In this document: positions 1 through 64,000 of the stretch, piece by piece
How the letters are laid out: each line of letters starts with the position of its first letter
Position numbering within the stretch: the stretch's first letter is position 1
DNA from: Candidatus Omnitrophota bacterium
Lineage (GTDB): Bacteria; Omnitrophota; Gorgyraeia; Duberdicusellales; 4484-171
NCBI GenBank assembly: GCA_003154195.1
Contig: PMCS01000008.1
Coordinates: 79,366-143,365 of the forward strand
Reading direction: 5' to 3'
Length of the DNA: 64,000 nt
Made by a program: the position numbers and the translations under genes
Notes under the pieces: generated by a model
What the model was told of the DNA's origin: nothing
The model's database searches: none
Seen by the model: the letters and a program-made list of their open reading frames with translations, nothing else

Positions 1-498
1 CTTCAAGATAAGCGAAAACTTACTATTTTCAGGGCAATCACCCTTAAAATAGCCTAAGCATACCAAATAGCCGAAGGGCGTTAATATATCATACTCCTCC
101 AAAGCTTGCAAGGTTTTTTTCAACATTCCCTTACAATATGGCGGGTCGATAAATATTAAATCAAAACATTTTTTATGCTCGAAAAAGTCCTTGATCGCCT
201 TAATGCCGTCCTTTAAATAAACCTTAGTCTGCTGTTCAATCTTAAAAATACCGGCGGTCTTTTTGATATTTTCTATGCACTCGTTATCCCCCTCGACAAA
301 AACTGCCTCTTTAGCGCCGCAAGAAATAGCTTCCAGCCCCAAGCTTCCGCTGCCGGCAAAAAGATCCAACACGGAACTTCCCGCAACTTCTTTGCTTAAA
401 ATATCGAAACAAGCCTTACGAACAATGTTTAAAGCCGGACGCGTATTCTTCGCGCAAATAAAGTTTCTTCCTTTATATATACCCTGAATAATTTTCAT
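1..498 (-). CDS. rsmD: 16S rRNA (guanine966-N2)-methyltransferase RsmD, partial (C-terminus runs off window start)
   Basis: Reverse translation from ATG at 498 gives MKIIQGIYKGRNF...LDLFAGSGSLGLEA...LIFIDPPY, with SAM-binding and DPPY motifs typical of RsmD. It is truncated at the window edge, so it is absent from the ORF track. Confidence 0.75.
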   Translation of the reverse strand, partial: MKIIQGIYKGRNFICAKNTRPALNIVRKACFDILSKEVAGSSVLDLFAGSGSLGLEAISCGAKEAVFVEGDNECIENIKKTAGIFKIEQQTKVYLKDGIKAIKDFFEHKKCFDLIFIDPPYCKGMLKKTLQALEEYDILTPFGYLVCLGYFKGDCPENSKFSLILK

Positions 499-527
499 AT
501 TAGAATCTTGACAAGGGGATAAATTTT

Positions 528-929
528 ATGTACGATAAAGATAACCTTATGTCTATACACCCCAATCCAGAATTTCACGTTGACTCCGCCAACCAAACAA
601 TTTTTCGTAATGCTTCTTTGCAAAAAATCCGTACCTTACGTTTGTTCTTCGTTTACGGGAATATAATTTTTATTATCGCCATGGCCTATGGAGCGTTGGG
701 AAAAATAACGTTTTTTATATCTCTACTCACATTTTTTTTATTATTTTTTTTAGCAACCGTCGCGGTAGCTTTCTGGCCTATGCCCAATATTTATTGTTCC
801 CAATGCAAAAAATCAATGCAAAACAAAAATGTTTTCGCTAAAGGAAAACTTGAACCGTTTTTGCTTTGTAGCGAATGCAAATTATACCTCGATCTTTCCG
901 ATATCAGCGAAAAACAAACCGCCCCTTAA
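528..929 (+). CDS. small membrane protein with C-terminal CxxC...CxxC zinc-ribbon
   Basis: 133-aa ORF with two hydrophobic helices followed by CSQCKK...CSECKLY. It is the only convincing plus-strand gene in this region. A GC hairpin (ggccggc-acagag-gccggcc) lies at about 1010-1035 downstream. Confidence 0.45.
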   Translation: MYDKDNLMSIHPNPEFHVDSANQTIFRNASLQKIRTLRLFFVYGNIIFIIAMAYGALGKITFFISLLTFFLLFFLATVAVAFWPMPNIYCSQCKKSMQNKNVFAKGKLEPFLLCSECKLYLDLSDISEKQTAP

Positions 930-1071
930 AATATTGTAGGGGCGGCCCCCCGTGTCCGTCCGCTATGATTTATTTAACGATAACCGGATAATTTATTATT
1001 TTGTAACAGGCCGGCACAGAGGCCGGCCCCTATAATATTTATTTCCAAAACGCGCGAAGGCATTTTTCCGA

Positions 1072-3153
1072 TTAAGCATTGCTATCGTCTTTTTCCAATA
1101 ATTCCCAGGCAAGATGTTCCCGAATGCAGCGATTTTGCGCTTTTTCCAACTGGGGATCATTCTTAATCACATCATAAGCAAATTTACGCGCCTGATGCAA
1201 GACTTCCATATCGCGCAGCGGATTAGCGAGCTTTAATTCCGGCAGGCCATGCTGCAACGAACCAAAAAAGTCGCCCGGCCCACGCATCAGCAGATCCTCT
1301 TCGGCAATCTTAAATCCATCATTGGTTGCCTCAATAATTCCAATCCTTCGCCGCGCTTCTTCCGATAGTTTATCGGAACTAATGAGAACAAAATAAGGCT
1401 GAAGCTCCGAACGCTGGACCCTACCCCGTAATTGGTGAAGCTGCGCCAGGCCGAACTTCTCCGGATTCTCCACAAGCATTACGGTAGCGTTTTCGATATT
1501 CACCCCCACCTCGACTACCGTGGTACAAACTAAAATATCTATTGTTTTATTCCGGAATTTTTCGATAATTTCTATCTTTTCTTCATGCTTCATCGCCCCA
1601 TAGAATTTTGCCGCTTTGAATCCGTTGAATTCCCGGGAAATCTTCTTATACATTAATTCGACCGATTTATAATCATCGTCCTCGCTCTCTTCAATCAACG
1701 GATAAATAATATAAACCTGCCTACCCTCAACCAATCGTTCACGTAAAAATTTATAAATTTCCTTACGTTTGCCCTCTTTTACCGAAATGGTCTTAGGCGG
1801 TATCCGATTTTTCGGTAATTCTTTTATAACGCTCAAATCAAGGTCGCCGTAAATCGAAAGCGCCAGAGAACGCGGGATCGGCGTTGCGCTCATTACCAGG
1901 CAATGAGGGCTTATTTTCCCCTTTTTCGGCAAAAGCGCTCTTTGCGCCACGCCAAATTTATGCTGCTCATCGATAACCGCTAATCCTAAATCCTTAAATT
2001 CGACCTCCTCCTGAATTAAAGCGTGCGTGCCGATGATTATATCGGTTTCGCCGTTTTTTAACTTTTCCCTGGCTGCCTCGGATTGTTTTTTAGACAACCC
2101 CGAAAGCAAAATATCGATTTTAAACCCGAAACCGGAGAATAATTTTTCCAGGGTCCGATGATGCTGATAAGCGAGGACCTCTGTCGGCGCCATTAATGCC
2201 GCCTGCCTCTTATTATCGGCGCAAATCCCAATCGCGAACGCCGCGACCACGGTCTTGCCGCAGCCGACATCGCCCTGCAGCAGACGATGCATCGGATAGC
2301 CCTTGGCTAAATCCGCGAAAATATCGGACAAAACATTTTCCTGTGACGCAGTTAAAACAAACGCCAGCTTGCTTTTAATTCGTTTTACCAATTCATCGCT
2401 TATCTTAAAAACCGGCCCCAGCTGCCGGCTCCGGCGGGCTTTGCGTAAATACACTAAAACCTGAGAAAAAAATAACTCTTCAAAAATAAATCTTTCCCGC
2501 GCGGTTTGCGCCTCATCCCAGGAAACCGGGAAATGAATCTCCTCTAACCCTTTGGCGATATTAGGAATACCCTTTTCTTTTCTTATATCGAACGGCAGGG
2601 GGTCTTTTAATTGAACCTTGAATTCGGCAAGAGAAGAAAAAATTGTTTTACGCAAGAATTTCTGGGTAAACGACGGGCAAAGGCGATAGACCGGAACAAT
2701 CCGGTTTAAATTTAAAGAATCGTCGCCATCCCGGGTCGCCAACTCGAATTCCGGCGAAACAAATTGCAGGGCGCTTCCCTTAACGGCCGGCTTTCCGTAA
2801 ATAATAATTTCATCGTTTACTTTTATTTTATCGGCCAACCAACCCTGATTAAACCAAACGCAATTAATTTTACCGGTATCATCGGCCAGAACAACTTCAA
2901 AAATATCCCGTACATGCGTTTTGGCACGCATAAAATACGGTATTTGCTTAAACCGGCGCGCGGCGACTCTGGCTTTGAGAAGCGCGGTTTCTTTTTCTTT
3001 AAGCTCTTTGATCTTTTTAAGGTTTCGCCGGTCTTCGTAACGAAAAGGGAAATAATAGAAGAGATCTTTTATATTACGCACGCCGAGCCTGGCGAACACT
3101 TCGGCTTTCTTGGGGCCGATACCTTTAAGATAGCGCAATTCTGTGGGGAGCAT
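1072..3153 (-). CDS. recG: ATP-dependent DNA helicase RecG
   Basis: 693 aa. N-terminus MLPTELRYLKGIGPKKAEVFARLG...FYYFPFRYEDR. DEQH helicase core (VIDEQHKFGVAQR) and the C-terminal region are typical of RecG. Confidence 0.9.
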   Translation of the reverse strand: MLPTELRYLKGIGPKKAEVFARLGVRNIKDLFYYFPFRYEDRRNLKKIKELKEKETALLKARVAARRFKQIPYFMRAKTHVRDIFEVVLADDTGKINCVWFNQGWLADKIKVNDEIIIYGKPAVKGSALQFVSPEFELATRDGDDSLNLNRIVPVYRLCPSFTQKFLRKTIFSSLAEFKVQLKDPLPFDIRKEKGIPNIAKGLEEIHFPVSWDEAQTARERFIFEELFFSQVLVYLRKARRSRQLGPVFKISDELVKRIKSKLAFVLTASQENVLSDIFADLAKGYPMHRLLQGDVGCGKTVVAAFAIGICADNKRQAALMAPTEVLAYQHHRTLEKLFSGFGFKIDILLSGLSKKQSEAAREKLKNGETDIIIGTHALIQEEVEFKDLGLAVIDEQHKFGVAQRALLPKKGKISPHCLVMSATPIPRSLALSIYGDLDLSVIKELPKNRIPPKTISVKEGKRKEIYKFLRERLVEGRQVYIIYPLIEESEDDDYKSVELMYKKISREFNGFKAAKFYGAMKHEEKIEIIEKFRNKTIDILVCTTVVEVGVNIENATVMLVENPEKFGLAQLHQLRGRVQRSELQPYFVLISSDKLSEEARRRIGIIEATNDGFKIAEEDLLMRGPGDFFGSLQHGLPELKLANPLRDMEVLHQARKFAYDVIKNDPQLEKAQNRCIREHLAWELLEKDDSNA

Positions 3154-3169
3154 GCTTAAATTAAAAAAC

Positions 3170-3310
3170 GGTTAGGGCAATGGTAACGATGCCAGTATGG
3201 GTTATGGCTATGGTTAGGGCTGTAAATTTGTACCAGCCTTAACCCTTGCCTTTGCCCAAACCGGCCTCCTTACCTTAGCCTTAGCCTAATAAGTAACCTT
3301 AGCCTTACCC
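3170..3310. repeat. GGTTAGGG...CCCTAACC palindromic intergenic element, copy A
   Basis: Left arm ggttagggcaatggtaacg and right arm ccttaacccttgcctttgcccaaaccggcctccttaccttagcc. The core TTGCCTTTRCCCAAACCGGC is shared with the copies at 8945, 25551 and 63573. Confidence 0.7.
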
Positions 3311-3334
3311 AAAAAGAAATTTTATGCCCTTTAA

Positions 3335-4111
3335 TTATCCGGTGTCTCTTTCAGAATCACAAATAAATAATCGCTTGAAATACTCTTCAATGACGCTTTT
3401 ATGGTCGAACGCCATCTCCGGCGGTAAATTATCGGGCGTAAAAATACCCGCCCCTTTAGCGTCGGAAGCGGCTTTTAAAATTCCTTTGCCTTTGCCGTAA
3501 AAAACAATAGTAACCGTATGAAATCGCGGGTCCCGTTCGGGCCGGGAACAGACTTTAAAAAGTTTATAGCCGGTAAAGTCTAAACCGGTTTCTTCCTTCA
3601 CTTCGCGCCTGACGCCTTCCTCGGCGCTTTCGCCATAATCAAGAAAACCTCCCGGCATCGCCCAGCCGAAAGGAGGATTGGAACGCTCGATCAAAACCAC
3701 GCCGTTATTGTATTCGATGATTCCATCGACAGTGACAAACGGCCCCTGGCAAAGTACGTTAACCAGATGGCCGAGATAACCGGTTAAAATTTTTTTAAAA
3801 AAAGAGACGTCCTTTTCATTATTTAAAGTAAAAATAATTTCTTTTATCGCAGGGTTTTTTGTTTCCCGCGAATAGCGCCAGGCTTCCTGCGCCATAATCC
3901 GGCTGCTCCAGGCAACAGGAAAATCCTTGCTGTGGGGCGCGGGAACTAGAATCCGCCGTTTTCGTTGTTTCTGCCCGGCCAAGAGAATACCGCGCGTCCA
4001 CAATCTTAATGAATTTTCGTCTAAATTCGTGCCGCCGTCAAAAATCTTCTTACCTTTGGCCGATTCAACAACCGATATTTTTATCCCACGAATAATCATA
4101 ACGCACACCAA
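3335..4111 (-). CDS. NUDIX hydrolase with N-terminal extension
   Basis: Perfect Nudix box GFLDYGESAEEGVRREVKEETGL (GX5EX7REUXEEXGU). The true start may be an internal Met. Confidence 0.7.
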   Translation of the reverse strand: MVCVMIIRGIKISVVESAKGKKIFDGGTNLDENSLRLWTRGILLAGQKQRKRRILVPAPHSKDFPVAWSSRIMAQEAWRYSRETKNPAIKEIIFTLNNEKDVSFFKKILTGYLGHLVNVLCQGPFVTVDGIIEYNNGVVLIERSNPPFGWAMPGGFLDYGESAEEGVRREVKEETGLDFTGYKLFKVCSRPERDPRFHTVTIVFYGKGKGILKAASDAKGAGIFTPDNLPPEMAFDHKSVIEEYFKRLFICDSERDTG

Positions 4112-4364
4112 ACCCCTTACTCTTTTTTAGCCACTATGGACTTATTATTTAGGTATCTCTGGATTATATCTATATATTTTTCGCGCATTTCAACCTAAAA
4201 TTATATTAATTTTTTTGTTTTTTGCTTGCCGTTATTTTTCTATATCAATTTTTATCCGTGACTATCCGTCCCCTTCGGGGAGGCTTCGCTTCGCTACGCA
4301 CTGTAAATCCGTGGCCAAAAAATATTTTTGATTCGACAATTTCGTATGTTTCATAGCAGACGGG

Positions 4365-5912
4365 TTATGCCCTCGCTCTTCTATCTTTTCGTCCCAGCGG
4401 CTGCTGCCGCAGACGTCCCACGTCCTTCGGTTTTTCTCTGACACTTTGACACTCTGACACTATTCTTTCGTCCCTCTTCCCTTGTCTCCTCACTAAGCTC
4501 TCCGCTATCCGGTAAGCATCCTGTTTGGTAGTAACCTTACCCAAAGCCTGCTCTTCCTTAATTTTAGTAAGAATTATACCAACCAACCTCGACGGCTTTA
4601 AACCAAATTTTTTCATTATATCATATCCGTCGATAATTTTAATAACGGGTTTTGTTTTTTTGGCATCGAAATAGCCTTGCGCCAGATCAAGCATAATCCG
4701 TTCATGCCTTTTCCTTTTTTTACTGTCGGTCTTTGGGCCACGCGTAGCGCGCCAATCGGAAAGAGAGAGCAAAATTACCGCTACGCCGTCTTCTCCCGTG
4801 TCGCGAAAAAAACGGTATACCGCCCGGAGCGTCGGTTTTTTCTGGTCCGCTAAAAATCCCGGCCGCATATGCCAGAAGATAAGTTTTTTTAAAATTTCCC
4901 TTTCCCGGGAAGAAAGCCTCAGGCGTTCGGCAACTTCTTCGGCCATTTCCCGGCCGATTTTTTCGTGGCCGTAAAAAATCGTCTTACCGTCTTTGTTCGC
5001 CTTAGCGGCGGGCTTACCGATATCATGCAAAAGACAGGCTAATTTTATAATCTGGGAAAGCTTGCGATTTTGCGCCGGTTCTTCGGCCAGATAATTTAGA
5101 AAATCGCCGCAGCGGTTGAATCGCCGGCGGTAAAGTAATTCAAACTGGCGTAACGCTTCCAGCGAATGGGCCAGGACATCAAGATGGTGATACCCCCCTT
5201 CCTGGGTAACCCCCCTGGCTTCGGCAATATGAGGGATGACTTCATCCAGAATAGAAAGCTTCTCCATTATTTTTATTGCCGAAAGCGAACAGGGAGCGGC
5301 AAATATTTTAAATAATTCCTCGCCGATTCTCTCTCCGGAAACATTTTCGATTAATTGCCTGGCGCGGGCCATTAATCCTAAAGTCCGTTTTTCGATACGG
5401 AAACCATAATTTACCATTATCGAAAAACCGCGCAAAATTCGCAAGGGATCGTCGCTAAAACTATTATCGGCGACAACCCTTATAGTCTTTCCCGCTAAAT
5501 CGCGGCAGGCATTAAATTCATCAATCAACACTGGTTTGACACTGGAAATATTTACCGCCAAAGTATTGATGGTAAAATCGCGCCGGATTAAATCCTGCGA
5601 AAAATCATCGCCGCGCATTAAAGTAAAATCATAAGATAAAATTTTGCCTTTCGTCTTTATTATTACTCGATAGCTGCCATGCGCTTTGTCCAAGGTTATA
5701 AACCGGGAACGTGTTTTTTGAGCAAATTCTTTTACAAAAGGCAGAATTCCATCATCGACGCAAAAATCGAAATCAAAAAATTCTTTATTTCTATTTAGGC
5801 ATACATCGCGCAAGAAGCCGCCGACCAGCCAGACATCAATATTTTTTTTACGGCTTATTTTAGAAATTAAAGAAAGGCGGGGGATGATTTTGAGAGCTTT
5901 GGTCAGATTCAT
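4365..5912 (-). CDS. cca: tRNA nucleotidyltransferase (CCA-adding enzyme) with HD domain
   Basis: Pol-beta-like head GGFLRDVCLNR...DFDF plus HD motif LLHDIGKP. The C-terminal tail is encoded by the GACACT direct repeats at 4440-4470. Confidence 0.8.
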   Translation of the reverse strand: MNLTKALKIIPRLSLISKISRKKNIDVWLVGGFLRDVCLNRNKEFFDFDFCVDDGILPFVKEFAQKTRSRFITLDKAHGSYRVIIKTKGKILSYDFTLMRGDDFSQDLIRRDFTINTLAVNISSVKPVLIDEFNACRDLAGKTIRVVADNSFSDDPLRILRGFSIMVNYGFRIEKRTLGLMARARQLIENVSGERIGEELFKIFAAPCSLSAIKIMEKLSILDEVIPHIAEARGVTQEGGYHHLDVLAHSLEALRQFELLYRRRFNRCGDFLNYLAEEPAQNRKLSQIIKLACLLHDIGKPAAKANKDGKTIFYGHEKIGREMAEEVAERLRLSSREREILKKLIFWHMRPGFLADQKKPTLRAVYRFFRDTGEDGVAVILLSLSDWRATRGPKTDSKKRKRHERIMLDLAQGYFDAKKTKPVIKIIDGYDIMKKFGLKPSRLVGIILTKIKEEQALGKVTTKQDAYRIAESLVRRQGKRDERIVSECQSVREKPKDVGRLRQQPLGRKDRRARA

Positions 5913-6329
5913 TTAAATCACAGGCGGATTGTTTTCCTCCGCTAATTTATCCAGCACTTTGTCGTCGACAAAAATCGGTGCTTTAGTTCTTACCGCCAAA
6001 GCGACGCCGTCGGAAGGGCGAGCATCGACGATTTTTAATTTTCCGGTATTATCTTTAAGATAAAGTTTAGCGTGAAACGTTCCTTCCAGAAGTTTATCGA
6101 TAACGATTTTTTCCAATCCCGCCCCCAGAGATTTAATAATCGCGCACGCTAAATCATGCGTCAGGGGGCGCGAAGACACAAAACCACCGATTTGCGTCCG
6201 TATCGCTACCGCTTCGTTGATCCCAATAATAACGGGAAAAATGCGGTCGCCGCCGCTTTCTTTTAAAACGATGACCTGTTCGCTTTTCGCTTCGTCGATA
6301 ACAATGCGGGATAATTCGAATTCAACCAT
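5913..6329 (-). CDS. bifunctional nuclease (BFN/DUF151) family protein
   Basis: 138 aa with GTFHAKLYL...DARPSDGVALAVR, typical of the DUF151 nuclease family. A hairpin module lies immediately upstream of the ATG and no Shine-Dalgarno sequence is visible. Confidence 0.55.
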   Translation of the reverse strand: MVEFELSRIVIDEAKSEQVIVLKESGGDRIFPVIIGINEAVAIRTQIGGFVSSRPLTHDLACAIIKSLGAGLEKIVIDKLLEGTFHAKLYLKDNTGKLKIVDARPSDGVALAVRTKAPIFVDDKVLDKLAEENNPPVI

Positions 6330-6331
6330 AA

Positions 6332-6458
6332 CCGGAAAAATGCGGCAAACGCATTTTTCCGGTCCTGCCCTGCCTATCGGCAGGAAAAAATGCCGTTTAC
6401 CTTTCTTCTCCTATCCGCGAAGCGGATGATAATTATTTTTTGCTTCGCAAAAAATAAT
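6332..6458. repeat. cluster of four hairpin repeat modules
   Basis: ccggaaaaatgcggcaaacgcatttttccgg (6332-6362); cctgcctatcggcagg (6368-6383); atccgcgaagcggat (6413-6427); aattattttttgcttcgcaaaaaataat (6431-6458). Each module recurs elsewhere in the window. Confidence 0.8.
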
Positions 6459-6460
6459 GT

Positions 6461-6922
6461 TTATTTTATTTTCTTGCTGAGGATTTCGCGCATTTCACGC
6501 ATGAACTGGTTAATATCTTTGAATTGGCGGTAAACCGAAGCAAAACGGACATAGGCGACGTCATCCAGCTTGGCTAGTTTCTCGACGACTATTTCCCCTA
6601 ACTGACGCGATTCTATTTCCTGTTCGAATTTCTTTTGGACATCCAGCTCGACCTCACTGACCATGCTTTCCATTTTTTCCATACTTACCGGGCGCTTTTC
6701 GCAAGCCTTTAGCAGGCCGTTTAAAATTTTCTGGCGGTTGAACGGCTCGCGCCGGCCATCTTTTTTTATTACCATCAAGGGAGTTTTTTCTATATACTCG
6801 TAAGTGGTAAAACGTTTACCGCAGTTGATACATTCACGGCGCCGACGCACCGCTGTGCTTTCCGCGGTTTCCCTTGAATCGATTACCTTATCTTCATTAT
6901 GGTTGCAAAAAGGGCATTTCAT
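6461..6922 (-). CDS. nrdR: transcriptional repressor NrdR
   Basis: [17 protein letters not shown]...[17 protein letters not shown] zinc ribbon plus ATP-cone. Confidence 0.9.
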
Positions 6923-7177
6923 TTAATCCCTCCCTTTAATGAGCAGATACTTTACAAATTTTTACCAAAATTTGTAAAGTATAGTACCGCTCCGGCGGGA
7001 CGTCTGCGAATTAAACCCCGCCCTTTTGGCGTCATCGATAAATCAAACTTTTCTTTATAATAACCGCTCTATAATTACAATAAACCGTTTTTTCATCTAA
7101 ACATCTCGCCAAAAGGGCGGGGTCAAATTCGACTACGTATTTTTGCTGCACTCATCGAGCCGGCAAAAATCCAAATC

Positions 7178-7639
7178 TCATTTGATTTTTATCTTCCGCA
7201 ATTTTACCTTCGCTTCTTTCAAAAAAGACGCCGCCATTTTATCGGGATAATCGCCGGCAACAATGACTTCTTTTATACCGACATTTACAATCATCTTTGC
7301 GCAGATGCTGCAAGGCGTATGAGTAATATACAAAATACTGTCTTTTGCCGATATTCCGTGCCGCGCCGCCTGCAAAAATACATTTTGTTCGGCATGCAGC
7401 CCGCGGCAAATCTCATGGCGCTCGCCGCTGGGCACATTAAGTTTCTGGCGAAGACAACCGACGATATCGCAATGCGTAATTCCCGCCGGCGCGCCATTAT
7501 ACCCGGTAGCAAGGACATGCCGGTCATTAACCAATACTGCGCCGACTTGCCGGCGCAAGCAGCTGGAACGCTCGCTCACCAGATACGCCACCTTCATGAA
7601 ATATTCGTCCCACTTAGGCCGGCTGGTATTTTTTGCCAT
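7178..7639 (-). CDS. dCMP / cytidine-deoxycytidylate deaminase (ComEB-like)
   Basis: Zinc-binding motifs HAEQNVFLQAARHG and PCSICAKMI. Confidence 0.85.
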   Translation of the reverse strand: MAKNTSRPKWDEYFMKVAYLVSERSSCLRRQVGAVLVNDRHVLATGYNGAPAGITHCDIVGCLRQKLNVPSGERHEICRGLHAEQNVFLQAARHGISAKDSILYITHTPCSICAKMIVNVGIKEVIVAGDYPDKMAASFLKEAKVKLRKIKIK

Positions 7640-7663
7640 GCGAAAATCCTTATTTTACGGTAA

Positions 7664-8911
7664 CTATTCTAAATTTTCGTATAAGGGAAATTTATTGGTT
7701 AATTCAATCACGCTCTTTTTAATTTTTCCCAATTCGTCAATATTATCTTTGTTGGATAACGCCGCATCAATAAAGCCGGCGATTTGAGCGATTTGTTCCT
7801 CTTTCATCCCGCGGGTAGTCATCGCGGGAGTGCCGATTCTTATGCCACTGGCCGTTGCCGGCGGCTGGGGGTCATAAGGAATCAGATTCTTATTAACCGT
7901 TATATTTACTTCATCCAGGATAACCGTCGCTTCCTTGCCGGTAATGTTTTTTGGCCTTAAATCCACCAGGAATAAATGGGTATCGGTACCGCCGCCGACA
8001 ATCCGATACCCTTTTCCTTCAAGACATTTGGCAAAATAAGCGGCATTAACCACGACCTGTTTTTGATATTGGACAAATTCCGGCCTTAACGCCTGGCCGA
8101 AGGCCACAGCTTTTGCCGCGATAATATGCATCAATGGCCCGCCCTGTATGCCGGGGAAAACCGCCGTATCGATTTTTTTAGCGAATTCTTTACGGCAAAG
8201 GATAAACCCGGCGCGGGGACCCCTTAAAGTCTTATGCGTAGTGGACGTAACAAACTCGGCATATTCGCAAGGATTAGGATGAATTTTGGCGGCAACTAAA
8301 CCGGCAAAATGGGCCATATCTACCAATAAGTACGCGCCGACCTTATCGGCAATCTGACGAAATTTCTTAAAATCGATGACCCGCGGATAAGCACTTGCCC
8401 CAGCGATGATCATCTTAGGTTTATGCTGTAAAGCTAAAGACTCGATTTCACCGTAATCGAGGCGTTCGGTATCTCGATTCACGCCGTAAGCGACAATATT
8501 ATAAAATTTGCCGCTAAAATTCAGCTTATGGCCGTGCGAAAGATGTCCGCCGCACGCTAAATCCATGGCCAGGATTGTATCTTTCGGCTCTAAAACCGCC
8601 AGCATCACCGCCATATTCGCCTGTGTTCCCGAATGGGGCTGGACATTGGCATGTTCGGCGCCAAAAAGAGCTTTTACCCGGTCGCGGGCCAGGTCTTCAA
8701 CCTCATCGACAAAACGGCAACCGCCATACCAACGAGCCCGGGGATATCCTTCGGCATATTTGTTGGTAAGGACTGAACCCTGCGCTTCGAGGACCGCCGG
8801 AGAAGTAAAATTTTCGCTGGCAATCAATTCAATATGCTCGCGCTGGCGCGTAAGTTCTCTCTGGATACTCGCGAATATTTCCGGATCGGCGTTTCTTAAA
8901 ATATCAGACAT
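7664..8911 (-). CDS. glyA: serine hydroxymethyltransferase
   Basis: 415 aa with [29 protein letters not shown] and the PLP-lysine region [12 protein letters not shown]. Confidence 0.95.
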
Positions 8912-8944
8912 GTTTTACCTCTTGTTAAATTAAAAAAGACATTT

Positions 8945-9110
8945 CAATTCTTACCGGCACCCTGGCCATTGCCTTTACCCAAACCGGCTTTCCGCCTTCG
9001 CTAAAGTTAGCCTGATAGGCAAAACCTATCCATATTTGATGGCTGGCTTCGGCGAGACTTCTCCAAAGCTCGAAGAGCGAAGGAGAGCCTAACCCTGGCC
9101 CTAACCCATT
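8945..9110. repeat. GGTTAGGG/CCCTAACC-family element, copy B (inverted relative to copy D)
   Basis: ccctggccattgcctttacccaaaccggc matches the family core. ggcttcggcgagacttctccaaagctcgaagagcgaagg is the reverse complement of the module at 63593-63633. Ends gcctaaccctggccctaaccc and abuts the rpiB stop. Confidence 0.7.
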
Positions 9111-9559
9111 CGGATGCTCTCCCTCTCCTCTATTTCCGCTATCTTTTTTAATCTACGCTGGTGCCTCCCACCTTCAAATCCCGTCTTCAGCCAGGCCAAA
9201 ATAACTTTTTTGAGATAATCACCCTTTAGAAAGCCGGCCGGTAAAACCAAAACGTTGCTGTCATTATGCTGCCGGGTAAGCTTGGCGGTTTTTAAATTGA
9301 AAACGAGAGCGGCGCGCGCCCCCCGGACTTTATTGGCGGCGATGCAACTTCCAATACCAGTATAGCAGATGACAATCGCTCTATCCACTTTTTTCTCGCG
9401 TACCGCCAGGCATGCCGGATAAATATAATCAGGATAATCGCAGGGGTCGTCCGAATGAGTGCCGAAATCAATAACCTCATACCCCTTATCCTTTAAAAAA
9501 TCCGTAAGGATATTTTTAAGTTTAAACCCGCGATGATCGCCGGCGATAGCTATTTTCAT
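9101..9559 (-). CDS. rpiB: ribose-5-phosphate isomerase B
   Basis: MKIAIAGDHRGFKLK...CYTGIGSCIAANKVRGARAAL. The start is refined to the ATG at 9559; the ORF track extends 16 codons further upstream. Confidence 0.9.
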   Translation of the reverse strand: MKIAIAGDHRGFKLKNILTDFLKDKGYEVIDFGTHSDDPCDYPDYIYPACLAVREKKVDRAIVICYTGIGSCIAANKVRGARAALVFNLKTAKLTRQHNDSNVLVLPAGFLKGDYLKKVILAWLKTGFEGGRHQRRLKKIAEIEERESIRMG

Positions 9560-9636
9560 TGTTTTATATACACAGATAATCACTGATGAGACGATGCAGA
9601 TGATCACAGATAAATATCAGCGATAATTAGCGTTCT

Positions 9637-10734
9637 TCACAGCCATTCCTTCAATTCCACGATTGCTTCTTTTATAATATCAAATGCTTCTTCATAATGT
9701 TCCTGGCTCTTGCCGATAGGATCGGGAACGCCGATCACTCTTCCATCGGATAAAAATTTTCTCAACGGGAAAACCCTGCCTTCTGCCGTCGGTTCAAGCT
9801 TTAAAACGTAATCGGTATGCGCGTCTTCCATGGTAAAAATCAAATCCGAAGAAAGAATCAACTGCCGGTTAAGTTTTGTCGCGCGAAAACCCCTGATATC
9901 CATGCTTTCTTTTTCTTTTAAAAGACTGACGATGGAACTGGAAGCCGCGGAGCCTTCATAAGCATAAACGCCGGCGGAGATTATTTCATACCGATCTCTT
10001 AAATATGGCTTCGATTCGTCAATCTGCTTCTCCAGAATAAATTGGGCCATGGGAGAGCGACAAGTATTGCCCGTACAGATAAAAATAACCCGTTTTTTTA
10101 TAAAAACATCGACGATTTCTCTTTCCGATATCGTCCCTTCCCGCAAAATCTTGAAAGGATTACACGTTAAATCTACAACCGTAGATGCTTGCCGATAAAG
10201 GGACGGCCCGCTGTCGACAATTAAATCCACAAGGTTTCCTAAGCCGGATTCGACTTCCTGAGCGGATGCCGCCTCCGGCTTACCGCTTAAATTTGCCGAA
10301 GGCAAATAGACCGGCGCGTTTACCCCTTTTAAGATTTTATTGGTAACAATGTGCGCCGGAATACGTATGCCTAATTTTTCGTCTTTATCCGAATAATAAA
10401 TCATCGTCAGCGGCCCCGGCCAAAATTTTTCCATCAGCCGATAAGCAAAGGGGGGCATTACGGTAAAATAGTAATCCCTTGCCTTTTCCCAGCTATCGGA
10501 AACAATGGCAAAAGGTTTATCGGGCGGCCGGTTTTTTATCCGGGCAAGTCTCTGCACGGCATCTTTGTTCTCGGCATAAGCCGCCAAACCATAAACTGTT
10601 TCCGTAGGCAAAACAACAATCATCCCGTTTAAGATAGCATCCACCGCTTTACCGATAAGCGCAAAATCAATTTTCTGAGGATCAATAAATATTTTTTCCA
10701 TATTATTTTTTGCTGCGCAAAAAATAACCGCCAT
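9637..10734 (-). CDS. fusion of threonylcarbamoyl-AMP synthase (TsaC/YwlC) and low-molecular-weight protein phosphatase (YwlE-like)
   Basis: N-terminal YrdC/Sua5 domain (VVLPTETVYGLAAYA...WPGPLT) and C-terminal LMW-PTP P-loop FICTGNTCRSPMAQ with ...VPDPIG. The likely true start is the ATG at 10701, one nucleotide from a hairpin. Confidence 0.8.
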   Translation of the reverse strand: MAVIFCAAKNNMEKIFIDPQKIDFALIGKAVDAILNGMIVVLPTETVYGLAAYAENKDAVQRLARIKNRPPDKPFAIVSDSWEKARDYYFTVMPPFAYRLMEKFWPGPLTMIYYSDKDEKLGIRIPAHIVTNKILKGVNAPVYLPSANLSGKPEAASAQEVESGLGNLVDLIVDSGPSLYRQASTVVDLTCNPFKILREGTISEREIVDVFIKKRVIFICTGNTCRSPMAQFILEKQIDESKPYLRDRYEIISAGVYAYEGSAASSSIVSLLKEKESMDIRGFRATKLNRQLILSSDLIFTMEDAHTDYVLKLEPTAEGRVFPLRKFLSDGRVIGVPDPIGKSQEHYEEAFDIIKEAIVELKEWL

Positions 10735-10825
10735 CCGCTTCGTCCCGACGCGCCTGAATATCGCGAAAATACCTTTTCAGACATTTTCGCGAAGCTTTCG
10801 GGACTCCGCTTACGCTTCGCGGATG
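10703..10825. repeat. AT hairpin plus interrupted CCATCCGC hairpin with about 70-bp nested insertion
   Basis: ttattttttgctgcgcaaaaaataa (10703-10727). ccatccgcttcg ... cgcttcgcggatg are split by an insert that carries its own palindrome cgcgaaaat...attttcgcg. Confidence 0.65.
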
Positions 10826-10885
10826 AAGAACGGTATATTGAAACGCGGGTACCTTGCCACAAAGCAGGCAATCATAAGCAATTCT

Positions 10886-11353
10886 TTATTTAAATTTAAG
10901 CTTCAACACTCTCAATACCGGGCAATACTTCTTATCTTTCAAAGCAAGAATCTCTACGGCGAGAATAATAGAATTCAAAAATGCCGGTTTGCCGATACCG
11001 GCGCAAGCTATGCCCAACCCTTTGGGGATACTGACCATGGAAAAAACGGCATCCAGGCCATCGAGCATACCGCCTTTTAACGCCACGCCGATAACCGGTA
11101 TATTTACATAAGAAGCGATGAACCCGGGAAGCGCCGCGGCCATGCCGGCGCAGGCAATTATCACACCAACCCCTTGTTTCTCCACATTCAAGCAATATTC
11201 CCGCAGTTTTTCCGGATGGCGATGCGCCGAAATAACCTGCAAGTCATATCCGATATTTAACTCATTCAACAAATCAAAGCCTTCTTTCAAAGTTTCCAAG
11301 TCGCTTTTACTGCCTGCCACAACCGCTATTTCTTTTTTCGGTATTTTCATCAT
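10886..11353 (-). CDS. purE: N5-carboxyaminoimidazole ribonucleotide mutase
   Basis: MMKIPKKEIAVVAGSKSDLET...GVGVIIACAGMAAALPG. A GGGAGG Shine-Dalgarno sequence lies 3-6 nt upstream of the tandem ATGs. The ORF-track start at 11455 is probably too long. Confidence 0.9.
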   Translation of the reverse strand: MMKIPKKEIAVVAGSKSDLETLKEGFDLLNELNIGYDLQVISAHRHPEKLREYCLNVEKQGVGVIIACAGMAAALPGFIASYVNIPVIGVALKGGMLDGLDAVFSMVSIPKGLGIACAGIGKPAFLNSIILAVEILALKDKKYCPVLRVLKLKFK

Positions 11354-11491
11354 TCGCCTCCCGAATATCGCAGATAAAAAGAATCCTTCAACTCGGCGAA
11401 GTCTCATTAATAAAAATTGAGCCCGCAAGCTTGCTTCGCCGCTACAACAGCGCAACCGCCTAACGGGCTCAACTATTCTACCTTACTGCCG

Positions 11492-12802
11492 TTAAGATTT
11501 CAACGCCTTATTTCCGATATCGTTGCGATAATGCAATCCGTGAAAAAAGATATTTTTAATCGCGCCGTAAACTTTATCCCGCGCGTCGCCGATAGTATCG
11601 CCTAACGCGCAAACATTTAAAACTCTTCCGCCGTTGGTTATGAATACCTTTCTTTCCTCTTCTGAATTTACCTTATCGGATTTTCTTCTCTGGTCCATTT
11701 TTGTGCCGGCATGAAAAATAAAGATATCTTTCATCTGACCAACAACACCAAGGCCGCCGATGACCTTACCCGTCTCATAATCACCGGGGTAACCGGCGGA
11801 AGCCAGAACAACGCTAAGACAAAACCGATTATCCCATTCAAGCTTTACGCCTTCCAGCTTACCATCAACCGCCCTAAGCATAACCTCGATTAAATCGCTT
11901 TTCAGCTTAGGTAAAATTGACTGGGCCTCGGGATCGCCAAAGCGGACATTGAACTCCAAAACATAAGGTTCATTATTTTTAACCATAATCCCTGCGTACA
12001 AGACCCCCCGATAGGGTTTTCCCTCCGCGGCTAAACCCTGGATGAGCGGCTTAAAAATTTTTTCGCTTATTTTAGCGGACAATTCCTGGTTAATCAGCGG
12101 CGCCGGCGAATAAGCGCCCATCCCGCCGGTATTCGGGCCTTTATCCCCATCAAAAATACACTTATGATCCTGAGAGCTTTCCAACAATACGATATTCTTG
12201 CCGTCGGTAATCGCCAGGATCGAAGCTTCCTGTCCATCCAGGTATTCTTCGATAACAACCCTGTCTCCGCTTGGACCAAATTCCTTTTTTACCATTATCA
12301 AATCTATGGCATCGGACGCTTCTTGAATAGTTTTAGCCACGACTACGCCCTTGCCCGCGGCTAAACCGTCGGCTTTAATGACAATGGGCACGCCTTTTTC
12401 TTTAATATATTTTTTCGCCGCCTGCGGTTCGTTAAAAACAGCAAAATCTGCCGTAGGAATTTTATATTTCCGCATTGTTTCCTTGGCAAAAACCTTGCTG
12501 CTTTCAAGCTTTGCCGACTCTTTATCGGGGCCGAATATTTTCAGGCCATGAGCAATAAACACATCGACAATACCATCAGCCAGTGGCGCTTCCGGGCCGA
12601 CTATCGTAAGGTCGATTGCTCTATCTTTTGCGAATTTCAAAAGCCCAGTAATATCATCAGAGTCAATGGCGATATTTTCGGCGGCTAAAGATGTCCCGCC
12701 GTTGCCCGGCGCGCAATAAATTTTTTCCACCAGCTTCGACTGGGCGATTTTCCAGCATAAACAATGTTCCCTTCCGCCTGAACCAATAACTAATATTTTC
12801 AT
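11492..12802 (-). CDS. purD: phosphoribosylamine--glycine ligase
   Basis: MKILVIGSGGREH...ATP-grasp...AGYPGDYETGKVI. Confidence 0.95.
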   Translation of the reverse strand: MKILVIGSGGREHCLCWKIAQSKLVEKIYCAPGNGGTSLAAENIAIDSDDITGLLKFAKDRAIDLTIVGPEAPLADGIVDVFIAHGLKIFGPDKESAKLESSKVFAKETMRKYKIPTADFAVFNEPQAAKKYIKEKGVPIVIKADGLAAGKGVVVAKTIQEASDAIDLIMVKKEFGPSGDRVVIEEYLDGQEASILAITDGKNIVLLESSQDHKCIFDGDKGPNTGGMGAYSPAPLINQELSAKISEKIFKPLIQGLAAEGKPYRGVLYAGIMVKNNEPYVLEFNVRFGDPEAQSILPKLKSDLIEVMLRAVDGKLEGVKLEWDNRFCLSVVLASAGYPGDYETGKVIGGLGVVGQMKDIFIFHAGTKMDQRRKSDKVNSEEERKVFITNGGRVLNVCALGDTIGDARDKVYGAIKNIFFHGLHYRNDIGNKALKS

Positions 12803-12973
12803 GTTTACCCCCTAGCGCGGTGAAACCGGCATCCGTATTTCTATTCCTTTCGGTTAATTGCCCTTTATACCTGTTGTGTTGTGTTTATTATTATACTCCA
12901 AAACAAATAGAATGTCAGCGGAAAATAATTATTTCGGCTTTACGCTAAATATAATGTTCAAGCCTGATATTTT

Positions 12974-14410
12974 TCAATGAAGATTACTCACGAAGCCGGT
13001 TAATTTTTTTTCCAACTCGCCAAGGCTGACGCCGAGCTTATCTTCCAAAACCCCGATGCGTTCATCAACACTTAAGATTCGCCGGTTTTCGTTATTCAAA
13101 GCGACCATGTATTTAAAAAACTGCGGCCGGAATTGCGGCTGCATCAAATAATAGAATAACGCCCAACTTTCCTTATAGGCGAGATTTTCTTCATCCCGGC
13201 CTAAATTATAAAATTTAGCGTTATCGGTATAGGAAAATAAATCCTTCAAAGCGATATATTTATTAGCGGTTATTGCCGTTTTAAAAATACTTAAATTTTC
13301 GCGGGAGAGAACGCCGATGGACGATGTCTGGCAAAACGTTGCCAAGCCTTCGATAAGCCAGGTATCAAAATTATTACCCGCCAACACTCCCAGCTCAAAG
13401 GATAGTTGATGCGCCGATTCGTGGCGTAAAACTTCGATATTGCTTCCCTTGGCGGAAAAAGTAATATTGTTCATATACCCCGACAACGACGCCTCGTAGC
13501 TTTCGATCTGGCGCAGGTTATGCTGGTAGGTTTCATAGTCAATATCGGCATATTTTTTGTTATCCTCTTTCATCTTCCTGATTCGTTCATTTTCCCGCAT
13601 TACATAATCACCGGCCTGTTTGTAATATGCTTCCTCAAAAAAGTTATACATCGCAAACAGGTTAGATCGGGGATTATAAAATCCCGAGGAACCGGCGAGA
13701 TAAGGCGCAACCCTTGCCGCGTAAGAGCGGTATTCGTCGGGCTTACCGAAAACAATAACGCAGGCATGCCGGGAAAGCCTCTGGTCGATGAGTGGGTTAA
13801 AAATCGCGTTGAATTCGCTATAAAGATTACCGAGCAACCCGATAGTTTTGGCGATCTTAAAATAATCCTGGTCGGTAAAAAAACTGTAGATTCCCTTGCG
13901 GTAAAACTTAAAATTCTTGAATTCTTTCCTGACCTTTATCTCGACAAGCGTAATCTCGGCATTTTCGCTACCAGCAGCCTCGGCCCATAGAATATCTTTC
14001 CGGGCGAGCCTGCGCACAATGTTCCCGGAATTGCCGAATACCTGCCTTACGTTAATATAGTCCGCGACAGCAGTTTGCGCGATGCCGGTAACTTTAGACC
14101 CATCCCTTAGATGAAAAACGGTTTCATCTAAGGGCGCGATTTCTCCTATCAGTTGTTTTTTTATCGCCAGGTCTTCCGCGCTTAGATTATCGTTGTCGCC
14201 CGGCCGCTTAAAGGCGGCGGCTGAATTCGTCTCGGCAATAATACCGTATCCCGGTTTATCTTTCAAAGTATGGTGCGCCGGCGCCATGTCTTTAATCCCC
14301 AGGGAAAATTTGGCTAAAAGCTGTCCCCGATAGAAGAAACGATCGGCAACGTCGAAGATAACGGCGGCGGCAACGAGAAATATAAGGATTTTTAAAAATC
14401 GGGGCATCAT
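12974..14410 (-). CDS. secreted/membrane-anchored protein with HExxH motif (DUF1570-like putative metallopeptidase)
   Basis: N-terminal signal/anchor MMPRFLKILIFLVAAAVIF and a single HESAHQL zinc-peptidase-like motif. The family call is by recall only. Confidence 0.4.
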   Translation of the reverse strand: MMPRFLKILIFLVAAAVIFDVADRFFYRGQLLAKFSLGIKDMAPAHHTLKDKPGYGIIAETNSAAAFKRPGDNDNLSAEDLAIKKQLIGEIAPLDETVFHLRDGSKVTGIAQTAVADYINVRQVFGNSGNIVRRLARKDILWAEAAGSENAEITLVEIKVRKEFKNFKFYRKGIYSFFTDQDYFKIAKTIGLLGNLYSEFNAIFNPLIDQRLSRHACVIVFGKPDEYRSYAARVAPYLAGSSGFYNPRSNLFAMYNFFEEAYYKQAGDYVMRENERIRKMKEDNKKYADIDYETYQHNLRQIESYEASLSGYMNNITFSAKGSNIEVLRHESAHQLSFELGVLAGNNFDTWLIEGLATFCQTSSIGVLSRENLSIFKTAITANKYIALKDLFSYTDNAKFYNLGRDEENLAYKESWALFYYLMQPQFRPQFFKYMVALNNENRRILSVDERIGVLEDKLGVSLGELEKKLTGFVSNLH

Positions 14411-14446
14411 AAGGGGAAGTTTGAAAACCGTAGGTTTTCATTTATC

Positions 14447-14509
14447 TAACTCCAGCAAGAGCCGCCATTTATATTATATTAATTATCGCTCCGGCTCTTG
14501 CTGGAGTTA
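14447..14509. terminator. 17-18 bp perfect inverted repeat with AT-rich loop
   Basis: taactccagcaagagccg ... cggctcttgctggagtta. The right arm overlaps the stop codon of the 14507..15469 gene. Confidence 0.5.
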
Positions 14510-15469
14510 GTTTTGCTTATCCGCCGGTTTTTTCTTGCGGCTTACCATAAAATAAATCAACCCCGCCACGACAAGTAAAATAACCGAAATAGATATATTG
14601 TTTTTATCAATTTTAAATCCCGCTTCAGGCGCAAGATTTTTCTTAGACGGCACTAATCTTACCGGCGCATTCGCCAGAGAAGCCGTTGCCGCCATATCCA
14701 GTATTTTTAAACGTAACTGCCGGTCTTCGCTCTTAGGATAAGTGAATGTAAGGTTAACGCCAAAACTGCCGGCCGTAGGAAAGAACAAATAGCGGTGAAT
14801 AATACTGCCGGACGACGAGATGTCGTAGACGCAAAGATAGCTGTCGAAACCGGCAATCGTTTCCTTGTCTTTTCTTACAAAACTGAGATTGTAGCCGAAG
14901 GGGTCGGCTTTTGGCTGCTTAAAAATATCAACAAACTCATCCTTTTTTTTCTTAGCATAAGCCTGGACATCCAAATAAACAATATGATTTTTTTTCGCGG
15001 GCGGCGGCCGGTAGCTTACGGTATAATCCGTCTCAAAAGCCGGGGGAACTTCTAAATTAAACTCCGGGGCTATCTCGATAGAAAAACCATAGCGACTGTT
15101 GCGCACAAGATATGAGTCTTTTATTTTTTTCTCGCCGGCGACGGACTCGCCGGAATAACTCTCGCCCGATGCGCCGGCGGCAGGCGCATTGATTTTTAAA
15201 ATCCCCGGCTCGTCGGCTTCGATGGTAGCGATCTCTGATTTTAATATCTTCGTTTCGCCCTTGCCGACGCCGACGGCAAACTCCAGCCACACCGCTTCGT
15301 CATCTTCTTTTACAATCCGGCCGTCAAACGAATTGCCGTTTTTTAAATTAACCGTTTCCGCTCGCGCCATCGGCAATAAGGCTAACGATAAAATAATTAA
15401 AAGATATTTTAATATTAATTTTTTACCAATATCTATTTGTTTTCGCATATCAGAAATCAATAAACGCAA
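14507..15469 (-). CDS. hypothetical secreted protein with C-terminal membrane anchor
   Basis: 320 aa. N-terminal signal LLIILSLALLPMARA and C-terminal helix ISVILLVVAGLIYFMVS followed by RKKK. No recognisable domain. It sits inside the pur cluster. Confidence 0.5.
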   Translation of the reverse strand: MRLLISDMRKQIDIGKKLILKYLLIILSLALLPMARAETVNLKNGNSFDGRIVKEDDEAVWLEFAVGVGKGETKILKSEIATIEADEPGILKINAPAAGASGESYSGESVAGEKKIKDSYLVRNSRYGFSIEIAPEFNLEVPPAFETDYTVSYRPPPAKKNHIVYLDVQAYAKKKKDEFVDIFKQPKADPFGYNLSFVRKDKETIAGFDSYLCVYDISSSGSIIHRYLFFPTAGSFGVNLTFTYPKSEDRQLRLKILDMAATASLANAPVRLVPSKKNLAPEAGFKIDKNNISISVILLVVAGLIYFMVSRKKKPADKQN

Positions 15470-15481
15470 TCACTCCTCCCC

Positions 15482-16495
15482 CTACACCATGACCATCTTT
15501 TCTCTCGCTTTAACTATCTCTCCGATAATATACGAATGAAAATTCTTATTTTTGCCCAGAAAATATAAAACCCTGGCCGCATGGTGCTTATCCAATACCA
15601 GAATCATCCCTATCCCCATGTTGAAAACCGTGCACATCTCGCGTTCGGGGATGCCGCCATTTTCCTGGATTATCTTAAAGATCCTCGGAACCGGCCAACT
15701 TTTCTTACGCAGCACCATCCCGCAACCGTCGGGGATGATTTTAGTAGCCTTGCTGTAAAACGCGCCGCCGGTGATATGGGCGATACCTTTAACCGGCGCG
15801 GCGCGCGAAGAAGAAAAAACCGAGAGTAAAGACAACACCGGTTTTACGTAAATACGGGTCGGAGCCAATAAATCTTTAGCGTATTTTTTTATATTTTTTT
15901 CACCTAAGGCCTTGCGCGCCAGGGAGAAACCGTTGGAATGTAAACCGCTCGAGCTAAGGCCGATCACAATATCGCCGGCTTTAATATCGCGGCCGTCAAC
16001 CATCTTTGTTCGGTCAACGACACCCACGCAAAAACCGGCCAAATCATATTCATCCGGTTTATACATCCCCGGCATTTCCGCGGTTTCCCCTCCTACTAAA
16101 TGGCAATCGGATTCCTGCATCCCCTGATGGATACCGGAAACAATATCTTTTAAAACTTTCGGCTTAACCTTGCCGCAGGCGATATAGTCTAAAAAAAATA
16201 ACGGCCTAGCGCCGAGGCAGATAACATCGTTAACGTTCATCCCCACCAGATCAATGCCTACGGTATTATGAATATCGCAATCGATGGCAATTCTTAGTTT
16301 GGTCCCCACCCCATCGGTCGAAGAAACTAAAACCGGGTCCTTACACCCCGATAAATACGGCGATAAGGCAAACGGCGAACCAAACGCCCGGGCGCTGGTC
16401 GGCATATTAGTCGAAACGAAATTCTTTATCCCCGCGACGAATTCATCGGCCTTCTTGATATCCACGCCGGATTTTTTATAAGTCAGTTTTTTCAT
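15482..16495 (-). CDS. purM: phosphoribosylformylglycinamidine cyclo-ligase (AIR synthetase)
   Basis: VGIDLVGMNVNDVICLGARPLFFLDYIACGK... typical of PurM. Confidence 0.95.
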   Translation of the reverse strand: MKKLTYKKSGVDIKKADEFVAGIKNFVSTNMPTSARAFGSPFALSPYLSGCKDPVLVSSTDGVGTKLRIAIDCDIHNTVGIDLVGMNVNDVICLGARPLFFLDYIACGKVKPKVLKDIVSGIHQGMQESDCHLVGGETAEMPGMYKPDEYDLAGFCVGVVDRTKMVDGRDIKAGDIVIGLSSSGLHSNGFSLARKALGEKNIKKYAKDLLAPTRIYVKPVLSLLSVFSSSRAAPVKGIAHITGGAFYSKATKIIPDGCGMVLRKKSWPVPRIFKIIQENGGIPEREMCTVFNMGIGMILVLDKHHAARVLYFLGKNKNFHSYIIGEIVKAREKMVMV

Positions 16496-16725
16496 ATTTT
16501 TTTACTCCGTAAAAAAATAACCTTCTGTAGAAAATATCTTTGGAAAATTATCTACATTAGCTACATGGCCTACATGTATGCATTGAATTGCCTTGCGAAC
16601 TTTGCCAGCCTCGCCTAGCCCGCCTTGCCGAACAAGTCGAGGCAGGCTCGGCTAGGCGGGCGCCTTTACGGGAAAAGGTTTTAGTTATTTTTTCTTAACT
16701 GCAAGATGTTGATTTTCACTATGTT

Positions 16726-18111
16726 CTATTGTTCACATACATCTTTAGTCACGTTGGAGCACTTGACCGGATACTTGCCCGACCAGCACGCCGTGCAATA
16801 ATAATCGGCCTTATGTTTAAAGCACTTAAACATTCCCTCCAAACTCAAATACCCCAGGCTGTCGACTTCCAGGTACTTCTCCATTTCCTGGAGCGAATAG
16901 TTGTTGGCCAGTAATTTTTTCGGGTCGGGAAAATCAATCCCGTAGAAACAGCCGAATTTATGCGGCGGGCAAGAAACGCGCATGTGCACTTCCTTGGCGC
17001 CGAGCGCCCGGAAACTTTTAACCCTGGACTGAGAAGTCGTGCCGCGCACGATGGAATCATCGACAATCACAATCCGTTTGCCCTTGATTACTTCTTTCAA
17101 AATATTAAATTTCAGCTTAACGCCCAGCTCTCTTTTTTCCTGAAACGGCTGGATGAATGTCCGGCCGATGTAGTGGTTGCGGATAATCCCCAGTTCTAAA
17201 GGTATGCCGGATTCCTTGGCAAAGCCCAGGGCGGCGCTGGTGCCGGAATCGGGAACTCCCACAACATAATCCGCTTTAACCGGGTATTCGCGCGCCAGCC
17301 GCGCGCCCAGTTTTTCCCTGACCAAATGTACCGTTTCGCCGAAAATCACCGAATCCGGCCGGGAAAAATACACATGTTCGAAAGCGCAAAATGAAAACCG
17401 GCGCTGTTGCGCGGCATACCGGCGGCTGGAAACGCCTTTTTTATCGATTACCACCATTTCTCCCGGCTCGACCTCGGCCAATAATTGCGCGCCGGTTAAA
17501 TCGAGCGCGCATGATTCCGAAGCGACGAAATAAGTATCGCCGCTTTTACCGATACAAAGCGGCCGGAAACCTCCGGGGTCCCTGGCCGCGATAATCGCGT
17601 CTTTAGTCATCAGCAAAAGGGAAAACGCGCCGCGCAGATGTTTCATCCCATCGATAATCTTGTTCTCCAGGGAAACTGCTTTGGAACGCGCGATTAAATG
17701 CATAATCAACTCTGAATCGCAAGTCGTATGAAAAATAGCGCCCTTATCCTCCAGGCGCGCGCGCAGTTCTTCGGTATTAGTCAAATTACCGTTATGCGCC
17801 AACGCCAGAGGGTAACGATGCGATTCGACAAAAAGCGGCTGGATATTTTTAAAAGCGCTGGAACCGGTGGTCGAATAACGGACATGGCCGATTGCCTGGT
17901 GGCCTTTAAGTTTTTTTAACGAATCTTCGTTGAATACGTCGTCGACCAGCCCCATCCCCTTGTGGGAGTTGAAAACCGTGCCGTCATAAGAAATAATACC
18001 GCAGGACTCTTCGCCCCGGTGCTGGAGGGAAAAAAGCCCCAGAAAAGTCAGCGCGCTCGCCTCGTTGCTGTTGTATACTCCAAATAACCCGCAGTGATCT
18101 TTTATCGCCAT
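16726..18111 (-). CDS. purF: amidophosphoribosyltransferase
   Basis: MAIKDHCGLFGVYNS... Ntn glutaminase Cys, a PRTase domain and a C-terminal Cys cluster. Confidence 0.95.
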   Translation of the reverse strand: MAIKDHCGLFGVYNSNEASALTFLGLFSLQHRGEESCGIISYDGTVFNSHKGMGLVDDVFNEDSLKKLKGHQAIGHVRYSTTGSSAFKNIQPLFVESHRYPLALAHNGNLTNTEELRARLEDKGAIFHTTCDSELIMHLIARSKAVSLENKIIDGMKHLRGAFSLLLMTKDAIIAARDPGGFRPLCIGKSGDTYFVASESCALDLTGAQLLAEVEPGEMVVIDKKGVSSRRYAAQQRRFSFCAFEHVYFSRPDSVIFGETVHLVREKLGARLAREYPVKADYVVGVPDSGTSAALGFAKESGIPLELGIIRNHYIGRTFIQPFQEKRELGVKLKFNILKEVIKGKRIVIVDDSIVRGTTSQSRVKSFRALGAKEVHMRVSCPPHKFGCFYGIDFPDPKKLLANNYSLQEMEKYLEVDSLGYLSLEGMFKCFKHKADYYCTACWSGKYPVKCSNVTKDVCEQ

Positions 18112-18120
18112 AGTTTTTTA

Positions 18121-18454
18121 TTCCTTTTATTCGCTGTTCCAGCGAATTTCTATAAAACAATTTTGCGCCTCCGGCGGTGCCCTGCGGGCGGCGGTGTTAT
18201 AAAGCGGCTTGCCTTTGTGCTTTCCGCTCATAAGACAATTTTTTAACGGTAAAAGGCTGCGGTAATTTAGGCGGTTGCGTAACTCGCCCCGCCTCGGATA
18301 GCTCGGCGGGGCTCAAACACCCGCAACCGTCCCGGCTTCGCTTCGGGATTTCCTGAATTCCCTCAGCCTTTTACCTAAAATTGTCAAATCGCGGAAACCG
18401 CAAAGCCAATCCGTTTATAGGTTAAAAATAAAAAAAACAAATTGTGGATAGCGA
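18121..18454 (-). promoter_or_regulatory. 334-nt highly structured purQ-purF intercistronic/leader region
   Basis: Multiple hairpins: attcgctg/cagcgaat, gcggttgcg...cgcaaccg enclosing gccccgcc...ggcggggc, and cccggcttcgcttcggg. Also a 27-bp GC motif gcctccggcggtgccctgcgggcggcg (18166-18192) that recurs at 51384-51410. No riboswitch consensus was recognised. Confidence 0.4.
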
Positions 18455-19318
18455 TTATTTTTTACGAAGTAAAAAATAATTGACGGCGTTTTGAAAAATA
18501 CGTAATCCCCAGGGAACAGTTTTTTTCTTATGCCAATCGGGAATCTGGTGCTCGAACATACAGCGTTCCGGATGAGGCATCAGCCCTAAGATTCTTCCCG
18601 TCGCGTCGGTGATACCGGCAATGTTACGCAGGGAACCATTAGGGTTGACCGTTTCACTTTCTTCGATTCCACCAACATCATCACAATACCTGAAAGCGAT
18701 CCGGCCGGCGGCCTCAAGCTCCTTGACTATTTTTTGAGGCGCAAGAAACTTTCCTTCGCCGTGAGCAATCGGCAACCGTATCACTTCCGGTAAGCCCTTC
18801 GTCCATATCTTTTCCGGTTTTGTTTCTTTCTTTTCGTCCCTCGTCCTTCGTCCCCGCCATCCTGCGGATGGCGAGGTCTCGCCAATTTGTTTTACAAATT
18901 GGCGGACTTCTTCCTTCGTTTTAAGGTATATCCATCTATCAACAAACCGGCCGCAGTCATTAAAGCTGAGAGTGACTTTCTGCCGGAAATCCGCGTCGGG
19001 CAAGATTCCGGTTTTAACCATTACCTGAAAACCGTTACAAATACCCAGTACCAGTCCACCCTTGCCGATAAAAGCCTTTAATTCATCCTTGAGCCACAAA
19101 AGCAGTTCTAAAGAAAAAATTTTCCCCGCGCCGAGGTCATCGCCGTAGCTGAAGCCCCCGGGAAAACAAATAATCTGGTAGCGCGATAGGCTCTTTGCTT
19201 CTTTAACATAATTGATATGCCGCAAAGAAGCTTCGGCTCCGGCCAGCTCAAAGGCCAAAGTCGTTTCCTTATCGCAGTTAATCCCCGCCGTACGTAATAT
19301 TAATGCTTTAGGTTTCAT
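18455..19318 (-). CDS. purQ: phosphoribosylformylglycinamidine synthase I (glutaminase subunit PurQ) carrying an in-frame repeat-element insertion
   Basis: MKPKALILRTAGINCDKET...GICNGFQV...PIAHGEG...MPHPER. It carries about 28 extra residues (ETSPSAGWRGRRTRDEKKETKPEKI) relative to canonical PurQ. The ORF-track start at 19366 is a TTG; the ATG at 19318 is preferred. Confidence 0.85.
   Translation of the reverse strand: MKPKALILRTAGINCDKETTLAFELAGAEASLRHINYVKEAKSLSRYQIICFPGGFSYGDDLGAGKIFSLELLLWLKDELKAFIGKGGLVLGICNGFQVMVKTGILPDADFRQKVTLSFNDCGRFVDRWIYLKTKEEVRQFVKQIGETSPSAGWRGRRTRDEKKETKPEKIWTKGLPEVIRLPIAHGEGKFLAPQKIVKELEAAGRIAFRYCDDVGGIEESETVNPNGSLRNIAGITDATGRILGLMPHPERCMFEHQIPDWHKKKTVPWGLRIFQNAVNYFLLRKK
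18836..18905. repeat. three-hairpin repeat cluster inserted in-frame in purQ
   Basis: ccatcctgcggatgg (18858-18872), ggcgaggtctcgcc (18870-18883; same motif at 35918-35931) and ccaatttgttttacaaattgg (18882-18902). Confidence 0.7.
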
Positions 19319-19366
19319 AAAAATAAAATCGAGATAAAAACAAAACCATAAAGCTTCTACCACCAA

Positions 19367-19599
19367 GACACCAAGACACCAAAAAAATTAAAAACTATAG
19401 ATTTTTTCGTGAATTTGTGTCTTGGTGGCAAAAACATTTTTGTTTTTATTTTAAAACCTAAACCTTACCACAGAGGCACCAAAAAAAGACTCAAAACCTT
19501 AAAACTCTATCACTAAGGCACTAAGAAAACCAAAAATTATATTTTTTCTTAGTGTACTTGGTGCCTTGGTGGTAAATTTTTAGGTTTTATTCAGATACT
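19367..19599. repeat. purL-purQ intercistronic region with three long imperfect hairpins
   Basis: accaccaagacac...gtgtcttggtggt; taccacagaggcaccaa...ttggtgccttggtggta enclosing cactaagaaaa...ttttcttagtg. Confidence 0.6.
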
Positions 19600-22491
19600 T
19601 CACTGGAATTCTTTAAAAGTACCTGTCCAGGCCTTACGCAGTTTCGCAAGGCTTTCGTTTACCACCGGCTTACTGTTTTTGTTGTAAATCATTAAATCCG
19701 GTTTATCATCCACGCAGCCGATTAAACCAAAAGGCAGGCCTTTTAACGTTTTTTCAAAATCCTTTTTGTCTCGCTTTACCACTTCAACGATAAAACGCGT
19801 AGGCGATTCGCTGAATAAGACTTCATAATCCAGAAGCTTTCCGGACACAGGAGCTTCGGCTAAAAATACATTGGCGCCCAGGCCTGACCCCATGCACATT
19901 TCAGCAAGCGCTACGGCCATGCCGCCCTCGGATAAATCATGGCAGGAAGCAACCAGGCCTTTTTTGGCGGCCCGGCTTAATCCGGTAAAAATATCGTAAG
20001 CATCAGCCTTATCTACTTTAGGCACGATACCGCCGGTAATTCCGGCGTTACGAAAATATTGCGACGCGCCGAGTTCCGGCTTAGTTTTACCGACTAAATA
20101 AATCAGGTTGCCCCTTTGGGTAAAGTTATTGCCGGAAACTTCCTGCCAATCGTCAATCACCGAAATCGCCGAGATCAATAATGTCCCCGGTATGGCGATA
20201 TCCTTTCCCTCTACGGAATACTCATTATAAAGGCTGTCTTTCCCGGAAATAAAAGGAATTTTAAAATAAGTAGAAAAATCGTAGCAGCCCTTAGAAGCGC
20301 GCACCAAGCCGGCTAAAGTTTCAGGATCCTGCGGCGAACCCCAGCAGAAATTATCCAGAATATAGGTCCGGCGTAAATCCGCGCCGCAGCTTATCAGGTT
20401 GCGCAGCGCCTCATCGATTGCCAGGGCCGCAGTCCAATAAGGGTCGATATCAGAATAAAAAGGGTTTATCCCCATCCCGATGACTACCGCCTTGCGGCTT
20501 TTCAAATCAGGCCTTACCACTGCGGCGTCGCTTACCCCAAGCCGGCCGCCGGTTTCGGCCATCGATTTTAAAACCGAACCGGCCTGGACTTCATGGTCGT
20601 ATTGGCGTAAAATCCAATCTTTCGGGCTGATGTTGGGCGACGCCAGCAAAGCGAGTAAATCTTTATTATAGGACTTTTTATCGCCAACTTTTGTGTCTTC
20701 TTCTTTTTTAATCTGCCAGGCCGCTTTTTTAGCCAGCTTGGGCAGATTAAAAATAAAATCCATGTCGAGCTCTGCTACTTTATTGCCGGAGTAAAAAAGC
20801 CTCAATCTATGATCGCCGGTCACCTTGCCCACTACCGTCATCTCCACGTCTTCTTCGTCAAAGATTTCTTTTAAGGCCGTGATATTTTCTTCCTTAGTGG
20901 TAAATACCATGCGCTCCTGCGATTCGGATATCCAGATCTCCGTATAGGAAAGGCCGCGGTATTTTAACGGCACCTTATCGAGCTCAACTTCAACCCCATG
21001 CTCGGAGGCGATTTCAGTAATGGCGCTGGAAATACCGCCGGCGCCGCAATCGGTAATCGCGTTGAATAAATTCTTATCGCGGCTGCACAACAGCGCTTCG
21101 GTGAGTTTCTTCTCTTCGATGGCATTACCGATTTGCACGGCGCTGTTTAAGGCAACGGTCTGCTCGTCGAGCTCCCGCGAAGAAAAAGTCGCGCCGTGTA
21201 TCCCGTCGCGGCCGGTCTTTGCTCCGCATAAAACCACAACGTCGTCAATATCGACTTTCTTGAACGATTTATTTTTAGGGAGAATGCCCAGCGTACCGCA
21301 ATAAACCAGAGGGTTGCCCAGAAAGCGCCGGTCAAAAAGCACGGCGCCGGCGACCGTCGGGATGCCCATGCGATTTCCGTAATCACGCACGCCGCCAATC
21401 ACTCCTTTAATAATACGTTTAGGATGCAACAACCCCTTAGGAAGGTCATCGTAGCTGATATCCCAGGGAGCAAAACAAAAAACATCGGTATTGGCAAACG
21501 GCTTAGCGCCGCAGCCGGTGCCTAAAATATCCCTGATCACGCCGCCGATGCCGGTAGACGCACCGCCATAAGGCTCCAGGCTGGAGGGATGGTTGTGCGT
21601 TTCAACCTTAAAGCAAATATTATTTTTCGCGTCAAAATCGACGATACCGGAATTATCGTGGAATACGGAAACACACCCTTTGTGGCTAATCTCGTTGGTC
21701 GCCTGCATCACCGTAGATTTCAGCAGGCCGTTAATCGTCTCTTTTTTAACCACGGCGCCGGATTCGTCCCGCTCTTCGTATTCGATAATCCCCCGGAAAG
21801 TTTTATGACAGCAATGTTCCGACCATAGAGTGGCAATCGTCTCTAATTCGCAATCCGTAGGGTTATTTTGCCGGGCGGTAAAATAACCCTTAATAATCCT
21901 CATCTCTTCTAAGCTGAGCGAAAGACAGCCCTGTTTAGAAATTTCCATTAAACGATTGTCATCAGCCGAAAGAATATCAACGCTGCGTAGCTCAAAGCAA
22001 TAATCTTTGCCGGCGAACTCGCTCAAGGTAGATAAATTTTTAACTTTATTATAATCGAGCACATGTTCAATAAGCGGATTATACAAAACCCTGGGGGCCA
22101 GCTTTTCGATATCCCTGACGGATAAACCGTCAAACTTATACCAGCGGGCGGTACGCGCGGTGGCAACCGGCACGTTTAAATCCTTGATCGCTTTTTCTAA
22201 AGACAGCGCCACGGGATCGCACACCCCGGGATTATGGGTGACCAGAATCTCATTGATTTGAGGGGGCGCCGCAAAAAAACCTCGGGCAAGAATATAATTT
22301 TCAGTAACCGGATCGATGAGAAGCCGGATAACGATTTCTTCGATTTTGTTTTCGGGCAGATTCGATTCGATAAAATAAACCGTACGGCAAGAAGCCTCAA
22401 AGATTTTGCCGATGCCTGAATCTTTTATCTGGTTAATCAGTCCGGTATGCCGGCTTTCTTTTTTGGGGATGATATCTACGCGGTGAACCAT
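19600..22491 (-). CDS. purL: phosphoribosylformylglycinamidine synthase II (PurL) with N-terminal PurS-like domain
   Basis: 963 aa. The core carries typical PurL motifs (HNHPSSLEPYGGASTGIGGVIRD...). It is about 220 aa longer than stand-alone PurL, and the first 80 aa have a PurS-like pattern (...IDPVTENYIL). Confidence 0.85.
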   Translation of the reverse strand: MVHRVDIIPKKESRHTGLINQIKDSGIGKIFEASCRTVYFIESNLPENKIEEIVIRLLIDPVTENYILARGFFAAPPQINEILVTHNPGVCDPVALSLEKAIKDLNVPVATARTARWYKFDGLSVRDIEKLAPRVLYNPLIEHVLDYNKVKNLSTLSEFAGKDYCFELRSVDILSADDNRLMEISKQGCLSLSLEEMRIIKGYFTARQNNPTDCELETIATLWSEHCCHKTFRGIIEYEERDESGAVVKKETINGLLKSTVMQATNEISHKGCVSVFHDNSGIVDFDAKNNICFKVETHNHPSSLEPYGGASTGIGGVIRDILGTGCGAKPFANTDVFCFAPWDISYDDLPKGLLHPKRIIKGVIGGVRDYGNRMGIPTVAGAVLFDRRFLGNPLVYCGTLGILPKNKSFKKVDIDDVVVLCGAKTGRDGIHGATFSSRELDEQTVALNSAVQIGNAIEEKKLTEALLCSRDKNLFNAITDCGAGGISSAITEIASEHGVEVELDKVPLKYRGLSYTEIWISESQERMVFTTKEENITALKEIFDEEDVEMTVVGKVTGDHRLRLFYSGNKVAELDMDFIFNLPKLAKKAAWQIKKEEDTKVGDKKSYNKDLLALLASPNISPKDWILRQYDHEVQAGSVLKSMAETGGRLGVSDAAVVRPDLKSRKAVVIGMGINPFYSDIDPYWTAALAIDEALRNLISCGADLRRTYILDNFCWGSPQDPETLAGLVRASKGCYDFSTYFKIPFISGKDSLYNEYSVEGKDIAIPGTLLISAISVIDDWQEVSGNNFTQRGNLIYLVGKTKPELGASQYFRNAGITGGIVPKVDKADAYDIFTGLSRAAKKGLVASCHDLSEGGMAVALAEMCMGSGLGANVFLAEAPVSGKLLDYEVLFSESPTRFIVEVVKRDKKDFEKTLKGLPFGLIGCVDDKPDLMIYNKNSKPVVNESLAKLRKAWTGTFKEFQ

Positions 22492-22580
22492 ATTTTAGAC
22501 CTTGGATAATACGATTGCGCAGGAAACTATTTTAATAACTGTGAGGATATTTGAAAAGGGGAAAAGGTGTCTGTCCCCTT

Positions 22581-23888
22581 TTAAATTCCCGTCCTTTTAT
22601 AAATTTTATCGACATTGATTAGATAAGTATGGGGGTCAAAGATTTCTTCGATTTCTTTCGGCATCAAATATTTTTTAATACGGTTGTCGCGCGATACTTC
22701 CTTCTGGAAATTAGAATTGCCGTTAATCACTTTCAGAGAAATATCCTGGACGATCTCGTAAGCGTCCATGCGCGAAAGCCCCCGGCTCATCAGCTTAAGC
22801 AGGATTTTCTGCGAGTAAATCAGGCCGCGGTTGAGTTCGATGTTACGCATCATATTCTGGGGATTGACTTTGAGGTTTTCCACCACTTCAATCATTTTTT
22901 TAAGCATGTACGCGATTGCTGCGGTAGAATCCGGCAGGATCACCCTTTCCGATGATGAATGCGAGATGTCGCGTTCGTGCCAGAGATTGATATTCTCAAA
23001 CGCTACCTGGGAATTAGCCCGCAGCAGGCGGCTCAACCCGCAGATTCTTTCGCAAATCACCGGGTTCTGTTTGTGCGGCATCGCACTCGAACCCTTCTGT
23101 CCGGCATAAAAAGGCTCTTTTACTTCATCGACTTCGGTGCGATGGAGATGCCTTACTTCAGTGGCGAAACGTTCCAGGGTCGCCCCCAGTAAAGCCAGTA
23201 AAGAAAGATAATAGGCAAAACGTTCTCTCGATACTACCTGGGTTGAAACTAAAGTATGGTTTATACCCAATTTTCGGCAAATATATTCTTCGACTTTCGG
23301 TTCATGATAGGCGAATGTCCCCACGGCGCCGGAAATCTTGCCGCAAGCGACATACTTTAAACTATCCCGGAGCAGGCGCTGCTCTTCAATCAAATCGTTA
23401 TAAAAATAAAGGAATTTAAGGCCAAAGCTGTAGATCTCGGCGTGCACGCCGTGAGTGCGGGCGATGCAAAGCATATCCTTGTGCTTAATCGCCCTATCCT
23501 TAACCTCTTTTATTAAAATACCGAGCTGTGATAGGATAATTTCTGTGGCATCCCGGAGCTGCCAGGCAAGCGTCGTATCGAGAAGATCGGAAGAAGTCAT
23601 CCCCATGTGCAAATATTTAGCCGCCCGCCCTAATTGCGGGGAAATATGTTGCAGAAAAGCGACAATATCATGCTGGGTCTGCTCTTCGATTTTTTTAATC
23701 GCGGGAACAGATATTTTAACGCCGGCAAACGATTTGCTTATACCGGGGGGTATTTTCTTATATGTTTCCAAGGCCCGGCAAAGCAGCTTTTCAATCTCCA
23801 GGAACCGGCGGAATTTTTCTTCCTCGTCCCATATTTTAGCGATTTCCGGCGGATTATAACGTTCAATCATAATTTTATGAAACACCAA
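22581..23888 (-). CDS. purB: adenylosuccinate lyase
   Basis: MIERYNPPEIAKIWDEEEKF... and fumarate-lyase signature GSSAMPHKQNP. The likely start is the internal MIERY. Confidence 0.95.
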   Translation of the reverse strand: MVFHKIMIERYNPPEIAKIWDEEEKFRRFLEIEKLLCRALETYKKIPPGISKSFAGVKISVPAIKKIEEQTQHDIVAFLQHISPQLGRAAKYLHMGMTSSDLLDTTLAWQLRDATEIILSQLGILIKEVKDRAIKHKDMLCIARTHGVHAEIYSFGLKFLYFYNDLIEEQRLLRDSLKYVACGKISGAVGTFAYHEPKVEEYICRKLGINHTLVSTQVVSRERFAYYLSLLALLGATLERFATEVRHLHRTEVDEVKEPFYAGQKGSSAMPHKQNPVICERICGLSRLLRANSQVAFENINLWHERDISHSSSERVILPDSTAAIAYMLKKMIEVVENLKVNPQNMMRNIELNRGLIYSQKILLKLMSRGLSRMDAYEIVQDISLKVINGNSNFQKEVSRDNRIKKYLMPKEIEEIFDPHTYLINVDKIYKRTGI

Positions 23889-23939
23889 GGTTCTCCCTGC
23901 GGCTTGCCGCAGGGTATTCGGCGAAGAAGAATAAAAAAA

Positions 23940-24326
23940 TTAGTAAGTGACATTGGCGGTAATCGTGCTGCTCTCGTTAAAAGGATATGGGTCGGCGGCA
24001 TTCGGGGCAACCCGGGTGACAGCAACACTCACGGGATACCCCGGCACGTTGGCCGCGCCTACATTCACGGGATTGACAACCGCTTCGTTTCTTATTAATC
24101 TATCGGTAGCATTAACAAGACCCGCTTGCGCGGCGTAGAAAGAACGGATTCTTCTTATCTTATTTTCCGTCAACCGCGACTGCTGGGTCATAATCGTTAA
24201 AACCGCCAGGGCAAGAGCAGAAACTACCAGCATAATCCCGATCACCGCCAGCAACACCACTGCCTTCTTCATCAACCCAAATACACAAGCCTCTTTTTTA
24301 TGAGCGGAAAAATAGTAGGTTTTCAT
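23940..24326 (-). CDS. PilX-N-like minor pilin / pseudopilin-like membrane protein
   Basis: MKKAVVLLAVIGIMLVVSALALAVLTIMTQQSRLTENKIRRIRSFYAAQAGL resembles the PilX N-terminal domain pattern. No canonical GFTLIE prepilin motif. Confidence 0.4.
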   Translation of the reverse strand: MKTYYFSAHKKEACVFGLMKKAVVLLAVIGIMLVVSALALAVLTIMTQQSRLTENKIRRIRSFYAAQAGLVNATDRLIRNEAVVNPVNVGAANVPGYPVSVAVTRVAPNAADPYPFNESSTITANVTY

Positions 24327-24404
24327 ATCTGCCGGCCCTGTAGGCGGATAAGTAATCTGAACGAGCCGCTTTGCTCTTCCTATTCCGGCTCGTTCAGATT
24401 AGGG

Positions 24405-24602
24405 TTAGCGTAAGCTTATCCTATAATCGCCGCTGTCAAAAACAACCAGAACATGGCCTTCCCGGGCAAGCCAGCCTAAACTCATCAAAATAAGTTCCCG
24501 GGGTTTTTCCACGCCGCCGCATAATTTTGTCAAAGTTACCTGGCCATTTTGATCCAGAAAATGCCATATCTCGCCCGCCGTTATACCGATCTCTGTAATC
24601 AT
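24405..24602 (-). CDS. small winged-helix-like protein (hypothetical)
   Basis: 65 aa: MITEIGITAGEIWHFLDQNGQVTLTKLCGG... A repeat module lies about 20 nt upstream. Confidence 0.35.
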   Translation of the reverse strand: MITEIGITAGEIWHFLDQNGQVTLTKLCGGVEKPRELILMSLGWLAREGHVLVVFDSGDYRISLR

Positions 24603-24708
24603 TTTTACCTCTCTTTATTTTAATGAAACTTGCCCGGTATTCCGGGCTTAGTTGAATTATCCCCGAAGAGGAATTTGCTTCGCAAAAAAATAAACATCCC
24701 GCTTACGC
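24602..24708. repeat. degenerate family-3 element plus partial AT/CG hairpins
   Basis: aatgaaacttgcccggtattccgggcttagttgaattatccccgaag, then tttgcttcgcaaaaaaataaac and atcccgcttacgcggat. Confidence 0.5.
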
Positions 24709-24902
24709 GGATAAAATATTACTTACCTACCCCGGGGTATAATCCTATGAATTTCAATTACTATGCTTCCTTAATGATCCTCGGACAGACTGTTTGCTGA
24801 AGCTCCACAATCTCACAGGCATGGTCTTCCGGAGTTGGGATAAAGATACCGCAGGTATCCTTATCCCAATTGTACTACTGACCGCTGTTATTTCAAGTAA
24901 AA

Positions 24903-25538
24903 CTATTTTTCGCGCCGCGAAAAATAGCCCGCGATAAGCATTTTAACATTATCGCCGATACGCGAAAATTCCTTATCGGCAAATAAATCTTTGTTAAAAA
25001 CGCTCCCGCCGAAGGCGGCCGCGTCGGCGCCGTTTTTAAAAAACTCGGCGATGTTGGCGGCGTTCACGCCGCCGCAAGCAAGCAGTTTTATATGCTCAAA
25101 GGGAGCCTTTATTTCCTTAAAATAAGCTGGGCCAAAAAAGCCGGCGGGAAAAACCTTTACCATTGCCGCCCCCGCCTGCCAGGCGCAATATATTTCCTGC
25201 GGGGTAAGCGCGCCCGGGAAAAAAGCGATTTTTTCCCTTCGGCAAAAAATCGCTACTTCTTTTACCAAAACCGGAGAAACAATAAATGAAGCCCCGGCAT
25301 TGATCGCCGCCTTTAAAGAACTTTCGTCGAGGACTGTTCCCGCGCCGACCGACAACCTGCCCCTGGCCGCCTTAATTGTCCTTTTGATAACCGCCGCGGC
25401 ATGGGGGGTATTCAAAGTAATCTCAATTGCTCTCAGGCCGACAGCCGCTACCGCTTCCACCAGCGGCTCGATATCTTCTTCCTTAACCCCACGTAAAATG
25501 CCCAAAATAGGAAGCTTTTCAAATTCTTTGATGTCCAT
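24903..25538 (-). CDS. eda: KDPG / KHG aldolase (Eda)
   Basis: LPILGILRG...IEITLNTP...GAGTVLD...FPG; Eda fold. The palindrome ctatttttcgcgccgcgaaaaatag overlaps the stop. Confidence 0.85.
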   Translation of the reverse strand: MDIKEFEKLPILGILRGVKEEDIEPLVEAVAAVGLRAIEITLNTPHAAAVIKRTIKAARGRLSVGAGTVLDESSLKAAINAGASFIVSPVLVKEVAIFCRREKIAFFPGALTPQEIYCAWQAGAAMVKVFPAGFFGPAYFKEIKAPFEHIKLLACGGVNAANIAEFFKNGADAAAFGGSVFNKDLFADKEFSRIGDNVKMLIAGYFSRREK

Positions 25539-25550
25539 AATTAAAAACTA

Positions 25551-25722
25551 GGTTAGGGTAAGGGTAAGGGTAAGGGTTAAGGGTTAAGGGTTAAGGGTTA
25601 AGGTTTAATAATCTTTTTTTTAAAAGCCTTTACCTTAACCCTAACCCAAACCCAAGCCGGCCTCGTAACCCTGACCTTAACCCGGTATTTATCATACCGG
25701 CTTCCTCACCCTAGCCTTGGCC
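25551..25722. repeat. GGTTAGGG/CCCTAACC-family element, copy C, with telomere-like G-tract minisatellite
   Basis: ggttaggg (gtaaggg)x3 (gttaaggg)x4 ... ccttaaccctaacccaaacccaagccggcctcgtaaccctgaccttaaccc...caccctagcc. There are seven GGG tracts spaced 3-4 nt apart. Confidence 0.75.
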
Positions 25723-26673
25723 CTATTCTTCTTCTACGTCGATAAAGCTCTCGTAAAACTCGCGGTAATCCTCTTTCTTATCGGACTCGCGAAGAGCGAT
25801 TGCTTCTTTAGGATGGGTGTTAAACATCCCGGCAATCGCGTAAGGGATGATATAACCCCATTCAATCTTATCCCGTAAAGGAATAAACTCCTTAGAGATC
25901 AAATCAAGTACCGGCCGGATATCGAATTTGGGATTTTTTAAAAATCCCAGCAAAAGTTCCAGGGGACAGTTTCCCGCGGCACGGCCGATACCGTAAACCG
26001 TAGCATCCAGATAATTGGCGTTATGAATAATCGCTTCGATTGTATTAGCAAAAGCAAGCTGCTGGTTATTATGTCCGTGAAAACCTACTTCCTTGGTTTT
26101 TAAAATACTCTTTACTTTTTTAATCAAAAACTCCGTAGTTTCCTGATAGAGAAAACCAAAGCTATCCACCACATAAATTACGTCGGCCTTGCTTTCTCTT
26201 TCCAACTGGTCTAAGGCTTCGTTAAGTTCATTATCCAATGCCTTGGTGATCGCCATGATATTCACGGTAGTCTCATAGCCTTTGTCATGAAATTCATTAA
26301 CCAACCTTATCGCTTTATCAATATCTTTAACATAGCTGGCAACCCGGATCATGCTCACCGGGCTCTCTTTTTTAGGCTTAACGTCAGCCGGGTCGACCCT
26401 TCCGATATCGGCCATCACGGAAATTTTTGTCTTGGAAGGGATGCCTTCGATAACGCGATTGATGATATCATCCTCGCAGAATTTCCACGGCCCGTATTCG
26501 GAAGCGGAAAAAAGTTTTTTGGAATTACGGTAGCCGATTTCCATATAATCCACGCCGGCGGCGGAAAGCGCGCTGTAAACCGCGCGGACAAATTCGAAGC
26601 TGAAATCGTGGTCGTTGATCAGGCCGCCATCCCGGACCGTACAGTCAAAAACTTTTATTTTTTCTCTAAACAT
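25723..26673 (-). CDS. HMGL-like / DRE-TIM metallolyase family aldolase
   Basis: DCTVRDGG, DSFG and HGHNNQQLAFANT motifs of the pyruvate carboxyltransferase/HMGL-like fold. Specific substrate unknown. Confidence 0.55.
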   Translation of the reverse strand: MFREKIKVFDCTVRDGGLINDHDFSFEFVRAVYSALSAAGVDYMEIGYRNSKKLFSASEYGPWKFCEDDIINRVIEGIPSKTKISVMADIGRVDPADVKPKKESPVSMIRVASYVKDIDKAIRLVNEFHDKGYETTVNIMAITKALDNELNEALDQLERESKADVIYVVDSFGFLYQETTEFLIKKVKSILKTKEVGFHGHNNQQLAFANTIEAIIHNANYLDATVYGIGRAAGNCPLELLLGFLKNPKFDIRPVLDLISKEFIPLRDKIEWGYIIPYAIAGMFNTHPKEAIALRESDKKEDYREFYESFIDVEEE

Positions 26674-26939
26674 AGCTTTATCTCCTCAATGAGGCTTGGG
26701 TTTTTATAAGCCGTAGGCGCAGTAAAAACCCTTAGCCTAATTTCCCGCCCCTGGCGGGATCCCGCTTCCTCGACATGCTTATTCAGGAAGGCGGTGATAC
26801 TTCCGAGGCGTTTCGGGAAAATATCGTAAGAGATTTCACCGGTATATAGACGCCCGGAAGCCTATCTGATTTATTTAGGAATACTATTTGCAGTAAGCCC
26901 CACTGGCTCGTCTATACAAATATATTTATCTTTTCGCCG

Positions 26940-26975
26940 CAAAAAAATGAATGCCTGCCGAACGACGCAGGCTAT
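26940..26975 (-). terminator. rho-independent terminator downstream of pilT
   Basis: Minus strand reads gcctgcgtcgttcggcaggc followed by a U-run. Confidence 0.6.
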
Positions 26976-26987
26976 TTTATATGAAAA

Positions 26988-28043
26988 TTACAGCTGGCTC
27001 GATGTGGCCGGACGAAAAATAGCGCGAGCGGCGGTTTCTTTAGAAATAATTCCTTGCTGCGCCAATCTTCTTACGTCAGAATCCATAGTCATCATACCCA
27101 TATTTGTTCCGGTTTGTATTATCGAGTATAACTGATGGGTGTGGCCTTTACGAATGAGATTAGCAACGGCCGGCGTCACGATTAAAACTTCCCTGGCCGC
27201 CGTTCTCCCATTGCCGTCTTTAAGCGTCAAAAGCTGCTGGCAAATTACGCCTTTCAAAACCCCGGCGAGCATCGTTCTTATCTGTTGCTGCTGGTAGGGC
27301 GGAAAAACGTCGATAATCCGGTCTACAGTTTGCAACGCATCCGGCGTATGCAAAGTAGCAAAAACAAGATGACCGGTTTCCGCAATCCCCAGAGCGGCGG
27401 AGATCGTTTCCAGATCGCGCATTTCCCCCACCAGAATCACGTCGGGATCTTCGCGCAAAGCGTATTTAAGCGCGCGGGTGAAAGAAGAAGTATGGGTGCC
27501 TACTTGCCTCTGGGTAACCATTGCCCGCGCGTGAGGATAAATAAATTCAACGGGGTCTTCAATGGTTATAATATGCCGTGGTTCGGTCTGGTTTATTTTG
27601 TTGATTAACGCCGCCAGAGTAGTCGACTTACCATTCCCGGTAGAACCAACCACTAAAACCAAACCGTTATTCAGTTCGGTAAGCCTTATGACTTCCGGCG
27701 TCAAATTCAATTCTTCCGGTGTGGGAATCTTAAAAGGTATAACTCTTATGGCAATGCCGATACCATCTTGCTGCCGATAAAGATTTGCCCGAAAACGGCA
27801 CAAACCTTCGATCTTATAGGAAAAATCCAGTTCCCATTCTTTTTCGAACTCTTCACGCTGTTCCTGCGTAATCATGCTATAGATAAGCTGCGCAGCGGCT
27901 TCCTTGCTTAAAGGGGGAAAATCTTCGAGCGGCTTTATCTCGCCATATAAACGTATGCTTGGCCGCAGGCCGACGGCAAGATGGAGGTCGCTGGCTTTCT
28001 TTTCTACCGTAAACCGCAAAAGATCATTAATATTAACATCCAT
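26988..28043 (-). CDS. pilT: type IV pilus retraction ATPase PilT
   Basis: Walker A GSTGNGKST and ...GEMRDLETISAALGIAETGHLVFATLHT typical of PilT. Confidence 0.9.
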   Translation of the reverse strand: MDVNINDLLRFTVEKKASDLHLAVGLRPSIRLYGEIKPLEDFPPLSKEAAAQLIYSMITQEQREEFEKEWELDFSYKIEGLCRFRANLYRQQDGIGIAIRVIPFKIPTPEELNLTPEVIRLTELNNGLVLVVGSTGNGKSTTLAALINKINQTEPRHIITIEDPVEFIYPHARAMVTQRQVGTHTSSFTRALKYALREDPDVILVGEMRDLETISAALGIAETGHLVFATLHTPDALQTVDRIIDVFPPYQQQQIRTMLAGVLKGVICQQLLTLKDGNGRTAAREVLIVTPAVANLIRKGHTHQLYSIIQTGTNMGMMTMDSDVRRLAQQGIISKETAARAIFRPATSSQL

Positions 28044-28069
28044 ATATTTAATTTAGCATACGCCGGCCT

Positions 28070-29728
28070 TTACGTCAATCGTAAATCCTTTACGGCAAGG
28101 CGGGAAGTATTATAGAAGGGGTCTTTCTCTAGGGTATAGGCGATATCGAAACAGTCGGCGAATTTAACGATTTCCATAAGGTCTTTATCGTAAACAACAG
28201 CTTCCATGGTCCTATCGCTTTGCTCAAGCCATAAGGAAAAACCCCTGCCGGCTTTTTGGGGAGGTTTCTTTTTGGTAACGCCGCGGGTAACAAACAGCGG
28301 CGCGCGGTTCTCCTCTCCGTAAGGCTTGAGCTTCTCCATCTCTTCGCATAACCCCGGGGTAATCTCGTTAAAATCAAGGCGGCAATCGATGTCGCAGACG
28401 GGGACTAAATCATGGGTCGACAAACTTTTTTTAAGATAATCGTTAACGCGCCGGTGGAATGAATTTATCTCATCCCGGGGAATATTGATACCGGCAGCTT
28501 TCTTATGGCCGCCGTACTCGCAAAAACCGGCAGAACATTTCTCTAAAACCTCCATCAGGTGCACACTGTGGATCGAACGCGCCGAACCGCGGGCTGAATC
28601 TTCCTGGAGCGAAAAAACAAAAGACGGCCGATAGTATTTTTCCGCTAATCTTGAAGCGACAATGCCCAGTACCCCGGGATGCCAGTCGTTTCCGGAAACC
28701 ATGATCGCGTAGTCATCGCCGGAATTTTTCTCTAAGATCAACTCTGCCTCCCGTAGGATAACGCTTTCGATATCTTTACGCGTTTTATTATATTCGTTAA
28801 GTTTTTGGGCCAGCCGTAAAGATTCGTCTTGGTCGCGGCTTAAAAATAAATCCAGAGCGTCGTTGGCGTGCGCGATGCGTCCGGCGGCGTTAATGCGCGG
28901 GCCGAGAATAAACCCCAGGTGAAACGAATCGAGATTCCTCTGTTTGACGCCGCTGGCCTCGCACAAGCTTTTAATCGCAAGGCGTTCGCTCTGGCGGATA
29001 CATTTTAAGCCTTCGATTAAAAGAGCCCTGTTTTCGCCGCGCAAGGGAACAACATCACAAACAATAGACAAGGCCGCCAAATCCAAAACATCATAGCAAT
29101 CCTCGCCGGTCAACGCCTGCAACAGCTTAAACGACAGGGCTCCGGCGCTGAAATCTTTAAAAGGATAATCCGAATCCGCTCTCTTGGGATTAACAAACGC
29201 GAATGGCCGGTTTGCTCCTTCCTTAGGGTGATGGTGATCGACCACAATCGCCTCTATCCCGTATTGTTCCGCTAAATTTATCTCATTAAAAGAATTTGTG
29301 CCGCAATCAAAAGCGACGATAAGGCCGGCGCCGAAAGAACGGGCTTTTTCGATCGCGTCAACGCTTAACCCGTAACCGTCATTGACGCGATGGGGGATAT
29401 AAAAAAAACAGGGCGAAGTATGGCGCAAAATAAATTCATTAAATATCGCGCAACTGGTGACGCCATCGACATCATAATCGCCGACGACAAATATCTTTTC
29501 CCGCGCGGTAATCGCTTTCTTGATACGCTCAACCGCCCGGGCCATATCGGGAAGCGCCAGCGGCGAAGGAAGATGATCGACATCGGGATTCAAAAATTCT
29601 TCGACATCGTCGCCTCCGGATAAACGATAGGCCAAAACCTGCGCCAATGGCAGGGAAATGTTATAGCGCTCGCTAAAGGCTCGGGCTTGCGGATGGGTTT
29701 CTTTTATTTTCCAGTTTTTTCGTTTCAT
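28070..29728 (-). CDS. recJ: single-stranded-DNA-specific exonuclease RecJ
   Basis: DHH motifs VVGDYDVDGVTS and IVVDHH, plus DHHA1. The start is refined to MKRKNWKIK at 29728; the ORF-track start at 29803 reads through two hairpin modules. Confidence 0.85.
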   Translation of the reverse strand: MKRKNWKIKETHPQARAFSERYNISLPLAQVLAYRLSGGDDVEEFLNPDVDHLPSPLALPDMARAVERIKKAITAREKIFVVGDYDVDGVTSCAIFNEFILRHTSPCFFYIPHRVNDGYGLSVDAIEKARSFGAGLIVAFDCGTNSFNEINLAEQYGIEAIVVDHHHPKEGANRPFAFVNPKRADSDYPFKDFSAGALSFKLLQALTGEDCYDVLDLAALSIVCDVVPLRGENRALLIEGLKCIRQSERLAIKSLCEASGVKQRNLDSFHLGFILGPRINAAGRIAHANDALDLFLSRDQDESLRLAQKLNEYNKTRKDIESVILREAELILEKNSGDDYAIMVSGNDWHPGVLGIVASRLAEKYYRPSFVFSLQEDSARGSARSIHSVHLMEVLEKCSAGFCEYGGHKKAAGINIPRDEINSFHRRVNDYLKKSLSTHDLVPVCDIDCRLDFNEITPGLCEEMEKLKPYGEENRAPLFVTRGVTKKKPPQKAGRGFSLWLEQSDRTMEAVVYDKDLMEIVKFADCFDIAYTLEKDPFYNTSRLAVKDLRLT

Positions 29729-29776
29729 ATTTTTTTGCTTCGCAAAAAAATATCCTTCCATCCGCTTCACGGATGG
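29728..29776. repeat. AT hairpin plus CCATCCGC-TTCA-CGGATGG hairpin pair
   Basis: tatttttttgcttcgcaaaaaaata followed by ccatccgcttcacggatgg, in the recJ 5' region. Confidence 0.8.
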
Positions 29777-29944
29777 AAAAGACACATCAAAATACCGACA
29801 CACCTATCAAACGTAGTCTTCTGGTACATGGATAACTCTCAAAATTTATTTTATCATAAAAACGGCGGAAACAGAAAAGATTTTAAAATTCGGCTTAATA
29901 TATAACATATTTATTAGCGAAATGCCAATTTTCAACCGGGAAAA

Positions 29945-31951
29945 TCAGAACTCTCGTTTCAGGAAAATAACGCTCAAGGCAGGTAGTGTCAGATTGAGGG
30001 AATAAGGCTGGTTGTGCATGGTTATCCAGTCGGCGTTAACCCCACCGCAATTGCCCTGGTTGCCGCCGCCATACTTAAATGCGTCGCTGTTTAATACCTC
30101 TTTCCAGTAGCCTTCAGCGGGAACACCGACGCGGTAAGCGTAACGCGTTACCGGCGTAAGGTTGCAAACGACTAAAATCACATTCGGCGTGGTGGCGCCG
30201 CGCCGGATAAAGCTGACGACGCCGGAATCGGTATCGGAAAAATCGATCCAGGAAAAGCCTTCCCATGTAAAATCTTTTTGGAACAGCACCGGTTCGTTAC
30301 GATAAAAATGGTTCAGGTCTTTTACCCATGTTTGTATCCCCTTATGCCAATCTATCCCCAACAAATGCCAATCAAGGCTGGAATCGTGGTCCCATTCGCG
30401 GCCCTGCGCCAATTCCGCACCCATAAACAAAAGTTTCTTGCCGGGAAACCCGTACATATAGCCGAAAAGCTGGCGCAAATTGGCAAATTTCTGCCAGCAT
30501 TCCCCGGGCATCTTAGAAAGCAGCGAACCTTTACCGTGGACGACTTCATCGTGCGAAAGGGAAAGCATGAAGTTTTCCGTAAACGCGTAAAGCATACTGA
30601 AGGTAAGGTTATTATGGTGATGCTTGCGGTAAACCGGGTCTTTGCTGAAAAACTCCAGGGTATCGTGCATCCAGCCCATGTTCCACTTAAGACCGAAGCC
30701 GAGGCCGCCTTCATGGATCGGCTTAGAGACCTTGGTCCACGATGTCGATTCCTCGGCGATCATCTGCGTCCCCGGATAATTTTTATAAACCGCTTCATTA
30801 AGGCGCTTGAGAAAATGAATCGCGTCTAAATTTTCCCGGCCGCCCTGGGCATTAGGGATCCACTCCCCTTCTTTACGGGAATAATCCAGGTAAAGCATCG
30901 ATGCTACCGCGTCCACGCGCAAGCCGTCGGCGTGATACCGGTCAAGCCAGAAGAGAGCGCTGGAGATCAAAAACGAACGCACTTCATTGCGGCCATAGTT
31001 AAAAATATAACTCTTCCAATCGGGATGGAATCCTTTTTTATCGTCATTGTGTTCATATAAATCGGTCCCGTCAAAATTCATCAGCCCATGCAAATCGCCG
31101 GGGAAATGACTGGGAACCCAGTCTAAAATAACACCGATACCCTGCTCGTGCAGGTAATCGACCAGGTACATAAAATCCTGCGGGCTGCCGTAACGGCTGG
31201 AAGGCGCGAAATATCCGGTTACCTGATACCCCCAGGAAGCATAGAAAGGATGTTCCATTACCGGCATGAATTCTACGTGGGTAAATCCCATTTCCTGCAC
31301 GTAATCCGCCAAGCGCGGCCCTAATTCCCGATAAGAAAGCGAGCGGTTGCCGTCTTCGGGAACCTTGCGCCAGCTGGGCAGATGCATTTCGTAAATCGAC
31401 ATCGGGCTGTTTAAATCATTAAACCGGTAACGGTTCTGGATCCACTCGTCGTCGTGCCAATCATAATTAAGACTGCTGACCACCGAAGCGGTTTTAGGCG
31501 GCATCTCGCAGAAAAAAGCGTAGGGATCGGCTTTTTCTAAAATCTGCCGGTGAAATCGGGAAACAATGTGGTATTTATAAATCGCGCCGGCAGGTACTCC
31601 GGGAATAAACCCTTCCCAGAGGCCGGTAGAATCCCAGCGGCTGGACAAAGGATGCGCCCCGGGGTTCCAGTTGTTAAAATCGCCTACCACCGAAACGCTT
31701 TCGGCGTCCGGAGCCCATACGGCGAAATGCGCGCCGGCCTTGCGTCCCACCATGCGCAGATGCGCTCCCAATTTTTCGTATAGCCGGAAATGATTGCCTT
31801 CGCGGAAATAATGGGCGTCTTCATCATTAAATTCACTGACGCCGTAAATTACCTCGCCGATAGGCTGAGGCGGGTGGGAAATTTTCAGCGATAAGGGCTT
31901 TTTAACCCTGACTGGATTTCTTCTTGTATTGGATTTTTGTTTTTTTATCAC
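29945..31951 (-). CDS. glgB: 1,4-alpha-glucan branching enzyme
   Basis: 668 aa GH13 enzyme with the N-terminal CBM48 region (VWAPDAESVSVVGDFNNWN) and catalytic motifs. Confidence 0.9.
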   Translation of the reverse strand: MIKKQKSNTRRNPVRVKKPLSLKISHPPQPIGEVIYGVSEFNDEDAHYFREGNHFRLYEKLGAHLRMVGRKAGAHFAVWAPDAESVSVVGDFNNWNPGAHPLSSRWDSTGLWEGFIPGVPAGAIYKYHIVSRFHRQILEKADPYAFFCEMPPKTASVVSSLNYDWHDDEWIQNRYRFNDLNSPMSIYEMHLPSWRKVPEDGNRSLSYRELGPRLADYVQEMGFTHVEFMPVMEHPFYASWGYQVTGYFAPSSRYGSPQDFMYLVDYLHEQGIGVILDWVPSHFPGDLHGLMNFDGTDLYEHNDDKKGFHPDWKSYIFNYGRNEVRSFLISSALFWLDRYHADGLRVDAVASMLYLDYSRKEGEWIPNAQGGRENLDAIHFLKRLNEAVYKNYPGTQMIAEESTSWTKVSKPIHEGGLGFGLKWNMGWMHDTLEFFSKDPVYRKHHHNNLTFSMLYAFTENFMLSLSHDEVVHGKGSLLSKMPGECWQKFANLRQLFGYMYGFPGKKLLFMGAELAQGREWDHDSSLDWHLLGIDWHKGIQTWVKDLNHFYRNEPVLFQKDFTWEGFSWIDFSDTDSGVVSFIRRGATTPNVILVVCNLTPVTRYAYRVGVPAEGYWKEVLNSDAFKYGGGNQGNCGGVNADWITMHNQPYSLNLTLPALSVIFLKREF

Positions 31952-32078
31952 GATAGGGATATTTTTTTAGCCACGGATACGCACTGATTAAACACAGATA
32001 AAATAATTATTTAATTATTTTCATCCGTGTTTATCCGTGTCAATCTGTGGCAAAATAAAAACACCGATAATCAGCTTA

Positions 32079-32531
32079 TCAAGCAGCATTCAACTTGCTT
32101 CTCACTATTTCGCTGACTTTTTTGGAATCGGCGCGGACGCCGACCTTAGCCAGGACTTCTTTCATCACCTTGCCCATATCTTTAATAGAAGAGCTGCCGG
32201 TATCTTTAATCGCCTGGGCGACGATATCGGACAATTCCGCGGCGGTTAAGCCCTCAGGAAGATAGACATTTAAAATGTTTATTTGCGAATCGACTTCCTG
32301 GATGAATTCCGGCTTGCTGGCCGTGCCGATACTTGTCTTAGCGTCATCCAGACGTTTTTTCTGTTTACTGATAACCGTCAATGTTTCATTATCGTCAAGC
32401 TTATTTTTTTTCGCGGCGATTGCCGCGTTCTTGATCTCGGCGCGCAAATAGTTTAAAAAATCAAACCGCGGCTTATCCTTCGCCTTCATCGCCGCAACAT
32501 AATCCTGATAAATTTTTTCTTCTATTGTCAT
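32079..32531 (-). CDS. GatB/YqeY domain protein
   Basis: MTIEEKIYQDYVAAMKAKDK...LNYLRAEIKN... typical of the YqeY family. Confidence 0.7.
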   Translation of the reverse strand: MTIEEKIYQDYVAAMKAKDKPRFDFLNYLRAEIKNAAIAAKKNKLDDNETLTVISKQKKRLDDAKTSIGTASKPEFIQEVDSQINILNVYLPEGLTAAELSDIVAQAIKDTGSSSIKDMGKVMKEVLAKVGVRADSKKVSEIVRSKLNAA

Positions 32532-32546
32532 AGCTATTCTCCTTTT

Positions 32547-32577
32547 TATTTATTTTTTGCGCAGCAAAAAATAAATA
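32547..32577. repeat. AT hairpin module
   Basis: ttatttattttttgcgcagcaaaaaataaataa, between the MFS stop and the yqeY start. Confidence 0.75.
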
Positions 32578-32644
32578 ATTATATTATACCAAAACGACAG
32601 CGTAAAAAAAGGTTTATCGCGATAAGCTATGTTTCCACTGCTTG

Positions 32645-33913
32645 CTATATACTTGTGGGGATGGCCGGTATTATCCCTTTTTTCAAATATACCAGGCGTA
32701 TCTTTTCCCGCAAGACCGGCAACTTCCCGCTGAACAGCAAAGCGCCGATAACACAGCACACCCCTCCGATCAAAAGCGTTGCCGGCGCGCCGATTTTAGT
32801 CGCCAAGGTTCCGGCAAACAGGCTGCCGAACGGCATTGTCCCCATAAACGCCATCGTGTAAAAACTCATCACCCGGCCGCGCTTATCGTCGTCGACCACT
32901 GTCTGCAAAATCGTATTGGATGAAGCCATCTGGACCATCATGCTGAACCCCGCGGCCAGGATAAAAAACATTGCCAGCCATAAATTACGGCAGAAAGAAA
33001 CCGCGATAATCGCCAAGCCGAAAGAAGCGGTATTCAGCATAATCAGATTTTCCAAACCAATAACTTTTTTCCGGCCGGCAAGATAAATCGCGCCGGTTAA
33101 CGCCCCCACCCCCGACATCGCCACCAGAAACCCCAACGTCCGGGAATCGCCGTGAAAAACATCGCGCGCAAACACCGGCATCAACACCTGGTAGGGCACG
33201 CCGACCAAACTGGTCATTGCCAGGAGAAAAATAATATATTTTATCGGCGCGAAACCCATCACGTACTTTAAACCGTCTTTTATTTCCGATAGCATACGCT
33301 TATCGGGAATATTTTTCTCTACATAGGTTATTTTCATCGCCAGCAGGGAAACAATCACTGCGATATAGCTCACGGCGTTAAGCAAAAAACAGACCCCTTC
33401 TCCGGCAATGGCGATAATAATCCCGGCAAATGCCGGCCCCAGGAGCTTAGCGATATTAAACATCGACGAATTAAGCGCGATCGCATTGCCCAAATCCTCT
33501 TTCTTCTCGATCATCTCGATGATAAACGACTGGCGTATCGGGATATCGAAACAATTCACTATGCCCAGTAAAGAGCCAAGCGCGATTATCTGCCAGATGA
33601 CGATATGGTTGGTCAGTACCAAGATCGTTAAAACTACCGCCTGAAGCATCGCCAGGCTCTGGGTAATCACCAGCAACCGGTGTTTATTGTGCCGGTCGGC
33701 AATGACCCCGGCAAAAGGAGAAAAAACAAAGGTGGGAATTTGGCTGGCGAAACCGGCCACGCCCAAAAGCAGCGCTGAATTCGTCAGCCGGTACACCAAC
33801 CACCCTACGGCAATAGACTGCATCCAGGTGCCGATAAGGGAAATAACCTGGCCGAAAAAAAACAGGCGGTAATTACGGTAAGATAAACAACGGAAAACAA
33901 GTTTGAAATTCAT
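32645..33913 (-). CDS. MFS transporter (EntS/macrolide-efflux-like)
   Basis: 422 aa with about 12 TM helices and an MFS_3-like N-terminus YRNYRLFFFGQVISLIGTWMQ. Confidence 0.75.
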   Translation of the reverse strand: MNFKLVFRCLSYRNYRLFFFGQVISLIGTWMQSIAVGWLVYRLTNSALLLGVAGFASQIPTFVFSPFAGVIADRHNKHRLLVITQSLAMLQAVVLTILVLTNHIVIWQIIALGSLLGIVNCFDIPIRQSFIIEMIEKKEDLGNAIALNSSMFNIAKLLGPAFAGIIIAIAGEGVCFLLNAVSYIAVIVSLLAMKITYVEKNIPDKRMLSEIKDGLKYVMGFAPIKYIIFLLAMTSLVGVPYQVLMPVFARDVFHGDSRTLGFLVAMSGVGALTGAIYLAGRKKVIGLENLIMLNTASFGLAIIAVSFCRNLWLAMFFILAAGFSMMVQMASSNTILQTVVDDDKRGRVMSFYTMAFMGTMPFGSLFAGTLATKIGAPATLLIGGVCCVIGALLFSGKLPVLREKIRLVYLKKGIIPAIPTSI

Positions 33914-34055
33914 AGTCAGGTATTATAGCAAAAGCGGCGGGTTTGGGTAGGATTAAAAGACAGCGGGCAGGAAGGAGTAGGTAGGAATGCTGAAGGCGTA
34001 ATTATCTAAAATAACACTATACGCTTACCCGAAAGCACACTAGAATAGAAGGCCC

Positions 34056-34595
34056 ATGATGATACATTTCGATAAATTATGCAAGCAGGCTAATTTTATC
34101 GTGATAAAATATTTTAACAACCACGGTTATCAATTCCGGAATAATGCCTGTGAGGAACAAGACTTACGACAGGAAGCCAATATACTTGTATGGCATATCC
34201 TTAAAAGCAAAAATTACCAGGATAAACCCTTTCCTGAATTAAAAAAAATCATAAACTCAGCGGTGGGAAGAAGAATGGAAGATCTAAAAAATAAAGCCCA
34301 TAGATATGCCGAGAAATTCACGGTTATTAACTTAGAAATGCAGGTAAACGACGATGAATATCTTGATAGCCTTAATCCCGAAGACAGCCGTCGGAAAGAA
34401 ATATACCCATTTATTAACGATTTAGGTAAATTAGGTGTTTGTACCCCCCAAGAATGCGACTTGATCCATAAAAGATTCGTCCTAAACAGGACAATGGAAG
34501 AGATTGGGGCCGAATATAAGGTATCCAAGGGGCGAATCAGCCAGATATTTAAAGAAATCCTGGAAAAAGTCAAAAATAAATTAAACAATTCCTAA
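34056..34595 (+). CDS. divergent ECF-like sigma-70 family protein
   Basis: 179 aa. Region-2-like DLRQEANILVWHILKSKNYQDKPFPE and region-4-like HTH LNRTMEEIGAEYKVSKGRISQIFKEILEKV. Markedly AT-rich. Plus strand, among minus-strand neighbours. Confidence 0.5.
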   Translation: MMIHFDKLCKQANFIVIKYFNNHGYQFRNNACEEQDLRQEANILVWHILKSKNYQDKPFPELKKIINSAVGRRMEDLKNKAHRYAEKFTVINLEMQVNDDEYLDSLNPEDSRRKEIYPFINDLGKLGVCTPQECDLIHKRFVLNRTMEEIGAEYKVSKGRISQIFKEILEKVKNKLNNS

Positions 34596-34857
34596 CTTCA
34601 TCCCATTAATGTATGTGAAGAGACAATCCGCAACTTAACCTCCCCATTCCAACTTACCCGTCAAATAATACTCAGATCGGTTTAAATTAAGCTAAAATAC
34701 TAGGTTTTTGTGGTAATCGGCGGGTTGTGAGCTAATATATCGTGTCCCCGGAACTTTGCAAAAATTTCACCACAGAGCGCACAGAGTTCACAGAGATGAT
34801 CAATCAATTCACATTTCAAGGGCTGCCCCTGTTATCCTTCTCCTGTTATCCTTGTTA

Positions 34858-35814
34858 TTAGCGCCTATTTTTTATGTAGCTATTCTTTAATAAAAAATCA
34901 TACGTGGCGTTACAAGCAAAATCATGCCCCTTGGGTGTCCAATGGGACCTGTCTCCGGGATATCGATAAGAAGTTTGCAAAGCAATATATGGTATATTAC
35001 TTTTTATACAGTTTGACTCCATATCCTGATCTTTATCGATAAAACCTATGATAAGCGTAGAATTGTTCGCTTTTAAAAAACTATTCATTTCGCATATAAT
35101 ATTATTGGTTGGATCAGGCACGTGAATTGTTGGGCTGGCAATCTGAAATATTACCTTGAGAACAGCGCTAAATAAATAACTTTTAAAAAAACCAGAATGC
35201 TCATGATAATAATAATTTTGCGACTTGGGAACGGGGATTCCCTTTAAGACGAGCTTGTTGCTCTGAATAACGAAATATGGTTTATAATAACCGTCATACC
35301 TTACGTTGGTTGAATTATCATCGCGGTCATTATCTTCAAACATCAAAAATACTATATCTGGTTTATAACGATAGAAATATTTCTTTAGGATGAGATATTC
35401 TTGGTCGGAGCCATAACCGCTGACCCCAAAATTAAGTATCTCATAATCCGGCAACAATTTCTGTAGTTTTTCAGTGAAACGTTCTTTTTGCTCAACGTCA
35501 TATCCCCAGACAAAAGAATCTCCCAGAAAAATGATTCGCGGCTTTCCTTTTGGTCCATGGTCGCGATCGCGAAAGCCAACTGAATTGTTTTTTACAAAAA
35601 TCTTCCTGCTCCCCGTATAATAATGTTCCTCGCCGCTTATGGGAAACCATCCCAGTTCTTTATCATATTTATAAAGAAGATTTCGCTCATCGTAATGGAG
35701 AAAACCGCTGAGGCAGCGCGTATTCAAAAATAGCCGGCAGCCCCCTTCGCCTAAAAAACAAGCAAAAACAAGTCCCATAACAATACTAATTATCCAAAAT
35801 AATAATTTTTTCAT
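34858..35814 (-). CDS. SGNH/GDSL hydrolase family protein with N-terminal anchor
   Basis: IIFLGDSFVWG (GDS block) and GVSGYGSDQE. AT-rich coding sequence. Confidence 0.6.
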   Translation of the reverse strand: MKKLLFWIISIVMGLVFACFLGEGGCRLFLNTRCLSGFLHYDERNLLYKYDKELGWFPISGEEHYYTGSRKIFVKNNSVGFRDRDHGPKGKPRIIFLGDSFVWGYDVEQKERFTEKLQKLLPDYEILNFGVSGYGSDQEYLILKKYFYRYKPDIVFLMFEDNDRDDNSTNVRYDGYYKPYFVIQSNKLVLKGIPVPKSQNYYYHEHSGFFKSYLFSAVLKVIFQIASPTIHVPDPTNNIICEMNSFLKANNSTLIIGFIDKDQDMESNCIKSNIPYIALQTSYRYPGDRSHWTPKGHDFACNATYDFLLKNSYIKNRR

Positions 35815-36096
35815 AACCCGTTTATTCCAAATCTAGACTGCTCCCCACATCTCCGCCTATCCCGATAAGTATAAGTTTCAAGGAATAACAGCCCTTGCCT
35901 GCCAAAAGTTGAAACTTTTGGCGAGGTCTCGCCTCCGGCGGAAAATGTGAATTGACCCTATTTTCCCCGCCCCTTTTATTTTTTTAATCTGTGAAAATCT
36001 GAGGAATCTGTGGACAAAAAGCTTTCGTTTTTCCAGCTTCCTTTTTCCTTATTTTTTCCAATGCCCCGTTATATCACATTCCCCCAAAAAAGTAAA

Positions 36097-36164
36097 CCCG
36101 AAAAGTGTGTTTAGAGCGAGCAAAGAGCGGCAAATATTTGCCGCGAGTAAACACATTTTTCGGG
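36097..36164. promoter_or_regulatory. nested palindrome (operator-like)
   Basis: cccgaaaagtgtgtttag ... gtaaacacatttttcggg, enclosing the perfect 18-bp palindrome gcggcaaatatttgccgc. Confidence 0.45.
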
Positions 36165-36187
36165 TGGAGAAAAACTTTCACCATATT

Positions 36188-36230
36188 AGAAAAACCCCGG
36201 CAAGCAGGTATCTTTACCTGCCTACCGGGG
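36188..36230 (-). terminator. rho-independent terminator of the Cys-rich secreted protein gene
   Basis: Minus strand reads ccccggtaggcaggtaaagatacctgcttgccgggg followed by ttttt. Confidence 0.7.
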
Positions 36231-36248
36231 TTCAATCTCTATACTTAC

Positions 36249-36752
36249 TTATTTTTTCTTATTTTCGTTAGCTTCGTTTTTAGGCTCTACTTTTTCACCG
36301 GCCTCTTCCTTCTCATTCATCTCTTCCATCGCTTCTTTCTTATGCTTAGAATTGCACATTCCCTTCAATTCTTTTGCTAATTTGGGATTTGATTTTTCTA
36401 ACGCCGCGGCAGAATCTTTTAAAAGTTTTGTCCTGGCTTCATAGCGTTCCTTACGCGCTTTCCATTCCTGGGCTTCCTTGGTTTTCTCATCGGCAAAAGC
36501 CTTCAATTCTTTCGCTAACTCCGGATTGGTTTTCTCCAAAGCGGCGGCCGAATCATTTAAAGCCTTGATCTTGGCTTCCGGGCTTCCTTTACCTTCTTTC
36601 CCCTTCTTGCAGCAATCTTTACCTTTCCCGCAACACTCCTTGCCATCTTTACCTTTCTCACCGCACTTCTTTTCCGCAAACGATGAACCGGATACAAAAC
36701 AAGTAACCGCGAACACAAACGCTACAACCAACGCACCTTTTAACAATTTCAT
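36249..36752 (-). CDS. secreted Cys/Lys-rich protein with two internal repeats
   Basis: Signal peptide MKLLKGALVVAFVFAVTCFVSGSSFA, then CGEKGKDGKECCGKGKDCCKKGK. Two repeats of about 30 aa (KALNDSAAALEKTNPELAKELKAFADEK / KLLKDSAAALEKSNPKLAKELKGMCNS). AGGGAGG Shine-Dalgarno 7 nt upstream of the ATG at 36752. Confidence 0.55.
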   Translation of the reverse strand: MKLLKGALVVAFVFAVTCFVSGSSFAEKKCGEKGKDGKECCGKGKDCCKKGKEGKGSPEAKIKALNDSAAALEKTNPELAKELKAFADEKTKEAQEWKARKERYEARTKLLKDSAAALEKSNPKLAKELKGMCNSKHKKEAMEEMNEKEEAGEKVEPKNEANENKKK

Positions 36753-36900
36753 ACCAACCTCCCTTTTAGTTACAATAAAACCTATCCTTGCCACAAAGAC
36801 GCCAAGACTCTAAGCTGGAACAAATGAAGAAAAACCAGATACCCCTTAACAACGAATCACACTAATCACGCGAATAAAATATGAGAAAAAATATCACCAC

Positions 36901-37560
36901 TTAATTTTCTAAAATTTTTGGGGTTGGCGCGGATTCAATACGTATGCCGCCATTATGCTCAATCTTAATCGTATAAATAAGGCCGGGAATAAATCTTGTT
37001 CCGGGAGCTTCAATTTGAGCGTTCTTCACCCCAACCCTCTTTGCCGCGCTGCTGTCCAAAGCGTACCCCCAGAAGTTCTCCCACAGCTTTTGCTCAAAAT
37101 AATTCTTCGCCACAGAAATCCTGTACCCGCCAGGAACTGACTTTGCCTTAGTTATCTCATGCTCAACAGTATTCGCCCCATCAAGAGAAAATACCTTCCA
37201 GAAAATATAGGCGCTCCTGCCGCGAAGCCCATCGCCTTTTTTAACATAAACATCATCGAACCGTATCACTAAAGATTGAAACTGGATAATATTATCGGGA
37301 AAAGTAAAATATAAGGGCGCTAAGGGATTACCTCGTGAATCGAACTCTAAAAATTTAATCGTAGTGGGGTGTTTTTTGGTCTTGGGGTCAAATTTTGTAT
37401 CCGTGACAATAGCTTGCGCGATTCGCGAATCGGCCTGCAGACGGACGATAATCTCTTTTAGTGTTTTAACTTCCTGGAAGCTGCGCCAAAAATAAAAACC
37501 AGCTAAAATTAACCCCAGGACAACCAGTAAATTAAAAATTAATTTAAGTTTTTTGAACAT
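36901..37560 (-). CDS. hypothetical membrane-anchored protein
   Basis: 219 aa with a single N-terminal helix. No recognisable domain. Confidence 0.45.
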   Translation of the reverse strand: MFKKLKLIFNLLVVLGLILAGFYFWRSFQEVKTLKEIIVRLQADSRIAQAIVTDTKFDPKTKKHPTTIKFLEFDSRGNPLAPLYFTFPDNIIQFQSLVIRFDDVYVKKGDGLRGRSAYIFWKVFSLDGANTVEHEITKAKSVPGGYRISVAKNYFEQKLWENFWGYALDSSAAKRVGVKNAQIEAPGTRFIPGLIYTIKIEHNGGIRIESAPTPKILEN

Positions 37561-37791
37561 TTATAGAAATATACTGCTCCCTATTAACAAAATAAGGTTT
37601 TTAAGCTGCCCCCCGGAATTACAAAAGAAAAAAGGCACCGACCCCTTTATCAATTCATTTTAAAAGTATAATTGGCCATTAGGCATTTATCATTTTTAAA
37701 AATTTAAAATGGTAAATGGTCAATGAACATTTTAAAATGAAATTACGTATTTATAATTTTGGTGCCTTTGTGTCTATATTTCGCTAAGGTT

Positions 37792-39765
37792 TTATTCGTA
37801 ACGCAGTGCCTCAATCGGGTTCAAACTGGCAGCCTTTTTCGCCGGCCACAGCCCAAACCCCACCCCCACGCCAATCGAAAAAACCGTAGAAAGGACGATG
37901 GACATCAGCGAAACCTTAGTCGCCCAGCCGGCAATAAGCGATAGGGCGATAGAGCTTCCGGCGCCGAGGATGATCCCGATAAGGCCGCCGGTAAAGGTCA
38001 TCACCACGGATTCGATAAGAAACTGCGCCATGATGTCGCTATTAGTCGCGCCGATGGCTTTACGCAAACCGATTTCCCGGGTGCGCTCGGTAACGGAAAC
38101 GAGCATTATATTCATAATCCCGATGCCGCCGACAAGAAGCGATATCGCAGCGATAAACCCCAAAAGCATCGTCATCGTCGTCGTCGTGCTTTTCAATGTC
38201 TCCTGGATATCCGCCATGTTACGGATCTCGAAGGAATTCTCCTGCTCGTCTTTGGTTACCAGGCGATGGCGCTTGATAATAAGTTTAGTGATAGCGTCCT
38301 GCGCCTCCTCCATCAATCCAATATCCTTGATCTCCACATCAATCGAATCAACATATTCTTTACCCAGAAGCCGGTACATCGCGGTAGTAATCGGCATCAC
38401 CACCAGGTCATCCTGATCCTGGAAGGTATTGGCGCCTTTTTCCGGCAAGATCCCGATTACTTTAAAATTTATCTTATTTATTTTTACCACCGCGCCGACA
38501 GGGCTGGCGTCGGCGAAAAGCTGGCGCACCGGGGTCATCCCTAAAAGAACCACCTTCGCGCGCGCACGCAGTTCGGCGTCGGTAAAAAATCTTCCCGTTG
38601 TAGGTTGTGATGCCCGCATTGTCGCGTAATCCACGCCTACTCCCTGGACCTGAGTATTCCAGTTTTTGTTGGCGTAAACCATCTGCCCCCGGCCCCGTAC
38701 GGTAGGAGAAACATTTTTGACCTGCGGCACTTTAAACATCGCGTCGCTATCAAGCATAGTAAACCGGGTAACTGTGCCGGACTCCATCGCCACCCCGCGC
38801 ATCTTGTTGGAACCGGGCCTCACCGTCAAAAGATTCGAACCAAGGGAGGCCAGGCTTTTGGCGATCGAATCCTGCGCGCCCTGGCCCAGAGCCAGCATCG
38901 CGATTACCGAGCCTACGCCGATAAGAATACCCAGCATGGAAAGGACCGAGCGCATCTTATGGGAAATGATGGAATAAAAAGCCTGTTTCAAATGGTCGCC
39001 AAACTCCGCCTTTGCCTTATCGCCGCTGATTGCCAACAAAGCCTTATCCAAGGAACCATCGCTGCCGGCTTTTGCGGCCAATTTTACCTGCGGCGGCGCT
39101 TTTGTTTCATCGGAAATTATTTTTCCGTCGCGCATACGGATAATCCTTTTGGCGTGCACCGCGACTTCATCCTCATGGGTGACCATAATAATGGTCTTAC
39201 CCTGTTCATTAAGTTTTTTTAAAATAATGATAATTTCCTGTTCGCTTTTAGTATCGAGGTTGCCGGTCGGTTCGTCGGCAAAAATAATCGGCGGGTCATT
39301 AACCAAAGCCCGGGCAATGGCAATACGCTGCTGCTCGCCGCCGGAAAGCTCATTGGGCCGGTGCAGCATTCTTGCCTCAAGCCCGACGTCGATGATTTTC
39401 TGCCGGGCCTGCGCCTGCATCTTGCGCTTGCCGGCGTATAATAACGGCAAGGAAACATTTTCCAAAGCGGTGCTGCGGCCGAGCAGGTGGAATTGCTGGA
39501 AAACAAAACCGGCAATTTTGTTGCGGATTGCCGCCAATTCGTCATCATTGCAATTATCGATTTGTTTTTTCCCTAAAAAATAGCTGCCCTTATCCGGCCG
39601 GTCAAGAAAACCTAAAAGATGCAGCAGGGTAGATTTGCCCGAACCGGAAGGGCCCATGATCGCAACGAACTCGCCCTCTTCTATCTTGAGCGACACATCG
39701 CGCAAAGCGTAAACCGCCGCCGTGCCTATGCCGTAAGTTTTGGAGATATTCTTGAGTTCAATCAT
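37792..39765 (-). CDS. macB: MacB-type ABC transporter (fused ATPase plus FtsX permease)
   Basis: Walker A GPSGSGKST, LSGGEQQR signature, a periplasmic domain and four TM helices. Confidence 0.9.
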   Translation of the reverse strand: MIELKNISKTYGIGTAAVYALRDVSLKIEEGEFVAIMGPSGSGKSTLLHLLGFLDRPDKGSYFLGKKQIDNCNDDELAAIRNKIAGFVFQQFHLLGRSTALENVSLPLLYAGKRKMQAQARQKIIDVGLEARMLHRPNELSGGEQQRIAIARALVNDPPIIFADEPTGNLDTKSEQEIIIILKKLNEQGKTIIMVTHEDEVAVHAKRIIRMRDGKIISDETKAPPQVKLAAKAGSDGSLDKALLAISGDKAKAEFGDHLKQAFYSIISHKMRSVLSMLGILIGVGSVIAMLALGQGAQDSIAKSLASLGSNLLTVRPGSNKMRGVAMESGTVTRFTMLDSDAMFKVPQVKNVSPTVRGRGQMVYANKNWNTQVQGVGVDYATMRASQPTTGRFFTDAELRARAKVVLLGMTPVRQLFADASPVGAVVKINKINFKVIGILPEKGANTFQDQDDLVVMPITTAMYRLLGKEYVDSIDVEIKDIGLMEEAQDAITKLIIKRHRLVTKDEQENSFEIRNMADIQETLKSTTTTMTMLLGFIAAISLLVGGIGIMNIMLVSVTERTREIGLRKAIGATNSDIMAQFLIESVVMTFTGGLIGIILGAGSSIALSLIAGWATKVSLMSIVLSTVFSIGVGVGFGLWPAKKAASLNPIEALRYE

Positions 39766-39766
39766 T

Positions 39767-39826
39767 TTATTTTTTTGCTCCGCAAAAAAATAACCGGATA
39801 AATTTTTTGCAAAGCAAAAAATTTAT
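39767..39826. repeat. two tandem AT hairpin modules
   Basis: ttatttttttgctccgcaaaaaaataa and ataaattttttgcaaagcaaaaaatttat, between the macA stop and the macB start. Confidence 0.75.
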
Positions 39827-40806
39827 CGCCGGGCGCCGCCGCGCGGGCCGAACGGCACAAGGGGATTGCTGCTGCCGGGATTATTTTTTTTCTTAGCAAC
39901 GTTAGCTTTTTCCGGCATAATCAATACCACATCCTCGGCTTCTAAACCGGAAATAATTTCCGTGTTTTTGTCGTCGGCAATGCCGGTAGTTATTTCCACC
40001 CGCGTAGGCTTTTTGCCGTCGCCGCCATGGTTCTTCACAAAAACAAAAGTGCCATGCTTGCCCTGCTTTACCGCCTCGTTGGCAAGCATTAAAACATTAG
40101 TCCTGCTTTCTTCGATAATATCCACGTTGGCGCTCATCCCGGAACGAAACACATCAGGAACCTGGTCCGGTAAAATATCAACCTCATAAATCGTGACATT
40201 GTTAACCGTTTTCGATTCATAATAAATATGGTCGACTTTACCTTTAGCTTTTATCAGAGGGTAAGCGTCTAAGCTGATACTCGCTTCCTGGGCAAGCTTC
40301 ACTTTCCCGACATCGGTCTCATCGACCTGCGCCTGGACAATCAACCGGTCCGACAGGACAATAACCGGGTCGGAAGACGTCATGGTCTGGCCGGGCTCCA
40401 CGGAACGAACGATAACCTGCGCGTCGATCGGGGCGACCAAAGGCGTCGGCTTATAAACATCTTTCCAATACGCTATCGCGGTCGCGCCCTGCGTCCTGGC
40501 AGCGTCAAGCAAAGCTGCCCGCTCGGTAGAGCTCATCCACGCCAAAACCTGACCCGCTTTTACTTTTTGGCCCTCGACGACCAGGATTTCCTCGACGCGG
40601 CCGTTGATCGGCGGCTTGATCTCCAGGCGATTCTGGGGCTGCACCACCCCGGTGGTAGAAACAGACGTCTGGATATCGCCGTAGACAGGGGTTACTTCTT
40701 TGATAACTTCACCCTTAGCGCTGCCTTTTTTAAATTTTACGAATAATGCGACGGCGGAAATAACAATAATTATAATAACGATAATTTTTAATTTATTGAT
40801 TTTCAT
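39823..40806 (-). CDS. macA: periplasmic adaptor (membrane fusion) protein, HlyD/MacA family
   Basis: N-terminal anchor, a biotinyl-lipoyl-like hairpin and a beta-barrel. Overlaps tolC by 14 bp. Confidence 0.85.
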   Translation of the reverse strand: MKINKLKIIVIIIIVISAVALFVKFKKGSAKGEVIKEVTPVYGDIQTSVSTTGVVQPQNRLEIKPPINGRVEEILVVEGQKVKAGQVLAWMSSTERAALLDAARTQGATAIAYWKDVYKPTPLVAPIDAQVIVRSVEPGQTMTSSDPVIVLSDRLIVQAQVDETDVGKVKLAQEASISLDAYPLIKAKGKVDHIYYESKTVNNVTIYEVDILPDQVPDVFRSGMSANVDIIEESRTNVLMLANEAVKQGKHGTFVFVKNHGGDGKKPTRVEITTGIADDKNTEIISGLEAEDVVLIMPEKANVAKKKNNPGSSNPLVPFGPRGGARR

Positions 40807-42058
40807 CTAAAGTCACTCCTTTGGCTTGTGCCCAATTCGCCTCCGCGATAAGAGCGTTATATTGAGTATTGAGAAATGCCTTTTTCGCGCTCACGAAAGC
40901 GTCTTCGATGATCGTCCAGGTATCAAAAGTAATAAGGCCGATCGAATACTCCGCCTGGGCTATTTTTGAACGTTCCTTTGCCGCCGCTAAAAACTTTTTT
41001 TGTACCCCCAGGTTATCGATGGAATTTTGTAAATTGATCCAGGTCTGTTCAAGCGTTAAAAGCACTCCGTCTTTACCGCTGCGTTCATCCGCCTGGGACT
41101 GGTTGAAAACGGCGCGCGCTTTATCATATTGCGCCAGCCGGCTTCCCCCTTCGAATAAAGGAAACGACACGCTTATCCCCATACTCCACTGGTTCTGGGA
41201 CGGCGGCCACTGCGAATCGGTTTTGCCGGCGGAAGCATTAGCATAAATCTGCGGGAAAAAATCCGCGCCGGCAGATTTTATGCCGAGCCGCGCGGCTTCC
41301 TTACGGGCAATTAATTCCTGTAAAAACGGCGAACCTTGCGCCACCGCCTCAAATTCAGGCATCAATCTATCGGTGTCAACGATGATAAAGTTACCTTTTA
41401 TTGCCGGCGTCGAAAAAACGCTCCTGCCTAATTCCTTGATCAAGCTCCGATTGGCTAACAGTATATTTCTTTGCGACTGGCGCACTTCAAATTCCGCCTG
41501 GGCCAAATCAGCGGCGGCGGAAAGAAGCGACCCCCGGTGTTCGCTGCCGGCGTTATACCGCATTTCGACCAAAGCATAATTATCCCGGCGGAGCTTTAAT
41601 ATGCCCCTGGTAATATTTAAAAGCTTATATGCCTGCAAGAGGCCGGCGAAAGCGGTGCGCAGCCTGAGGCGGATGTTTGACGATGTCACCTGGTAGGCAT
41701 AAAAACTGGCTTTTAAATTCTGCGACGCCGCGCGCACATTATAAATAGTCTTCAATCCGTCGAATAATAATTGCTGGCCGGATACCCCGTAAGAATAAGA
41801 ATCGGACTTTATCCCGGCAGTATTGCGGGAAGTTTGCTGGTTGGCGGTGCTGTTTATCTGGGGGAGATAATTGCTCCGGGCGATCGATTTATCGGCAGCG
41901 ACCTGGTTTACCTTTTCCCGCGCCGAGATCAAATCCGGATGGTCGGTCTTCGCTTCAGCGACACAATCCTGCCAGCCGAGAATATCCTGCGCGAAGGAAA
42001 CCCCTTCAACGCCCGTGCACAACAAAAATAAGCAAAGTATAATTTTAGTTAACCGCAT
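40793..42058 (-). CDS. TolC-like outer-membrane efflux protein
   Basis: 421 aa with a signal peptide and duplicated OEP repeats. Confidence 0.7.
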   Translation of the reverse strand: MRLTKIILCLFLLCTGVEGVSFAQDILGWQDCVAEAKTDHPDLISAREKVNQVAADKSIARSNYLPQINSTANQQTSRNTAGIKSDSYSYGVSGQQLLFDGLKTIYNVRAASQNLKASFYAYQVTSSNIRLRLRTAFAGLLQAYKLLNITRGILKLRRDNYALVEMRYNAGSEHRGSLLSAAADLAQAEFEVRQSQRNILLANRSLIKELGRSVFSTPAIKGNFIIVDTDRLMPEFEAVAQGSPFLQELIARKEAARLGIKSAGADFFPQIYANASAGKTDSQWPPSQNQWSMGISVSFPLFEGGSRLAQYDKARAVFNQSQADERSGKDGVLLTLEQTWINLQNSIDNLGVQKKFLAAAKERSKIAQAEYSIGLITFDTWTIIEDAFVSAKKAFLNTQYNALIAEANWAQAKGVTLDENQ

Positions 42059-42143
42059 CAGTTATTATTTTATCCTCCGCAGACTTAGACAAAAGAAACC
42101 GGCTAAAAGTTCCGCTATTGCCGGCGGCGCGAAAAACCGCCGG

Positions 42144-42530
42144 TTATTTGCCTAAAATATTTTCCACCATCGTTAAAAGCGCCTCGTTGTCAAACGGCTT
42201 GGGGATAAAAAAAATATTTTTGATCGATCCGCAGGAAATCCTTTGTTCATCAATATAATGCCCCGAAAGAATAATGACCGGGATATCGCGGGTGTGCAGG
42301 CTGCCTTTCAACCTGGCGATAACTTCATACCCGTTCATCGTCGGCATATTCATATCGAGAATAAGCAGGTCGGGGACATCGGCGTCGATGAGGTCCAGCG
42401 CCTTCTTGCCGTCGGGAGCGTCCCGCACCTGGGTAAAACCCCTGGCCGTTATGACCTGCCTGAGCAAATCGATGATCTCCGGTTCATCATCGGCGATGAC
42501 TATTTTCTTTGATTGTTTTTTACCGGGCAT
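42144..42530 (-). CDS. stand-alone response-regulator receiver (CheY-like)
   Basis: IVIADDEPEII...LLILDMNMPTMNGYEV...; phospho-acceptor Asp present. Confidence 0.85.
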   Translation of the reverse strand: MPGKKQSKKIVIADDEPEIIDLLRQVITARGFTQVRDAPDGKKALDLIDADVPDLLILDMNMPTMNGYEVIARLKGSLHTRDIPVIILSGHYIDEQRISCGSIKNIFFIPKPFDNEALLTMVENILGK

Positions 42531-43239
42531 AATAGGAACCGAACATCCCTTCCAGGCTGTCCAGCATCTCCTCCAGCGTCATATTTATATAATTGGCGGC
42601 GGTGTCCAGGATAACGAAAGCGTTCACGCCGGCGTCGCGGGTAGTAATGTCAAGAAGCCGGCTGCAAAAACTCTTATCGACTACCCGGACATCTTCGTAA
42701 ATCTTCTTAAGATTCTTTAAATCCCAGTCGGGCTTGCCGCCTCTTCGATGGCAAAAATATTGCGCCGATAGGTACATCGAGATCATCCGGTAGGCCGTCT
42801 CCTCCATACTGGCGAAAGGAAGATGAAAACGCACCATCGGCTGTAATTTGGCCATAATCGGACAGCCGCTGGTAACCATATAAATACCGATCAAAGAACT
42901 CAACCCATACTGCAGGGGAGCATTCTTAAGATATGTCCTTTCATCAGATTGAACCAAGACTTCTATTTCTTCATGCGAAACGGAAGTCTTGAAAAAATCG
43001 ATAACGTCGGCCAGGTTAACGGCAACGGGGCAAAAACGACAGGAATTATCGTCTAAGGGGCAAATCGGGCACTTATGGTATTTCAATTCGGTCCAGGGGT
43101 ATGGCGATTCTTTCCGGGGATTTATATAATTTAAATCCCTAGCGCCCAAAGAAATCTTGAATTCTTTTTTAACTCCGTCCTTAAAAGTAAACCGGTAAAC
43201 GTAGTTGATGGTGTTGGCGTCATTAATATTTCCCGTCAT
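42520..43239 (-). CDS. hypothetical Cys-rich protein co-transcribed with the receiver gene
   Basis: 239 aa with HKCPICPLDDNSCRFCP. No recognisable family. Overlaps the receiver gene by 11 bp. Confidence 0.5.
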   Translation of the reverse strand: MTGNINDANTINYVYRFTFKDGVKKEFKISLGARDLNYINPRKESPYPWTELKYHKCPICPLDDNSCRFCPVAVNLADVIDFFKTSVSHEEIEVLVQSDERTYLKNAPLQYGLSSLIGIYMVTSGCPIMAKLQPMVRFHLPFASMEETAYRMISMYLSAQYFCHRRGGKPDWDLKNLKKIYEDVRVVDKSFCSRLLDITTRDAGVNAFVILDTAANYINMTLEEMLDSLEGMFGSYYAR

Positions 43240-43298
43240 CTAAATTCCCCTTTAAGAGCCGTCGGCAACGTCAAGATGTTGTTCCTTCTTTACTTCTC

Positions 43299-43658
43299 TT
43301 ACATTCTTTCTGCCGTACCTCTCAGCAAAACCAATATCGCCGAATGCGGAGCAACAACATATTTTTTGTTTTCGAATTTTATCTCAACGCCCTGATCCCG
43401 CAAAAAAATACAATAATCACCAGGCCGCGCCTGTAAAGGAAAATACCTGTCCCGCGCTTTAGTCGCCCAGGGCTCCTGGTCCAAAAGGCTGGGGTCGGGC
43501 ACAGGGTACCCCGGGCCGGTCTTCACGATTTTACCCGACTGCACCCGATCTTTATCTTTTACTCCCTGAGGAAGATAAAGCCCGCTGTCGGTCTTACCTT
43601 CACCCTCATCAAGCTCAATCAGCACCTTGTCGCCTACGATTATAAGTTCTTTGTCCAT
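43299..43658 (-). CDS. GroES/Cpn10-like protein with insertion
   Basis: IIVGDKVLIELDEGEGKTDSGLYLP...GDYCIF...KYVVAPHSAILVLL has a GroES-like pattern but with a 15-20 aa insert. No groEL adjacent. Confidence 0.4.
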   Translation of the reverse strand: MDKELIIVGDKVLIELDEGEGKTDSGLYLPQGVKDKDRVQSGKIVKTGPGYPVPDPSLLDQEPWATKARDRYFPLQARPGDYCIFLRDQGVEIKFENKKYVVAPHSAILVLLRGTAERM

Positions 43659-43662
43659 ATTT

Positions 43663-43980
43663 TTAATGAAACTTCGCCAAACACAAGCCCGAAGGGCGCC
43701 GCGCGAGGCGGTAGTCGAATTATCCCGAAGGGACGGGATTTACTTCGTAAAAAAATATCCTCCATCCGCTTCGCGGATGGAGAAAAAATAAATAAAATAT
43801 TTCCCCTGCGTCTTTAATGATACTAAAACATCTTGTTTTAGTCAACCCCGTTAGAAAACTTCGTTTTCTAACGGGGTAAAGATAAATAGTTTAACCGAAA
43901 AAATTTTTCCTGCCTAAGGCAGGGCAAGACCGAGAAAATGCGTAACCGCATTTTCTCGGTTAGCGAAAACTATTTATCTA
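43663..43980. repeat. mosaic of at least seven hairpin repeat modules (candidate structured RNA)
   Basis: Inverted family-3 element (43663-43740); ccatccgcttcgcggatgg (43762-43780); ctaaaacatcttgttttag (43823-43841); ccccgttagaaaacttcgttttctaacgggg (43848-43878); cctgcctaaggcagg (43909-43923); ccgagaaaatgcgtaaccgcattttctcgg (43929-43958); all within an outer palindrome agataaatagttt...aaactatttatct. Confidence 0.75.
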
Positions 43981-45981
43981 TTTATTGATTTTAGCCACCA
44001 ATTCTTCAATTCGGTGCTCCACGCTGCGCTCGATCATCGCCGGTAATAACGCGTGTAATTTTTTCTTAAAATCCGAGTCCAACCATTTAAAATTCATCGC
44101 CTCGTAAGAACCGGATAGCTGGAAATCAAAATCCAGAAAAAACGAATTTTTATCAATAAGACCGAATAACGGCCGGAATTTAGGCGAAGCGGCCAAAATA
44201 TTTTTGGATAAAAGAAGCGAGAGACGGCTGGAAACCAGGCCTTCGGCGTTTACGCTGAGGCTGCCCTTCAATTTCACATCGGGAGAGTTTAATTTTATTT
44301 TTTCGATATTGACCGTCTCATCTTTTATTACAAACTGCGCGATCAGTCGATCGAAATCAATTTTTTTAAGGGGCGGTAAAATGAAGAAATCGGATAACCA
44401 GTTAAAAAAACTAACATCCTTGAGACAGCCGTTTTGTATGAAAAAATTTCCTTTTAAAAAAGGAAATAAATAATTATTATAAACGATACCGGCGTCGCAT
44501 TTGCCGTGAAACCCCTTAAACCGTGGCGACAAATCAACCAATTTACCGGCGTCGGCGCCTTTAACTGCGATATTGCATGATTTTAAAAATAGGCCGCGGT
44601 TAAAATCCAATACCCCTTCTGCCCGCAAAAATCCGTCGTAAAGATAAGAAGAAAATTTAAAATCTCCGGCGCCGATCCTTCCCGCCGCCATAAAATCTTT
44701 TAAAAAAATACGGGAAGTATTCTTGCCGGCTTTATAAGAAATTTTTGCCTCGGGAAAATATAACCGCAACCCCGCGAGCAAATTTACGCCCAGCGATAAA
44801 TCTTTAAATTTCGCGACCAACCTGGTAAAATCGCGGTAATCCGGTTTTTGTAAAAAATCATAATAAACCTTTCCGCTGAATTTACCGGATTTTACGGCCC
44901 CTAAAACACCCAGATCAAATACGTTTAAATTTTTAACTTCCCGACGATATCGCTGGGCCGGATAGGAAGAAAACTTAAAATTTAAGAGGTAAGCTTTATC
45001 CCCGGAAATAACGCCGCGCAGGCCATAGGGTACACCTTGTAAGGAAAAAGTGAAATTCTCCAAAGTAATGGTTTTCCCGTTAATTTTTGCCAAACAATCA
45101 AAATCGAAAATATCAAAAGATTTCCTGCTTGAGAAATAAGGATGCGGCATATTTGTTTCGCCGAAACCGCCTATGGCACCGGACAGTTTATCGGGAAAAT
45201 TGATCGCGGCGATTAGATTGCTCAATGATAAAACCCCGTTAAGCCGTAAGGTATCTTGCTGAAAAGACCCCCAGAACTTCGCATAAAAGTAATTCTTTTT
45301 TAACTCTAGATTCTCGATGTTTACGCCGTTTTTTGTCCGATATCCGGAAAAACTAAATTCTAAAAAATTATCTTCCGCCGGCGCCTTGTTCCCGGCGCCG
45401 AAATTAATAAATTTGCCCAGCCTGATCCGGCCATAACTCGATATAAGATTATTACGCGATTTTTCAAAAACAACGTCAGCCCCTATTTTCAAAAAATTAT
45501 TCTCCCCTGATATAAATAAAGCGTTCCTCAGGACAACGCTAAAATCTTCCGCTTCCTCCGGGGTATAATCGAATAGACGCCCCTGAATATTTTCGCGGGA
45601 AAAGCTCCCGTAATTGTTGACAGTAATCACTGGTTTATCGATATAAATCCTGGTAATTTTAAAATCTCCTCCTGAGATAAACTGGAACAAAGGGAAAAAG
45701 ATTTTAACTTTTCGGGCGCGGTTAAAAAAGAAGCTTCTTCCCCGTCCGGAAGGAGGCTTAAAGGAAATATCGTTGATGATAAAACAATGGGGAGGAAAAT
45801 ACAAAATATTACGAAAAGTTACCGGCTGGCCTAAATACGCGGATATATCGCGCTCAATCTTAGTTTTCTGGATATTTACCGCGACATTAAAAACCAATGA
45901 ACCAAAAACTATCGATCCCGCTACAATCAAACTGCCCCGCAATAACCGGGAAACAGTTCTACGATAAGTATTCTTTGACAT
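43978..45981 (-). CDS. AsmA-like / DUF748-type envelope biogenesis protein (putative)
   Basis: 667 aa with an N-terminal TM helix then a long beta-rich domain. Confidence 0.35.
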   Translation of the reverse strand: MSKNTYRRTVSRLLRGSLIVAGSIVFGSLVFNVAVNIQKTKIERDISAYLGQPVTFRNILYFPPHCFIINDISFKPPSGRGRSFFFNRARKVKIFFPLFQFISGGDFKITRIYIDKPVITVNNYGSFSRENIQGRLFDYTPEEAEDFSVVLRNALFISGENNFLKIGADVVFEKSRNNLISSYGRIRLGKFINFGAGNKAPAEDNFLEFSFSGYRTKNGVNIENLELKKNYFYAKFWGSFQQDTLRLNGVLSLSNLIAAINFPDKLSGAIGGFGETNMPHPYFSSRKSFDIFDFDCLAKINGKTITLENFTFSLQGVPYGLRGVISGDKAYLLNFKFSSYPAQRYRREVKNLNVFDLGVLGAVKSGKFSGKVYYDFLQKPDYRDFTRLVAKFKDLSLGVNLLAGLRLYFPEAKISYKAGKNTSRIFLKDFMAAGRIGAGDFKFSSYLYDGFLRAEGVLDFNRGLFLKSCNIAVKGADAGKLVDLSPRFKGFHGKCDAGIVYNNYLFPFLKGNFFIQNGCLKDVSFFNWLSDFFILPPLKKIDFDRLIAQFVIKDETVNIEKIKLNSPDVKLKGSLSVNAEGLVSSRLSLLLSKNILAASPKFRPLFGLIDKNSFFLDFDFQLSGSYEAMNFKWLDSDFKKKLHALLPAMIERSVEHRIEELVAKINK

Positions 45982-46027
45982 AAAAATCTTTTATACAAAC
46001 GTTACAGAATATCCTAATTATCAGTTT

Positions 46028-46558
46028 TTAGAAAGTGATTTTTGCGCCAAGCTTGTCATCGATAAAAATTTCTACCCGGTCGATAAAATACCTGGCCTTA
46101 TATTTTTTGGAAAGAGCCGATTTATAACGATATTCTTTAAAATCTTTAAAAATAAGAAAGTTCGTTTTAGCCTTAACAATCCGGGTTTCTAAATCTTTAG
46201 CTAAATTATCATTTTTTTGCCGCTCGGCGATTTGCGCTAAATAAAAAAAGGCGAAAACCACGGCGCCGGACCCCGGATACTTAGAAATTAATTCGTTAAA
46301 CGCCGCCGCGGCCGGCCCTGTGTCATTAACCAAAAAATAATACTCCCCCACCGCGAATAAAGCGTCAGGAAAAAATTTAGAATCGGGATAATTCCTGACA
46401 ATCAGGTCAAAATAGGAAAAAGCGAAATCAACGCTTTTCGCCCGGCTGCATTCAATCCCTTTTGAATATAAATCTTTGTCTTCGCCGGCAAAAACCGGAT
46501 TAAAAAACAACGCGTTAAAAAATAGAGTGATTAAAATTATCAGGGTGTATTTTTTCAT
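46028..46558 (-). CDS. secreted TPR-like protein (YbgF/BamD-like)
   Basis: Signal peptide, then two ...NYPDS..FPDALFAVGEYYF / ...KYPGSGAVVFAFFYLAQ repeats. Confidence 0.5.
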   Translation of the reverse strand: MKKYTLIILITLFFNALFFNPVFAGEDKDLYSKGIECSRAKSVDFAFSYFDLIVRNYPDSKFFPDALFAVGEYYFLVNDTGPAAAAFNELISKYPGSGAVVFAFFYLAQIAERQKNDNLAKDLETRIVKAKTNFLIFKDFKEYRYKSALSKKYKARYFIDRVEIFIDDKLGAKITF

Positions 46559-46885
46559 AAGTTTTAGCGATAATTATTTTATACCCGGCGAGACTCATTG
46601 CTTAGGGCAATGGGACTAAGCCTCAAACTCATTGCCCCCTTCGGGGCAATGAAACTTGGCCCGCCAAATACGGCGGGAGTTAGTTTCATTGATTCGGCTA
46701 TCCCCCTACGGGGATAGTTCAACTAAGCCCGGGGCACCAGGCAAGTTTCATTACGGCGAAGTCTCAAGCTCATTACCTGAAATCTGAAGTCGCGCTCTAA
46801 GCGCTCCCACGATTCCAGGTAATTCGACTACCGCCTCATTCTGCGCCCTTCGGGCTTGTATTCGGCGAAGTCTCATTAGATATCG
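46559..46885. repeat. tandem array of short hairpins ending in a family-3 element
   Basis: cattgcttagggcaatg; cattgccccttcggggcaatg; cccgccaaatacggcggg; ctatccccctacggggatag; gcgctctaagcgc. Then ggtaattcgactaccgcctc...cttcgggcttg...ggcgaagtctcattaga (46818-46882). Confidence 0.75.
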
Positions 46886-47589
46886 TCGCTGGCAAGATTT
46901 TTTTCGACGAATTCGATGATCGTATTCTGCTGTTCATTACTATTATTATAAAACTCAAGCCCCATCCCGGGAAATTCCAGAGGCTGGATGCTTTCATCGG
47001 TGACCCAGACGACTTTGGCCTCGGCATCAATAACCGGAGGTTTATGCGCGAAATGCATCCGGATGGAAAGCAGGTCGCCAGCCGGAAAAACTTTCGTGCC
47101 GATCATAAAAACTCCAATCGCGCTTAGATTTATAATATTACCCTTGAAAAAATCCTGGGAGGAAAATTTAAGCTTGTACTCAATAACGCTGTCTATTTCC
47201 AGCCTCTTGAATTTTCTTCGCAACTTTTTTTTGAGAGACCCGGGCGATTCTTTATCTTCACGAAGGCTGGAAAATGCCTCGTCTTCGCTATTATAGTATT
47301 CGAGTACCCGGTCAAGGCCGACTACAGAAAATAATCTTACGACATGGCCCGGTAAGTTATAAAGCTTCATTTTTCCGCCGTGGTTGAGCACATTCTTGTA
47401 AGCAACGGCAATCAGGGAGATACCGACATAATCCACTAAGTTGATACCGGCAAAATTACACAAAATGTCTTTGGATTTATTGGCGACCGACCAGCCCACG
47501 GCCTCGACAAACTCCGAAGCATTAATATCGATATTCCCCTCGGGGACAATAATAACCGCGCCTTCTCTTTCGCTTACGGTGATTTTCAT
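46876..47589 (-). CDS. STAS (anti-sigma-factor antagonist) plus PilZ fusion protein
   Basis: N-terminal SpoIIAA-like STAS (MKITVSEREGAVIIVPEGNID...YNLPGHVVRLFSVVGLDRVLEYY). C-terminal PilZ with RRKFKR (RxxxR) and NLSAIGVF (D/NxSxxG). The stop codon lies inside the family-3 element tail TCATTAGA. Confidence 0.7.
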   Translation of the reverse strand: MKITVSEREGAVIIVPEGNIDINASEFVEAVGWSVANKSKDILCNFAGINLVDYVGISLIAVAYKNVLNHGGKMKLYNLPGHVVRLFSVVGLDRVLEYYNSEDEAFSSLREDKESPGSLKKKLRRKFKRLEIDSVIEYKLKFSSQDFFKGNIINLSAIGVFMIGTKVFPAGDLLSIRMHFAHKPPVIDAEAKVVWVTDESIQPLEFPGMGLEFYNNSNEQQNTIIEFVEKNLASDDI

Positions 47590-48005
47590 TTCATTAAAAA
47601 AGAAAGAAAAAATAAAAGAGCAACGATTCCTACGCCGATAATTACCGCATCGCCCAGATTTATCTTCTTTTTGCTTCCGCTAACCACCCTGTCGGCGGCT
47701 GCCCCCTTAAGCGCAGAGTTTTCCGGCCCGGAAACCGCCGAACCTTGGGGAAGAATATCTGCCCGGGCGATTTCTTTATCCTTGGCCGGAGCGCTTACCG
47801 CCGCCGGGACAAACCCGTCATTGACCGCGCCGCTTTCTACGGCGGGGCTACTTTGCGCGTCAGCAAATTCATCCATCAACTGCCCGAGAAATTTACGGCA
47901 ATCGTTGCACACACAAAGATGCTCCTCAACAGCAGCCTGCTCTTCTTTAGGGGCAGTATGTTTTATATACGCCGGGATAATCTTTTTTATGCCTTCACAA
48001 TCCAT
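47586..48005 (-). CDS. zinc-finger (ZAS, HxxxCxxC) anti-sigma factor with C-terminal TM helix
   Basis: MDCEG...EEHLCVCNDCRKF, a linker, then the helix VIIGVGIVALLFFLSFLM. Overlaps the STAS-PilZ gene by 4 bp (ATGA). Confidence 0.65.
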   Translation of the reverse strand: MDCEGIKKIIPAYIKHTAPKEEQAAVEEHLCVCNDCRKFLGQLMDEFADAQSSPAVESGAVNDGFVPAAVSAPAKDKEIARADILPQGSAVSGPENSALKGAAADRVVSGSKKKINLGDAVIIGVGIVALLFFLSFLMK

Positions 48006-48021
48006 GGGGAAGCCTCAGAAA

Positions 48022-48103
48022 CCCTTCGCTTCGCTCAGGGTTAATTCGACTACGGCCTCACTCTACGCCCTTCGGGCTTGATTTCGGCCAAGTCTCATTA
48101 AAT
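48022..48103. repeat. family-3 element (GGTAATTCGACTACCGCCTC...GGCGAAGTCTCATTAAAT)
   Basis: cccttcgcttcgctcagggttaattcgactacggcctcactctacgcccttcgggcttgatttcggccaagtctcattaaat. Confidence 0.8.
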
Positions 48104-48170
48104 AAAAAAGGGGTAGAATTCAGTTTATTTCTGAAATTCCACCCCTCCTTTCCGCTTATTGAGCGGTAAA

Positions 48171-48335
48171 TCAGCTTTTTTTCTTTTTGGCGTTGAGCCT
48201 TCTTTCCTGAGAAGGCTTAGTGTAATACTGCCGGTCTTTGCACTCTTTTAAAATACCCTCGCGCTTACACTGCATCTTGAACACCCGCAATGCTTTTTCA
48301 AAATCTTCTCTTTTTTCGATTTTAACCTCGGCCAT
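48171..48335 (-). CDS. rpsU: 30S ribosomal protein S21
   Basis: Translates to MAEVKIEKREDFEKALRVFKMQCKREGILKECKDRQYYTKPSQERRLNAKKKKS (54 aa). AAGGAGGG Shine-Dalgarno 5 nt upstream. Absent from the ORF track (below 60 aa). Confidence 0.8.
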   Translation of the reverse strand: MAEVKIEKREDFEKALRVFKMQCKREGILKECKDRQYYTKPSQERRLNAKKKKS

Positions 48336-48418
48336 TGTCCCTCCTTAAATTATGCTAACTTTTTTTATTATAGCATATTTTCAAAATACCGCAAGCGGCT
48401 TTTCCGGATTAGTTGAAT

Positions 48419-50323
48419 CTATTGGATAAATTTAGTCTTTGACTCTCGAATCTGAATCTCGATGGCCATGATTTTATCATCGAGATCCTTTACGATAAGC
48501 TGGTAATAGCGCACAATATCCTCGCCATGCCGGGGGTTATCGACGATGCGCTGCTTAGCCCCTTTTTCAATCTCGAGTTTTTCTTTTTGCTTACGCAAAC
48601 TCTTTATCTTCTTTGCCAATTTCGCATTATGCTCTTCTTTATCCGTCCCCACGGTATTCTCAGCCGCCGGATTTAAGACTTGGCTGGCTTGCCCTTCTCC
48701 GGTTTTTTTGCCCGAAGCAGTTTTCGTTTTACCCTGCGTAAACGTCTGGCTCTTTTCAAGATAATAATCGAACCTACCCGGATACTTGCGCACCTGGCCG
48801 TCTTTTACTTCATATACACCATTGGCCAGCGACCGGACAAAATGGATATCATGGCTGATAAAAACAATCGTCCCCTCATAATCATTAAGCGCTTTTATCA
48901 AGGCCTCTACGGCATCAACGTCTAAATGCGTAGTCGGCTCATCCAGGAGTAAAAAATTCGGCGGGTTAATCAAAAGTTTCGCCAGAATCAACCGGCTCTT
49001 TTCCCCGCCGGAAAGAACTTTAACCTTCTTTTCCACATCGTCGCCCCGGAATAAAAATGCGCCTAAAATCGTGCGTAAATTTTCCGGGGGAAGCCGGCCG
49101 CCGGCGGCGGAATACGCTTCTTCCAGCACGGTATTATCGAAATTTAAAACATCCAGACGGGCTTGGGAAAAATAACCGATATCCACATTAACCCCGACGA
49201 CACGCTGGCCGGAATCAACAGGGATAACCCCGGCGAGAATCTTGAGCAGTGTGGACTTACCCGCGCCGTTTTCTCCCGCCAGTACGGCTTTTTCGCCGCG
49301 GCTGATCTCGAAATCGAAATCTTTGTAAACCGGCAAATCGCCGTAGGCCTTAGACATCTTATTTAATTTTATCACGTTATAGCCACTTTGTTTAGTCGCG
49401 GGGAACTTAAAGCTTTTGATGCTTTCACGGTAATCGGCCGGCACGATGATTTCTTCCATCATCTCCAGCTGCTTTTTCTTGGCGCGCACCTGGCTGGCCT
49501 TATTCGGTTGGGCGTGGAACCGGTCGACAAACTCCTGCAACTGCTTGCGCCGTTTTTCCTGTTCGCTGTGCTGGCGCAACAGGAAATCCCTTTTTTGATC
49601 CTGTAATTTATAGTATTCTTCGTAGTTGCCCTTGACCTTGCTGATAACACCGTTTTCCAAAACCAGCGTATAATTGGTAACATCATCGAGAAAATCGCGG
49701 TCGTGAGAAATTATAATAAAAGTGCCCTTATAATCCGCTAAATAATCCTTAAACCACAGCGCGGCGGATAAATCGAGGTAATTGGTAGGTTCATCCAACA
49801 AAAGTAAATCGTATTCAAAAGTCAAAAGGCGCGCCAGGAGCGTGCGCATCTGCCAACCGCCGGAAAGTTCAAGGATCGGCCGGCTAAAATCTCTCTGCTT
49901 AAAACCCAGGCCGGCTAAAATCTGCTTAGCCTTATACTCAAGCTGGGAATAGCCCAAACGGTCAAGCTCATGGATAATATCGGCGTAGCGGTGGCTTCCC
50001 GCCTGGCCCAACGCCTCAAGCTCTTCCTTTTCTTTCTTCAGGCGCATCATCGCCGGGTCACCCTCGGTAAGCTCCTGCAGCACCGTATGCGCCGACGCGA
50101 AACTTGATTCTTGCGCCAAATATCCGATACGGATATTTTTATATATCTGGACGCTCCCGTCGCTCGCCTCGGATTCGTCTAAAATAATACGAAACAAAGT
50201 AGATTTCCCCGCGCCGTTAGGCCCGACCAGTCCGACCTTCTCCCCCCGGCTGATATTAAGGGAAACCCGGGAGAATAAACTCCGGTCGCCGAAAGATTTA
50301 GATAAATTATTTATTGAAAGCAT
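48419..50323 (-). CDS. ABC-F family ATPase (Uup/EttA/YheS-like)
   Basis: Two ABC cassettes (GPNGAGKST / GENGAGKST with LSGG signatures) separated by a linker. A basic C-terminal tail. No TM domain. Confidence 0.9.
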   Translation of the reverse strand: MLSINNLSKSFGDRSLFSRVSLNISRGEKVGLVGPNGAGKSTLFRIILDESEASDGSVQIYKNIRIGYLAQESSFASAHTVLQELTEGDPAMMRLKKEKEELEALGQAGSHRYADIIHELDRLGYSQLEYKAKQILAGLGFKQRDFSRPILELSGGWQMRTLLARLLTFEYDLLLLDEPTNYLDLSAALWFKDYLADYKGTFIIISHDRDFLDDVTNYTLVLENGVISKVKGNYEEYYKLQDQKRDFLLRQHSEQEKRRKQLQEFVDRFHAQPNKASQVRAKKKQLEMMEEIIVPADYRESIKSFKFPATKQSGYNVIKLNKMSKAYGDLPVYKDFDFEISRGEKAVLAGENGAGKSTLLKILAGVIPVDSGQRVVGVNVDIGYFSQARLDVLNFDNTVLEEAYSAAGGRLPPENLRTILGAFLFRGDDVEKKVKVLSGGEKSRLILAKLLINPPNFLLLDEPTTHLDVDAVEALIKALNDYEGTIVFISHDIHFVRSLANGVYEVKDGQVRKYPGRFDYYLEKSQTFTQGKTKTASGKKTGEGQASQVLNPAAENTVGTDKEEHNAKLAKKIKSLRKQKEKLEIEKGAKQRIVDNPRHGEDIVRYYQLIVKDLDDKIMAIEIQIRESKTKFIQ

Positions 50324-50392
50324 AGGCAGATATTATAACAAAATAAGGTTGTTTTGGTAGGCTTTTCAATAAATCAGAAAATACATATTTTA

Positions 50393-51382
50393 TCAAACTT
50401 TCATCCGCCAGCAATTGTGGATATTTTTGTTACGATAGTCTTCGGGAATGGTTTTAGGGGTTAATTTTACGATATCTTTTACCGGCAGGCCTTCAAACTG
50501 CGGCTCGAACCGCTGGTGGTTGGCCGAAAAGAATAAATCAGAGCCGGGGCGCATGATCATTAAAACATCGCGCAACAGCTGCGGATGGTCGCGGTTAATA
50601 TCAAACGCCGCCTGTTCCCGGCTATCTTTATAAAAAGAAGGCGGATCGACAAACGCCAGGTCAAAACGCTCATTTTTACGATACGCTTGCGCCAGATAGC
50701 TCATCGCGTCCGCCTGAATCAGTTTATGCTTTGGCGCCCATAAACCGTTTAGTATCAAATTATCCTTCGCCCAATCGATATAAGTTGACGAACGGTCGAC
50801 CGTTACCGTAGTTTTAGCCCCGGCGGCGGCCGCGCAGGTAAACGCGCCGGTGTAGCCGAATAAATTCAGGAAATCTTTCCCCGGGGCGATCCCGGCGACA
50901 AGCACGCGCGTATCGCGATGGTCGGAGTACAACCCCGTATCGATAAAATCGTCTAAATTTACCCAGAAACGCAGATTACGCTCACGAACTTCGAAGCGTT
51001 CGCCGCGCGAATCGATTTTTTCATAACGCGGCCCATCCGCGACATTGGTATGCCGGCGTTTTAAATGGATTTTTTCCGGGGGCACGCCTAAAGCCCGGGC
51101 CGCGGCATTAGCCATTTGCGGCAGGTACTCTAAACTAGTCTGTATCCGCTCATACTCAGCGACCACGAGATGCCCCGCGTACCAATCGACAACGACGCGG
51201 ATATCCGGGCTGTCCCAATCGTAAAGCCGGAAACAATCGATGGACTGACGTTTAAATCTTTTACAAAAATGTCGAAATCTCTTTGCGACACTATTGGCTA
51301 AAACTTCTGCCTGGATTTTCGCCTTTTCCTGAGTCACGAAGCCTCTTGGTCTTATGTTTTGTTTTATTATTTTTTGAATCAT
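50393..51382 (-). CDS. rlmK: 23S rRNA m7G2069 methyltransferase RlmK-like (stand-alone)
   Basis: RLYDWDSPDIRVVVDWYAGHLVV, KDFLNLFGYTG, FDLAFVDPPSF and IHNCW closely match the RlmK domain of E. coli RlmKL. Confidence 0.8.
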   Translation of the reverse strand: MIQKIIKQNIRPRGFVTQEKAKIQAEVLANSVAKRFRHFCKRFKRQSIDCFRLYDWDSPDIRVVVDWYAGHLVVAEYERIQTSLEYLPQMANAAARALGVPPEKIHLKRRHTNVADGPRYEKIDSRGERFEVRERNLRFWVNLDDFIDTGLYSDHRDTRVLVAGIAPGKDFLNLFGYTGAFTCAAAAGAKTTVTVDRSSTYIDWAKDNLILNGLWAPKHKLIQADAMSYLAQAYRKNERFDLAFVDPPSFYKDSREQAAFDINRDHPQLLRDVLMIMRPGSDLFFSANHQRFEPQFEGLPVKDIVKLTPKTIPEDYRNKNIHNCWRMKV

Positions 51383-51486
51383 AGGTACAATGCCTCCGGC
51401 GGTGCCCTGCGGGCGGCGTGTGCTATATGGCGGATTGGTTTTGCGCTTTATAGGTGGAAAAGAAAAAAATAAAACTTAAACTAAAT

Positions 51487-51807
51487 TCAATTACTTATTT
51501 TTTTACGCTTGCTCGATTTTTTACCCATCAATTTCTCTTTCTGCTTACGCTTCAATCGCTTAATCCTTATCTCTTCCAAAAACGCGTTTTTAAAATAGCG
51601 GTATTTCTTGCACCACGCTAATTTCACCGGCAGACGGGTTCGCGTATATTTTGCGCCCTTGCCGGCGCGATGTTTGGCGACTCTTTGTTTTAGATTCGGC
51701 GTATAACCGGTATAGTAAGTATTATCGCAGCAACGCAGGATATATACCCAGAATTTGCCGTAACGCTTTAGCTTTTTCCGCTTTTTTTTAATCTTTTTAT
51801 CGCACAC
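51487..51807 (-). CDS. GIY-YIG nuclease family protein (UPF0213)
   Basis: [38 protein letters not shown] is a GIY-YIG motif. Lys-rich tails. Confidence 0.7.
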
Positions 51808-51862
51808 AGGATATTATGGCAAATCGACAACTTTTATTTTATTTTCCATGGCAGGTATAATT

Positions 51863-52444
51863 TTATCGAAAAATCGCTAAAATTCCAAACAAAATGAATA
51901 TTCCGGCGGATGCTATTTTGATTGCCTTTTCCGGCAGTCTCTTATGAGCGGCAATGCCAATAGCTATCGCTAAACCGTCGGCAAGGACCATCCCCATGGT
52001 CGAGCCCAGCCATACGCCGATAAAATCAATCAACGAATGGTATTGCGCCGCCAGGGATATCGTGGCCAGTTGAGTCTTATCGCCAAGTTCCGCCAAAAAA
52101 AACGCGATTGCCACCGTCATAATCGGGCCGAATTTAGCCTTGCCCTTAGCAGCATCATCGTTTTTGTCGCCCCTGAGCGTCCAGATGCCGAAACCGATAA
52201 AAGAAATCCCGATGATTATTTTTAAATAATTTAAAGGGATAATACCGTTAACAAAAACACCGATCCCGGCAGAGAATAAATGTACCAGCGCCGTAGCGAT
52301 AAAAACACCAGCGATGACTTTTGACGGTTTATATTTCGTGGCAAAGGAAAGCGCGACCAACTGGGTCTTATCGCCCATCTCGGCAACGGCAATTAATAAA
52401 AAAGAAGAGAAAAAACTAAACATAACCCTCCAGTTTAGACCCAC
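51863..52444 (-). CDS. UPF0016/GDT1 family cation (Mn2+/Ca2+) transporter
   Basis: Two E-x-G-D-K-T-Q motifs (EMGDKTQ, ELGDKTQ) in a duplicated 3-TM architecture. Confidence 0.8.
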   Translation of the reverse strand: MGLNWRVMFSFFSSFLLIAVAEMGDKTQLVALSFATKYKPSKVIAGVFIATALVHLFSAGIGVFVNGIIPLNYLKIIIGISFIGFGIWTLRGDKNDDAAKGKAKFGPIMTVAIAFFLAELGDKTQLATISLAAQYHSLIDFIGVWLGSTMGMVLADGLAIAIGIAAHKRLPEKAIKIASAGIFILFGILAIFR

Positions 52445-52494
52445 ATACCCTCAGAAAGCAGTGAATTACCACCTACAAAGTCGGTGGTTTAGTA

Positions 52495-53232
52495 TTACCC
52501 CAGCGTCTCCCTAAACCACCCCTGTATCAACCCCATCATTTCGCCGTAATATTCCTTTACCAGATACTCGGCGTGCGGCCCGTTTTTCAAGATAACAATC
52601 TTCTTGAATGACGGCGTAGCATCATGCAAAGCTTGAGAATGCCAGGATTTTACCACCCAATCTTTATCACCATGGATATAGAGCACCGGTATTTTAAATT
52701 TTCCTATTGAATCGAGCGGCCTGTTTTTCTTCAGCCAAAACGGCCCGGGGCGCACACCCTTGCCGGTTCTTCCTTCTTTACTTATTAAGGTATAAACAAC
52801 ATCGTTTTTCCAATCCAGTTCAAACAATCGGTAATCTATTTTATTAAAATCTGAGGGGCCGCTCACGCTTATTAGAGAAGCGATACCTCCCTCAGCGGCA
52901 ATCGCATTAATGATGATGCCGGCGCCCAAGGAAAATGCCGTCACGCCGATGCTTTTATAGCGCGGCCTCAAATATTCGAGGACAGCCCTAAAATCCTGCT
53001 CTTCTTTACTCGTCCACCAGAATAAACCGCTTGACTGGCCATGGCCGCGCCAATCAAACATAAACACATCGTACTCGTCAAACAAGCCTCGCGCGAGTTT
53101 CTGTAAAAGGACGGAATCCTTGCTGTTATAAAAACCATGTGCGATCACAACGACTTTGTCGTGACCGCCGATATGGTGGCAATAAGAAATATTACACTTA
53201 TCAAACGTCAGCAAAACGCCGCGCGACCACAT
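52495..53232 (-). CDS. alpha/beta hydrolase
   Basis: HGFYNSKD... and nucleophile elbow AFSLGAG. Confidence 0.65.
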   Translation of the reverse strand: MWSRGVLLTFDKCNISYCHHIGGHDKVVVIAHGFYNSKDSVLLQKLARGLFDEYDVFMFDWRGHGQSSGLFWWTSKEEQDFRAVLEYLRPRYKSIGVTAFSLGAGIIINAIAAEGGIASLISVSGPSDFNKIDYRLFELDWKNDVVYTLISKEGRTGKGVRPGPFWLKKNRPLDSIGKFKIPVLYIHGDKDWVVKSWHSQALHDATPSFKKIVILKNGPHAEYLVKEYYGEMMGLIQGWFRETLG

Positions 53233-53306
53233 TAGGCTATCTCTCCCTTAAAATTGTATTGCTTTTATGCCAACGGAAAAGAAAACACGGGGTATTATTT
53301 TCCAGA

Positions 53307-53516
53307 TTACCGGGGTAAATGTTTATTCTCGTGAGCGCTGCTAAGGGGAAGTTTATCTAAAATCTCCCGCTCTAAGCTGATAAGCAGATGAGCCCTACCC
53401 CAGCGAAGCTGTACCTCAGGGGTAAGGCTGTCGAGTTTTTCTCGGGCAAGCTTTTGCGCGTAACGCAACCGCTCGGTTTCATTTTTGAATTTAGGAATTT
53501 TTTCTTTCTTTTTCAT
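53307..53516 (-). CDS. small Lys-rich hypothetical protein
   Basis: 69-aa ORF. A perfect 16-bp-stem hairpin lies 5 nt from its ATG and leaves no room for a Shine-Dalgarno sequence, so the gene is uncertain. Confidence 0.3.
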   Translation of the reverse strand: MKKKEKIPKFKNETERLRYAQKLAREKLDSLTPEVQLRWGRAHLLISLEREILDKLPLSSAHENKHLPR

Positions 53517-53520
53517 AATA

Positions 53521-53562
53521 TAATTTTAAAGGCCGGTAAAAACTTCCCGGCCTTTAAAATTA
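53521..53562. terminator. perfect 16-bp-stem hairpin (bidirectional terminator candidate)
   Basis: taattttaaaggccgg taaaaacttc ccggcctttaaaatta, downstream of the MBL-fold gene. Confidence 0.55.
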
Positions 53563-53587
53563 TATATGCTTTTTTGCTTTTTTCAAG

Positions 53588-54445
53588 TCAGATTTTTTCC
53601 GCATAAATACTTACTTTTTTTGTTTTAATATGCATAGCGCCTTCTACATCCGCCTCAATAGTGATAATACCGTCGGTATCCGTACGAAGCAAGCGGCAGC
53701 CGGATGCTTTTAAGCGCGCAAGCGTTTGTATATCCGGATACTGAGGTCGCGCTGATTCATTGACGCTCATAACGGCGATCTCAGGCTCCACGCGTTTAAG
53801 AAAATCGGCGCTGCAGGTATCCTTGCCGCCATGATGCCCGACTTTTAAAACATCCGACGACAACCGCTTGTATTTTTCCATGATAGCGCGTTCTACCGTA
53901 ACATCCGCATCGGCCATACAAAGGCACGCAAATTTTCCCCATTTCAAACGTACAACTATAGAACCCGGATTAGCGCAGCCTTCATCGCCGGAAGGCGGCC
54001 ATAACACATCAAAACGCACGCCGCCTATCGCAAACACCCTGCCCTGCGCAAGCGGTTTATATCCTACATACCTGCGCACCAATCTCGTATACGAGCGGTA
54101 AAAATCATCATCGATAGCGTCCACATCGCACCCGTTATCGTACACCGCTGCAACATCCATTTGGCGTAAAATAAAAAATACGCCGCCGGCATGATCGGCA
54201 TGTGGATGCGTAATGACCAGAGCATCCAGTTTACGGATACCGGCGTTATTAAGGTACCGCAAAACATTCCACCCGCTGGCCAGATCGCCGGCATCAATAA
54301 GCACGGTTTTATTACCGGGCGTGCGCACTACACAGGAATCGCCCTGGCCGACATCCAAAAAAGTCACCGACAAGGTATCTCCCGCGTAACATAGCGGCAG
54401 TGAAACCATCAAAATAAAAAAAATAATATATTTTGCCGTCGTCAT
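53588..54445 (-). CDS. secreted MBL-fold metallohydrolase (ComEC C-terminal-domain-like)
   Basis: Signal peptide MTTAKYIIFFILMVSLPLCYA, then VTFLDVGQGDSCVV...LDALVITHPHADHAGG. The ORF track extends to 54529; the ATG at 54445 is preferred. Confidence 0.7.
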   Translation of the reverse strand: MTTAKYIIFFILMVSLPLCYAGDTLSVTFLDVGQGDSCVVRTPGNKTVLIDAGDLASGWNVLRYLNNAGIRKLDALVITHPHADHAGGVFFILRQMDVAAVYDNGCDVDAIDDDFYRSYTRLVRRYVGYKPLAQGRVFAIGGVRFDVLWPPSGDEGCANPGSIVVRLKWGKFACLCMADADVTVERAIMEKYKRLSSDVLKVGHHGGKDTCSADFLKRVEPEIAVMSVNESARPQYPDIQTLARLKASGCRLLRTDTDGIITIEADVEGAMHIKTKKVSIYAEKI

Positions 54446-54462
54446 AATCAATCCCCAATCCC

Positions 54463-54996
54463 TTATTTTCTGGTTACTGACAGCTGATAACTGGTTACTG
54501 AAAAATATATTACGCCTCCCCACAAACACCCATATATATTAAGCAATACATCGCTCCATTCAAAATACCGATATGGTAAAAATCGCTGGAATCCTTCGTC
54601 AAGCAATCCAAACATAACCGCAAGCGCCAACGCCTGCGCATACCGTTTATACGATTTTGATAAACCGGCAATATCGCGGCATGCCAGCCATGCCAACAAA
54701 CCATATTCATACACGTGCAAGCGCTCTTCGGTAATACGTAAAAAACCGGTCGCGGCAATACCCGCTACCAATACAATACAAGCCGGCAAACACCGGAGAA
54801 TCGATCCGGTATACCGATAAAAAAATCGCACCACCAAAACAAAAGCTGCCGCACATACCAAAAAAACAACTACGACAAATGCTGTTTCGCCAAAATGTTT
54901 TTTAAAAACAAGCATTACCGGCCGGCTAAACGAAGCCGCTGCCACAAAAAAACAGCCCAAAAAAAACGTCAAACGGGAAAGGCCTAGCATAAACAT
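54463..54996 (-). CDS. hypothetical polytopic membrane protein (possibly VanZ-like)
   Basis: 177 aa with 4-5 predicted TM helices. Weak family assignment. Confidence 0.35.
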   Translation of the reverse strand: MFMLGLSRLTFFLGCFFVAAASFSRPVMLVFKKHFGETAFVVVVFLVCAAAFVLVVRFFYRYTGSILRCLPACIVLVAGIAATGFLRITEERLHVYEYGLLAWLACRDIAGLSKSYKRYAQALALAVMFGLLDEGFQRFLPYRYFEWSDVLLNIYGCLWGGVIYFSVTSYQLSVTRK

Positions 54997-55073
54997 CAGA
55001 GCTAAATTATAAGTGATGCGTGATAAATTATTAATTTCTTGTCCATGTCCACCACTGAAAATAACCTAAATAG

Positions 55074-56975
55074 TCATTTCCGAAGGAAATTTTCTTGCGC
55101 TCTTTTTTTACGCGGCAAAGGATGGGATTTACTATGCTCCGGCTGAAAATCTTTGAGTAACCCGGCGGCGCCTAATTTTTGCAGCGCTTCTTTCACGAAT
55201 TGTTTATTTTTAGGATTTCTGTATTGCAGTAAGGCGCGCTGGTATTTACGCTCCTTAAATTCTCTGGCGACATAAACTTTCTGTCCGGTTAAGGGATGTT
55301 TACCGGTATGATACATGCAACTCGCCAGGCACATCGGTAAAGGCATAAAATCCTGGATCTGTTCAGAACTGATGCGCTTTTTCTTAACATAAAGAGCCAA
55401 GGCTAAAGCATCCTTAAGTGTGGCGCCGGGGTGGCCGACAATAAAATAGTTCACCAGAAAACATTTTTTATCCATCTTCTTATTGAAATGTTCGAACTTT
55501 TTTAAAAAATCTTCGTAAATATCCAACCCCGGTTTATTCATCAGAGAAAGAACATCACCGCAAATATGTTCCGGCGCCACCTTCAGGTAACCGCTGATAT
55601 GATGGCGCATGGTTTGCGCTAAATATTCATCGGCATCGCTGTCGGTCAGCAAATCATACCGGAAACCGCTTCCGATAAACACATGTTTTACCCCGGGCAA
55701 CTGTTTGATTTTTTGATACAAGCGTAAACTTTCCTTATAGCCTAGTTTTAGATTTTTGCATTTACGCGGGACAAGGCAATGGTTTTCACAGAAATCGCCG
55801 TTATACCAAAGCGGACAGGACGCATGGTAAAGATTTGCCGTAGGGCCGCCGACATCGGTTATTGTGCCTCTAAAATATGTTTGCCGCGTAAGCCCGGTTA
55901 CTTCCCGCAAAATAGAATTTTCACTGCGCGACTGGACGATCCTCCCCTGGTGCAGCGACAAAGAACAAAAACTGCACTCTCCCGGGCAACCGCGGTGCGA
56001 AACAATAGAAAATCTGACCGTCTCCAGCGCCGGCACGCCTCCCTCCCGGTCATAAACCGGATGCCAGTTGCGCGCATAAGGCAGTTCATAAACTTTATCC
56101 AATTCTTGCGTATTTAAAGGTAATGCCGGGGGAAGCTGGATCACAAAACGGTCGGCGTGTTTTTGTGCCAAGGGCTTAGCGCGGGAAGGGCTTTGCTGAC
56201 GATAAACCAGGCTGAAAGACTGGTTGAATTTATCTTTATCAGCCGCAGTTTCTTCAAAAGACGGTAAAGCGATAAAATCGCTTAAAAAATCAATGGTTCT
56301 ACGGTTAATCACCGTACCCTTTATATCGTTTAAAGAATCAGGCGCTTCGCCTTTATTCAACCGGCCGGCAATTTCCACGATTGGGCGCTCCGCCATGCCA
56401 TAGACTAAAATATCGGCCTTAGCGTCCACAAGAATGGAGCGCCTGGCTTTATCATCCCAATAGTCATAGTGCGCCAACCGGCGCAAACTTGCCTCGATGC
56501 CGCCTAAAACTATCGGGATTTTGCCGAAAATCTGGCGCACTCGATTAGCATAAACGATTAAAGGCCGGTCCGGCCGCTTGCCGGATTTCGCTCCCGGCGA
56601 ATAATCATCCGATTGCCTGGGCTTTTTGTTGGAAGTATAATTGGCGACCATTGAATCCACATTGCCGCTGGTGATACCGAAAAAAAGGCGGGGACGGCCG
56701 AGGGCCTGAAAATCTTTTGTTTCGCGCCAATCCGGTTGGGCGATTATGCCTACTTTATAGCCGGCATTTTCCAAGACCCGGGAAATAACCGCGGCGCCAA
56801 AAGAAGGATGGTCGATATAAGCGTCGCCGGTAATAATAATTATATCGCATTGCTGCCAACGGCGCTGTTTCAGGTCGGATTGGTTGACGGGAAGAAAATC
56901 ACAAGGTAGAGAACTATCACTAACCTTATCGGTGGTTTTAAATACTGCCATAGAACTGGCCGGTGGATTTGACAT
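55074..56975 (-). CDS. ygiQ: YgiQ-family (UPF0313) radical SAM protein
   Basis: DIIIITGDAYIDHPSFGAAVISRVL... and CPGECSFC radical-SAM cysteines. The start is refined to MSNPP at 56975; the ORF track's longer N-terminus reads through a repeat element. Confidence 0.85.
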   Translation of the reverse strand: MSNPPASSMAVFKTTDKVSDSSLPCDFLPVNQSDLKQRRWQQCDIIIITGDAYIDHPSFGAAVISRVLENAGYKVGIIAQPDWRETKDFQALGRPRLFFGITSGNVDSMVANYTSNKKPRQSDDYSPGAKSGKRPDRPLIVYANRVRQIFGKIPIVLGGIEASLRRLAHYDYWDDKARRSILVDAKADILVYGMAERPIVEIAGRLNKGEAPDSLNDIKGTVINRRTIDFLSDFIALPSFEETAADKDKFNQSFSLVYRQQSPSRAKPLAQKHADRFVIQLPPALPLNTQELDKVYELPYARNWHPVYDREGGVPALETVRFSIVSHRGCPGECSFCSLSLHQGRIVQSRSENSILREVTGLTRQTYFRGTITDVGGPTANLYHASCPLWYNGDFCENHCLVPRKCKNLKLGYKESLRLYQKIKQLPGVKHVFIGSGFRYDLLTDSDADEYLAQTMRHHISGYLKVAPEHICGDVLSLMNKPGLDIYEDFLKKFEHFNKKMDKKCFLVNYFIVGHPGATLKDALALALYVKKKRISSEQIQDFMPLPMCLASCMYHTGKHPLTGQKVYVAREFKERKYQRALLQYRNPKNKQFVKEALQKLGAAGLLKDFQPEHSKSHPLPRKKRAQENFLRK

Positions 56976-56983
56976 ACCCATTA

Positions 56984-57058
56984 CCCCCTTCGGGGGTAAT
57001 TCGACTACCGTCTCGTCCGGCGCGCTTTGCGCTTGGACTCGACGAAGTCTCATTAAAT
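56984..57058. repeat. family-3 element
   Basis: taccccttcgggggtaattcgactaccgtctcgtccggcgcgctttgcgcttggactcgacgaagtctcattaaat. Its 3' TCATTAAAT contains the greA stop. Its 5' hairpin sits 8 nt upstream of the ygiQ ATG. Confidence 0.8.
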
Positions 57059-57523
57059 TGATATACCCACAACTTTATACTTAAGTACTCCGGCAGGGAC
57101 CTCTACTTCTACCGTATCTCCTACCGCTTTGCCCAACAGCGCTTTTCCGACAGGAGAAGTAACGGAAATGGAGCCGTCGGCGGCGTTTGCCTCATCAGAA
57201 CCTACCAGTTTATATTCCGTTTCCTCCCCGGTATCTAAATCGGCTATTTTAACTTTATTACCCAGATAAGCTTTGTCGCCGGCAGCAACCGGGTGCTCGA
57301 TCAGCTCGGCTCGCGTAAGCCGGTCTTCTAAATCTTTTATTCTTTTTTCGTTGTGCGCGAACGCTTCTTTGGCCGCGTCATATTCGGCGTTTTCGCTTAA
57401 ATCGCCCAGAGAACGCGCGTGCGACAGAGCCGCGGCGATTTCCCTGCGCTTTTTATTCTTCAGTTCCTCTAATTCCTTAATTAATTTATCATGCCCTTCT
57501 TTAGTTAAATAAATCCTTTCCAT
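57053..57523 (-). CDS. greA: transcription elongation factor GreA
   Basis: MERIYLTKEGHDKLIKELEELKNKKRREIAAALSHARSLGDLSENAEYDAAKE... typical of GreA. Confidence 0.9.
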   Translation of the reverse strand: MERIYLTKEGHDKLIKELEELKNKKRREIAAALSHARSLGDLSENAEYDAAKEAFAHNEKRIKDLEDRLTRAELIEHPVAAGDKAYLGNKVKIADLDTGEETEYKLVGSDEANAADGSISVTSPVGKALLGKAVGDTVEVEVPAGVLKYKVVGISI

Positions 57524-57544
57524 ATAAGCCTCCGAAATTATTCT

Positions 57545-57910
57545 TCATTTGACCTTGAATTTAATCACGATATCGGCGGCTTCATCCTTTCCGCCGGCCG
57601 CGCCATCCGCTCCCAAGCTGATAAGCCTTACGTTATCAGCGCTATCGACCTGATAGATTATCGGCCTGCCCCATTTATCTTTTATATCACCGACCGAACA
57701 TTCTATCCCGCCTGCGCCGATCATCTCGCGCAAAGACACCGGCGGCTTTTTGTTTAAAACCGTATAGGCCAAAACGCAATCCTTCAACTTTTTCATCCCC
57801 CGATAAGTCTTCCGGATCGAAAAAGCGTCAAAAATAGAAAAAATAAGATAGGTAAAAAAAACCACGACAAAAAGATACATCTTTATTTGACGCCGGTTTG
57901 GCCTATTCAT
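57545..57910 (-). CDS. GspG-C-domain pseudopilin-like protein with non-canonical N-terminus
   Basis: C-terminus KDKWGRPIIYQVDSADNVRLISLGADGAAGGKDEAADIV matches the T2SS GspG signature. The N-terminal helix MYLFVVVFFTYLIFSIF lacks the G-F/E5 prepilin cleavage motif. Confidence 0.5.
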   Translation of the reverse strand: MNRPNRRQIKMYLFVVVFFTYLIFSIFDAFSIRKTYRGMKKLKDCVLAYTVLNKKPPVSLREMIGAGGIECSVGDIKDKWGRPIIYQVDSADNVRLISLGADGAAGGKDEAADIVIKFKVK

Positions 57911-57926
57911 CGCACGCTTCCCTCTC

Positions 57927-60900
57927 CTATGGTTGAGAACCCGGCGCTTTCGGCGTGCCGGTTAAACCATTAATATCCACGGGCTTCCTGAATAAAAAAT
58001 TACCCGTCGTAACTTTCTGCACGCTGCCGTCTTGTTTGTTTAATTGCACATAATACTTCTTCCCACCTTTTTTAACGCCGACACTCCACGATAAATCGGC
58101 ATCTTTAACCGAGATAACTTCTCCGCCGATCGCCAACCCCGCAAAATGCGCGGCGCCGTCATGGGTAAGCCTCTCTTTAATAAATTCTTGCTTTTGGGAA
58201 TCTACTTTTATTATCAGATAACCGAGAGACGAAAGAAATTGGAATTCCCATCCATCATGCCAGGGGTTTGTCTCTTCCCCCGTTATGACCGTTATTTTAT
58301 TATTGGCTAAAATCTTTTGAGCTTCCTGATAACAATAATCTTTAAGCAAACGCAGGGTTAACTTAACCGAAGCATCTTCTTCTATCTCGGCAAGCGCGCT
58401 CCATTTTTTTGAAGCAAGGCTGATTATCCATCGGCCGTTCTTAAAATCTTTCCGCACCGGTAAAAAATATTTTTCTCCGCTCTCCTTCGCCGCCGCGGCG
58501 ACAGCTAAATCATCCGCCTCCGGCGCCGAAAGGTACTTCTTCAGAGTTACCTTTTCCGATTCATCTTCAACAACCAGAATCATCCCTTTAGGGTAATAAA
58601 AATTCCACATATTATTTTGCTGCCAGATTGCCAGAGGTTCTTCGCTCGCGTTTTCTTTCGCGATTTGCTTAACCCTTGTTTCGCTGATGGTTTTCTTCTG
58701 GTTCACTACTTTCCCCGATTTTTTATTCACCTTAAAAGTATAATTATAATCGGCAGTATTATAATTCAGGATATATAAAAAACCGCGCACTTCGATATTT
58801 TCTTCTTTTAAATCGAGATCGGGAAATATTTTTTTTATTTCCGTTATCGCCTCCTGCTTGGAAAAGGCGGGAAATTCCGCTTTTAATTCGCGCCGCAGGA
58901 TATCGAAATAAAAGTCGATAATCTTTTTGTTATAATCAATGGCGATTTTCCAGGCAACCGCCACATTCTTTTCAATAAGATTAACCGCTACCTCCTTAGG
59001 ATGAATATTCATCTCCCTGCCCACGTGGCTTTTAACGTCGATCTCGGAAAGCCTGTTCGCCGTAGGCAGAAGAACCGCTACCTTTTCCCAGAGCTGAGCC
59101 GAACGACGATTATCTTCGCGAGCCAAAACAATCTCCACCAGCTTGTCCTGCGCTTCTTTTTCTAATTTAAGCGGAGCGTCGAAGCGGCAGAATTTGCCCT
59201 CATCTTTCACCCGGTCAACTACATTGCCGAGAGAATCCCGTTTCAGGGTGTTAATCTTCCAGTCAGCCCGGTGCACGCGCGTTATTAAAAGCTGTACGTT
59301 TCTAAACCGCGCCTCATCGGCGGGTATCCCTTCTTTTGCCAACTCCGCAAGGCAGAGTTTTATGACTTCTTCCGGCTCAATGTCAAGAATAAACGGCTCG
59401 CCCCTGGCAATTCCGAAATTAAAACCTTCAAAGATTGTTTCGGGGAGTAAAACCGTCGTTCTCGCTTGCTCGCCTTCCTGGCCGGTTGCCTCTTTTCCGC
59501 TCAGGTAAAAAGTTTTATAATTGCCCTGCACCTGGCGGCTCATGACCATGGAAATAAGAGACGGCGGTAAAATACGGTGGAAACTGGCAACCCTTCTCGT
59601 CTTTACCAAAATTACCTCTCCGGAACGCAGTTTAATCAAAAATTGCTCGTTATCAAGAATATCCAAAAATGTGGCCAGTTTATCGAATTTTACTCCTGAC
59701 TGAAAACCGTTCTCTAAAATCTTCTCTTTTTCTTTATTGGTGGAAAGTTTGCCGATAACCCAGGTATCGCAATCATTGATCCCTTTAAAATCGATATCTT
59801 CTAAATACTGGGTAGCTAATACGCAGCAAACGCCGGAATTCTTGCTTTCTCTTAATAATAATTCGATCGCCGGCCTGGCTACAAAATGAAACGGATCGGT
59901 AGATAAAAATGACCGCTTTGAGCCGATCTCATCGATATAAAATATAAGGCGCGGCCGATCGCTGGGGCCCTGTTTTTTCATCCAGCAATAAATCGAATAA
60001 GCAACCTGGGAAATAACCAGGTAACGGTCTTCAAAAGTTTCCAGCTCGGAAAGATTAATGATGTTGATAGGTGTTTTATCGAACCTTTGGGAAAATAAAT
60101 CAATATCCAAGGGGACGCCGTCATACCAAATACGCTCGGCGCCGTTCAAGTGTTCGCGTAATTTATCCGCTAAGAGTTTGCGCACGGGCTCCGGTATGTA
60201 TTCATCGACCGGCGCGTCCCCCACCTTCGCCAACGGCAGGTGATCGATCAAATCAATAAAGCGTGCCAAACCTTTAATACCATGAATCTCAATACCATTC
60301 AACCAGCTATAAAGAATCAATTCCGATAAAAAATTCTTCTCCCGGTCTTTCTGATTTATTTCTTCGTTAACGTACAGACGGCCGATAAGAGCGCTTATCA
60401 GAAAATCGATTGCCGTAAAAATATTTTCCCGCTCTTTATCGTAAAGCTCTTTTATATTTTCGGGAGCCGGAGGCAGTAAAGAAATCGCCAAAGGTATGCC
60501 TGATTTAGAACGCGGGGTAAAGACAGCGACCTCAACCGTATCCTTTAATCGTTTAACATAATCCTCGGTCAAGCCAAATCTTCCCAGGTGCCTCATTTGG
60601 TTATCGAATTCCTGTCTTGCCCGGTCTCGCCAGTCTTCACTTTGTCCGTATTCTTCGGAAAAAAATTCGAAATATTCCGGCGAGGTTTTATCGAATAAAA
60701 GGCACAGAGAGGAAAGGTCGCCTTTAAGGTCAATGATAATCGAGGGCACTTCCTTTTGCGCTGCTTCTTCGATAATGCTTTTGGCAAAAACAGTCTTACC
60801 ACAAGCCGGTGACCCGCAGATAAAAACATGGCCCATGAGATTCCCCATGGGCAGGAAAAATTTTGAAAGCAGCCCTCCGCCGCTTTCCAGCGAAATGCGA

Positions 60901-61013
60901 TTACCCAAAAATAAGCTTTCTAAACGTAAATCGTCCGACATATTTTCAATGAGGCTTATCCCGCCGCATTTTGGCGGGATGCAGCCGAATTGGCCCGGCA
61001 CTAATTTTGTCAC
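57927..61013 (-). CDS. large P-loop NTPase, DUF87 / HerA-VirB4-like core with about 550-aa C-terminal region of unknown function
   Basis: Walker A ICGSPACGKT, Walker-B-like LIFYIDEIG and an ATQ sensor motif (CCVLATQYLEDID). 1028 aa. The ORF-track start is a GTG; possible internal ATG starts at 60941 and 60848. Confidence 0.5.
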   Translation of the reverse strand: MTKLVPGQFGCIPPKCGGISLIENMSDDLRLESLFLGNRISLESGGGLLSKFFLPMGNLMGHVFICGSPACGKTVFAKSIIEEAAQKEVPSIIIDLKGDLSSLCLLFDKTSPEYFEFFSEEYGQSEDWRDRARQEFDNQMRHLGRFGLTEDYVKRLKDTVEVAVFTPRSKSGIPLAISLLPPAPENIKELYDKERENIFTAIDFLISALIGRLYVNEEINQKDREKNFLSELILYSWLNGIEIHGIKGLARFIDLIDHLPLAKVGDAPVDEYIPEPVRKLLADKLREHLNGAERIWYDGVPLDIDLFSQRFDKTPINIINLSELETFEDRYLVISQVAYSIYCWMKKQGPSDRPRLIFYIDEIGSKRSFLSTDPFHFVARPAIELLLRESKNSGVCCVLATQYLEDIDFKGINDCDTWVIGKLSTNKEKEKILENGFQSGVKFDKLATFLDILDNEQFLIKLRSGEVILVKTRRVASFHRILPPSLISMVMSRQVQGNYKTFYLSGKEATGQEGEQARTTVLLPETIFEGFNFGIARGEPFILDIEPEEVIKLCLAELAKEGIPADEARFRNVQLLITRVHRADWKINTLKRDSLGNVVDRVKDEGKFCRFDAPLKLEKEAQDKLVEIVLAREDNRRSAQLWEKVAVLLPTANRLSEIDVKSHVGREMNIHPKEVAVNLIEKNVAVAWKIAIDYNKKIIDFYFDILRRELKAEFPAFSKQEAITEIKKIFPDLDLKEENIEVRGFLYILNYNTADYNYTFKVNKKSGKVVNQKKTISETRVKQIAKENASEEPLAIWQQNNMWNFYYPKGMILVVEDESEKVTLKKYLSAPEADDLAVAAAAKESGEKYFLPVRKDFKNGRWIISLASKKWSALAEIEEDASVKLTLRLLKDYCYQEAQKILANNKITVITGEETNPWHDGWEFQFLSSLGYLIIKVDSQKQEFIKERLTHDGAAHFAGLAIGGEVISVKDADLSWSVGVKKGGKKYYVQLNKQDGSVQKVTTGNFLFRKPVDINGLTGTPKAPGSQP

Positions 61014-61039
61014 AGCAAAATCAGTGCCGGGTTATACTC

Positions 61040-61298
61040 CGCAAAAAATACTGCCATCCGCTTGCGCGGATGGGAAAAAGGTAGATTACAGAAAAACAAC
61101 CAAGAAACAATCACCAAACAATATCTAATCTCATAGTGGTTATTTTAGCACTTTCGGTATTATAGACAAGATTATAAATCTTAACGCTTAAGTTTATTTT
61201 TTGCGCCGCGAAAAAAGACCCTTCGCTTCGCTCAGGGTAATTCGACTACCGCCTCGTCCGGCGCGCTTCGCGCTTGGACCCGGCGAAGTCTCATTAAA
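61040..61298. repeat. repeat cluster: half AT hairpin, CCATCCGC hairpin, AT hairpin and a family-3 element
   Basis: gccatccgcttgcgcggatggg (61053-61074); ttttttgcgccgcgaaaaaa (61197-61216); cccttcgcttcgctcagggtaattcgactaccgcctcgtccggcgcgcttcgcgcttggacccggcgaagtctcattaaat (61217-61298). Confidence 0.8.
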
Positions 61299-61877
61299 TT
61301 TTTTTAAAAGTTTTTTAAAAACCCTGCCGGGAAATCCCACGACGTTATCGTAGTCTCCCTTAATAGATTTTATAAACTGGCCCCTTAAATCCTGAATCGC
61401 GTAGCTGCCGGCTTTATCGCGGAAATCGCCGCGGCCGAGATAATCGGTTATTTCGTCAGCCTTAAGCTTTTTAAAATTAACTTCCGTCTTCGCATAATCC
61501 GTGACTAATTTTTTATCGCGCCGCCGGCACAGGGCAAGCCCGGTGATAACTTCGTGAGTATTCCCCGATAAAATCGAAAGCATCTTTTTCCCGTCCCGGT
61601 AATTCCGCGGCTTGCCTAAAATCTTATTCTTAAAAACAACAATGGTATCGGCGCCGGCCACAATCAATCGGGGAAATTTTTCAGCTACCGCTTGCGCCTT
61701 TAATGTCGCTGCCAAAACCGCAAATGAAACCGGGTTTTTTTCTTTAATCGCACCTTCATCGATATCGGCAGGGTAAATAATAAAGTCTCTGACGATTTTT
61801 TTAAGGAGATTTATCCGGCGCGGCGAGCGGGAGGCAAGGACAATTTTAATATTTTTATAATTCTTGCGGGGTTTCAT
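61194..61877 (-). CDS. maf: Maf-like nucleoside triphosphate pyrophosphatase with repeat-encoded C-terminal extension
   Basis: IVLASRSPRR...GADTIVV...GKP...; Maf fold. The last 33 or so residues (ETSPGPSAKRAGRGGSRITLSEAKGLFSRRKK) are translated from the family-3 element plus an AT hairpin. Confidence 0.85.
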   Translation of the reverse strand: MKPRKNYKNIKIVLASRSPRRINLLKKIVRDFIIYPADIDEGAIKEKNPVSFAVLAATLKAQAVAEKFPRLIVAGADTIVVFKNKILGKPRNYRDGKKMLSILSGNTHEVITGLALCRRRDKKLVTDYAKTEVNFKKLKADEITDYLGRGDFRDKAGSYAIQDLRGQFIKSIKGDYDNVVGFPGRVFKKLLKKFNETSPGPSAKRAGRGGSRITLSEAKGLFSRRKK

Positions 61878-61914
61878 CGCTATTCTAAATAATTAGCGCG
61901 CCGGAAAAATTTCA

Positions 61915-63558
61915 CTAAATGCCGGCCGATTCTTTTTTTATCCGCATCAGCGGACAGTAATTATTTTTTACGCAGTAAAAAATAATTAGCGGCAGAAAAA
62001 TAACAAATACGCCCGAAATGATAAAGTAAAAATTATGCGATCTCATGAGCGGCATCCCGACGATAACAGCGTCGATGACAAAATGCGCCAGAACAACAGT
62101 TTCGAAACCATACCGTAAAAATACTAAAACAAAGATACTGCCGAATATCGTAAGCTCGATGCCGCGAAGATAAACGGGAAAAAATGCGTAGGTGGAATGA
62201 GCAAAACCCCAGAATAAAGCGGACAAAAAAATTGCCAATAACGTACACTTGGTAAAAGCTTTTAAAAAAGTAAACGCAAAAAGCCGATAGGCCGCCTCTT
62301 CGCCGATCGCCGCGACAAGGCTGATTGTTAATACGGAGATAAACGGCAAAAAAGTGGCCAACGCGTTAGAATAGCTTGTATCCGGTACTATCCAGGCGCC
62401 GAAAAAGTTCTTTGCCCCCAAATAAAATAAAGTGATGTAACCTAAAAATATAAAAGCTAAACTGTAACCAACGATAAATACCGGCGTAATCCGCGAAAAT
62501 TCAATCTTTTTATCTTTAAACGCCCTGTAGACAGTTAACTTATCCCGGGATAGCGCTTCCCCTAAGGTTACATACGCGAAAATAAACATCACTAAACCTA
62601 TAGTAGAGACAACCGCGCCCGAAAGCGCATTCATAAAGAATAAAACCTTACTGATTGTGTCGGGGTAAGAATTCCATATAAGCGGTAAGCCGTTAAAAAA
62701 CGAGAATAAACTTAAAACACCGACAATCGCGCTAAGCAGGACCCCGGGCATCCAGTCAAAACATAAATTTTTTACTTTGAAACCAAGCAGGAATACGGCG
62801 GCGACGGTAAGAATAAACATCGCGATTTGAGACGATACCGCTAAAGCCGCGCCCCAGGATGTTTCTTTATTAAACGAACGCCAGAATTCTTCGGGAATAT
62901 AGAGGTACCTTTTAAACCTGCCGACTTTATCCCCATAAACATCCACGGCTAATCTTAAAGCGGCGTTTTTGACCCGATAATATTTTCTCTCCCATTCAAA
63001 ATAATGGTCGGTTCGATGATTTCGTTTTTCACTGGCGCTTTCTTTAAGCCGATAATCCGCCAGATTAAAACCGGCGGAACTAATCATATTTTGCGCGATA
63101 ACCTTAGCGTTTTTAGAAGAAAGGTCGGCGCCGGGCGAATCGTCAAGCAAAAAATGCCTGAAATTCAAAACATCGCCGCTGGCTGGGTCAACATCGGCGG
63201 CATAACCTTCCTTCTCCAACTCCTTGAACCATCGAATGTGCCAAAAACAAATGGCGACATCCTTGTTGGAAAGACTACTTGACGGAAATTTATACTTATC
63301 CGCGCGTTGGTAATCATTTTTTTGCAAATAGGCAAGCACCGAATCGTTGGAAGAAAAAATTATCGTTTTTTCAAACCCCTGTAAATTAAATTTTTCTTTC
63401 GCGAAAAATAACTCCGCTCTTCTTAAAACTTCTTTTTTATCCAGTTTAAGGTCGACGGGGGCAACAGGAAAGATTTTGCCGAAATACGACAAAAAAATAA
63501 TGATTCCCGCCGCGCCAAAAACCAGCCAAATGATTAAAGGTTTTATATTTTTGCCCAT
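61915..63558 (-). CDS. CPBP (CAAX protease / Abi) family intramembrane metalloprotease with N-terminal periplasmic domain
   Basis: EEAAYRLF, FWGFAHS and HFVIDA motifs in C-terminal TM helices. The tail ...FYCVKNNY... is encoded by an AT hairpin. Confidence 0.7.
   Translation of the reverse strand: MGKNIKPLIIWLVFGAAGIIIFLSYFGKIFPVAPVDLKLDKKEVLRRAELFFAKEKFNLQGFEKTIIFSSNDSVLAYLQKNDYQRADKYKFPSSSLSNKDVAICFWHIRWFKELEKEGYAADVDPASGDVLNFRHFLLDDSPGADLSSKNAKVIAQNMISSAGFNLADYRLKESASEKRNHRTDHYFEWERKYYRVKNAALRLAVDVYGDKVGRFKRYLYIPEEFWRSFNKETSWGAALAVSSQIAMFILTVAAVFLLGFKVKNLCFDWMPGVLLSAIVGVLSLFSFFNGLPLIWNSYPDTISKVLFFMNALSGAVVSTIGLVMFIFAYVTLGEALSRDKLTVYRAFKDKKIEFSRITPVFIVGYSLAFIFLGYITLFYLGAKNFFGAWIVPDTSYSNALATFLPFISVLTISLVAAIGEEAAYRLFAFTFLKAFTKCTLLAIFLSALFWGFAHSTYAFFPVYLRGIELTIFGSIFVLVFLRYGFETVVLAHFVIDAVIVGMPLMRSHNFYFIISGVFVIFLPLIIFYCVKNNYCPLMRIKKESAGI
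61958..61988. repeat. AT hairpin module inside the CPBP 3' coding end
   Basis: taattattttttacgcagtaaaaaataatta; near-identical to 18454-18480. Confidence 0.75.
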
Positions 63559-63572
63559 AATGAATAAAAAAT

Positions 63573-63836
63573 GGCTGAGGCAATGGTAATGCCATCCTTC
63601 GCTCTTCGAGCTTCGGAGAAATCTTGCCGAAGCCTTGGCGAAGGCAGACCTTGGCGAAGGCAGACCTTGGCGAAAGCAGACCTTGGCGAAGGCAGACCTT
63701 AGCGAAGGCAGACCTTAGCGAAGGCAGACCTTAGCGAAGGCGGAAAGCCCGTATGGGTTATAGTTAAGGTTATGGCTGTGAATTCGTATCAACCCTAACC
63801 ATTGCCTTAACCCAAACCGGCTTCCTAACCCTAGCC
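63573..63836. repeat. GGTTAGGG/CCCTAACC-family element, copy D, containing a 16-bp tandem repeat
   Basis: ggctgaggcaatggtaatg...; tandem (ggcgaaggcagacctt) of about 6.7 copies at 63637-63743; ...gtatgggttatagttaaggttatggctgtgaattcgtatcaaccctaaccattgccttaacccaaaccggcttcctaaccctagcc. Confidence 0.8.
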
Positions 63837-63882
63837 GATTATTATTACCAATTTTTTAATTATAGCCGGACACCCTACTTTT

Positions 63883-64000
63883 CTATCGGGAGAAATAAAC
63901 GTCTATCTTCTCTACCGCTTTTTCCCTTACGGCAATGCTTAACGGAACGGGTATAGTATCGCCGTTGATTTCCGTAGTTTTGCCTTTAAGATCGCGCACA
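63883..64000 (-). CDS. 3' end of a minus-strand gene (product unknown)
   Basis: Reverse frame reads ...VRDLKGKTTEINGDTIPVPLSIAVREKAVEKIDVYFSR* with the stop at 63883-63885. Truncated by the window edge. Confidence 0.3.
   Translation of the reverse strand, partial: VRDLKGKTTEINGDTIPVPLSIAVREKAVEKIDVYFSR

Follow-up and report, generated by a model that had tools for sequence, protein, structure and literature searches.

Intergenic palindromes of the window

The window is the whole 64,000-nucleotide stretch of DNA analysed here. It comes from an uncultivated Candidatus Omnitrophota known from peat or fen metagenomes, and the same strain is also represented by GCA_003154645.1. All genes (ORF-based models) lie on the minus strand, and the gaps between them carry many palindromes (Table 1). 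Of 42 intergenic gaps with a length of 40 nt or more, 26 fold into strong structure (z < -2); among coding controls the figure is 4 of 42. A preliminary description had placed modules in almost every gap; many gaps are structured, but the fraction is about 60%. Its count of at least 25 modules in 64 kb stands, with at least 28 on recounting. Perfect hairpins with stems of at least 9 bp occur at 45 per 100 kb here and at 22 in control genomes, and a T-rich tail follows only one of the 18 long intergenic hairpins. Motif counts set against expectation confirm that all four motif types of that description recur far above chance.

Table 1. Repeat segments and the GIY-YIG gene in the window (CM, covariance model score; z, folding)
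Position	Strand	Feature	Remarks
6331-6458		Truncated composite, opposite orientation	Type 3 6331-6384, Type 2 6411-6429, Type 1 6432-6458; fills gap from nrdR to BFN-domain gene
6938-7012	+	Inverted Type 4-like partner AATGA-GCAG..CTGC-GAATT	16-bp inner stem; abuts nrdR Shine-Dalgarno; z -7.3
7125-7182	-	Type 4	CM 49 bits; overlaps upstream gene's TGA stop; outer end of composite 6938-7182
10703-10826		Type 1 (10703-10727) and split Type 2 hairpin	Type 2 interrupted by nested hairpin of ~70 nt, GAAGCG repeated on either side
11350-11408	-	Partial Type 4 (5' 22 nt only)	E = 2; directly after terminator-like hairpin upstream of purE
16495-16519		Type 1, stand-alone hairpin	Ends at downstream gene's ATG
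18454-18480		Type 1 hairpin	Holds stop codon of purQ-like gene
24622-24716	+	Short Type 4 variant (24622-24659), then second hairpin, Type 1-like, Type 2-like	CM 29.5 bits; conserved order; AATGAAAC end abuts Shine-Dalgarno of small gene
24903-24927		Type 1 variant	Holds stop codon of ORF 24903-25538
26688-26759	+	Type 4 variant, then TCCCGCC-cct-GGCGGGA hairpin	CM 38.7 bits; AATGAGGC end abuts GAGGAG Shine-Dalgarno
29727-29778		Type 1 and Type 2 unit	Type 1 arm abuts likely recJ ATG, 29728
32546-32578		Type 1, 15-bp stem	Between TATAAT-like box and downstream gene's Shine-Dalgarno sequence
39767-39827		Two tandem Type 1 hairpins	Occupy entire 57-nt gap from stop codon to macB ATG; z -6.7
43665-43722	+	Type 4	CM 69.4 bits; antisense to transcription; AATGAAAC end abuts groES-like gene ATG
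43722-43782		Second hairpin 43722-43739, Type 1-like half 43740-43757, Type 2 43760-43782	Conserved order
43845-43877		Perfect 15-bp palindrome ACCCCGTTAGAAAAC-ttc-GTTTTCTAACGGGGT	z -6.5
43909-43960		Type 3	CCTGCC-taa-GGCAGG hairpin and 14-bp-stem hairpin ACCGAGAAAATGCG..
46559-46819	-	Run of AATGA(A/G)AC..GTT(T/G)..ATT-class hairpins, including 46715-46752	z -7.9
46820-46877	-	Type 4	CM 80.4 bits; overlaps TAA stop of STAS/PilZ gene
48021-48099	-	Type 4 (48042-48099) and second hairpin	CM 78 bits; directly after canonical rpsU terminator
51455-51848	-	Small GIY-YIG nuclease gene (51487-51807)	Homology, Pfam PF01541, 57 bits
56980-57000		Second hairpin ATTACCCCC-ttc-GGGGGTAAT adjoining Type 4	Covers ygiQ GGGGG Shine-Dalgarno-like run
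56997-57054	-	Type 4	CM 81 bits; first bases provide greA TAA stop
60948-60992	+	Inverted Type 4 variant AATGA-GGCT..AGCC-GAATT	CM 25 bits, E 1e-4; 6 nt from start of 1004-aa gene; other outer end of composite 60948-61295
60994-61073		Inner composite segments	CCCGGCACT..AGTGCCGGG hairpin, Type 1 half, Type 2 (61054-61073)
61193-61237		Degenerate Type 1 (61193-61218) and second hairpin CCCTGAGCGAAGCGAAGGG (61219-61237)
61238-61295	-	Type 4	CM 80.6 bits; outer end of composite 60948-61295
61958-61988		Type 1 hairpin	Within 3' end of Rce1-like ORF

Type 1 is TTATTTTTTGC-N3-GCAAAAAATAA and contains an AT-only stem. It has 6 matches at up to 3 mismatches where 0.01 are expected, and 11 copies when 7-T variants are added; the motif had been recognised as recurrent, but copies at 16495 and 24903 were overlooked. 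Type 2, which Type 1 adjoins in 6 of 6 cases, has 3 matches against 0.34 expected, a further copy at 61054 with a 4-nt loop, a split copy at 10731/10826 and a degenerate copy at about 24695. The site at 18858, originally listed as Type 2, is a different palindrome (CGCCATCC..GGATGGCG) within the purQ-like coding sequence and was excluded. Both copies of Type 3 described at 6332 and 43909 were found (6331-6384 and 43909-43960); they lie in opposite orientations and differ by a compensatory GA/TC to AG/CT change.

The palindromes are each symmetric about a 3-nt centre, forming C-TTC-G or C-GAA-G triloops. They had been read as UUCG tetraloops selected at the RNA level; the loops are triloops and not cUUCGg, so that proposal is unsupported, and since all genes are on the minus strand the loops are mostly GAA in the transcript. 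The same genome carries further copies outside the window, in locus L192: three of Type 1, a unit paralogous to 10703-10826 and a second CCCCGTTAGA hairpin. Comparison with Rfam, which the preliminary description had proposed, matched none of the families, and Type 4 was found in neither Rfam nor IMG/VR.

Type 4 is a structured family

Type 4 (AATGAGAC..variable stem..GTAGTCGAATTA) is a covarying hairpin of about 55 nt (range 47-63 nt). The covariance model places 10 copies at E < 0.01 and one partial copy in the window. By strand, Type 4 copies here number six on the minus and five on the plus. The family recurs as originally described, but the starts first given at 48022, 56984 and 61217 take in the adjacent second hairpin, the true cores being 48042-48099, 56997-57054 and 61238-61295. 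Copies at 7125, 26688, 60948, 46715 and 6938 extend the original list. In metagenomes, Type 4 is present in more than 103 stretches with 93 distinct cores, retrieved by an exact-termini pattern that makes conservation of the termini there partly a matter of construction; covariance-model matches number 133. Twelve pairs undergo compensatory change, with 143 double-change cells where shuffles give 46, and none of 500 shuffles reached the observed value. Variants keep AATGA..GAATT with a covarying adjacent 4-bp helix, and a second Omnitrophota lineage (L102) also has the element. Type 4 is thus a real structured family, and the families hold up, with covariation, when properly aligned, where a collapse would have pointed to ordinary variation among terminator hairpins.

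The element has polar features, namely a 5'-Y-GA-R tandem G.A, a bulged T and a purine-rich GNA loop (C-GNA-G triloops). Relative to transcription, 36 copies are sense and 43 antisense. Interior folding energy does not differ between the two groups (p = 0.41), and the strand asymmetry, including that of the loop and of the energy, stays with the element. Interior G.U counts are symmetric (34 versus 39), with no excess on either strand of the variable stem. An ORF boundary is found 20 nt or less from the AATGAGAC end in 26 of 57 copies, compared with 4 of 57 for the other end. The polarity of Type 4 tracks the nearest gene boundary and not the direction of transcription, a pattern that favours behaviour as DNA over selection on the mRNA. 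Tandem G.A, bulged T and C-GNA-G triloops are classic hyperstable motifs of ssDNA hairpins.

The ATG that the ORF finder assigns to ygiQ falls within the copy at 56997-57054; translation probably begins instead at 56981 or 56975, as YgiQ homologues begin at about query residue 45-53. The maf ORF runs through 61238-61295, giving a C-terminal extension of about 33 aa, and its Maf Pfam match stops at aa 194 of 227.

A composite element and its probable spread

Alignment shows the four types to be colinear segments of one composite, foldback-like element, arranged identically in five loci. Starting at its outer end, the element runs through Type 4, a CCC..GGG second hairpin, Type 1, Type 2, a spacer and a CCTGCC hairpin to Type 3. 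The modules had been thought to be joined in different orders and orientations; both orientations occur, but the order is conserved, and free mosaic shuffling is not supported. Complete copies with an inverted Type 4 at each end lie at 6938-7182 and 60948-61295 and in locus L129 (3441-3776). The majority are truncated, and nested insertions place hairpins within other hairpins. The run at 46559-46819 has a colinear homologue in locus L140 (4880-5040). Native gaps are tiny, so an insert fills the entire gap, which brings its outer AATGAGAC end onto a stop codon or directly up to a Shine-Dalgarno sequence or ATG.

Several observations support mobility at the DNA level. The Type 4 copies at 57054 and 61295 are 94% identical next to unrelated genes, and L129 has a near-identical copy beside a third gene. 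The greA-ygiQ junction of a relative (76% YgiQ identity) is without Type 4. The L192 paralogue of 10703-10826 (16655-16845) has an extra 33-nt CCCCGTTAGA hairpin between TAAG direct repeats, and the Type 2 hairpin of 10703-10826 is split with GAAGCG duplicated. Against mobility, the evidence for target duplication comes from one clean case, and neither a transposition event nor a presence/absence polymorphism was seen among near-identical strain contigs. Paired Type 4 ends differ (about 60% identity in L191), so recent insertion of a terminal-inverted-repeat unit is not demonstrated. Copies within the genome have diverged yet retain termini and pairing, which could equally reflect a host-level function.

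A GIY-YIG nuclease unit

The window encodes a small GIY-YIG nuclease bracketed by an imperfect AT-rich inverted repeat (51455-51477 and 51829-51848). Elsewhere, a unit of about 280-300 bp consists of a gene for an 81-106 aa COG2827/YhbQ-type nuclease between terminal inverted repeats. One shared terminal repeat (CCCCGTTAGAGA..) encloses the GIY-YIG genes of five unrelated sites, a pgk/tpiA gap and a WOR-3 MAG among them. Palindromes with the same arms and no ORF are found in those contigs as well as in the window, where the hairpin at 43845-43877 matches the terminal repeats of the unit. This hairpin probably represents, without an ORF, the inverted repeats that flank GIY-YIG genes at other sites. 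The element-bearing DNA (0.72 Mb) contains six GIY-YIG genes and the control loci (1.4 Mb) contain none. Locus L191 has a GIY-YIG gene flanked on both sides by Type 4 copies in inverted orientation. Type 4 is missing around four of five GIY-YIG units, and the window's own GIY-YIG gene does not adjoin it. We know of no GIY-YIG protein that acts as a transposase.

Alternative explanations

Ordinary terminator-hairpin variation or chance palindromes would be an extremely improbable source of these repeats. A few canonical terminators are present, as after rpsU and before purE, and perfect long hairpins have only about twice the control density. However, the specific sequences are at least 100-fold above chance and recur in other genomes, and the reading is refuted by covariation under proper alignment, motif excess, conserved segment order and termini kept beside a covarying helix. 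In favour of selection on mRNA, the hairpins sit exactly at stop and start codons, Type 1 arms abut an ATG with GGAG in the loop or GAAGG just upstream, the 56980-57000 hairpin sequesters the ygiQ Shine-Dalgarno-like run, and Type 4 covaries and is conserved in more than one Omnitrophota lineage. The modules could then be host cis-regulatory RNAs, such as 3' stabilisers, factor-dependent terminators, RNase processing sites or translation-start structures. We consider this unlikely: Type 4 is antisense as often as sense, its asymmetric features do not flip with transcription, the variable stem is without G.U excess on either strand, and a U-tail is found on 1 of 18 long hairpins. The module is also missing at the relative's orthologous junction, intrudes into the maf frame and matches no Rfam family.

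Type 4 also resembles a folded ssDNA recombination site of the attC/Xer type, used by a tyrosine recombinase, with the mosaics as cassette boundaries. Like integron attC sites it is defined by structure, with paired conserved ends, a small internal loop, an extrahelical base, a terminal stem of variable length and a polarity independent of transcription, and it overlaps the preceding stop codon. Locus L132 has the look of a cassette array, in which copies on one strand stand between small, unrelated ORFs and a toxin-antitoxin pair. The attC consensus is RYYYAAC/GTTRRRY, whereas the ends here are AATGAGAC/GTCGAATT. Copies in the window are dispersed in both orientations between housekeeping genes (greA, ygiQ, maf, rpsU), and no integrase was seen in the window or beside the arrays inspected, making this origin very unlikely. 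Similarly low is the probability of a classical REP/REPIN system mobilised by a RAYT (Y1 HUH transposase). The repeats are high-copy extragenic palindromes, GTAG is present in Type 4, and Y1_Tnp genes with their own flanking hairpins occur in other Omnitrophota loci (L190, L127, L154); but those hairpins are unrelated repeats, and none of the genes adjoins Type 4. A REP carries an unpaired terminal tag (PMC3733652), whereas Type 4 has its GTAG on the 3' side of the palindrome, with part of it base-paired, and Types 1 to 3 have no tag. Type 4 has no strand bias in the window, and a homology search of all its reading frames of at least 45 aa found no Y1 gene.

Relation to known repeats and interpretation

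The observations support recurrent repeat families of the REP/BIME/MITE kind and not terminator noise, in line with the likeness to BIME, Correia and RPE mosaics seen in the preliminary description. With the REP/BIME elements of Enterobacteria and Pseudomonas, including REPINs, they share high-copy short extragenic palindromes in composite clusters with conserved syntax, positions downstream of genes and sometimes within ORF ends, compensatory stem variation and suspected mobilisation via single-stranded DNA. Unlike those, they have no unpaired terminal GTAG or CGTC tag and no visible RAYT association, the composite contains at least five different hairpin types, one with an AT-only stem, and in Type 4 a hypervariable stem is enclosed by conserved ends that pair together. 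Type 4 occurs in at least two Omnitrophota lineages, in contrast to the many REP families that are confined to one species (PMC3733652). MITE and foldback elements (Correia, ERIC/RU, RPE, Nezha) are likewise inserts of 50-350 bp that do not code for protein, have inverted ends and occupy the space between genes; truncated and nested copies and a candidate ORF-bearing partner are also shared, and some copies are read as part of ORFs, as happens with RPE and ERIC. Here, however, the inverted ends form structured hairpins in place of plain terminal inverted repeats, a single target duplication was observed, and the candidate partner encodes only a GIY-YIG domain and no DDE or other known transposase.

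The small nuclease gene held tightly between conserved genes (pgk/tpiA, fabG/acpP) recalls the free-standing GIY-YIG homing endonuclease genes of phage T4 (seg), and palindromic hairpins invading intergenic DNA recall the mobile GC-cluster and hairpin elements of fungal and sponge mitochondria. In contrast to both, the setting is a bacterial chromosome and not a phage or organelle, and the ORF sits between the arms of a conserved inverted repeat of 13-18 bp, which the same genomes also contain as perfect palindromes without an ORF.

We think it probable that the intergenic gaps contain many nested DNA repeats of the REP/BIME/MITE kind, able to fold into hairpins, that spread as DNA, one class of them tied to the GIY-YIG unit. 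The mechanism that we infer for their mobility is spread of the units as DNA, probably via a folded single strand; the polar features of Type 4 do not track transcription. The CCCC..GGGG palindrome class, at least, appears linked to a minimal mobile GIY-YIG unit, and the short palindromes may represent this unit without its ORF, as miniature derivatives or as empty target sites. Where transcribed, the hairpins probably have a secondary role as 3'-end stabilisers or translation-start modulators. On this evidence the repeats behave like miniature mobile elements of the Omnitrophota genome, and not like ordinary terminators or RNA tetraloop signals.

Repeat families and their density

The Omnitrophota genome sampled here carries a genuine and unusually elaborate repeat system resembling REP, BIME and MITE elements. 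The AT-stem hairpin (Type 1) has six matches with at most three mismatches, against 0.01 expected, and 11 copies when variants with 7 T are included. The TTCG-centred hairpin (Type 2) has three matches against 0.34 expected, together with copies at 61054, at 10731/10826 (split) and near 24695 (degenerate); a copy listed at 18858 was rejected as an unrelated palindrome within coding sequence. The two copies of the CCTGCC-linked hairpin (Type 3) lie in opposite orientations and differ by a compensatory dinucleotide change. For Type 4, a covarying hairpin of about 55 nt, a covariance model built from 38 copies identified 10 copies in the window at E < 0.01 and one partial copy, and a generalised AATGA-helix..helix-GAATT pattern gave 10 matches versus 0.2 by chance, adding 6938-7012. 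With motif counts this far above chance and the Type 4 copies found by the model, the modules are real recurrent families, as first proposed. Three further Type 1 hairpins, a paralogue of 10703-10826 and a second CCCCGTTAGA hairpin occur in L192, 9 kb of the same genome outside the window, so the objection that the motifs might not recur genome-wide fails.

Among gaps of at least 40 nt, 26 of 42 fold with z < -2, compared with 4 of 42 length-matched coding segments, and perfect hairpins with stems of at least 9 bp reach about twice the density measured in 1.4 Mb of unrelated genomes. The high density noted in the preliminary description is therefore real, but its placing of modules in almost every gap was an overstatement. 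Ordinary terminator variation does not account for the hairpins: among 18 long intergenic hairpins a single one has a T-rich tail, and the stems of Type 1 consist almost wholly of A/T (9-21% GC), so that the GC-rich stem and U tract of an intrinsic (Rho-independent) terminator are generally absent. The supposed UUCG tetraloops are a misreading, since all of the palindromes are symmetric about three bases (C-TTC-G) and do not form the four-nucleotide, C-G-closed loop of a cUUCGg hairpin on the transcript; because transcription runs on the minus strand, most of the loops read C-GAA-G in RNA. Rfam 15 gave no match at the gathering threshold and only spurious miRNA-like hairpin matches at E <= 1, and the elements were not found described in the literature, which was searched by topic and by sequence word.

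Structure of the Type 4 hairpin

An exact-termini pattern located Type 4 in at least 103 metagenome stretches, with 93 distinct cores of 47-63 nt among the matches listed; conservation of the termini within this set is partly by construction, as retrieval used exact termini. The covariance model gave 133 matches in the pattern-retrieved loci, and no Type 4 was found in IMG/VR viral contigs. The interior is hypervariable yet paired (89% of cells overall, against 30-42% in slid controls). Twelve pairs have changed on both sides, giving 143 such cells versus 46 in shuffles, and none of 500 shuffles reached as high a value.

The element ends in AATGAGAC and GTCGAATT(A). Its closing stem runs from AAU through tandem G.A/A.G pairs and a 4-bp helix to a bulged T and a T.G pair. 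The 4-bp helix covaries among variants (GACT/AGTC, AACT/AGTT, GCAG/CTGC, GGCT/AGCC, GCAC/GTGC), with AATGA..GAATT fixed. A GTAG that precedes the conserved TCGAATTA is partly paired (its G with T10, its AG in the GACT/AGTC helix), and the apical loops are mostly C-GNA-G. A low-GC contig with Type 4 also belongs to Omnitrophota by its ThrS, which has 71-78% identity to many named MAG proteins, so the family spans distinct lineages of the phylum. Type 4 is a newly defined structured hairpin family with no match in Rfam or the searched literature. Its reading as a coding N-terminal peptide (MRLRRV..) was rejected: a stop interrupts the frame in the copy at 48099, YgiQ homologues begin about 45 residues further on, and the element is found in both orientations.

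Composite elements and traces of mobility

The modules had been described as shuffled in different orders. Alignment of five loci (see table) instead gives one colinear order: Type 4, a second hairpin (a CCC..GGG palindrome), Type 1, Type 2, a spacer, the CCTGCC hairpin and Type 3. Type 1 directly adjoins Type 2 in six of six cases. Complete composites are foldback-like, with inverted Type 4 at both ends, and all other copies are truncated or single hairpins.

Several comparisons bear on mobility. The Type 4 copies at 57054 and 61295 are 94% identical and lie beside unrelated genes, and L129, a retrieved locus, has a near-identical copy beside a third gene. In a relative with 76% YgiQ identity, the greA-ygiQ gap is different and free of Type 4. 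The maf ORF (61194-61877) extends through Type 4 for 33 codons after the end of its Pfam domain and stops within a Type 1 hairpin; a repeat apparently replaced the native stop codon. The paralogues at window 10695-10840 and L192 16655-16845 differ by a 33-nt indel comprising the 29-nt CCCCGTTAGA hairpin flanked by a TAAG direct repeat, and in both of them a hairpin of about 70 nt, with GAAGCG on either side, interrupts the loop of Type 2. Target duplication is thus represented by one clean case (TAAG) and one GAAGCG duplication around a nested insert, and the Type 4 ends have no consistent target duplication. No element differences were found among L001-L005, L116, L192 and L193, all essentially one strain; these contigs differ only in homopolymer indels and in the copy number of a 16-nt tandem repeat.

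Orientation and comparison with known systems

Relative to the flanking genes, 36 Type 4 copies are sense and 43 antisense. In both classes the purine-rich loop is on the sense strand of the element itself, the energy asymmetry of the interior does not differ between them (p = 0.41), and G.U pairs of the variable stem are balanced (34 vs 39). An apparent G.U excess of 127 vs 43, considered as RNA evidence, came from the constant termini. The polarity of Type 4 therefore belongs to the element and not to the host transcript, and the earlier suggestion of selection at the RNA level is not supported. No replication or transcription strand bias was found. Orientation does follow the closest edge of a gene. 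Of 57 copies, 26 have the AATGAGAC end no more than 20 nt from the start or end of an ORF, compared with 4 for the other end. Sense copies in the window overlap stops (the greA TAA, the TAA of a PilZ gene, a TGA at 7178), and antisense copies abut a Shine-Dalgarno sequence or ATG (43658, 26673, about 24602, 60941). This is most simply explained if the gap now consists entirely of an insert, with AATGAGAC as its outer terminus. Among the motifs that are hyperstable in single-stranded DNA are tandem G.A pairs in 5'-Y-GA-R context and triloops of the d(C-GNA-G) kind, and their occurrence in Type 4 is compatible with a folded single-stranded DNA intermediate; nearest-neighbour DNA folds have no strand preference.

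A purely RNA-regulatory role would agree with the Type 1 arms that abut ATG codons and with the second hairpin covering a Shine-Dalgarno-like run at ygiQ. It is disfavoured by the independence of Type 4 orientation from transcription, although secondary effects of the hairpins on the transcript are likely. The architecture of Type 4 also matches that of integron attC sites, and L132 is cassette-like, with three same-strand Type 4 mosaics between small unrelated ORFs and a RelE/ParE-type toxin-antitoxin pair. An attC-like recombination site is unlikely, however, since the Type 4 ends lack the R'' RYYYAAC and R' GTTRRRY boxes, and, unlike the same-orientation arrays of cassettes, the copies in the window are scattered between housekeeping genes and face either way. 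No integron integrase was found in L132 or among the part of the window ORFs scanned against Pfam.

REPs are extragenic, high-copy palindromes of 20-40 bp with a stem of 6-13 bp and a short loop (PMC3733652). Types 1, 2 and 3 and the second hairpins fit this description, whereas Type 4 is longer. A RAYT/REP system is unlikely: the tag geometry differs from the REP definition (PMC3733652), the unpaired terminal GTAG/CGTC tag being absent from Types 1-3 and the GTAG of Type 4 partly paired, and a RAYT association of the window modules was looked for and not found. The window reading frames of at least 45 aa include no Y1 homologue, and the Y1 genes of L190, L127 and L154 have flanking repeats unrelated to the window modules. 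In L190, another Omnitrophota MAG, a 217-aa Y1_Tnp (RAYT-like) gene has its own flanking hairpins, CTGGCAACC-GCGTAG-GTTGCCAG. The conserved segment order recalls the fixed syntax of BIMEs by analogy only, with no sequence relation. The counterparts of MITE terminal inverted repeats are the inverted Type 4 pairs and the CCCCGTTAGA palindromes, and the candidate for an autonomous relative sharing ends, judged from sequence, would be the GIY-YIG units that share ends with ORF-less palindromes.

Association with GIY-YIG nuclease genes

The small GIY-YIG gene of the window is presumably COG2827/YhbQ-like. Its homologues in L090, L194 (between pgk and tpiA), L195/L196, L197 and a WOR-3 MAG (L198) are each bracketed by a common inverted repeat of 13-18 bp, (TTTA)CCCCGTTAGAGA../..TCTCTAACGGGG(TGAA), in units of 278-297 bp at unrelated sites. 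The coding sequence contains a conserved 13-14 nt inverted repeat, GGAAACGCTTCA../..TGAAGCGTTTCC, with about 148 nt between the arms, so a long hairpin could form from the whole unit. Perfect palindromes that lack the ORF but have the arms of the unit are found in the same contigs (L090, L195, L197) and in this genome. They may be miniature derivatives of the unit, or empty target sites invaded by the nuclease gene; under both readings the link is correlative.

Some of these genes also lie close to Type 4. In L191, the tight space separating fabG from acpP contains a GIY-YIG gene within an 18-bp inverted repeat, with an inverted Type 4 copy on each side, and in L100 and L137 the gene is directly downstream of Type 4. 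L194 has a second inverted-repeat family around a GIY-YIG gene, matching sequence beside Type 4 in L132-type loci. Six genes of this sort occur in 0.72 Mb of element-bearing DNA versus none in 1.4 Mb of control loci, and many related ones are on very short contigs. Type 4 is absent nearby at four of the five units. A Nitrospirota homologue (L199) has no inverted repeat, and not every member of the protein family is therefore part of such a unit. Two gaps separated by 33 kb share an exact repeat of 27 nt, GCCTCCGGCGGTGCCCTGCGGGCGGCG, whose second copy lies shortly downstream of the window's GIY-YIG gene.

Genomic context and additional repeats

The Omnitrophota, a group of abundant bacteria that have small cells and compact genomes, are uncultivated. 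The window comes from the chromosome and has about 45% GC. Exact protein matches place it on a 280-kb contig from wetland or peat metagenomes and in the NCBI MAG GCA_003154645.1. Its long ORFs, among them recG, purL, glgB, recJ, macB, ygiQ, greA, maf and rpsU, are on the minus strand with one exception. The exception encodes a 179-aa sigma-70 region-4 protein; it lies between long gaps in a low-GC stretch (38% at 34-36 kb) that may be an island. Plus-strand GC skew is negative across the whole window, and no tRNA genes were found in it. Among named homologues, YgiQ is closest to proteins of Candidatus Omnitrophota (59-64% identity). A scan of species-representative genomes with YgiQ found no close relative (best 61%), and these genomes therefore offer no usable orthologous-gap comparison.

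Other repeats occupy further gaps. Long imperfect palindromes of about 180 nt carry telomere-repeat-like words of the GGTTAGGG / CCCTAACC kind. The 16-nt tandem repeat varies in copy number between otherwise identical assemblies, and in L001 an additional tandem repeat of about 45 nt adjoins it. Gap-specific word families (CCACCAAGGCACCAAG/CTTAGTGCCTTAGTG, CACAGATT/CACGGATAAACACGGATG, CATTTTAAAATG..GGTAAATG) form long imperfect hairpins, and L192 17752-17838 matches window 37653-37738 at 82%. Some Type 1 hairpins run right up to a start codon, with no intervening Shine-Dalgarno sequence; they have GGAG in the loop (16507, 39780) or GAAGG just 5' of the stem (16525, 29758). This arrangement suggests a split or hairpin-bridged ribosome-binding site, of which phage T4 gene 38 is an example.

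Coordinates of repeat features and associated genes in the window and in retrieved loci (L-numbers)
Feature	Locus	Coordinates	Remarks
Composites aligned for segment order	window	43660-43980, 6325-6465, 60942-61300	6325-6465 on reverse strand
Composites aligned for segment order	L129, L140		
Foldback-like complete composites	window	6938-7182, 60948-61295	
Foldback-like complete composite	L129	3441-3776	
Small GIY-YIG gene (PF01541)	window	51487-51807	bracketed by imperfect AT-rich inverted repeat
Internal GIY-YIG inverted repeat	L194	6071-6083/6232-6244	equivalent in L090, L195, L197, L198
ORF-less palindrome with GIY-YIG unit arms	window	43845-43877	
ORF-less palindrome with GIY-YIG unit arms	L192	16699-16727	
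27-nt exact repeat	window	18167-18193, 51392-51418	
Imperfect palindromes, about 180 nt	window; L192	3154-3334, 8912-9100, 25539-25722, 63565-63836; L192 13196-13363	copies 82-87% identical across gaps
16-nt tandem repeat	window	63617-63760	CCTTGGCGAAGGCAGA, about 7 copies
Gap-specific word families	window	19367-19599, 31952-32078, 35815-36248, 37561-37791	
Gap-specific word families	L192	17738-17849, 18585-18702, 20201-20396	
Type 1 hairpins at start codons	window	16495, 29728, 39765, about 10701	
Type 1 hairpins at start codons	L192	13844-14083, 16661-16840	
Low-GC stretch	window	33914-36248	
Sigma-70 region-4 gene	window	34056-34595	plus strand
Cassette-like Type 4 mosaics	L132	4761-7212	
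Y1_Tnp gene with own hairpins	L190	1860-2660	

Biological implications

The mechanism of this repeat system and its candidate nuclease partner is inferred. On a speculative reading, the mobile unit would be a gene for a GIY-YIG nuclease domain alone, of about 85 aa, in the loop of a perfect palindrome, and the ORF-less palindromes would be its non-autonomous copies or landing sites. Larger composites would have as their polar ends the Type 4 hairpins, with an AAUGA..GAAUU closing stem, tandem G.A pairs, a bulged base and a GNA triloop. Spread would proceed via folded single-stranded DNA, with a preference for insertion into hairpin loops and the gaps between stop codons and Shine-Dalgarno sequences, and successive insertions would progressively fill the intergenic space. 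That a GIY-YIG gene in a palindrome loop, Type 4-ended composites and single-stranded DNA spread together make up an undescribed class of minimal mobile element, in Omnitrophota and at least one WOR-3 genome, is a tentative proposal and rather unlikely.

The repeats take up most of the scarce intergenic DNA, overlap stop codons and ribosome-binding regions and extend at least one protein (Maf), and the system is likely to shape both operon expression and assembly quality. As a well-defined and covarying family that occurs in two Omnitrophota lineages, Type 4 can be used as an annotation model. The GIY-YIG gene inside a palindrome that is also found without the gene is a testable candidate for the origin of REP-like hairpins without a RAYT, and the pairing suggests a possible function for the widespread, uncharacterised COG2827/YhbQ proteins.

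Follow-up and report, generated by a model that had tools for sequence, protein, structure and literature searches.

The purQ gene of an Omnitrophota MAG carries, within its reading frame, a copy of a dispersed family of REP/BIME-like palindromic repeats. We assign a probability of about 0.8 to the reading that this copy entered a permissive surface loop of PurQ and persists there in frame, most likely as a neutral segment. In broader terms, the insert is probably a REP/RPE-like element that is either mobile or spread by gene conversion. Omnitrophota is an uncultured phylum of very small cells, and gene-settling repeats of this kind are best documented in Rickettsia and a few REP-rich bacteria. 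The DNA analysed here is a 64-kb window of the MAG, to which all coordinates refer.

The host gene purQ (18455..19318, minus strand) encodes the glutaminase subunit of FGAM synthase, a GATase_5 protein of 287 residues starting from MKPKAL, as defined by the ORF list, its homologues and Pfam family PF13507, the last of which was assigned to a protein (P0001) identical to the PurQ of the window. The gene is neighbored by purL on one side and by purF-purM on the other. Structurally solved glutaminase domains of FGAM synthase match the protein, which possesses both the conserved GATase_5 core and the Cys-His-Glu triad, the residues of which (C94, H249 and E251) are invariant in an alignment with 27 homologues (alignment A1). 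As the catalytic residues are intact, the insert-bearing PurQ most likely remains functional and the palindromic insert is most likely neutral. In the protein search, a protein of 100% identity and the next-best matches, at ~60-67%, belong to Omnitrophota MAGs, with no relative between 67% and 90%. The identical PurQ is encoded by eight contigs, the listed ones among them belonging to three ENA assemblies; the insert is therefore not an assembly artefact. A variant within the P0001 cluster (P0122) was rejected as an alternative allele, for it represents a chimeric contig end.

The insert comprises two palindromic units arranged head to head in a doublet, T CCGCCAA TTTGTAAAACAAA TTGGCGAG A|C CTCGCCA TCCGCAGGA TGGCGG G (18853..18906, minus strand). 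This segment, tCCGCCAATTTGTAAAACAAATTGGCGAGACCTCGCCATCCGCAGGATGGCGGg, fits the family consensus at every conserved position and follows the family covariation. Unit 1, or U(+) (18877..18906, minus strand), forms an 11-bp hairpin, CGCCAATTTGT-AAA-ACAAATTGGCG (18904-18880 on the coding strand), with a bulged A and a closing T:A pair, as indicated by hairpin listing, folds and covariation. Unit 2, or U(-) (18853..18876, minus strand), forms the hairpin CGCCATCC-GCA-GGATGGCG in the hairpin listing and the folds, and in the folding programs its stem reaches 11 bp and contains one G.U pair (CCTCGCCATCC-GCA-GGATGGCGGGG, 18876-18852 on the coding strand). The two hairpins are separated by AGA and share the stem base CGCCA/TGGCG, so that their junction itself reads as a palindrome, GGCGAGACCTCGCC. 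MFE folds and an exhaustive hairpin listing both gave these two 11-bp hairpins, and the region is unusually stable, with z-scores of -5.8 (RNA) and -7.6 (DNA) and none of 200 shuffles equally stable. The window is rich in hairpins overall, having 90 with stems of at least 8 bp against 9.6 expected.

These results refine an earlier sequence-only reading, in which three palindromes within the purQ frame, CCATCCTGCGGATGG (18857-18871), GGCGAGGTCTCGCC (18870-18883) and CCAATTTGTTTTACAAATTGG (18882-18902), were taken as three repeat modules. The palindromes are present exactly as given, the frame is unbroken and the quoted peptide is correct; however, they constitute two head-to-head units of which the middle palindrome is the junction, and the stems are longer than stated (11 bp). 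The 70-84 bp first given for the block likewise needs refining, as the stretch that copies have in common spans about 90 nt and takes in flanking simple repeats. Delimited by blastn of two other loci (L119 and L120) against the window and by alignment A3, it covers 18831..18920 (minus strand) and consists of the doublet plus flanking GGAYGAA heptamer-like repeats. What remains of the extra sequence forms a degenerate array of heptamer-like repeats, GGACGAA GGACGAG GGACGAA AAGAAAG. Flank comparison revealed a direct repeat, ACGAAGGA, on both sides of the doublet (left copy at 18912..18919, right copy at 18844..18851, both on the minus strand). The peptide encoded by the segment includes QIGETSPSAGWR. 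The stretch TKEEVRQFVKQ, previously regarded as a conserved PurQ block, in fact lies in a variable loop, and its VRQFVKQ portion is encoded by the palindromic element itself.

The 14-mer GGCGAGGTCTCGCC recurs once elsewhere in the window, with a GCCAA...TTGGC hairpin on one side and a minimal CGCC-TCC-GGCG one on the other. This second family member is intergenic (35898..35942, plus strand) and reads cCTGCCAA-AAGTTGAAACTT-TTGGCGAG G|T CTCGCC-TCC-GGCGG A; it has a minimal second hairpin and one substitution in the 5' arm, and is assigned by the 14-mer recurrence and by covariation (C:G and T:A). The 64-kb window thus holds two copies. A family scan over one genome per GTDB species, using the pattern GCCAAN{10,16}TTGGCGAGNNCTCGCC with 19 specified bases, gave at least 108 stretches, where by our own estimate chance would account for roughly 30; about one third of the matches look like chance occurrences in GC-rich genomes. 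Among the matches listed are at least 65 non-redundant full doublets, all 65 of which share the termini yCCGCCAA ... TTGGCGGr, although these are absent from the search pattern. The features that the remaining matches share beyond the pattern are a pyrimidine and CC before GCCAA and, past CTCGCC, a second hairpin followed by TGGCGG and a purine.

Most of the 65 listed doublets (52) reside in MAGs labelled Omnitrophota, nine are in TPA MAGs labelled Planctomycetes-type, and single ones are in MAGs labelled Elusimicrobiales, Desulfatiglandales and Deltaproteobacteria and in one unclassified MAG. A single MAG, STF1_189, contributes at least 16 loci. Some of these taxon labels are unreliable, since a locus labelled Planctomycetales (L099) matches one labelled Omnitrophota (L087) across the doublet and the examined flanks. 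In Thermodesulfovibrionia and Sedimentisphaerales MAGs, among others, there are related variants whose second hairpin is minimal. As judged from these matches, the family populates Omnitrophota genomes and some neighboring lineages. Searches of the searchable literature for the core sequences, and for Omnitrophota together with palindromic repeats, returned nothing relevant, and the family is apparently undescribed.

Further analysis of the doublets revealed a unit of 24-35 nt with the organization Y-C-CGCCAA-[hairpin]-TTGGCG-A-G-R, in which the A is bulged. A doublet of 45-75 nt consists of one such unit followed head to head by an inverted copy, which gives the formula yCCGCCAA-[hairpin]-TTGGCGAGr | yCTCGCCA-[hairpin]-TGGCGGr. 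The hairpin tips are highly diverse, with 54 and 56 different sequences at the two positions among 60 distinct doublets, and they remain paired: the perfect stems past the conserved bases average 5.6 and 4.7 bp, compared to 0.6 and 0.45 in shuffles, and AT, TA, CG and GC pairs are all seen at the same stem depths. The base preceding CCGCC (f5) is complementary to the first central base (N1) in 61/62 copies (Fisher p = 2e-14), and the second central base (N2) to the base following GGCGG (f3) in 59/62 (p = 5e-11), whereas N1:N2 and f5:f3 are complementary in only 37/62 and 35/62 copies, respectively. This pattern, which both window copies obey, indicates single-strand hairpins rather than a duplex or cloverleaf, and defines the unit with its bulged A as the basic entity and the doublet as a head-to-head pair. 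In line with this, a four-way junction (cloverleaf) for the 52 nt, with outer CCGCC/GGCGG and inner GGCGAG/CTCGCC stems, was ruled out by the covariation pattern and the MFE folds. The bulged A sets the orientation of each unit, by which the examined loci contain 68 head-to-head dimers and seven tail-to-tail junctions (TGGCGGry CCGCCA, of the form TGGCGGAT CCGCCA), counts that the search pattern biases towards head-to-head. In the flank logo, R-Y precedes CCGCC and R-C follows GGCGG, the nearest flanking base on each side being paired; the logo displays neither a GTAG nor a CGTC tag on the doublet units.

Besides PurQ, doublets lie deep inside the long ORFs of LeuRS, E2, E3, a macro-NUDIX protein and two large secreted-type proteins. 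Two LeuRS proteins of 61% identity (L072 and L073) carry a doublet at the same site, opposite which the LeuRS of T. thermophilus has a clean 20-residue gap; the two copies have one hairpin in common, and their second hairpins are unrelated. In two E2 acyltransferases and one lipoyl-domain E3 (L053, L056 and L098) the doublet sits in linkers, in the macro-NUDIX protein (L033) at a domain boundary, and at three further loci (L057, L055 and L029) it forms a C-terminal tail. Every internal coding copy is read as G-E-x-S-P (GGC GAG NNC TCG CC). This frame is stop-free in 69% of copies and the other two frames in about 55%; for about seven independent events, we estimate a probability of roughly 0.001-0.004 that frame availability alone would yield such one-frame usage. 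Selection on the encoded peptide is the likely explanation of the uniform frame.

A metagenome scan with unit 1 of the purQ copy as the query showed that two long contigs from a single JGI sample (L119 and L120) carry the complete 52-nt doublet in identical form. Here it is again in frame (..DEVRQFVKQIGETSPSAGWR..), within two large proteins that share only 44% identity. By blastn, these contigs resemble the window over 18831-18920 alone (74-90 nt, 94-96% identity), the similarity reaching 12-25 nt into the GGAYGAA-type flanks on both sides (alignment A3). A doublet of 100% identity inside genes at 44% must be much younger than its host genes, or else be kept uniform by conversion. These identical copies, together with the dispersed family and the in-frame copies in unrelated genes, bear out the previous suggestion that coding sequence has been colonised in the manner of the Rickettsia palindromic elements (RPEs). 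A short public JGI contig (L117) is a chimera in which the left flank of L119 is joined to the right flank of purQ inside the repeat; as it formed through the repeat, it places the L119 locus and the purQ locus in one sample. The repeat gives rise to chimeric contigs of this type, as well as to inflated or mis-delimited gene models in MAGs.

Direct repeats of at least 7 nt flank 13 of the 65 doublets, compared to 1.7 +/- 1.4 in shuffled pairings, for example ACGAAGGA at purQ, GAAGGACGAA at L120, AGTAGAGAG at L088 and GGCTAATA at L104. Their length and offset vary, and a fixed-length target-site duplication could not be demonstrated. Self-similarity at a lag of seven is raised in the flanks, where the direct repeats merge with simple repeats of 7-8 nt; they may represent variable target duplications or a preference for short-period, possibly pre-existing heptamer arrays. 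A motif scan of 0.86 Mb yielded one Y1_Tnp gene, a RAYT-like Y1 HUH transposase (PF01797, E = 6e-11), at L059. It is a doubtful candidate for the cognate transposase, as it is bracketed by different, GTAG-tagged REPs unlike the doublet units, with a doublet 40 nt outside the upstream REP. As the composite of a REP, 38-43 nt and a doublet recurs at six loci of that MAG, hitch-hiking of the doublet on the RAYT system is possible in this genome. No GTAG REP was found near the purQ copy and no RAYT within the window.

In the reading that we prefer, a block of ~90 nt, comprising the 52-nt doublet and short flanking simple repeats, would have entered the PurQ surface loop by transposition or gene conversion through a single-stranded hairpin intermediate. 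An unlikely alternative is that gene conversion or recombination between loci with similar GGAYGAA-type arrays, which serve as homology, did this without any dedicated transposase. It would account for the extension of the shared block into heptamer-like flanks on both sides, for the PurQ loops of other Omnitrophota that already hold heptamer arrays without the doublet, for the one common and one unrelated hairpin of the two LeuRS copies, which suggests module swapping, and for the failure to find a cognate transposase. However, the flanks are similar over short stretches only (12-25 nt) and imperfectly so, many doublets differ from one another in their flanks, and the termini are sharply defined and conserved, a usual mark of an element that an enzyme recognises.

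The units are moreover linked to tRNA-Ser. Their 5' arm TCCGCCA equals the tRNA-Ser 3' end, namely the acceptor strand, G73 and CCA, and at about ten loci a tRNA-Ser gene with anticodon CGA, GGA or TGA supplies its last bases as the unit arm (ARAGORN). A unit identical to unit 1 of purQ adjoins tRNA-Ser genes at L065 and L118, and no other tRNA type abuts a unit at the loci examined. This link may stem from a rule of target choice, from the way in which the family originated or from a role at the RNA level. The location of units directly 3' of tRNA-Ser genes in several lineages hints at the last of these, and the strong conservation of structure by covariation would also suit hairpins that are a selected element, whether for mRNA pausing, RNase processing or stability in the purL-purQ-purF operon, or as a protein-binding DNA site in the 18-bp palindrome TTGGCGAG-ry-CTCGCCAA; REPs in other bacteria have been reported to act as RNA elements (PMC3733652). 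We nevertheless regard such a selected function at purQ as improbable. None of the other 119 PurQ genes examined contains the element, and its positions in host genes, in linkers, loops and tails, are unrelated to function. Neither purQ hairpin is followed by a T-run, as an intrinsic terminator would be, and copies also lie inside essential ORFs. Rfam returned nothing past the gathering threshold for the whole window, and a permissive search of the purQ region gave only spurious sub-threshold snoRNA and miRNA matches. A protein-binding duplex site is further disfavored by the N1:N2 complementarity in only 37/62 copies, which favors single-strand hairpins.

The site of insertion within PurQ is a hypervariable loop (residues 133-170, KTKEEVRQFVKQIGETSPSAGWRGRRTRDEKKETKPEK; 18809..18922, minus strand), defined by alignment A1, loop lengths, pLDDT and the structure match. 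It lies between RW(V/I)YL and xIW(L/T)KGLP and ranges from 6 to 63 residues among the best 120 PurQ homologues. The loop of the window PurQ has 38 residues compared to six in the shortest homologues, an excess of ~32 rather than the 25-28 residues first assumed. Glutaminase domains from solved FGAM synthase structures align to either side of the loop and are shorter by ~32 residues within it, the region measuring 64 residues in the window PurQ and 32 in StPurL (PDB 1T3T). In an AlphaFold model built on only 28 sequences (mean pLDDT 72), residues 137-165, between two strands, have pLDDT below 50. The loop is permissive, by the measure of its length variation across homologues, and is predicted to be disordered, which agrees with the initial proposal of a tolerated surface-loop insertion. 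Where other Omnitrophota purQ genes have a long loop, it is built of a heptanucleotide array, (GCAGATG)n with up to 11 units (L007), and lacks the doublet, and comparison of two such loci (L004 and L006) showed that one lineage has an extra hairpin module of 24-26 nt within the array.

The PurQ loop of Omnitrophota already serves as a dumping ground for simple-sequence expansions. Within our preferred reading, the segment would be translated, and the G-E-x-S-P frame is the only one of the three to give a hydrophilic, loop-compatible peptide. The copy would persist because it happens to be in frame and free of stops. As there are no close PurQ relatives, the collections hold no empty-site allele, and insertion is inferred from distant homologues; the hypothetical empty site would be bordered by ..AAAACGAAGGA..GACGAAAAG... 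Formation of the loop palindromes in situ by replication slippage and template switching, independently of other loci, might be entertained because the loop is slippage-prone simple sequence in many homologues and the window abounds in hairpins (90 vs 9.6 expected, stems of at least 8 bp), but it is very improbable, since an independent local origin cannot yield the identical 52-nt sequence in two other genes and 65 further copies with common termini and core. Equally hard to credit is an ancestral PurQ loop lost by other lineages, a reading valid just for the final ~10 residues of the loop (DEKKETKPEK), which resemble the loops of several Omnitrophota homologues in that DEKKETKPEKIW is similar to EEKKIKKPENIW (alignment A1), and that fails for the doublet-encoded part, whose DNA is 100% identical to copies in unrelated genes and whose G-E-x-S-P segment occurs in the window PurQ only, in none of the best 120 homologues, the very comparison proposed at the outset for recognizing an ancestral loop.

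Altogether, intragenic palindromic repeats are now extended to Omnitrophota. The family combines several useful traits, namely the absence of a GTAG/CGTC tag, a tRNA-Ser-like arm, tips that stay paired yet change, and a single reading frame in genes. It offers a comparative system for how such elements move, why loops absorb them, and what share of protein-length variation comes from selfish DNA in streamlined genomes.

Several known systems resemble the doublets in part. Like generic REP/BIME sequences, the Omnitrophota units are short imperfect palindromes with many dispersed copies and dimers in alternating orientation. With REPIN-RAYT systems and the BIMEs of E. coli they also have in common that the hairpin units alternate in orientation, are non-autonomous, persist within a lineage and form subfamilies within one genome; however, a REPIN by definition has a cognate single-copy RAYT that is bordered by the same REPs, whereas the RAYT-like gene at L059 has different ones. 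MITEs such as ERIC, BOX, Nezha and others can create in-frame fusions (PMC10969869). The doublets are similar to MITEs in having terminal inverted repeats (here 8 nt, yCCGCCAA ... TTGGCGGr), in being small, structured and non-autonomous, and in lying occasionally within genes, yet they are much shorter and lack a conserved interior, have no known parent IS and show no clear fixed-length target-site duplication. RPEs are the classic in-frame palindromic insertions (Ogata et al. 2000, 2002, summarised in PMC10969869), and the present family matches them as palindromic repeats that lie in frame in unrelated housekeeping genes, encode a family-typical peptide (here ..G-E-x-S-P..) and are presumed to be compatible with fold and function. 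The first RPEs were ~150 bp and their families are defined by sequence within Rickettsia, compared to the doublet of 45-75 nt in which only the stem bases are conserved. There is no evident relation between the two, which are set apart by description: RPE-4 and RPE-6 of Rickettsia conorii are CGTC REPs (PMC3733652), the tag of which is absent here, and the host is Omnitrophota.

The closest described analogue is the intragenic REP dimer, not the long RPE-1. Such dimers, which add 20-30 residues to proteins including tRNA synthetases, are GTAG/CGTC REPs known above all from Opitutus terrae and Rickettsia conorii (Di Nocera et al. 2013, PMC3733652). Both families consist of short imperfect-palindrome units, mostly in head-head or tail-tail dimers with 0-2 nt between the partners, and include heterodimers with differing stems and loops among many dispersed copies; in both, a minority lies wholly inside ORFs, adding 20-30 residues to proteins such as tRNA synthetases, and some copies overlap ORF ends. 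By contrast, the Omnitrophota family has no unpaired GTAG/CGTC tag, its conserved part being the paired stem base yCCGCCAA/TTGGCGAGr with the bulged A; its 5' arm matches the 3' end of tRNA-Ser exactly, its tips show far greater variation, its hosts belong to another phylum and no cognate RAYT is established. We tentatively suggest, as a possibility that we would place well short of even odds, that the doublets constitute a third, untagged REP-like superfamily, the unit of which mimics or targets the tRNA-Ser 3' end (TCC + G73 + CCA), which travels in the form of single-stranded hairpins, perhaps carried along with GTAG REPs by a RAYT, perhaps moved by another enzyme, and which would time and again furnish essential proteins of Omnitrophota and their neighbors with G-E-x-S-P loop cassettes.

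In purQ genes of other Omnitrophota (loci L006 and L007), the corresponding loop of PurQ is encoded by degenerate heptanucleotide arrays, (GCAGATG)n, of up to 11 units, which give rise to peptides with a periodicity of seven residues. Compared to L006, the purQ of L004 carries an additional hairpin module, GTGCGAAGCCTCCCCGCAGGGAATAA, within its heptanucleotide array; a sequence nearly identical to the core of this module, GCGAAGCCTCCCCGAAGGGGA, is found in the intergenic region 4112-4364 of the window. The neighboring gene purL (19600-22491) encodes a protein of 963 residues. A weak PurS-like match (PF02700) at the N-terminus of its orthologue in L006 suggests a putative PurS-PurL fusion.

The 3' end of purQ harbors a different repeat, a 26-nt AT-rich palindrome, ATTATTTTTTGC-TTC-GCAAAAAATAAT, of which the window has 11 copies. 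The purQ stop codon lies within the copy at 18454-18480, which also specifies the C-terminal LLRKK of PurQ, a tail absent from PurQ homologues, which have NYFK at the C-terminus. The other copies are located at 6432, 10702, 16494, 24902, 29727, 32549, 39767, 61193, 61960 and 63386, and the family probably represents bidirectional terminator-like hairpins. A GC hairpin, CCATCCGC-GAA/TTC-GCGGATGG, is also repeated (43760-43782, 29756-29778, 61054-61073, 10728-10745 and 6413-6427), in most cases with the AT-rich palindrome or a T-run alongside; it resembles an intrinsic terminator common to these sites. Its stem is similar to CCATCC-GCA-GGATGG, the second unit in the purQ doublet, the 52-nt pair of head-to-head hairpin units.

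Units of the doublet family also sit directly 3' of tRNA-Ser genes with the anticodons CGA, GGA and TGA, where the ..TCCGCCA end of the tRNA itself serves as the 5' arm of the unit. These tRNA-abutting units (L028, L035, L043, L046, L058, L065, L077, L086, L095 and L118) come from metagenome-assembled genomes labeled as several different phyla; at L093, a doublet is fused to a fragment resembling the 5' half of tRNA-Ser. Doublets were further found at an identical codon position in two LeuRS orthologues of 61% identity (L072, 3569-3627; L073, 4101-4159). The two share hairpin 1, whereas their second hairpins are wholly unrelated, yet perfectly paired in each, which suggests either module replacement or repeated insertion into one site.

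The public contig L117 (JGI Ga0395713_0054949) is a chimera joined within the 52-nt doublet: in its segment 1-170, the initial 54 nt correspond to L119, a locus carrying a doublet identical to that of purQ, and the remainder to purQ itself. The gene model P0122, which derives from this contig, is therefore spurious.

The window contains further repeats. Long intergenic hairpins at 3154-3334, 19335-19453, 25539-25722 and 63617-63836 have arms built from simple repeats of 6-8 nt, such as GGTTAAG/CCCTTAA arrays; a tandem array at 63617-63760 comprises seven copies of the 16-nt repeat CCTTGGCGAAGGCAGA, and an identical 27-mer, GCCTCCGGCGGTGCCCTGCGGGCGGCG, occurs between genes at 18167-18193 and 51392-51418. 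A family of 66-83 nt has five copies (46817-46882, 48039-48104, 56994-57059, 61235-61300 and, inverted, 43644-43738), which enclose a GCCC-TTCG-GGC hairpin and, on one strand, bear the motif GGCGGTAGTCGAATTA; this family may belong to the classical GTAG-tagged REPs. In the Omnitrophota genome STF1_189, a gene for a RAYT-like Y1 transposase (L059, 1572-2195) is flanked on both sides by GTAG REPs. Composites of a GTAG REP, ~40 nt and a doublet occur at six loci of this genome, one of them adjoining the RAYT gene (loci with the gene, the composite or both: L059, L016, L039, L074, L085 and L103).

Follow-up and report, generated by a model that had tools for sequence, protein, structure and literature searches.

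The G-tract array between an HMGL-like aldolase gene and eda is, in our verdict, an ordinary, fixed microsatellite inside a repeat family of the MITE/ERIC-like type. The region is probably one copy of a dispersed, non-coding palindromic family, with an array that arose by homogenisation and a G-quadruplex (G4) motif that is incidental. The window, by which we mean the whole 64-kb stretch of DNA analysed, comes from an Omnitrophota host. It holds four copies of the family (A to D), and more than 30 other loci were found in metagenomes. The sequence-only reading had already placed the array in a palindromic intergenic family with three further copies. Both points were borne out by nhmmer and CM searches, and its 16-bp tandem repeat in copy D was confirmed by TRF. 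The features used below are as follows.

3154 to 3334, no strand assigned: copy A, the 181-bp NUDIX to recG spacer; canonical; nhmmer 95.4 bits, CM 109 bits
8945 to 9100, no strand assigned: copy B, in the rpiB to glyA spacer; partial, right-arm core only
24903 to 25538, minus strand: eda (KDPG/KHG aldolase), downstream cistron; Pfam PF01081, 7.7e-41
25539 to 25722, no strand assigned: copy C, the entire 184-bp spacer from the HMGL-like gene stop to the eda start
25539 to 25550, minus strand: TAGTTTTTAATT, U/T-run after the hairpin base on the mRNA strand, directly before the eda ATG
25551 to 25608, plus strand: left arm of copy C, GGTTAGGG(TAAGGG)3(TTAAGGG)3TTAAGG, homogenised tandem array
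25556 to 25597, plus strand (template strand of the flanking genes): canonical G-quadruplex motif by regex, G4Hunter maximum 1.52
25609 to 25626, no strand assigned: apical loop of copy C, A/T-rich, TAATAATCTTTTTTTTAAAAG, from the folds
25627 to 25722, plus strand: right arm of copy C, C-rich, from the sequence and the alignment to L103
25651 to 25664: family core in the right arm of copy C, CCCAAGCCGGCCTC
25682 to 25700: small hairpin in the right arm of copy C, CCGGTATTTATCATACCGG
25696 to 25716: second, partial core in the right arm of copy C, ACCGGCTTCCTCACCCTAGCC
Right arm of copy C: one duplicated hexamer, CCCAAA/CCCAAG
25723 to 26673, minus strand: HMGL-like aldolase, upstream cistron; Pfam PF00682
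63559 to 63849, no strand assigned: copy D, upstream of a CAAX-protease gene
63633 to 63741, plus strand: 16-bp tandem array of copy D, 6.8 copies, TRF score 190

Copy C was detected with 59.8 bits (E 1.5e-16) by nhmmer and with 59 bits by CM R1. Its TTAAAAAC end is also present in copy A and at the metagenome loci L074, L075, L096 and L099. Nearly all genes of the window are encoded on the minus strand. Homologues about 80% identical to the HMGL-like protein carry the name Candidatus Omnitrophota, and the exact eda protein was found in 23 contigs, NCBI MAG GCA_003154645.1 among them. Some public records of HMGL-like aldolase homologues (P0052, P0091, P0109) say 'nucleoid-structuring protein H-NS'. 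Given the Pfam HMGL-like match, this suggests a propagated mis-annotation. The purine-biosynthesis series purE, purD, purM, purF, purQ, purL, purB (10886-23888) lies on the minus strand throughout. GC skew is below zero across the whole window, indicating a strong strand bias.

The family consists of non-coding imperfect palindromes of about 115-190 bp. Copies A, B, C and D have the core CCCAA[AG]CCGGCYTC in common, and the arms of the window copies are made of degenerate GGY-NNN hexamers on the left, as in copy A, and NNN-RCC hexamers on the right. Over the whole family the conserved core is GGTAAGGATGCCNGT ... ACCGGCTTCCTAACC, flanked by arms of degenerate GGN-NNN hexamers, and the consensus reads GGTTAGGG-TNAGGG-TAAGGATGCCNGTTT ... 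loop ... CCTAACCCAAACCGGCTTCCTAACCCTAACC. A degenerate core pattern of 26 nt retrieved 33 metagenome loci. These loci have the left arm in common although it was not part of the query. Matches of nhmmer and CM to family copies had E values of 1e-11 to 1e-30. The mean fold z-score of the family was -3.9. The basal stem is kept, the T.T and N.C mismatches are fixed, and two pairs covary, in a count that excludes CM alignment A4, where both strands of each palindrome mix. Element sites lie mostly between co-directional genes, and elements of the window's lineage end at most 30 nt from a start codon.

Copies B and D are mosaics. In copy D, a 41-bp module (63596-63634) and the 16-bp tandem array come before the family hairpin (63739-63837), and copy B carries at 9045-9087 a module homologous to the 41-bp unit in inverse orientation. 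The loci L072, L073, L077, L078, L090 and L101 form a subfamily in which conservation extends beyond the element, into AGAAAATAGCAACTCC on its left side and GTAACCCGTAATGATTTTCATGGTTCGAGGGTG on its right side. Read on the bottom strand, GTAACCCGTAATGATTTTCATGGTTCGAGGGTG would contain a mini-ORF, MKIITGYG-stop. Two family copies about 0.4-1.2 kb apart were seen on L081 (9418-9543, 10436-10556), L088 (4523-4652, about 5038-5088) and L101 (252-421, 1465-1583). Four metagenome contigs (L008, L123, L124, L132) begin or end within copies C, B or A; thus the family breaks short-read metagenome assemblies.

Several other identities of the element were considered. The GGY-NNN periodicity could be read as Gly-X codons. 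This was rejected on the basis of in-frame TAA, TAG and TGA: each frame is interrupted by stops in 23 or more of 25 copies, leaving at most two in which any one frame is open, and the flanking genes use all three stops. As no frame is open, the codon-like periodicity is not coding. An integron attC site was rejected as well, since the order GTTAGGG ... CCCTAAC is opposite to 5'-RYYYAAC ... GTTRRRY-3' and the flanks are housekeeping genes. A looser core pattern was tried and abandoned. Of its 61 contig matches, 60 fell by chance in coding sequence (FAQTG ends of signal peptides), which left L025 as the single real element. Rfam gave no match at the gathering threshold or at E-value thresholds, only sub-threshold hairpins resembling miRNA precursors. 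No true family match was obtained in phage, plasmid and IMG/VR collections, and none by blastn against 5,426 complete E. coli genomes. The searchable literature on the core, the termini and Omnitrophota repeats held nothing relevant, the nearest being the unrelated E. coli TMECO motif.

Other palindromes were observed in the window. A short one, TTTTTT[GA]CG[GAC]AG[CT]AAAAAA, gave 14 matches at about 11 sites, compared with 0.26 expected. Its sites include 6436-6454, 10706-10724, 16498-16516, 18458-18476, 29731-29749, 32553-32571, 39771-39789, 39803-39821, 61197-61215 and 61964-61982. Many of the sites directly precede a start codon, with GGAG in the loop, or lie where a gene ends; the motif may present an SD in a hairpin or form a small repeat family. 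At 53518-53565 a near-perfect palindrome, ATAATTTTAAAGGCCGGTAAAAACTTCCCGGCCTTTAAAATTAT, is followed by T-runs and is probably an intrinsic terminator that works in both directions; each of its strands matches miRNA-precursor models.

Comparison with related genomes revealed that copy C is an insertion. The gap between the HMGL stop and the eda start is 184 nt here, and 0, 1, 1 and 24 nt in four relatives from Omnitrophota whose HMGL is 81-84% identical. About 64 kb of DNA of these relatives did not contain a family copy. Because the two genes abut in the four relatives, the 184-bp element is an insertion at a translationally coupled junction. Further properties are those of a MITE: a length of 115-190 bp without coding capacity, terminal inverted repeats (GGTTAGGG... 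/ ...CCCTA[AG]CC), filled and empty sites, and dispersed copies with unrelated flanks (four in the window, the others elsewhere). CTA at 25548-50 and 25723-25 flanks copy C and is a possible 3-bp target duplication, a single case; among the other copies no consistent target-site duplication was found. Mobility thus rests on one filled/empty comparison and on dispersal, as neither a consistent duplication nor, among the 45 ORFs of the window, an autonomous partner was found. At L102 (about 1700-1890) an element is located between 17-bp direct repeats, GGGCTCCCGGACTGGGC, which may reflect a long target duplication, or another repeat into which the element inserted. In the closest relative, the 24-nt HMGL/eda spacer GGGAAGTAACCAGAGGCCGGAAGG (L105, 3127-3150) includes GAGGCCGG, reminiscent of the family core. 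It may be what is left of an element that was excised or decayed, or a chance match.

The left arm of copy C had been described as an expansion. Its closest relative is the element in L103, with a loop and right arm about 95% identical; no metagenome locus orthologous to the window was found, and L103 can therefore be called neither an orthologue nor a paralogue of copy C. The two elements share the small hairpin CCGGTATTTAT[CT]ATACCGG. The left arm of L103 is the usual degenerate GGTTAGGGTAATGGTAAAGAAGCCCGTATGGGTAAAGGCAATGGTTAAGG of 49 nt, that of copy C 52 nt of TAAGGG/TTAAGGG units, and the right arm of copy C is longer than that of L103 by the one duplicated hexamer. The left core GA[TA]GCCNGT is invariant in all 25 other aligned copies, and in copy C it is replaced by the tandem units. 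Spacer lengths are also close, with 181 bp for copy A and 184 bp for copy C. With arms of 52 and 49 nt and an overwritten left core, the arm was homogenised and not expanded.

The array does constitute a formal G4 motif, as had been proposed. It has seven G3 tracts with TAA or TTAA loops, where the definition asks for four or more G3 tracts, loops of 1-7 nt and a G4Hunter score of 1.2 or higher. Some details needed correction. The TTAAGGG unit is present three times in full and not four times, the last unit being only TTAAGG. The complementary CCTTAACCCTAACCC (25633-25647) lies about 25-35 nt past the array, not about 50 nt away. The plus strand is the template for the minus-strand genes and not, as stated, the non-template strand. 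That the G-run is absent from the mRNA nevertheless holds; the mRNA carries the C-rich complement. In TRF the array had a period of 7, 8.9 copies and a score of 81, and together with the 16-bp array of copy D it has the top two tandem-repeat scores of the window. The only second canonical G3N1-7 motif of the window is at 43491-43515, and mononucleotide shuffles yielded 0.54 motifs per window.

We compared the structures open to the array. In isolation it has no Watson-Crick self-structure (0 kcal/mol). The full plus strand as ssDNA was predicted to fold with -39.7 kcal/mol (z -4.6), with the array wholly paired to the C-rich arm, and the minus-strand RNA of copy C with -79.5 kcal/mol (z -4.2). 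Repeats of G3 tracts with 3-nt loops are established G4 formers as isolated oligonucleotides, and from this knowledge an oligonucleotide of the isolated array could well form a G4. Within the element, a hairpin or duplex should out-compete the G4, given that the array belongs to the template strand and has a complementary C-rich arm opposite it. A G4 motif was found in one of 35 family copies, so it is not conserved among homologous elements. Thus, the motif looks like an incidental by-product and not like a regulatory or phase-variable device.

The reading had further suggested slipped-strand variation, and this is supported for the family and not for copy C. At the consensus level, spacer and array of copy C had the same 184-bp length in nine independent assemblies; the sequence was identical in eight, and one had two loop substitutions. 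The uniform copy number across strains that the reading had named as speaking against it was seen here in the consensus assemblies. Copy A had a constant length in seven assemblies; six had the identical sequence and the seventh differed by a single base. The copy B spacer was identical in all six assemblies. Assemblies for copies A and B were retrieved through recG and glyA. In copy D, the 16-bp unit was present 4, 5 or 6 times in other assemblies (comparison of L110-L116), and the 41-bp unit CTTCGGCAAGATTTCTCCGAAGCTCGAAGAGCGAAGGAGAA, single in the window, was repeated two to three times in tandem in other assemblies of the population. At least five copy D alleles were observed among assemblies, next to an identical protein. 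Copy D is a true VNTR. A family member from another organism had seven or six GCTAAG units between identical flanks and four in a third sample (L083/L097/L100). Slippage is therefore a family trait, yet copy C is fixed. Phase-variable spacing or structure, proposed for copy C, found no support. A hexamer scan found no promoter-like hexamers in the 184-bp spacer, and the tract, which has a stop codon on one side and a start codon on the other, is neither in an ORF nor between promoter hexamers. A difference in copy number, as expected of a phase-variable SSR, was seen at copy D and not among the nine consensus assemblies of copy C.

Our preferred reading of these observations is as follows. In the Omnitrophota lineage of the window, a non-autonomous palindromic repeat that inserts in A/T-rich gene junctions would have placed a copy exactly at the stop/start junction of the HMGL-like gene and eda. 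The element is presumably co-transcribed with the two genes, and on the mRNA strand it would form a long, imperfect hairpin with a U5 run at its end. The internal periodicity of the arms would facilitate replication slippage or an unequal exchange of adjacent hexamers. Such events may have homogenised the copy C left arm to (TAAGGG)3(TTAAGGG)3-4, overwriting the left core. The same slippage in copy D would lead to arrays that are still variable between strains.

We compared the family with known systems. ERIC/IRU elements of Enterobacteriaceae (imperfect palindromes of about 127 bp) resemble it in size and long-hairpin fold, in their place within transcribed intergenic spacers in either orientation, in having longer variants from internal insertions and in lacking a known transposase. 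In contrast to ERIC/IRU, the family has no E. coli sequence match, occurs in other phyla, has hexamer-periodic G-rich/C-rich arms and is prone to tandem expansion. Correia-type MITEs of Neisseria are likewise short, non-coding and dispersed with inverted-repeat termini and filled versus empty sites; they lie beside gene starts and can add hairpins or terminators. Unlike Correia elements, the family has no consistent TA-type duplication, no IHF site and no cognate IS identified, and the element as a whole forms one hairpin, with no unique core enclosed by two TIRs. REP/BIME elements with RAYT are also intergenic palindromes mosaicked with short modules, with proposed roles in termination and mRNA stability. 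REPs are 20-40 bp long with a GTAG or CGTC head (PMC3733652). The family elements are at least 115 bp long, start with GGTTAGGG, do not have this head, and are not accompanied by a RAYT in the 64-kb window. E. coli boxC/TMECO is dispersed and intergenic, has many G3 tracts (GGGTTAGGGTGAGGG) and the potential for non-B DNA, and has been described as a source of instability (PMC4666352). This 34-37-nt triplex motif is unrelated to the family in sequence and architecture. Telomeric (TTAGGG)n and SSR contingency loci have, like copy C, G3 tracts 3-4 nt apart or a slippable short unit. In contrast to these, copy C lies in an internal bacterial spacer outside ORF and promoter, with seven tracts opposite a complementary arm, and unlike SSR contingency loci it showed no length variation in nine assemblies.

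That the array is a functional G4, a phase-variable SSR or both, modulating the flanking aldolase genes, is most improbable. The formal motif with seven G3 tracts, 3-4-nt loops and a G4Hunter score of 1.52 speaks for it, as do the absence of competing Watson-Crick structure in the array alone and the copy-number changes in related arrays. These are outweighed by an array that is identical in nine assemblies, sits between stop and start codon away from promoter-like hexamers and replaces a conserved left core, not being an expansion. It belongs to the template strand, which in the transcription bubble remains base-paired with the nascent RNA, and the C-rich partner arm about 25 nt off gives the predicted -39.7 kcal/mol hairpin. 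Moreover, 34 of the 35 family copies do not have the motif, and relatives have the same gene pair without any spacer. A binding site for a DNA or ssDNA-binding protein, with the T.T and N.C mismatches as part of the core, would make the elements REP/BIME-like. Candidate binders are a RAYT/Y1-type transposase, a recombinase or a nucleoid protein. We consider this very unlikely: invariant cores on both arms, conserved mismatches, mosaic modules in either orientation (copies B and D) and dispersed intergenic locations are compatible with such a site, but the elements are 3-5 times longer than REPs and lack the GTAG/CGTC head, and no transposase or RAYT was found among the 45 ORFs of the window, nor was a candidate protein identified.

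Another explanation is that the family is a selected cis-acting RNA hairpin that uncouples adjacent cistrons. It would act as a leaky intrinsic terminator, block 3' exonucleases or be processed by an RNase, and would have spread because of this function. On the gene strand of all four window copies, T5-6 follows the long hairpin, and the next start codon comes directly after. The conserved core and basal stem with its two covarying pairs, the sites between co-directional genes and the better RNA fold of the bottom than the top strand in 21 of 25 copies point in the same direction. However, orientation to flanking genes outside the window is mixed (about 11 antisense, 6 sense, 2 convergent, 2 divergent), and a simple terminator scan (compact G+C-rich stem, 3-8-nt loop, U-tract) called none of the elements. 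Apical stems pair poorly in many copies, though indels make the underlying gap-free count of arm-against-arm pairs uninformative, and copy C is fixed in the population without the conserved left core. As an explanation of the family, such a function is rather unlikely. It is not exclusive of the dispersed MITE/ERIC-like repeat that we prefer, as a mobile element can be exapted. For the host, a role as leaky terminator or mRNA stabiliser is possible; the mixed orientation and the missing terminator call argue against it, and the strand-biased RNA folding hints at it. Core conservation over hosts assigned to four phyla, strand-biased folding and start-codon proximity hint at a selected function and not a purely selfish element.

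With the family seen as a dispersed MITE/ERIC-like repeat, its distribution is of note. Bacterial MITE/REP-type repeats are normally confined to a genus or family. Here the core is near-identical in hosts assigned to four phyla. Besides the Omnitrophota of the window, ClpB of L085 is 84-87% identical to Patescibacteria/Moranbacteria proteins, an acyl-CoA dehydrogenase of L079 is 97-99% identical to proteins of Thermodesulfobacteriota/Desulfobacterales MAGs, and L025 is a 284-kb contig with the title uncultured Bacteroidales. The habitats are anoxic peat, sediment and groundwater. The family appears to be undescribed and unusually widely distributed. Tentatively, it may be a new family, either a non-autonomous element that crosses phyla or a structured nucleic-acid motif with a shared function. 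Movement across phyla could conceivably occur via physical contacts of ultra-small host-dependent bacteria.

The flagged G-tract itself is of little importance, being a fixed and probably neutral microsatellite. It calls for caution, in that G4 motifs within palindromic repeats can be by-products of periodic arms. VNTR loci of the family are possible strain markers in Omnitrophota populations. Of more interest is the spread of the family over phyla. Should this distribution hold up, the family could be used to trace horizontal DNA flow between uncultivated anaerobes, or would constitute a new structured motif.
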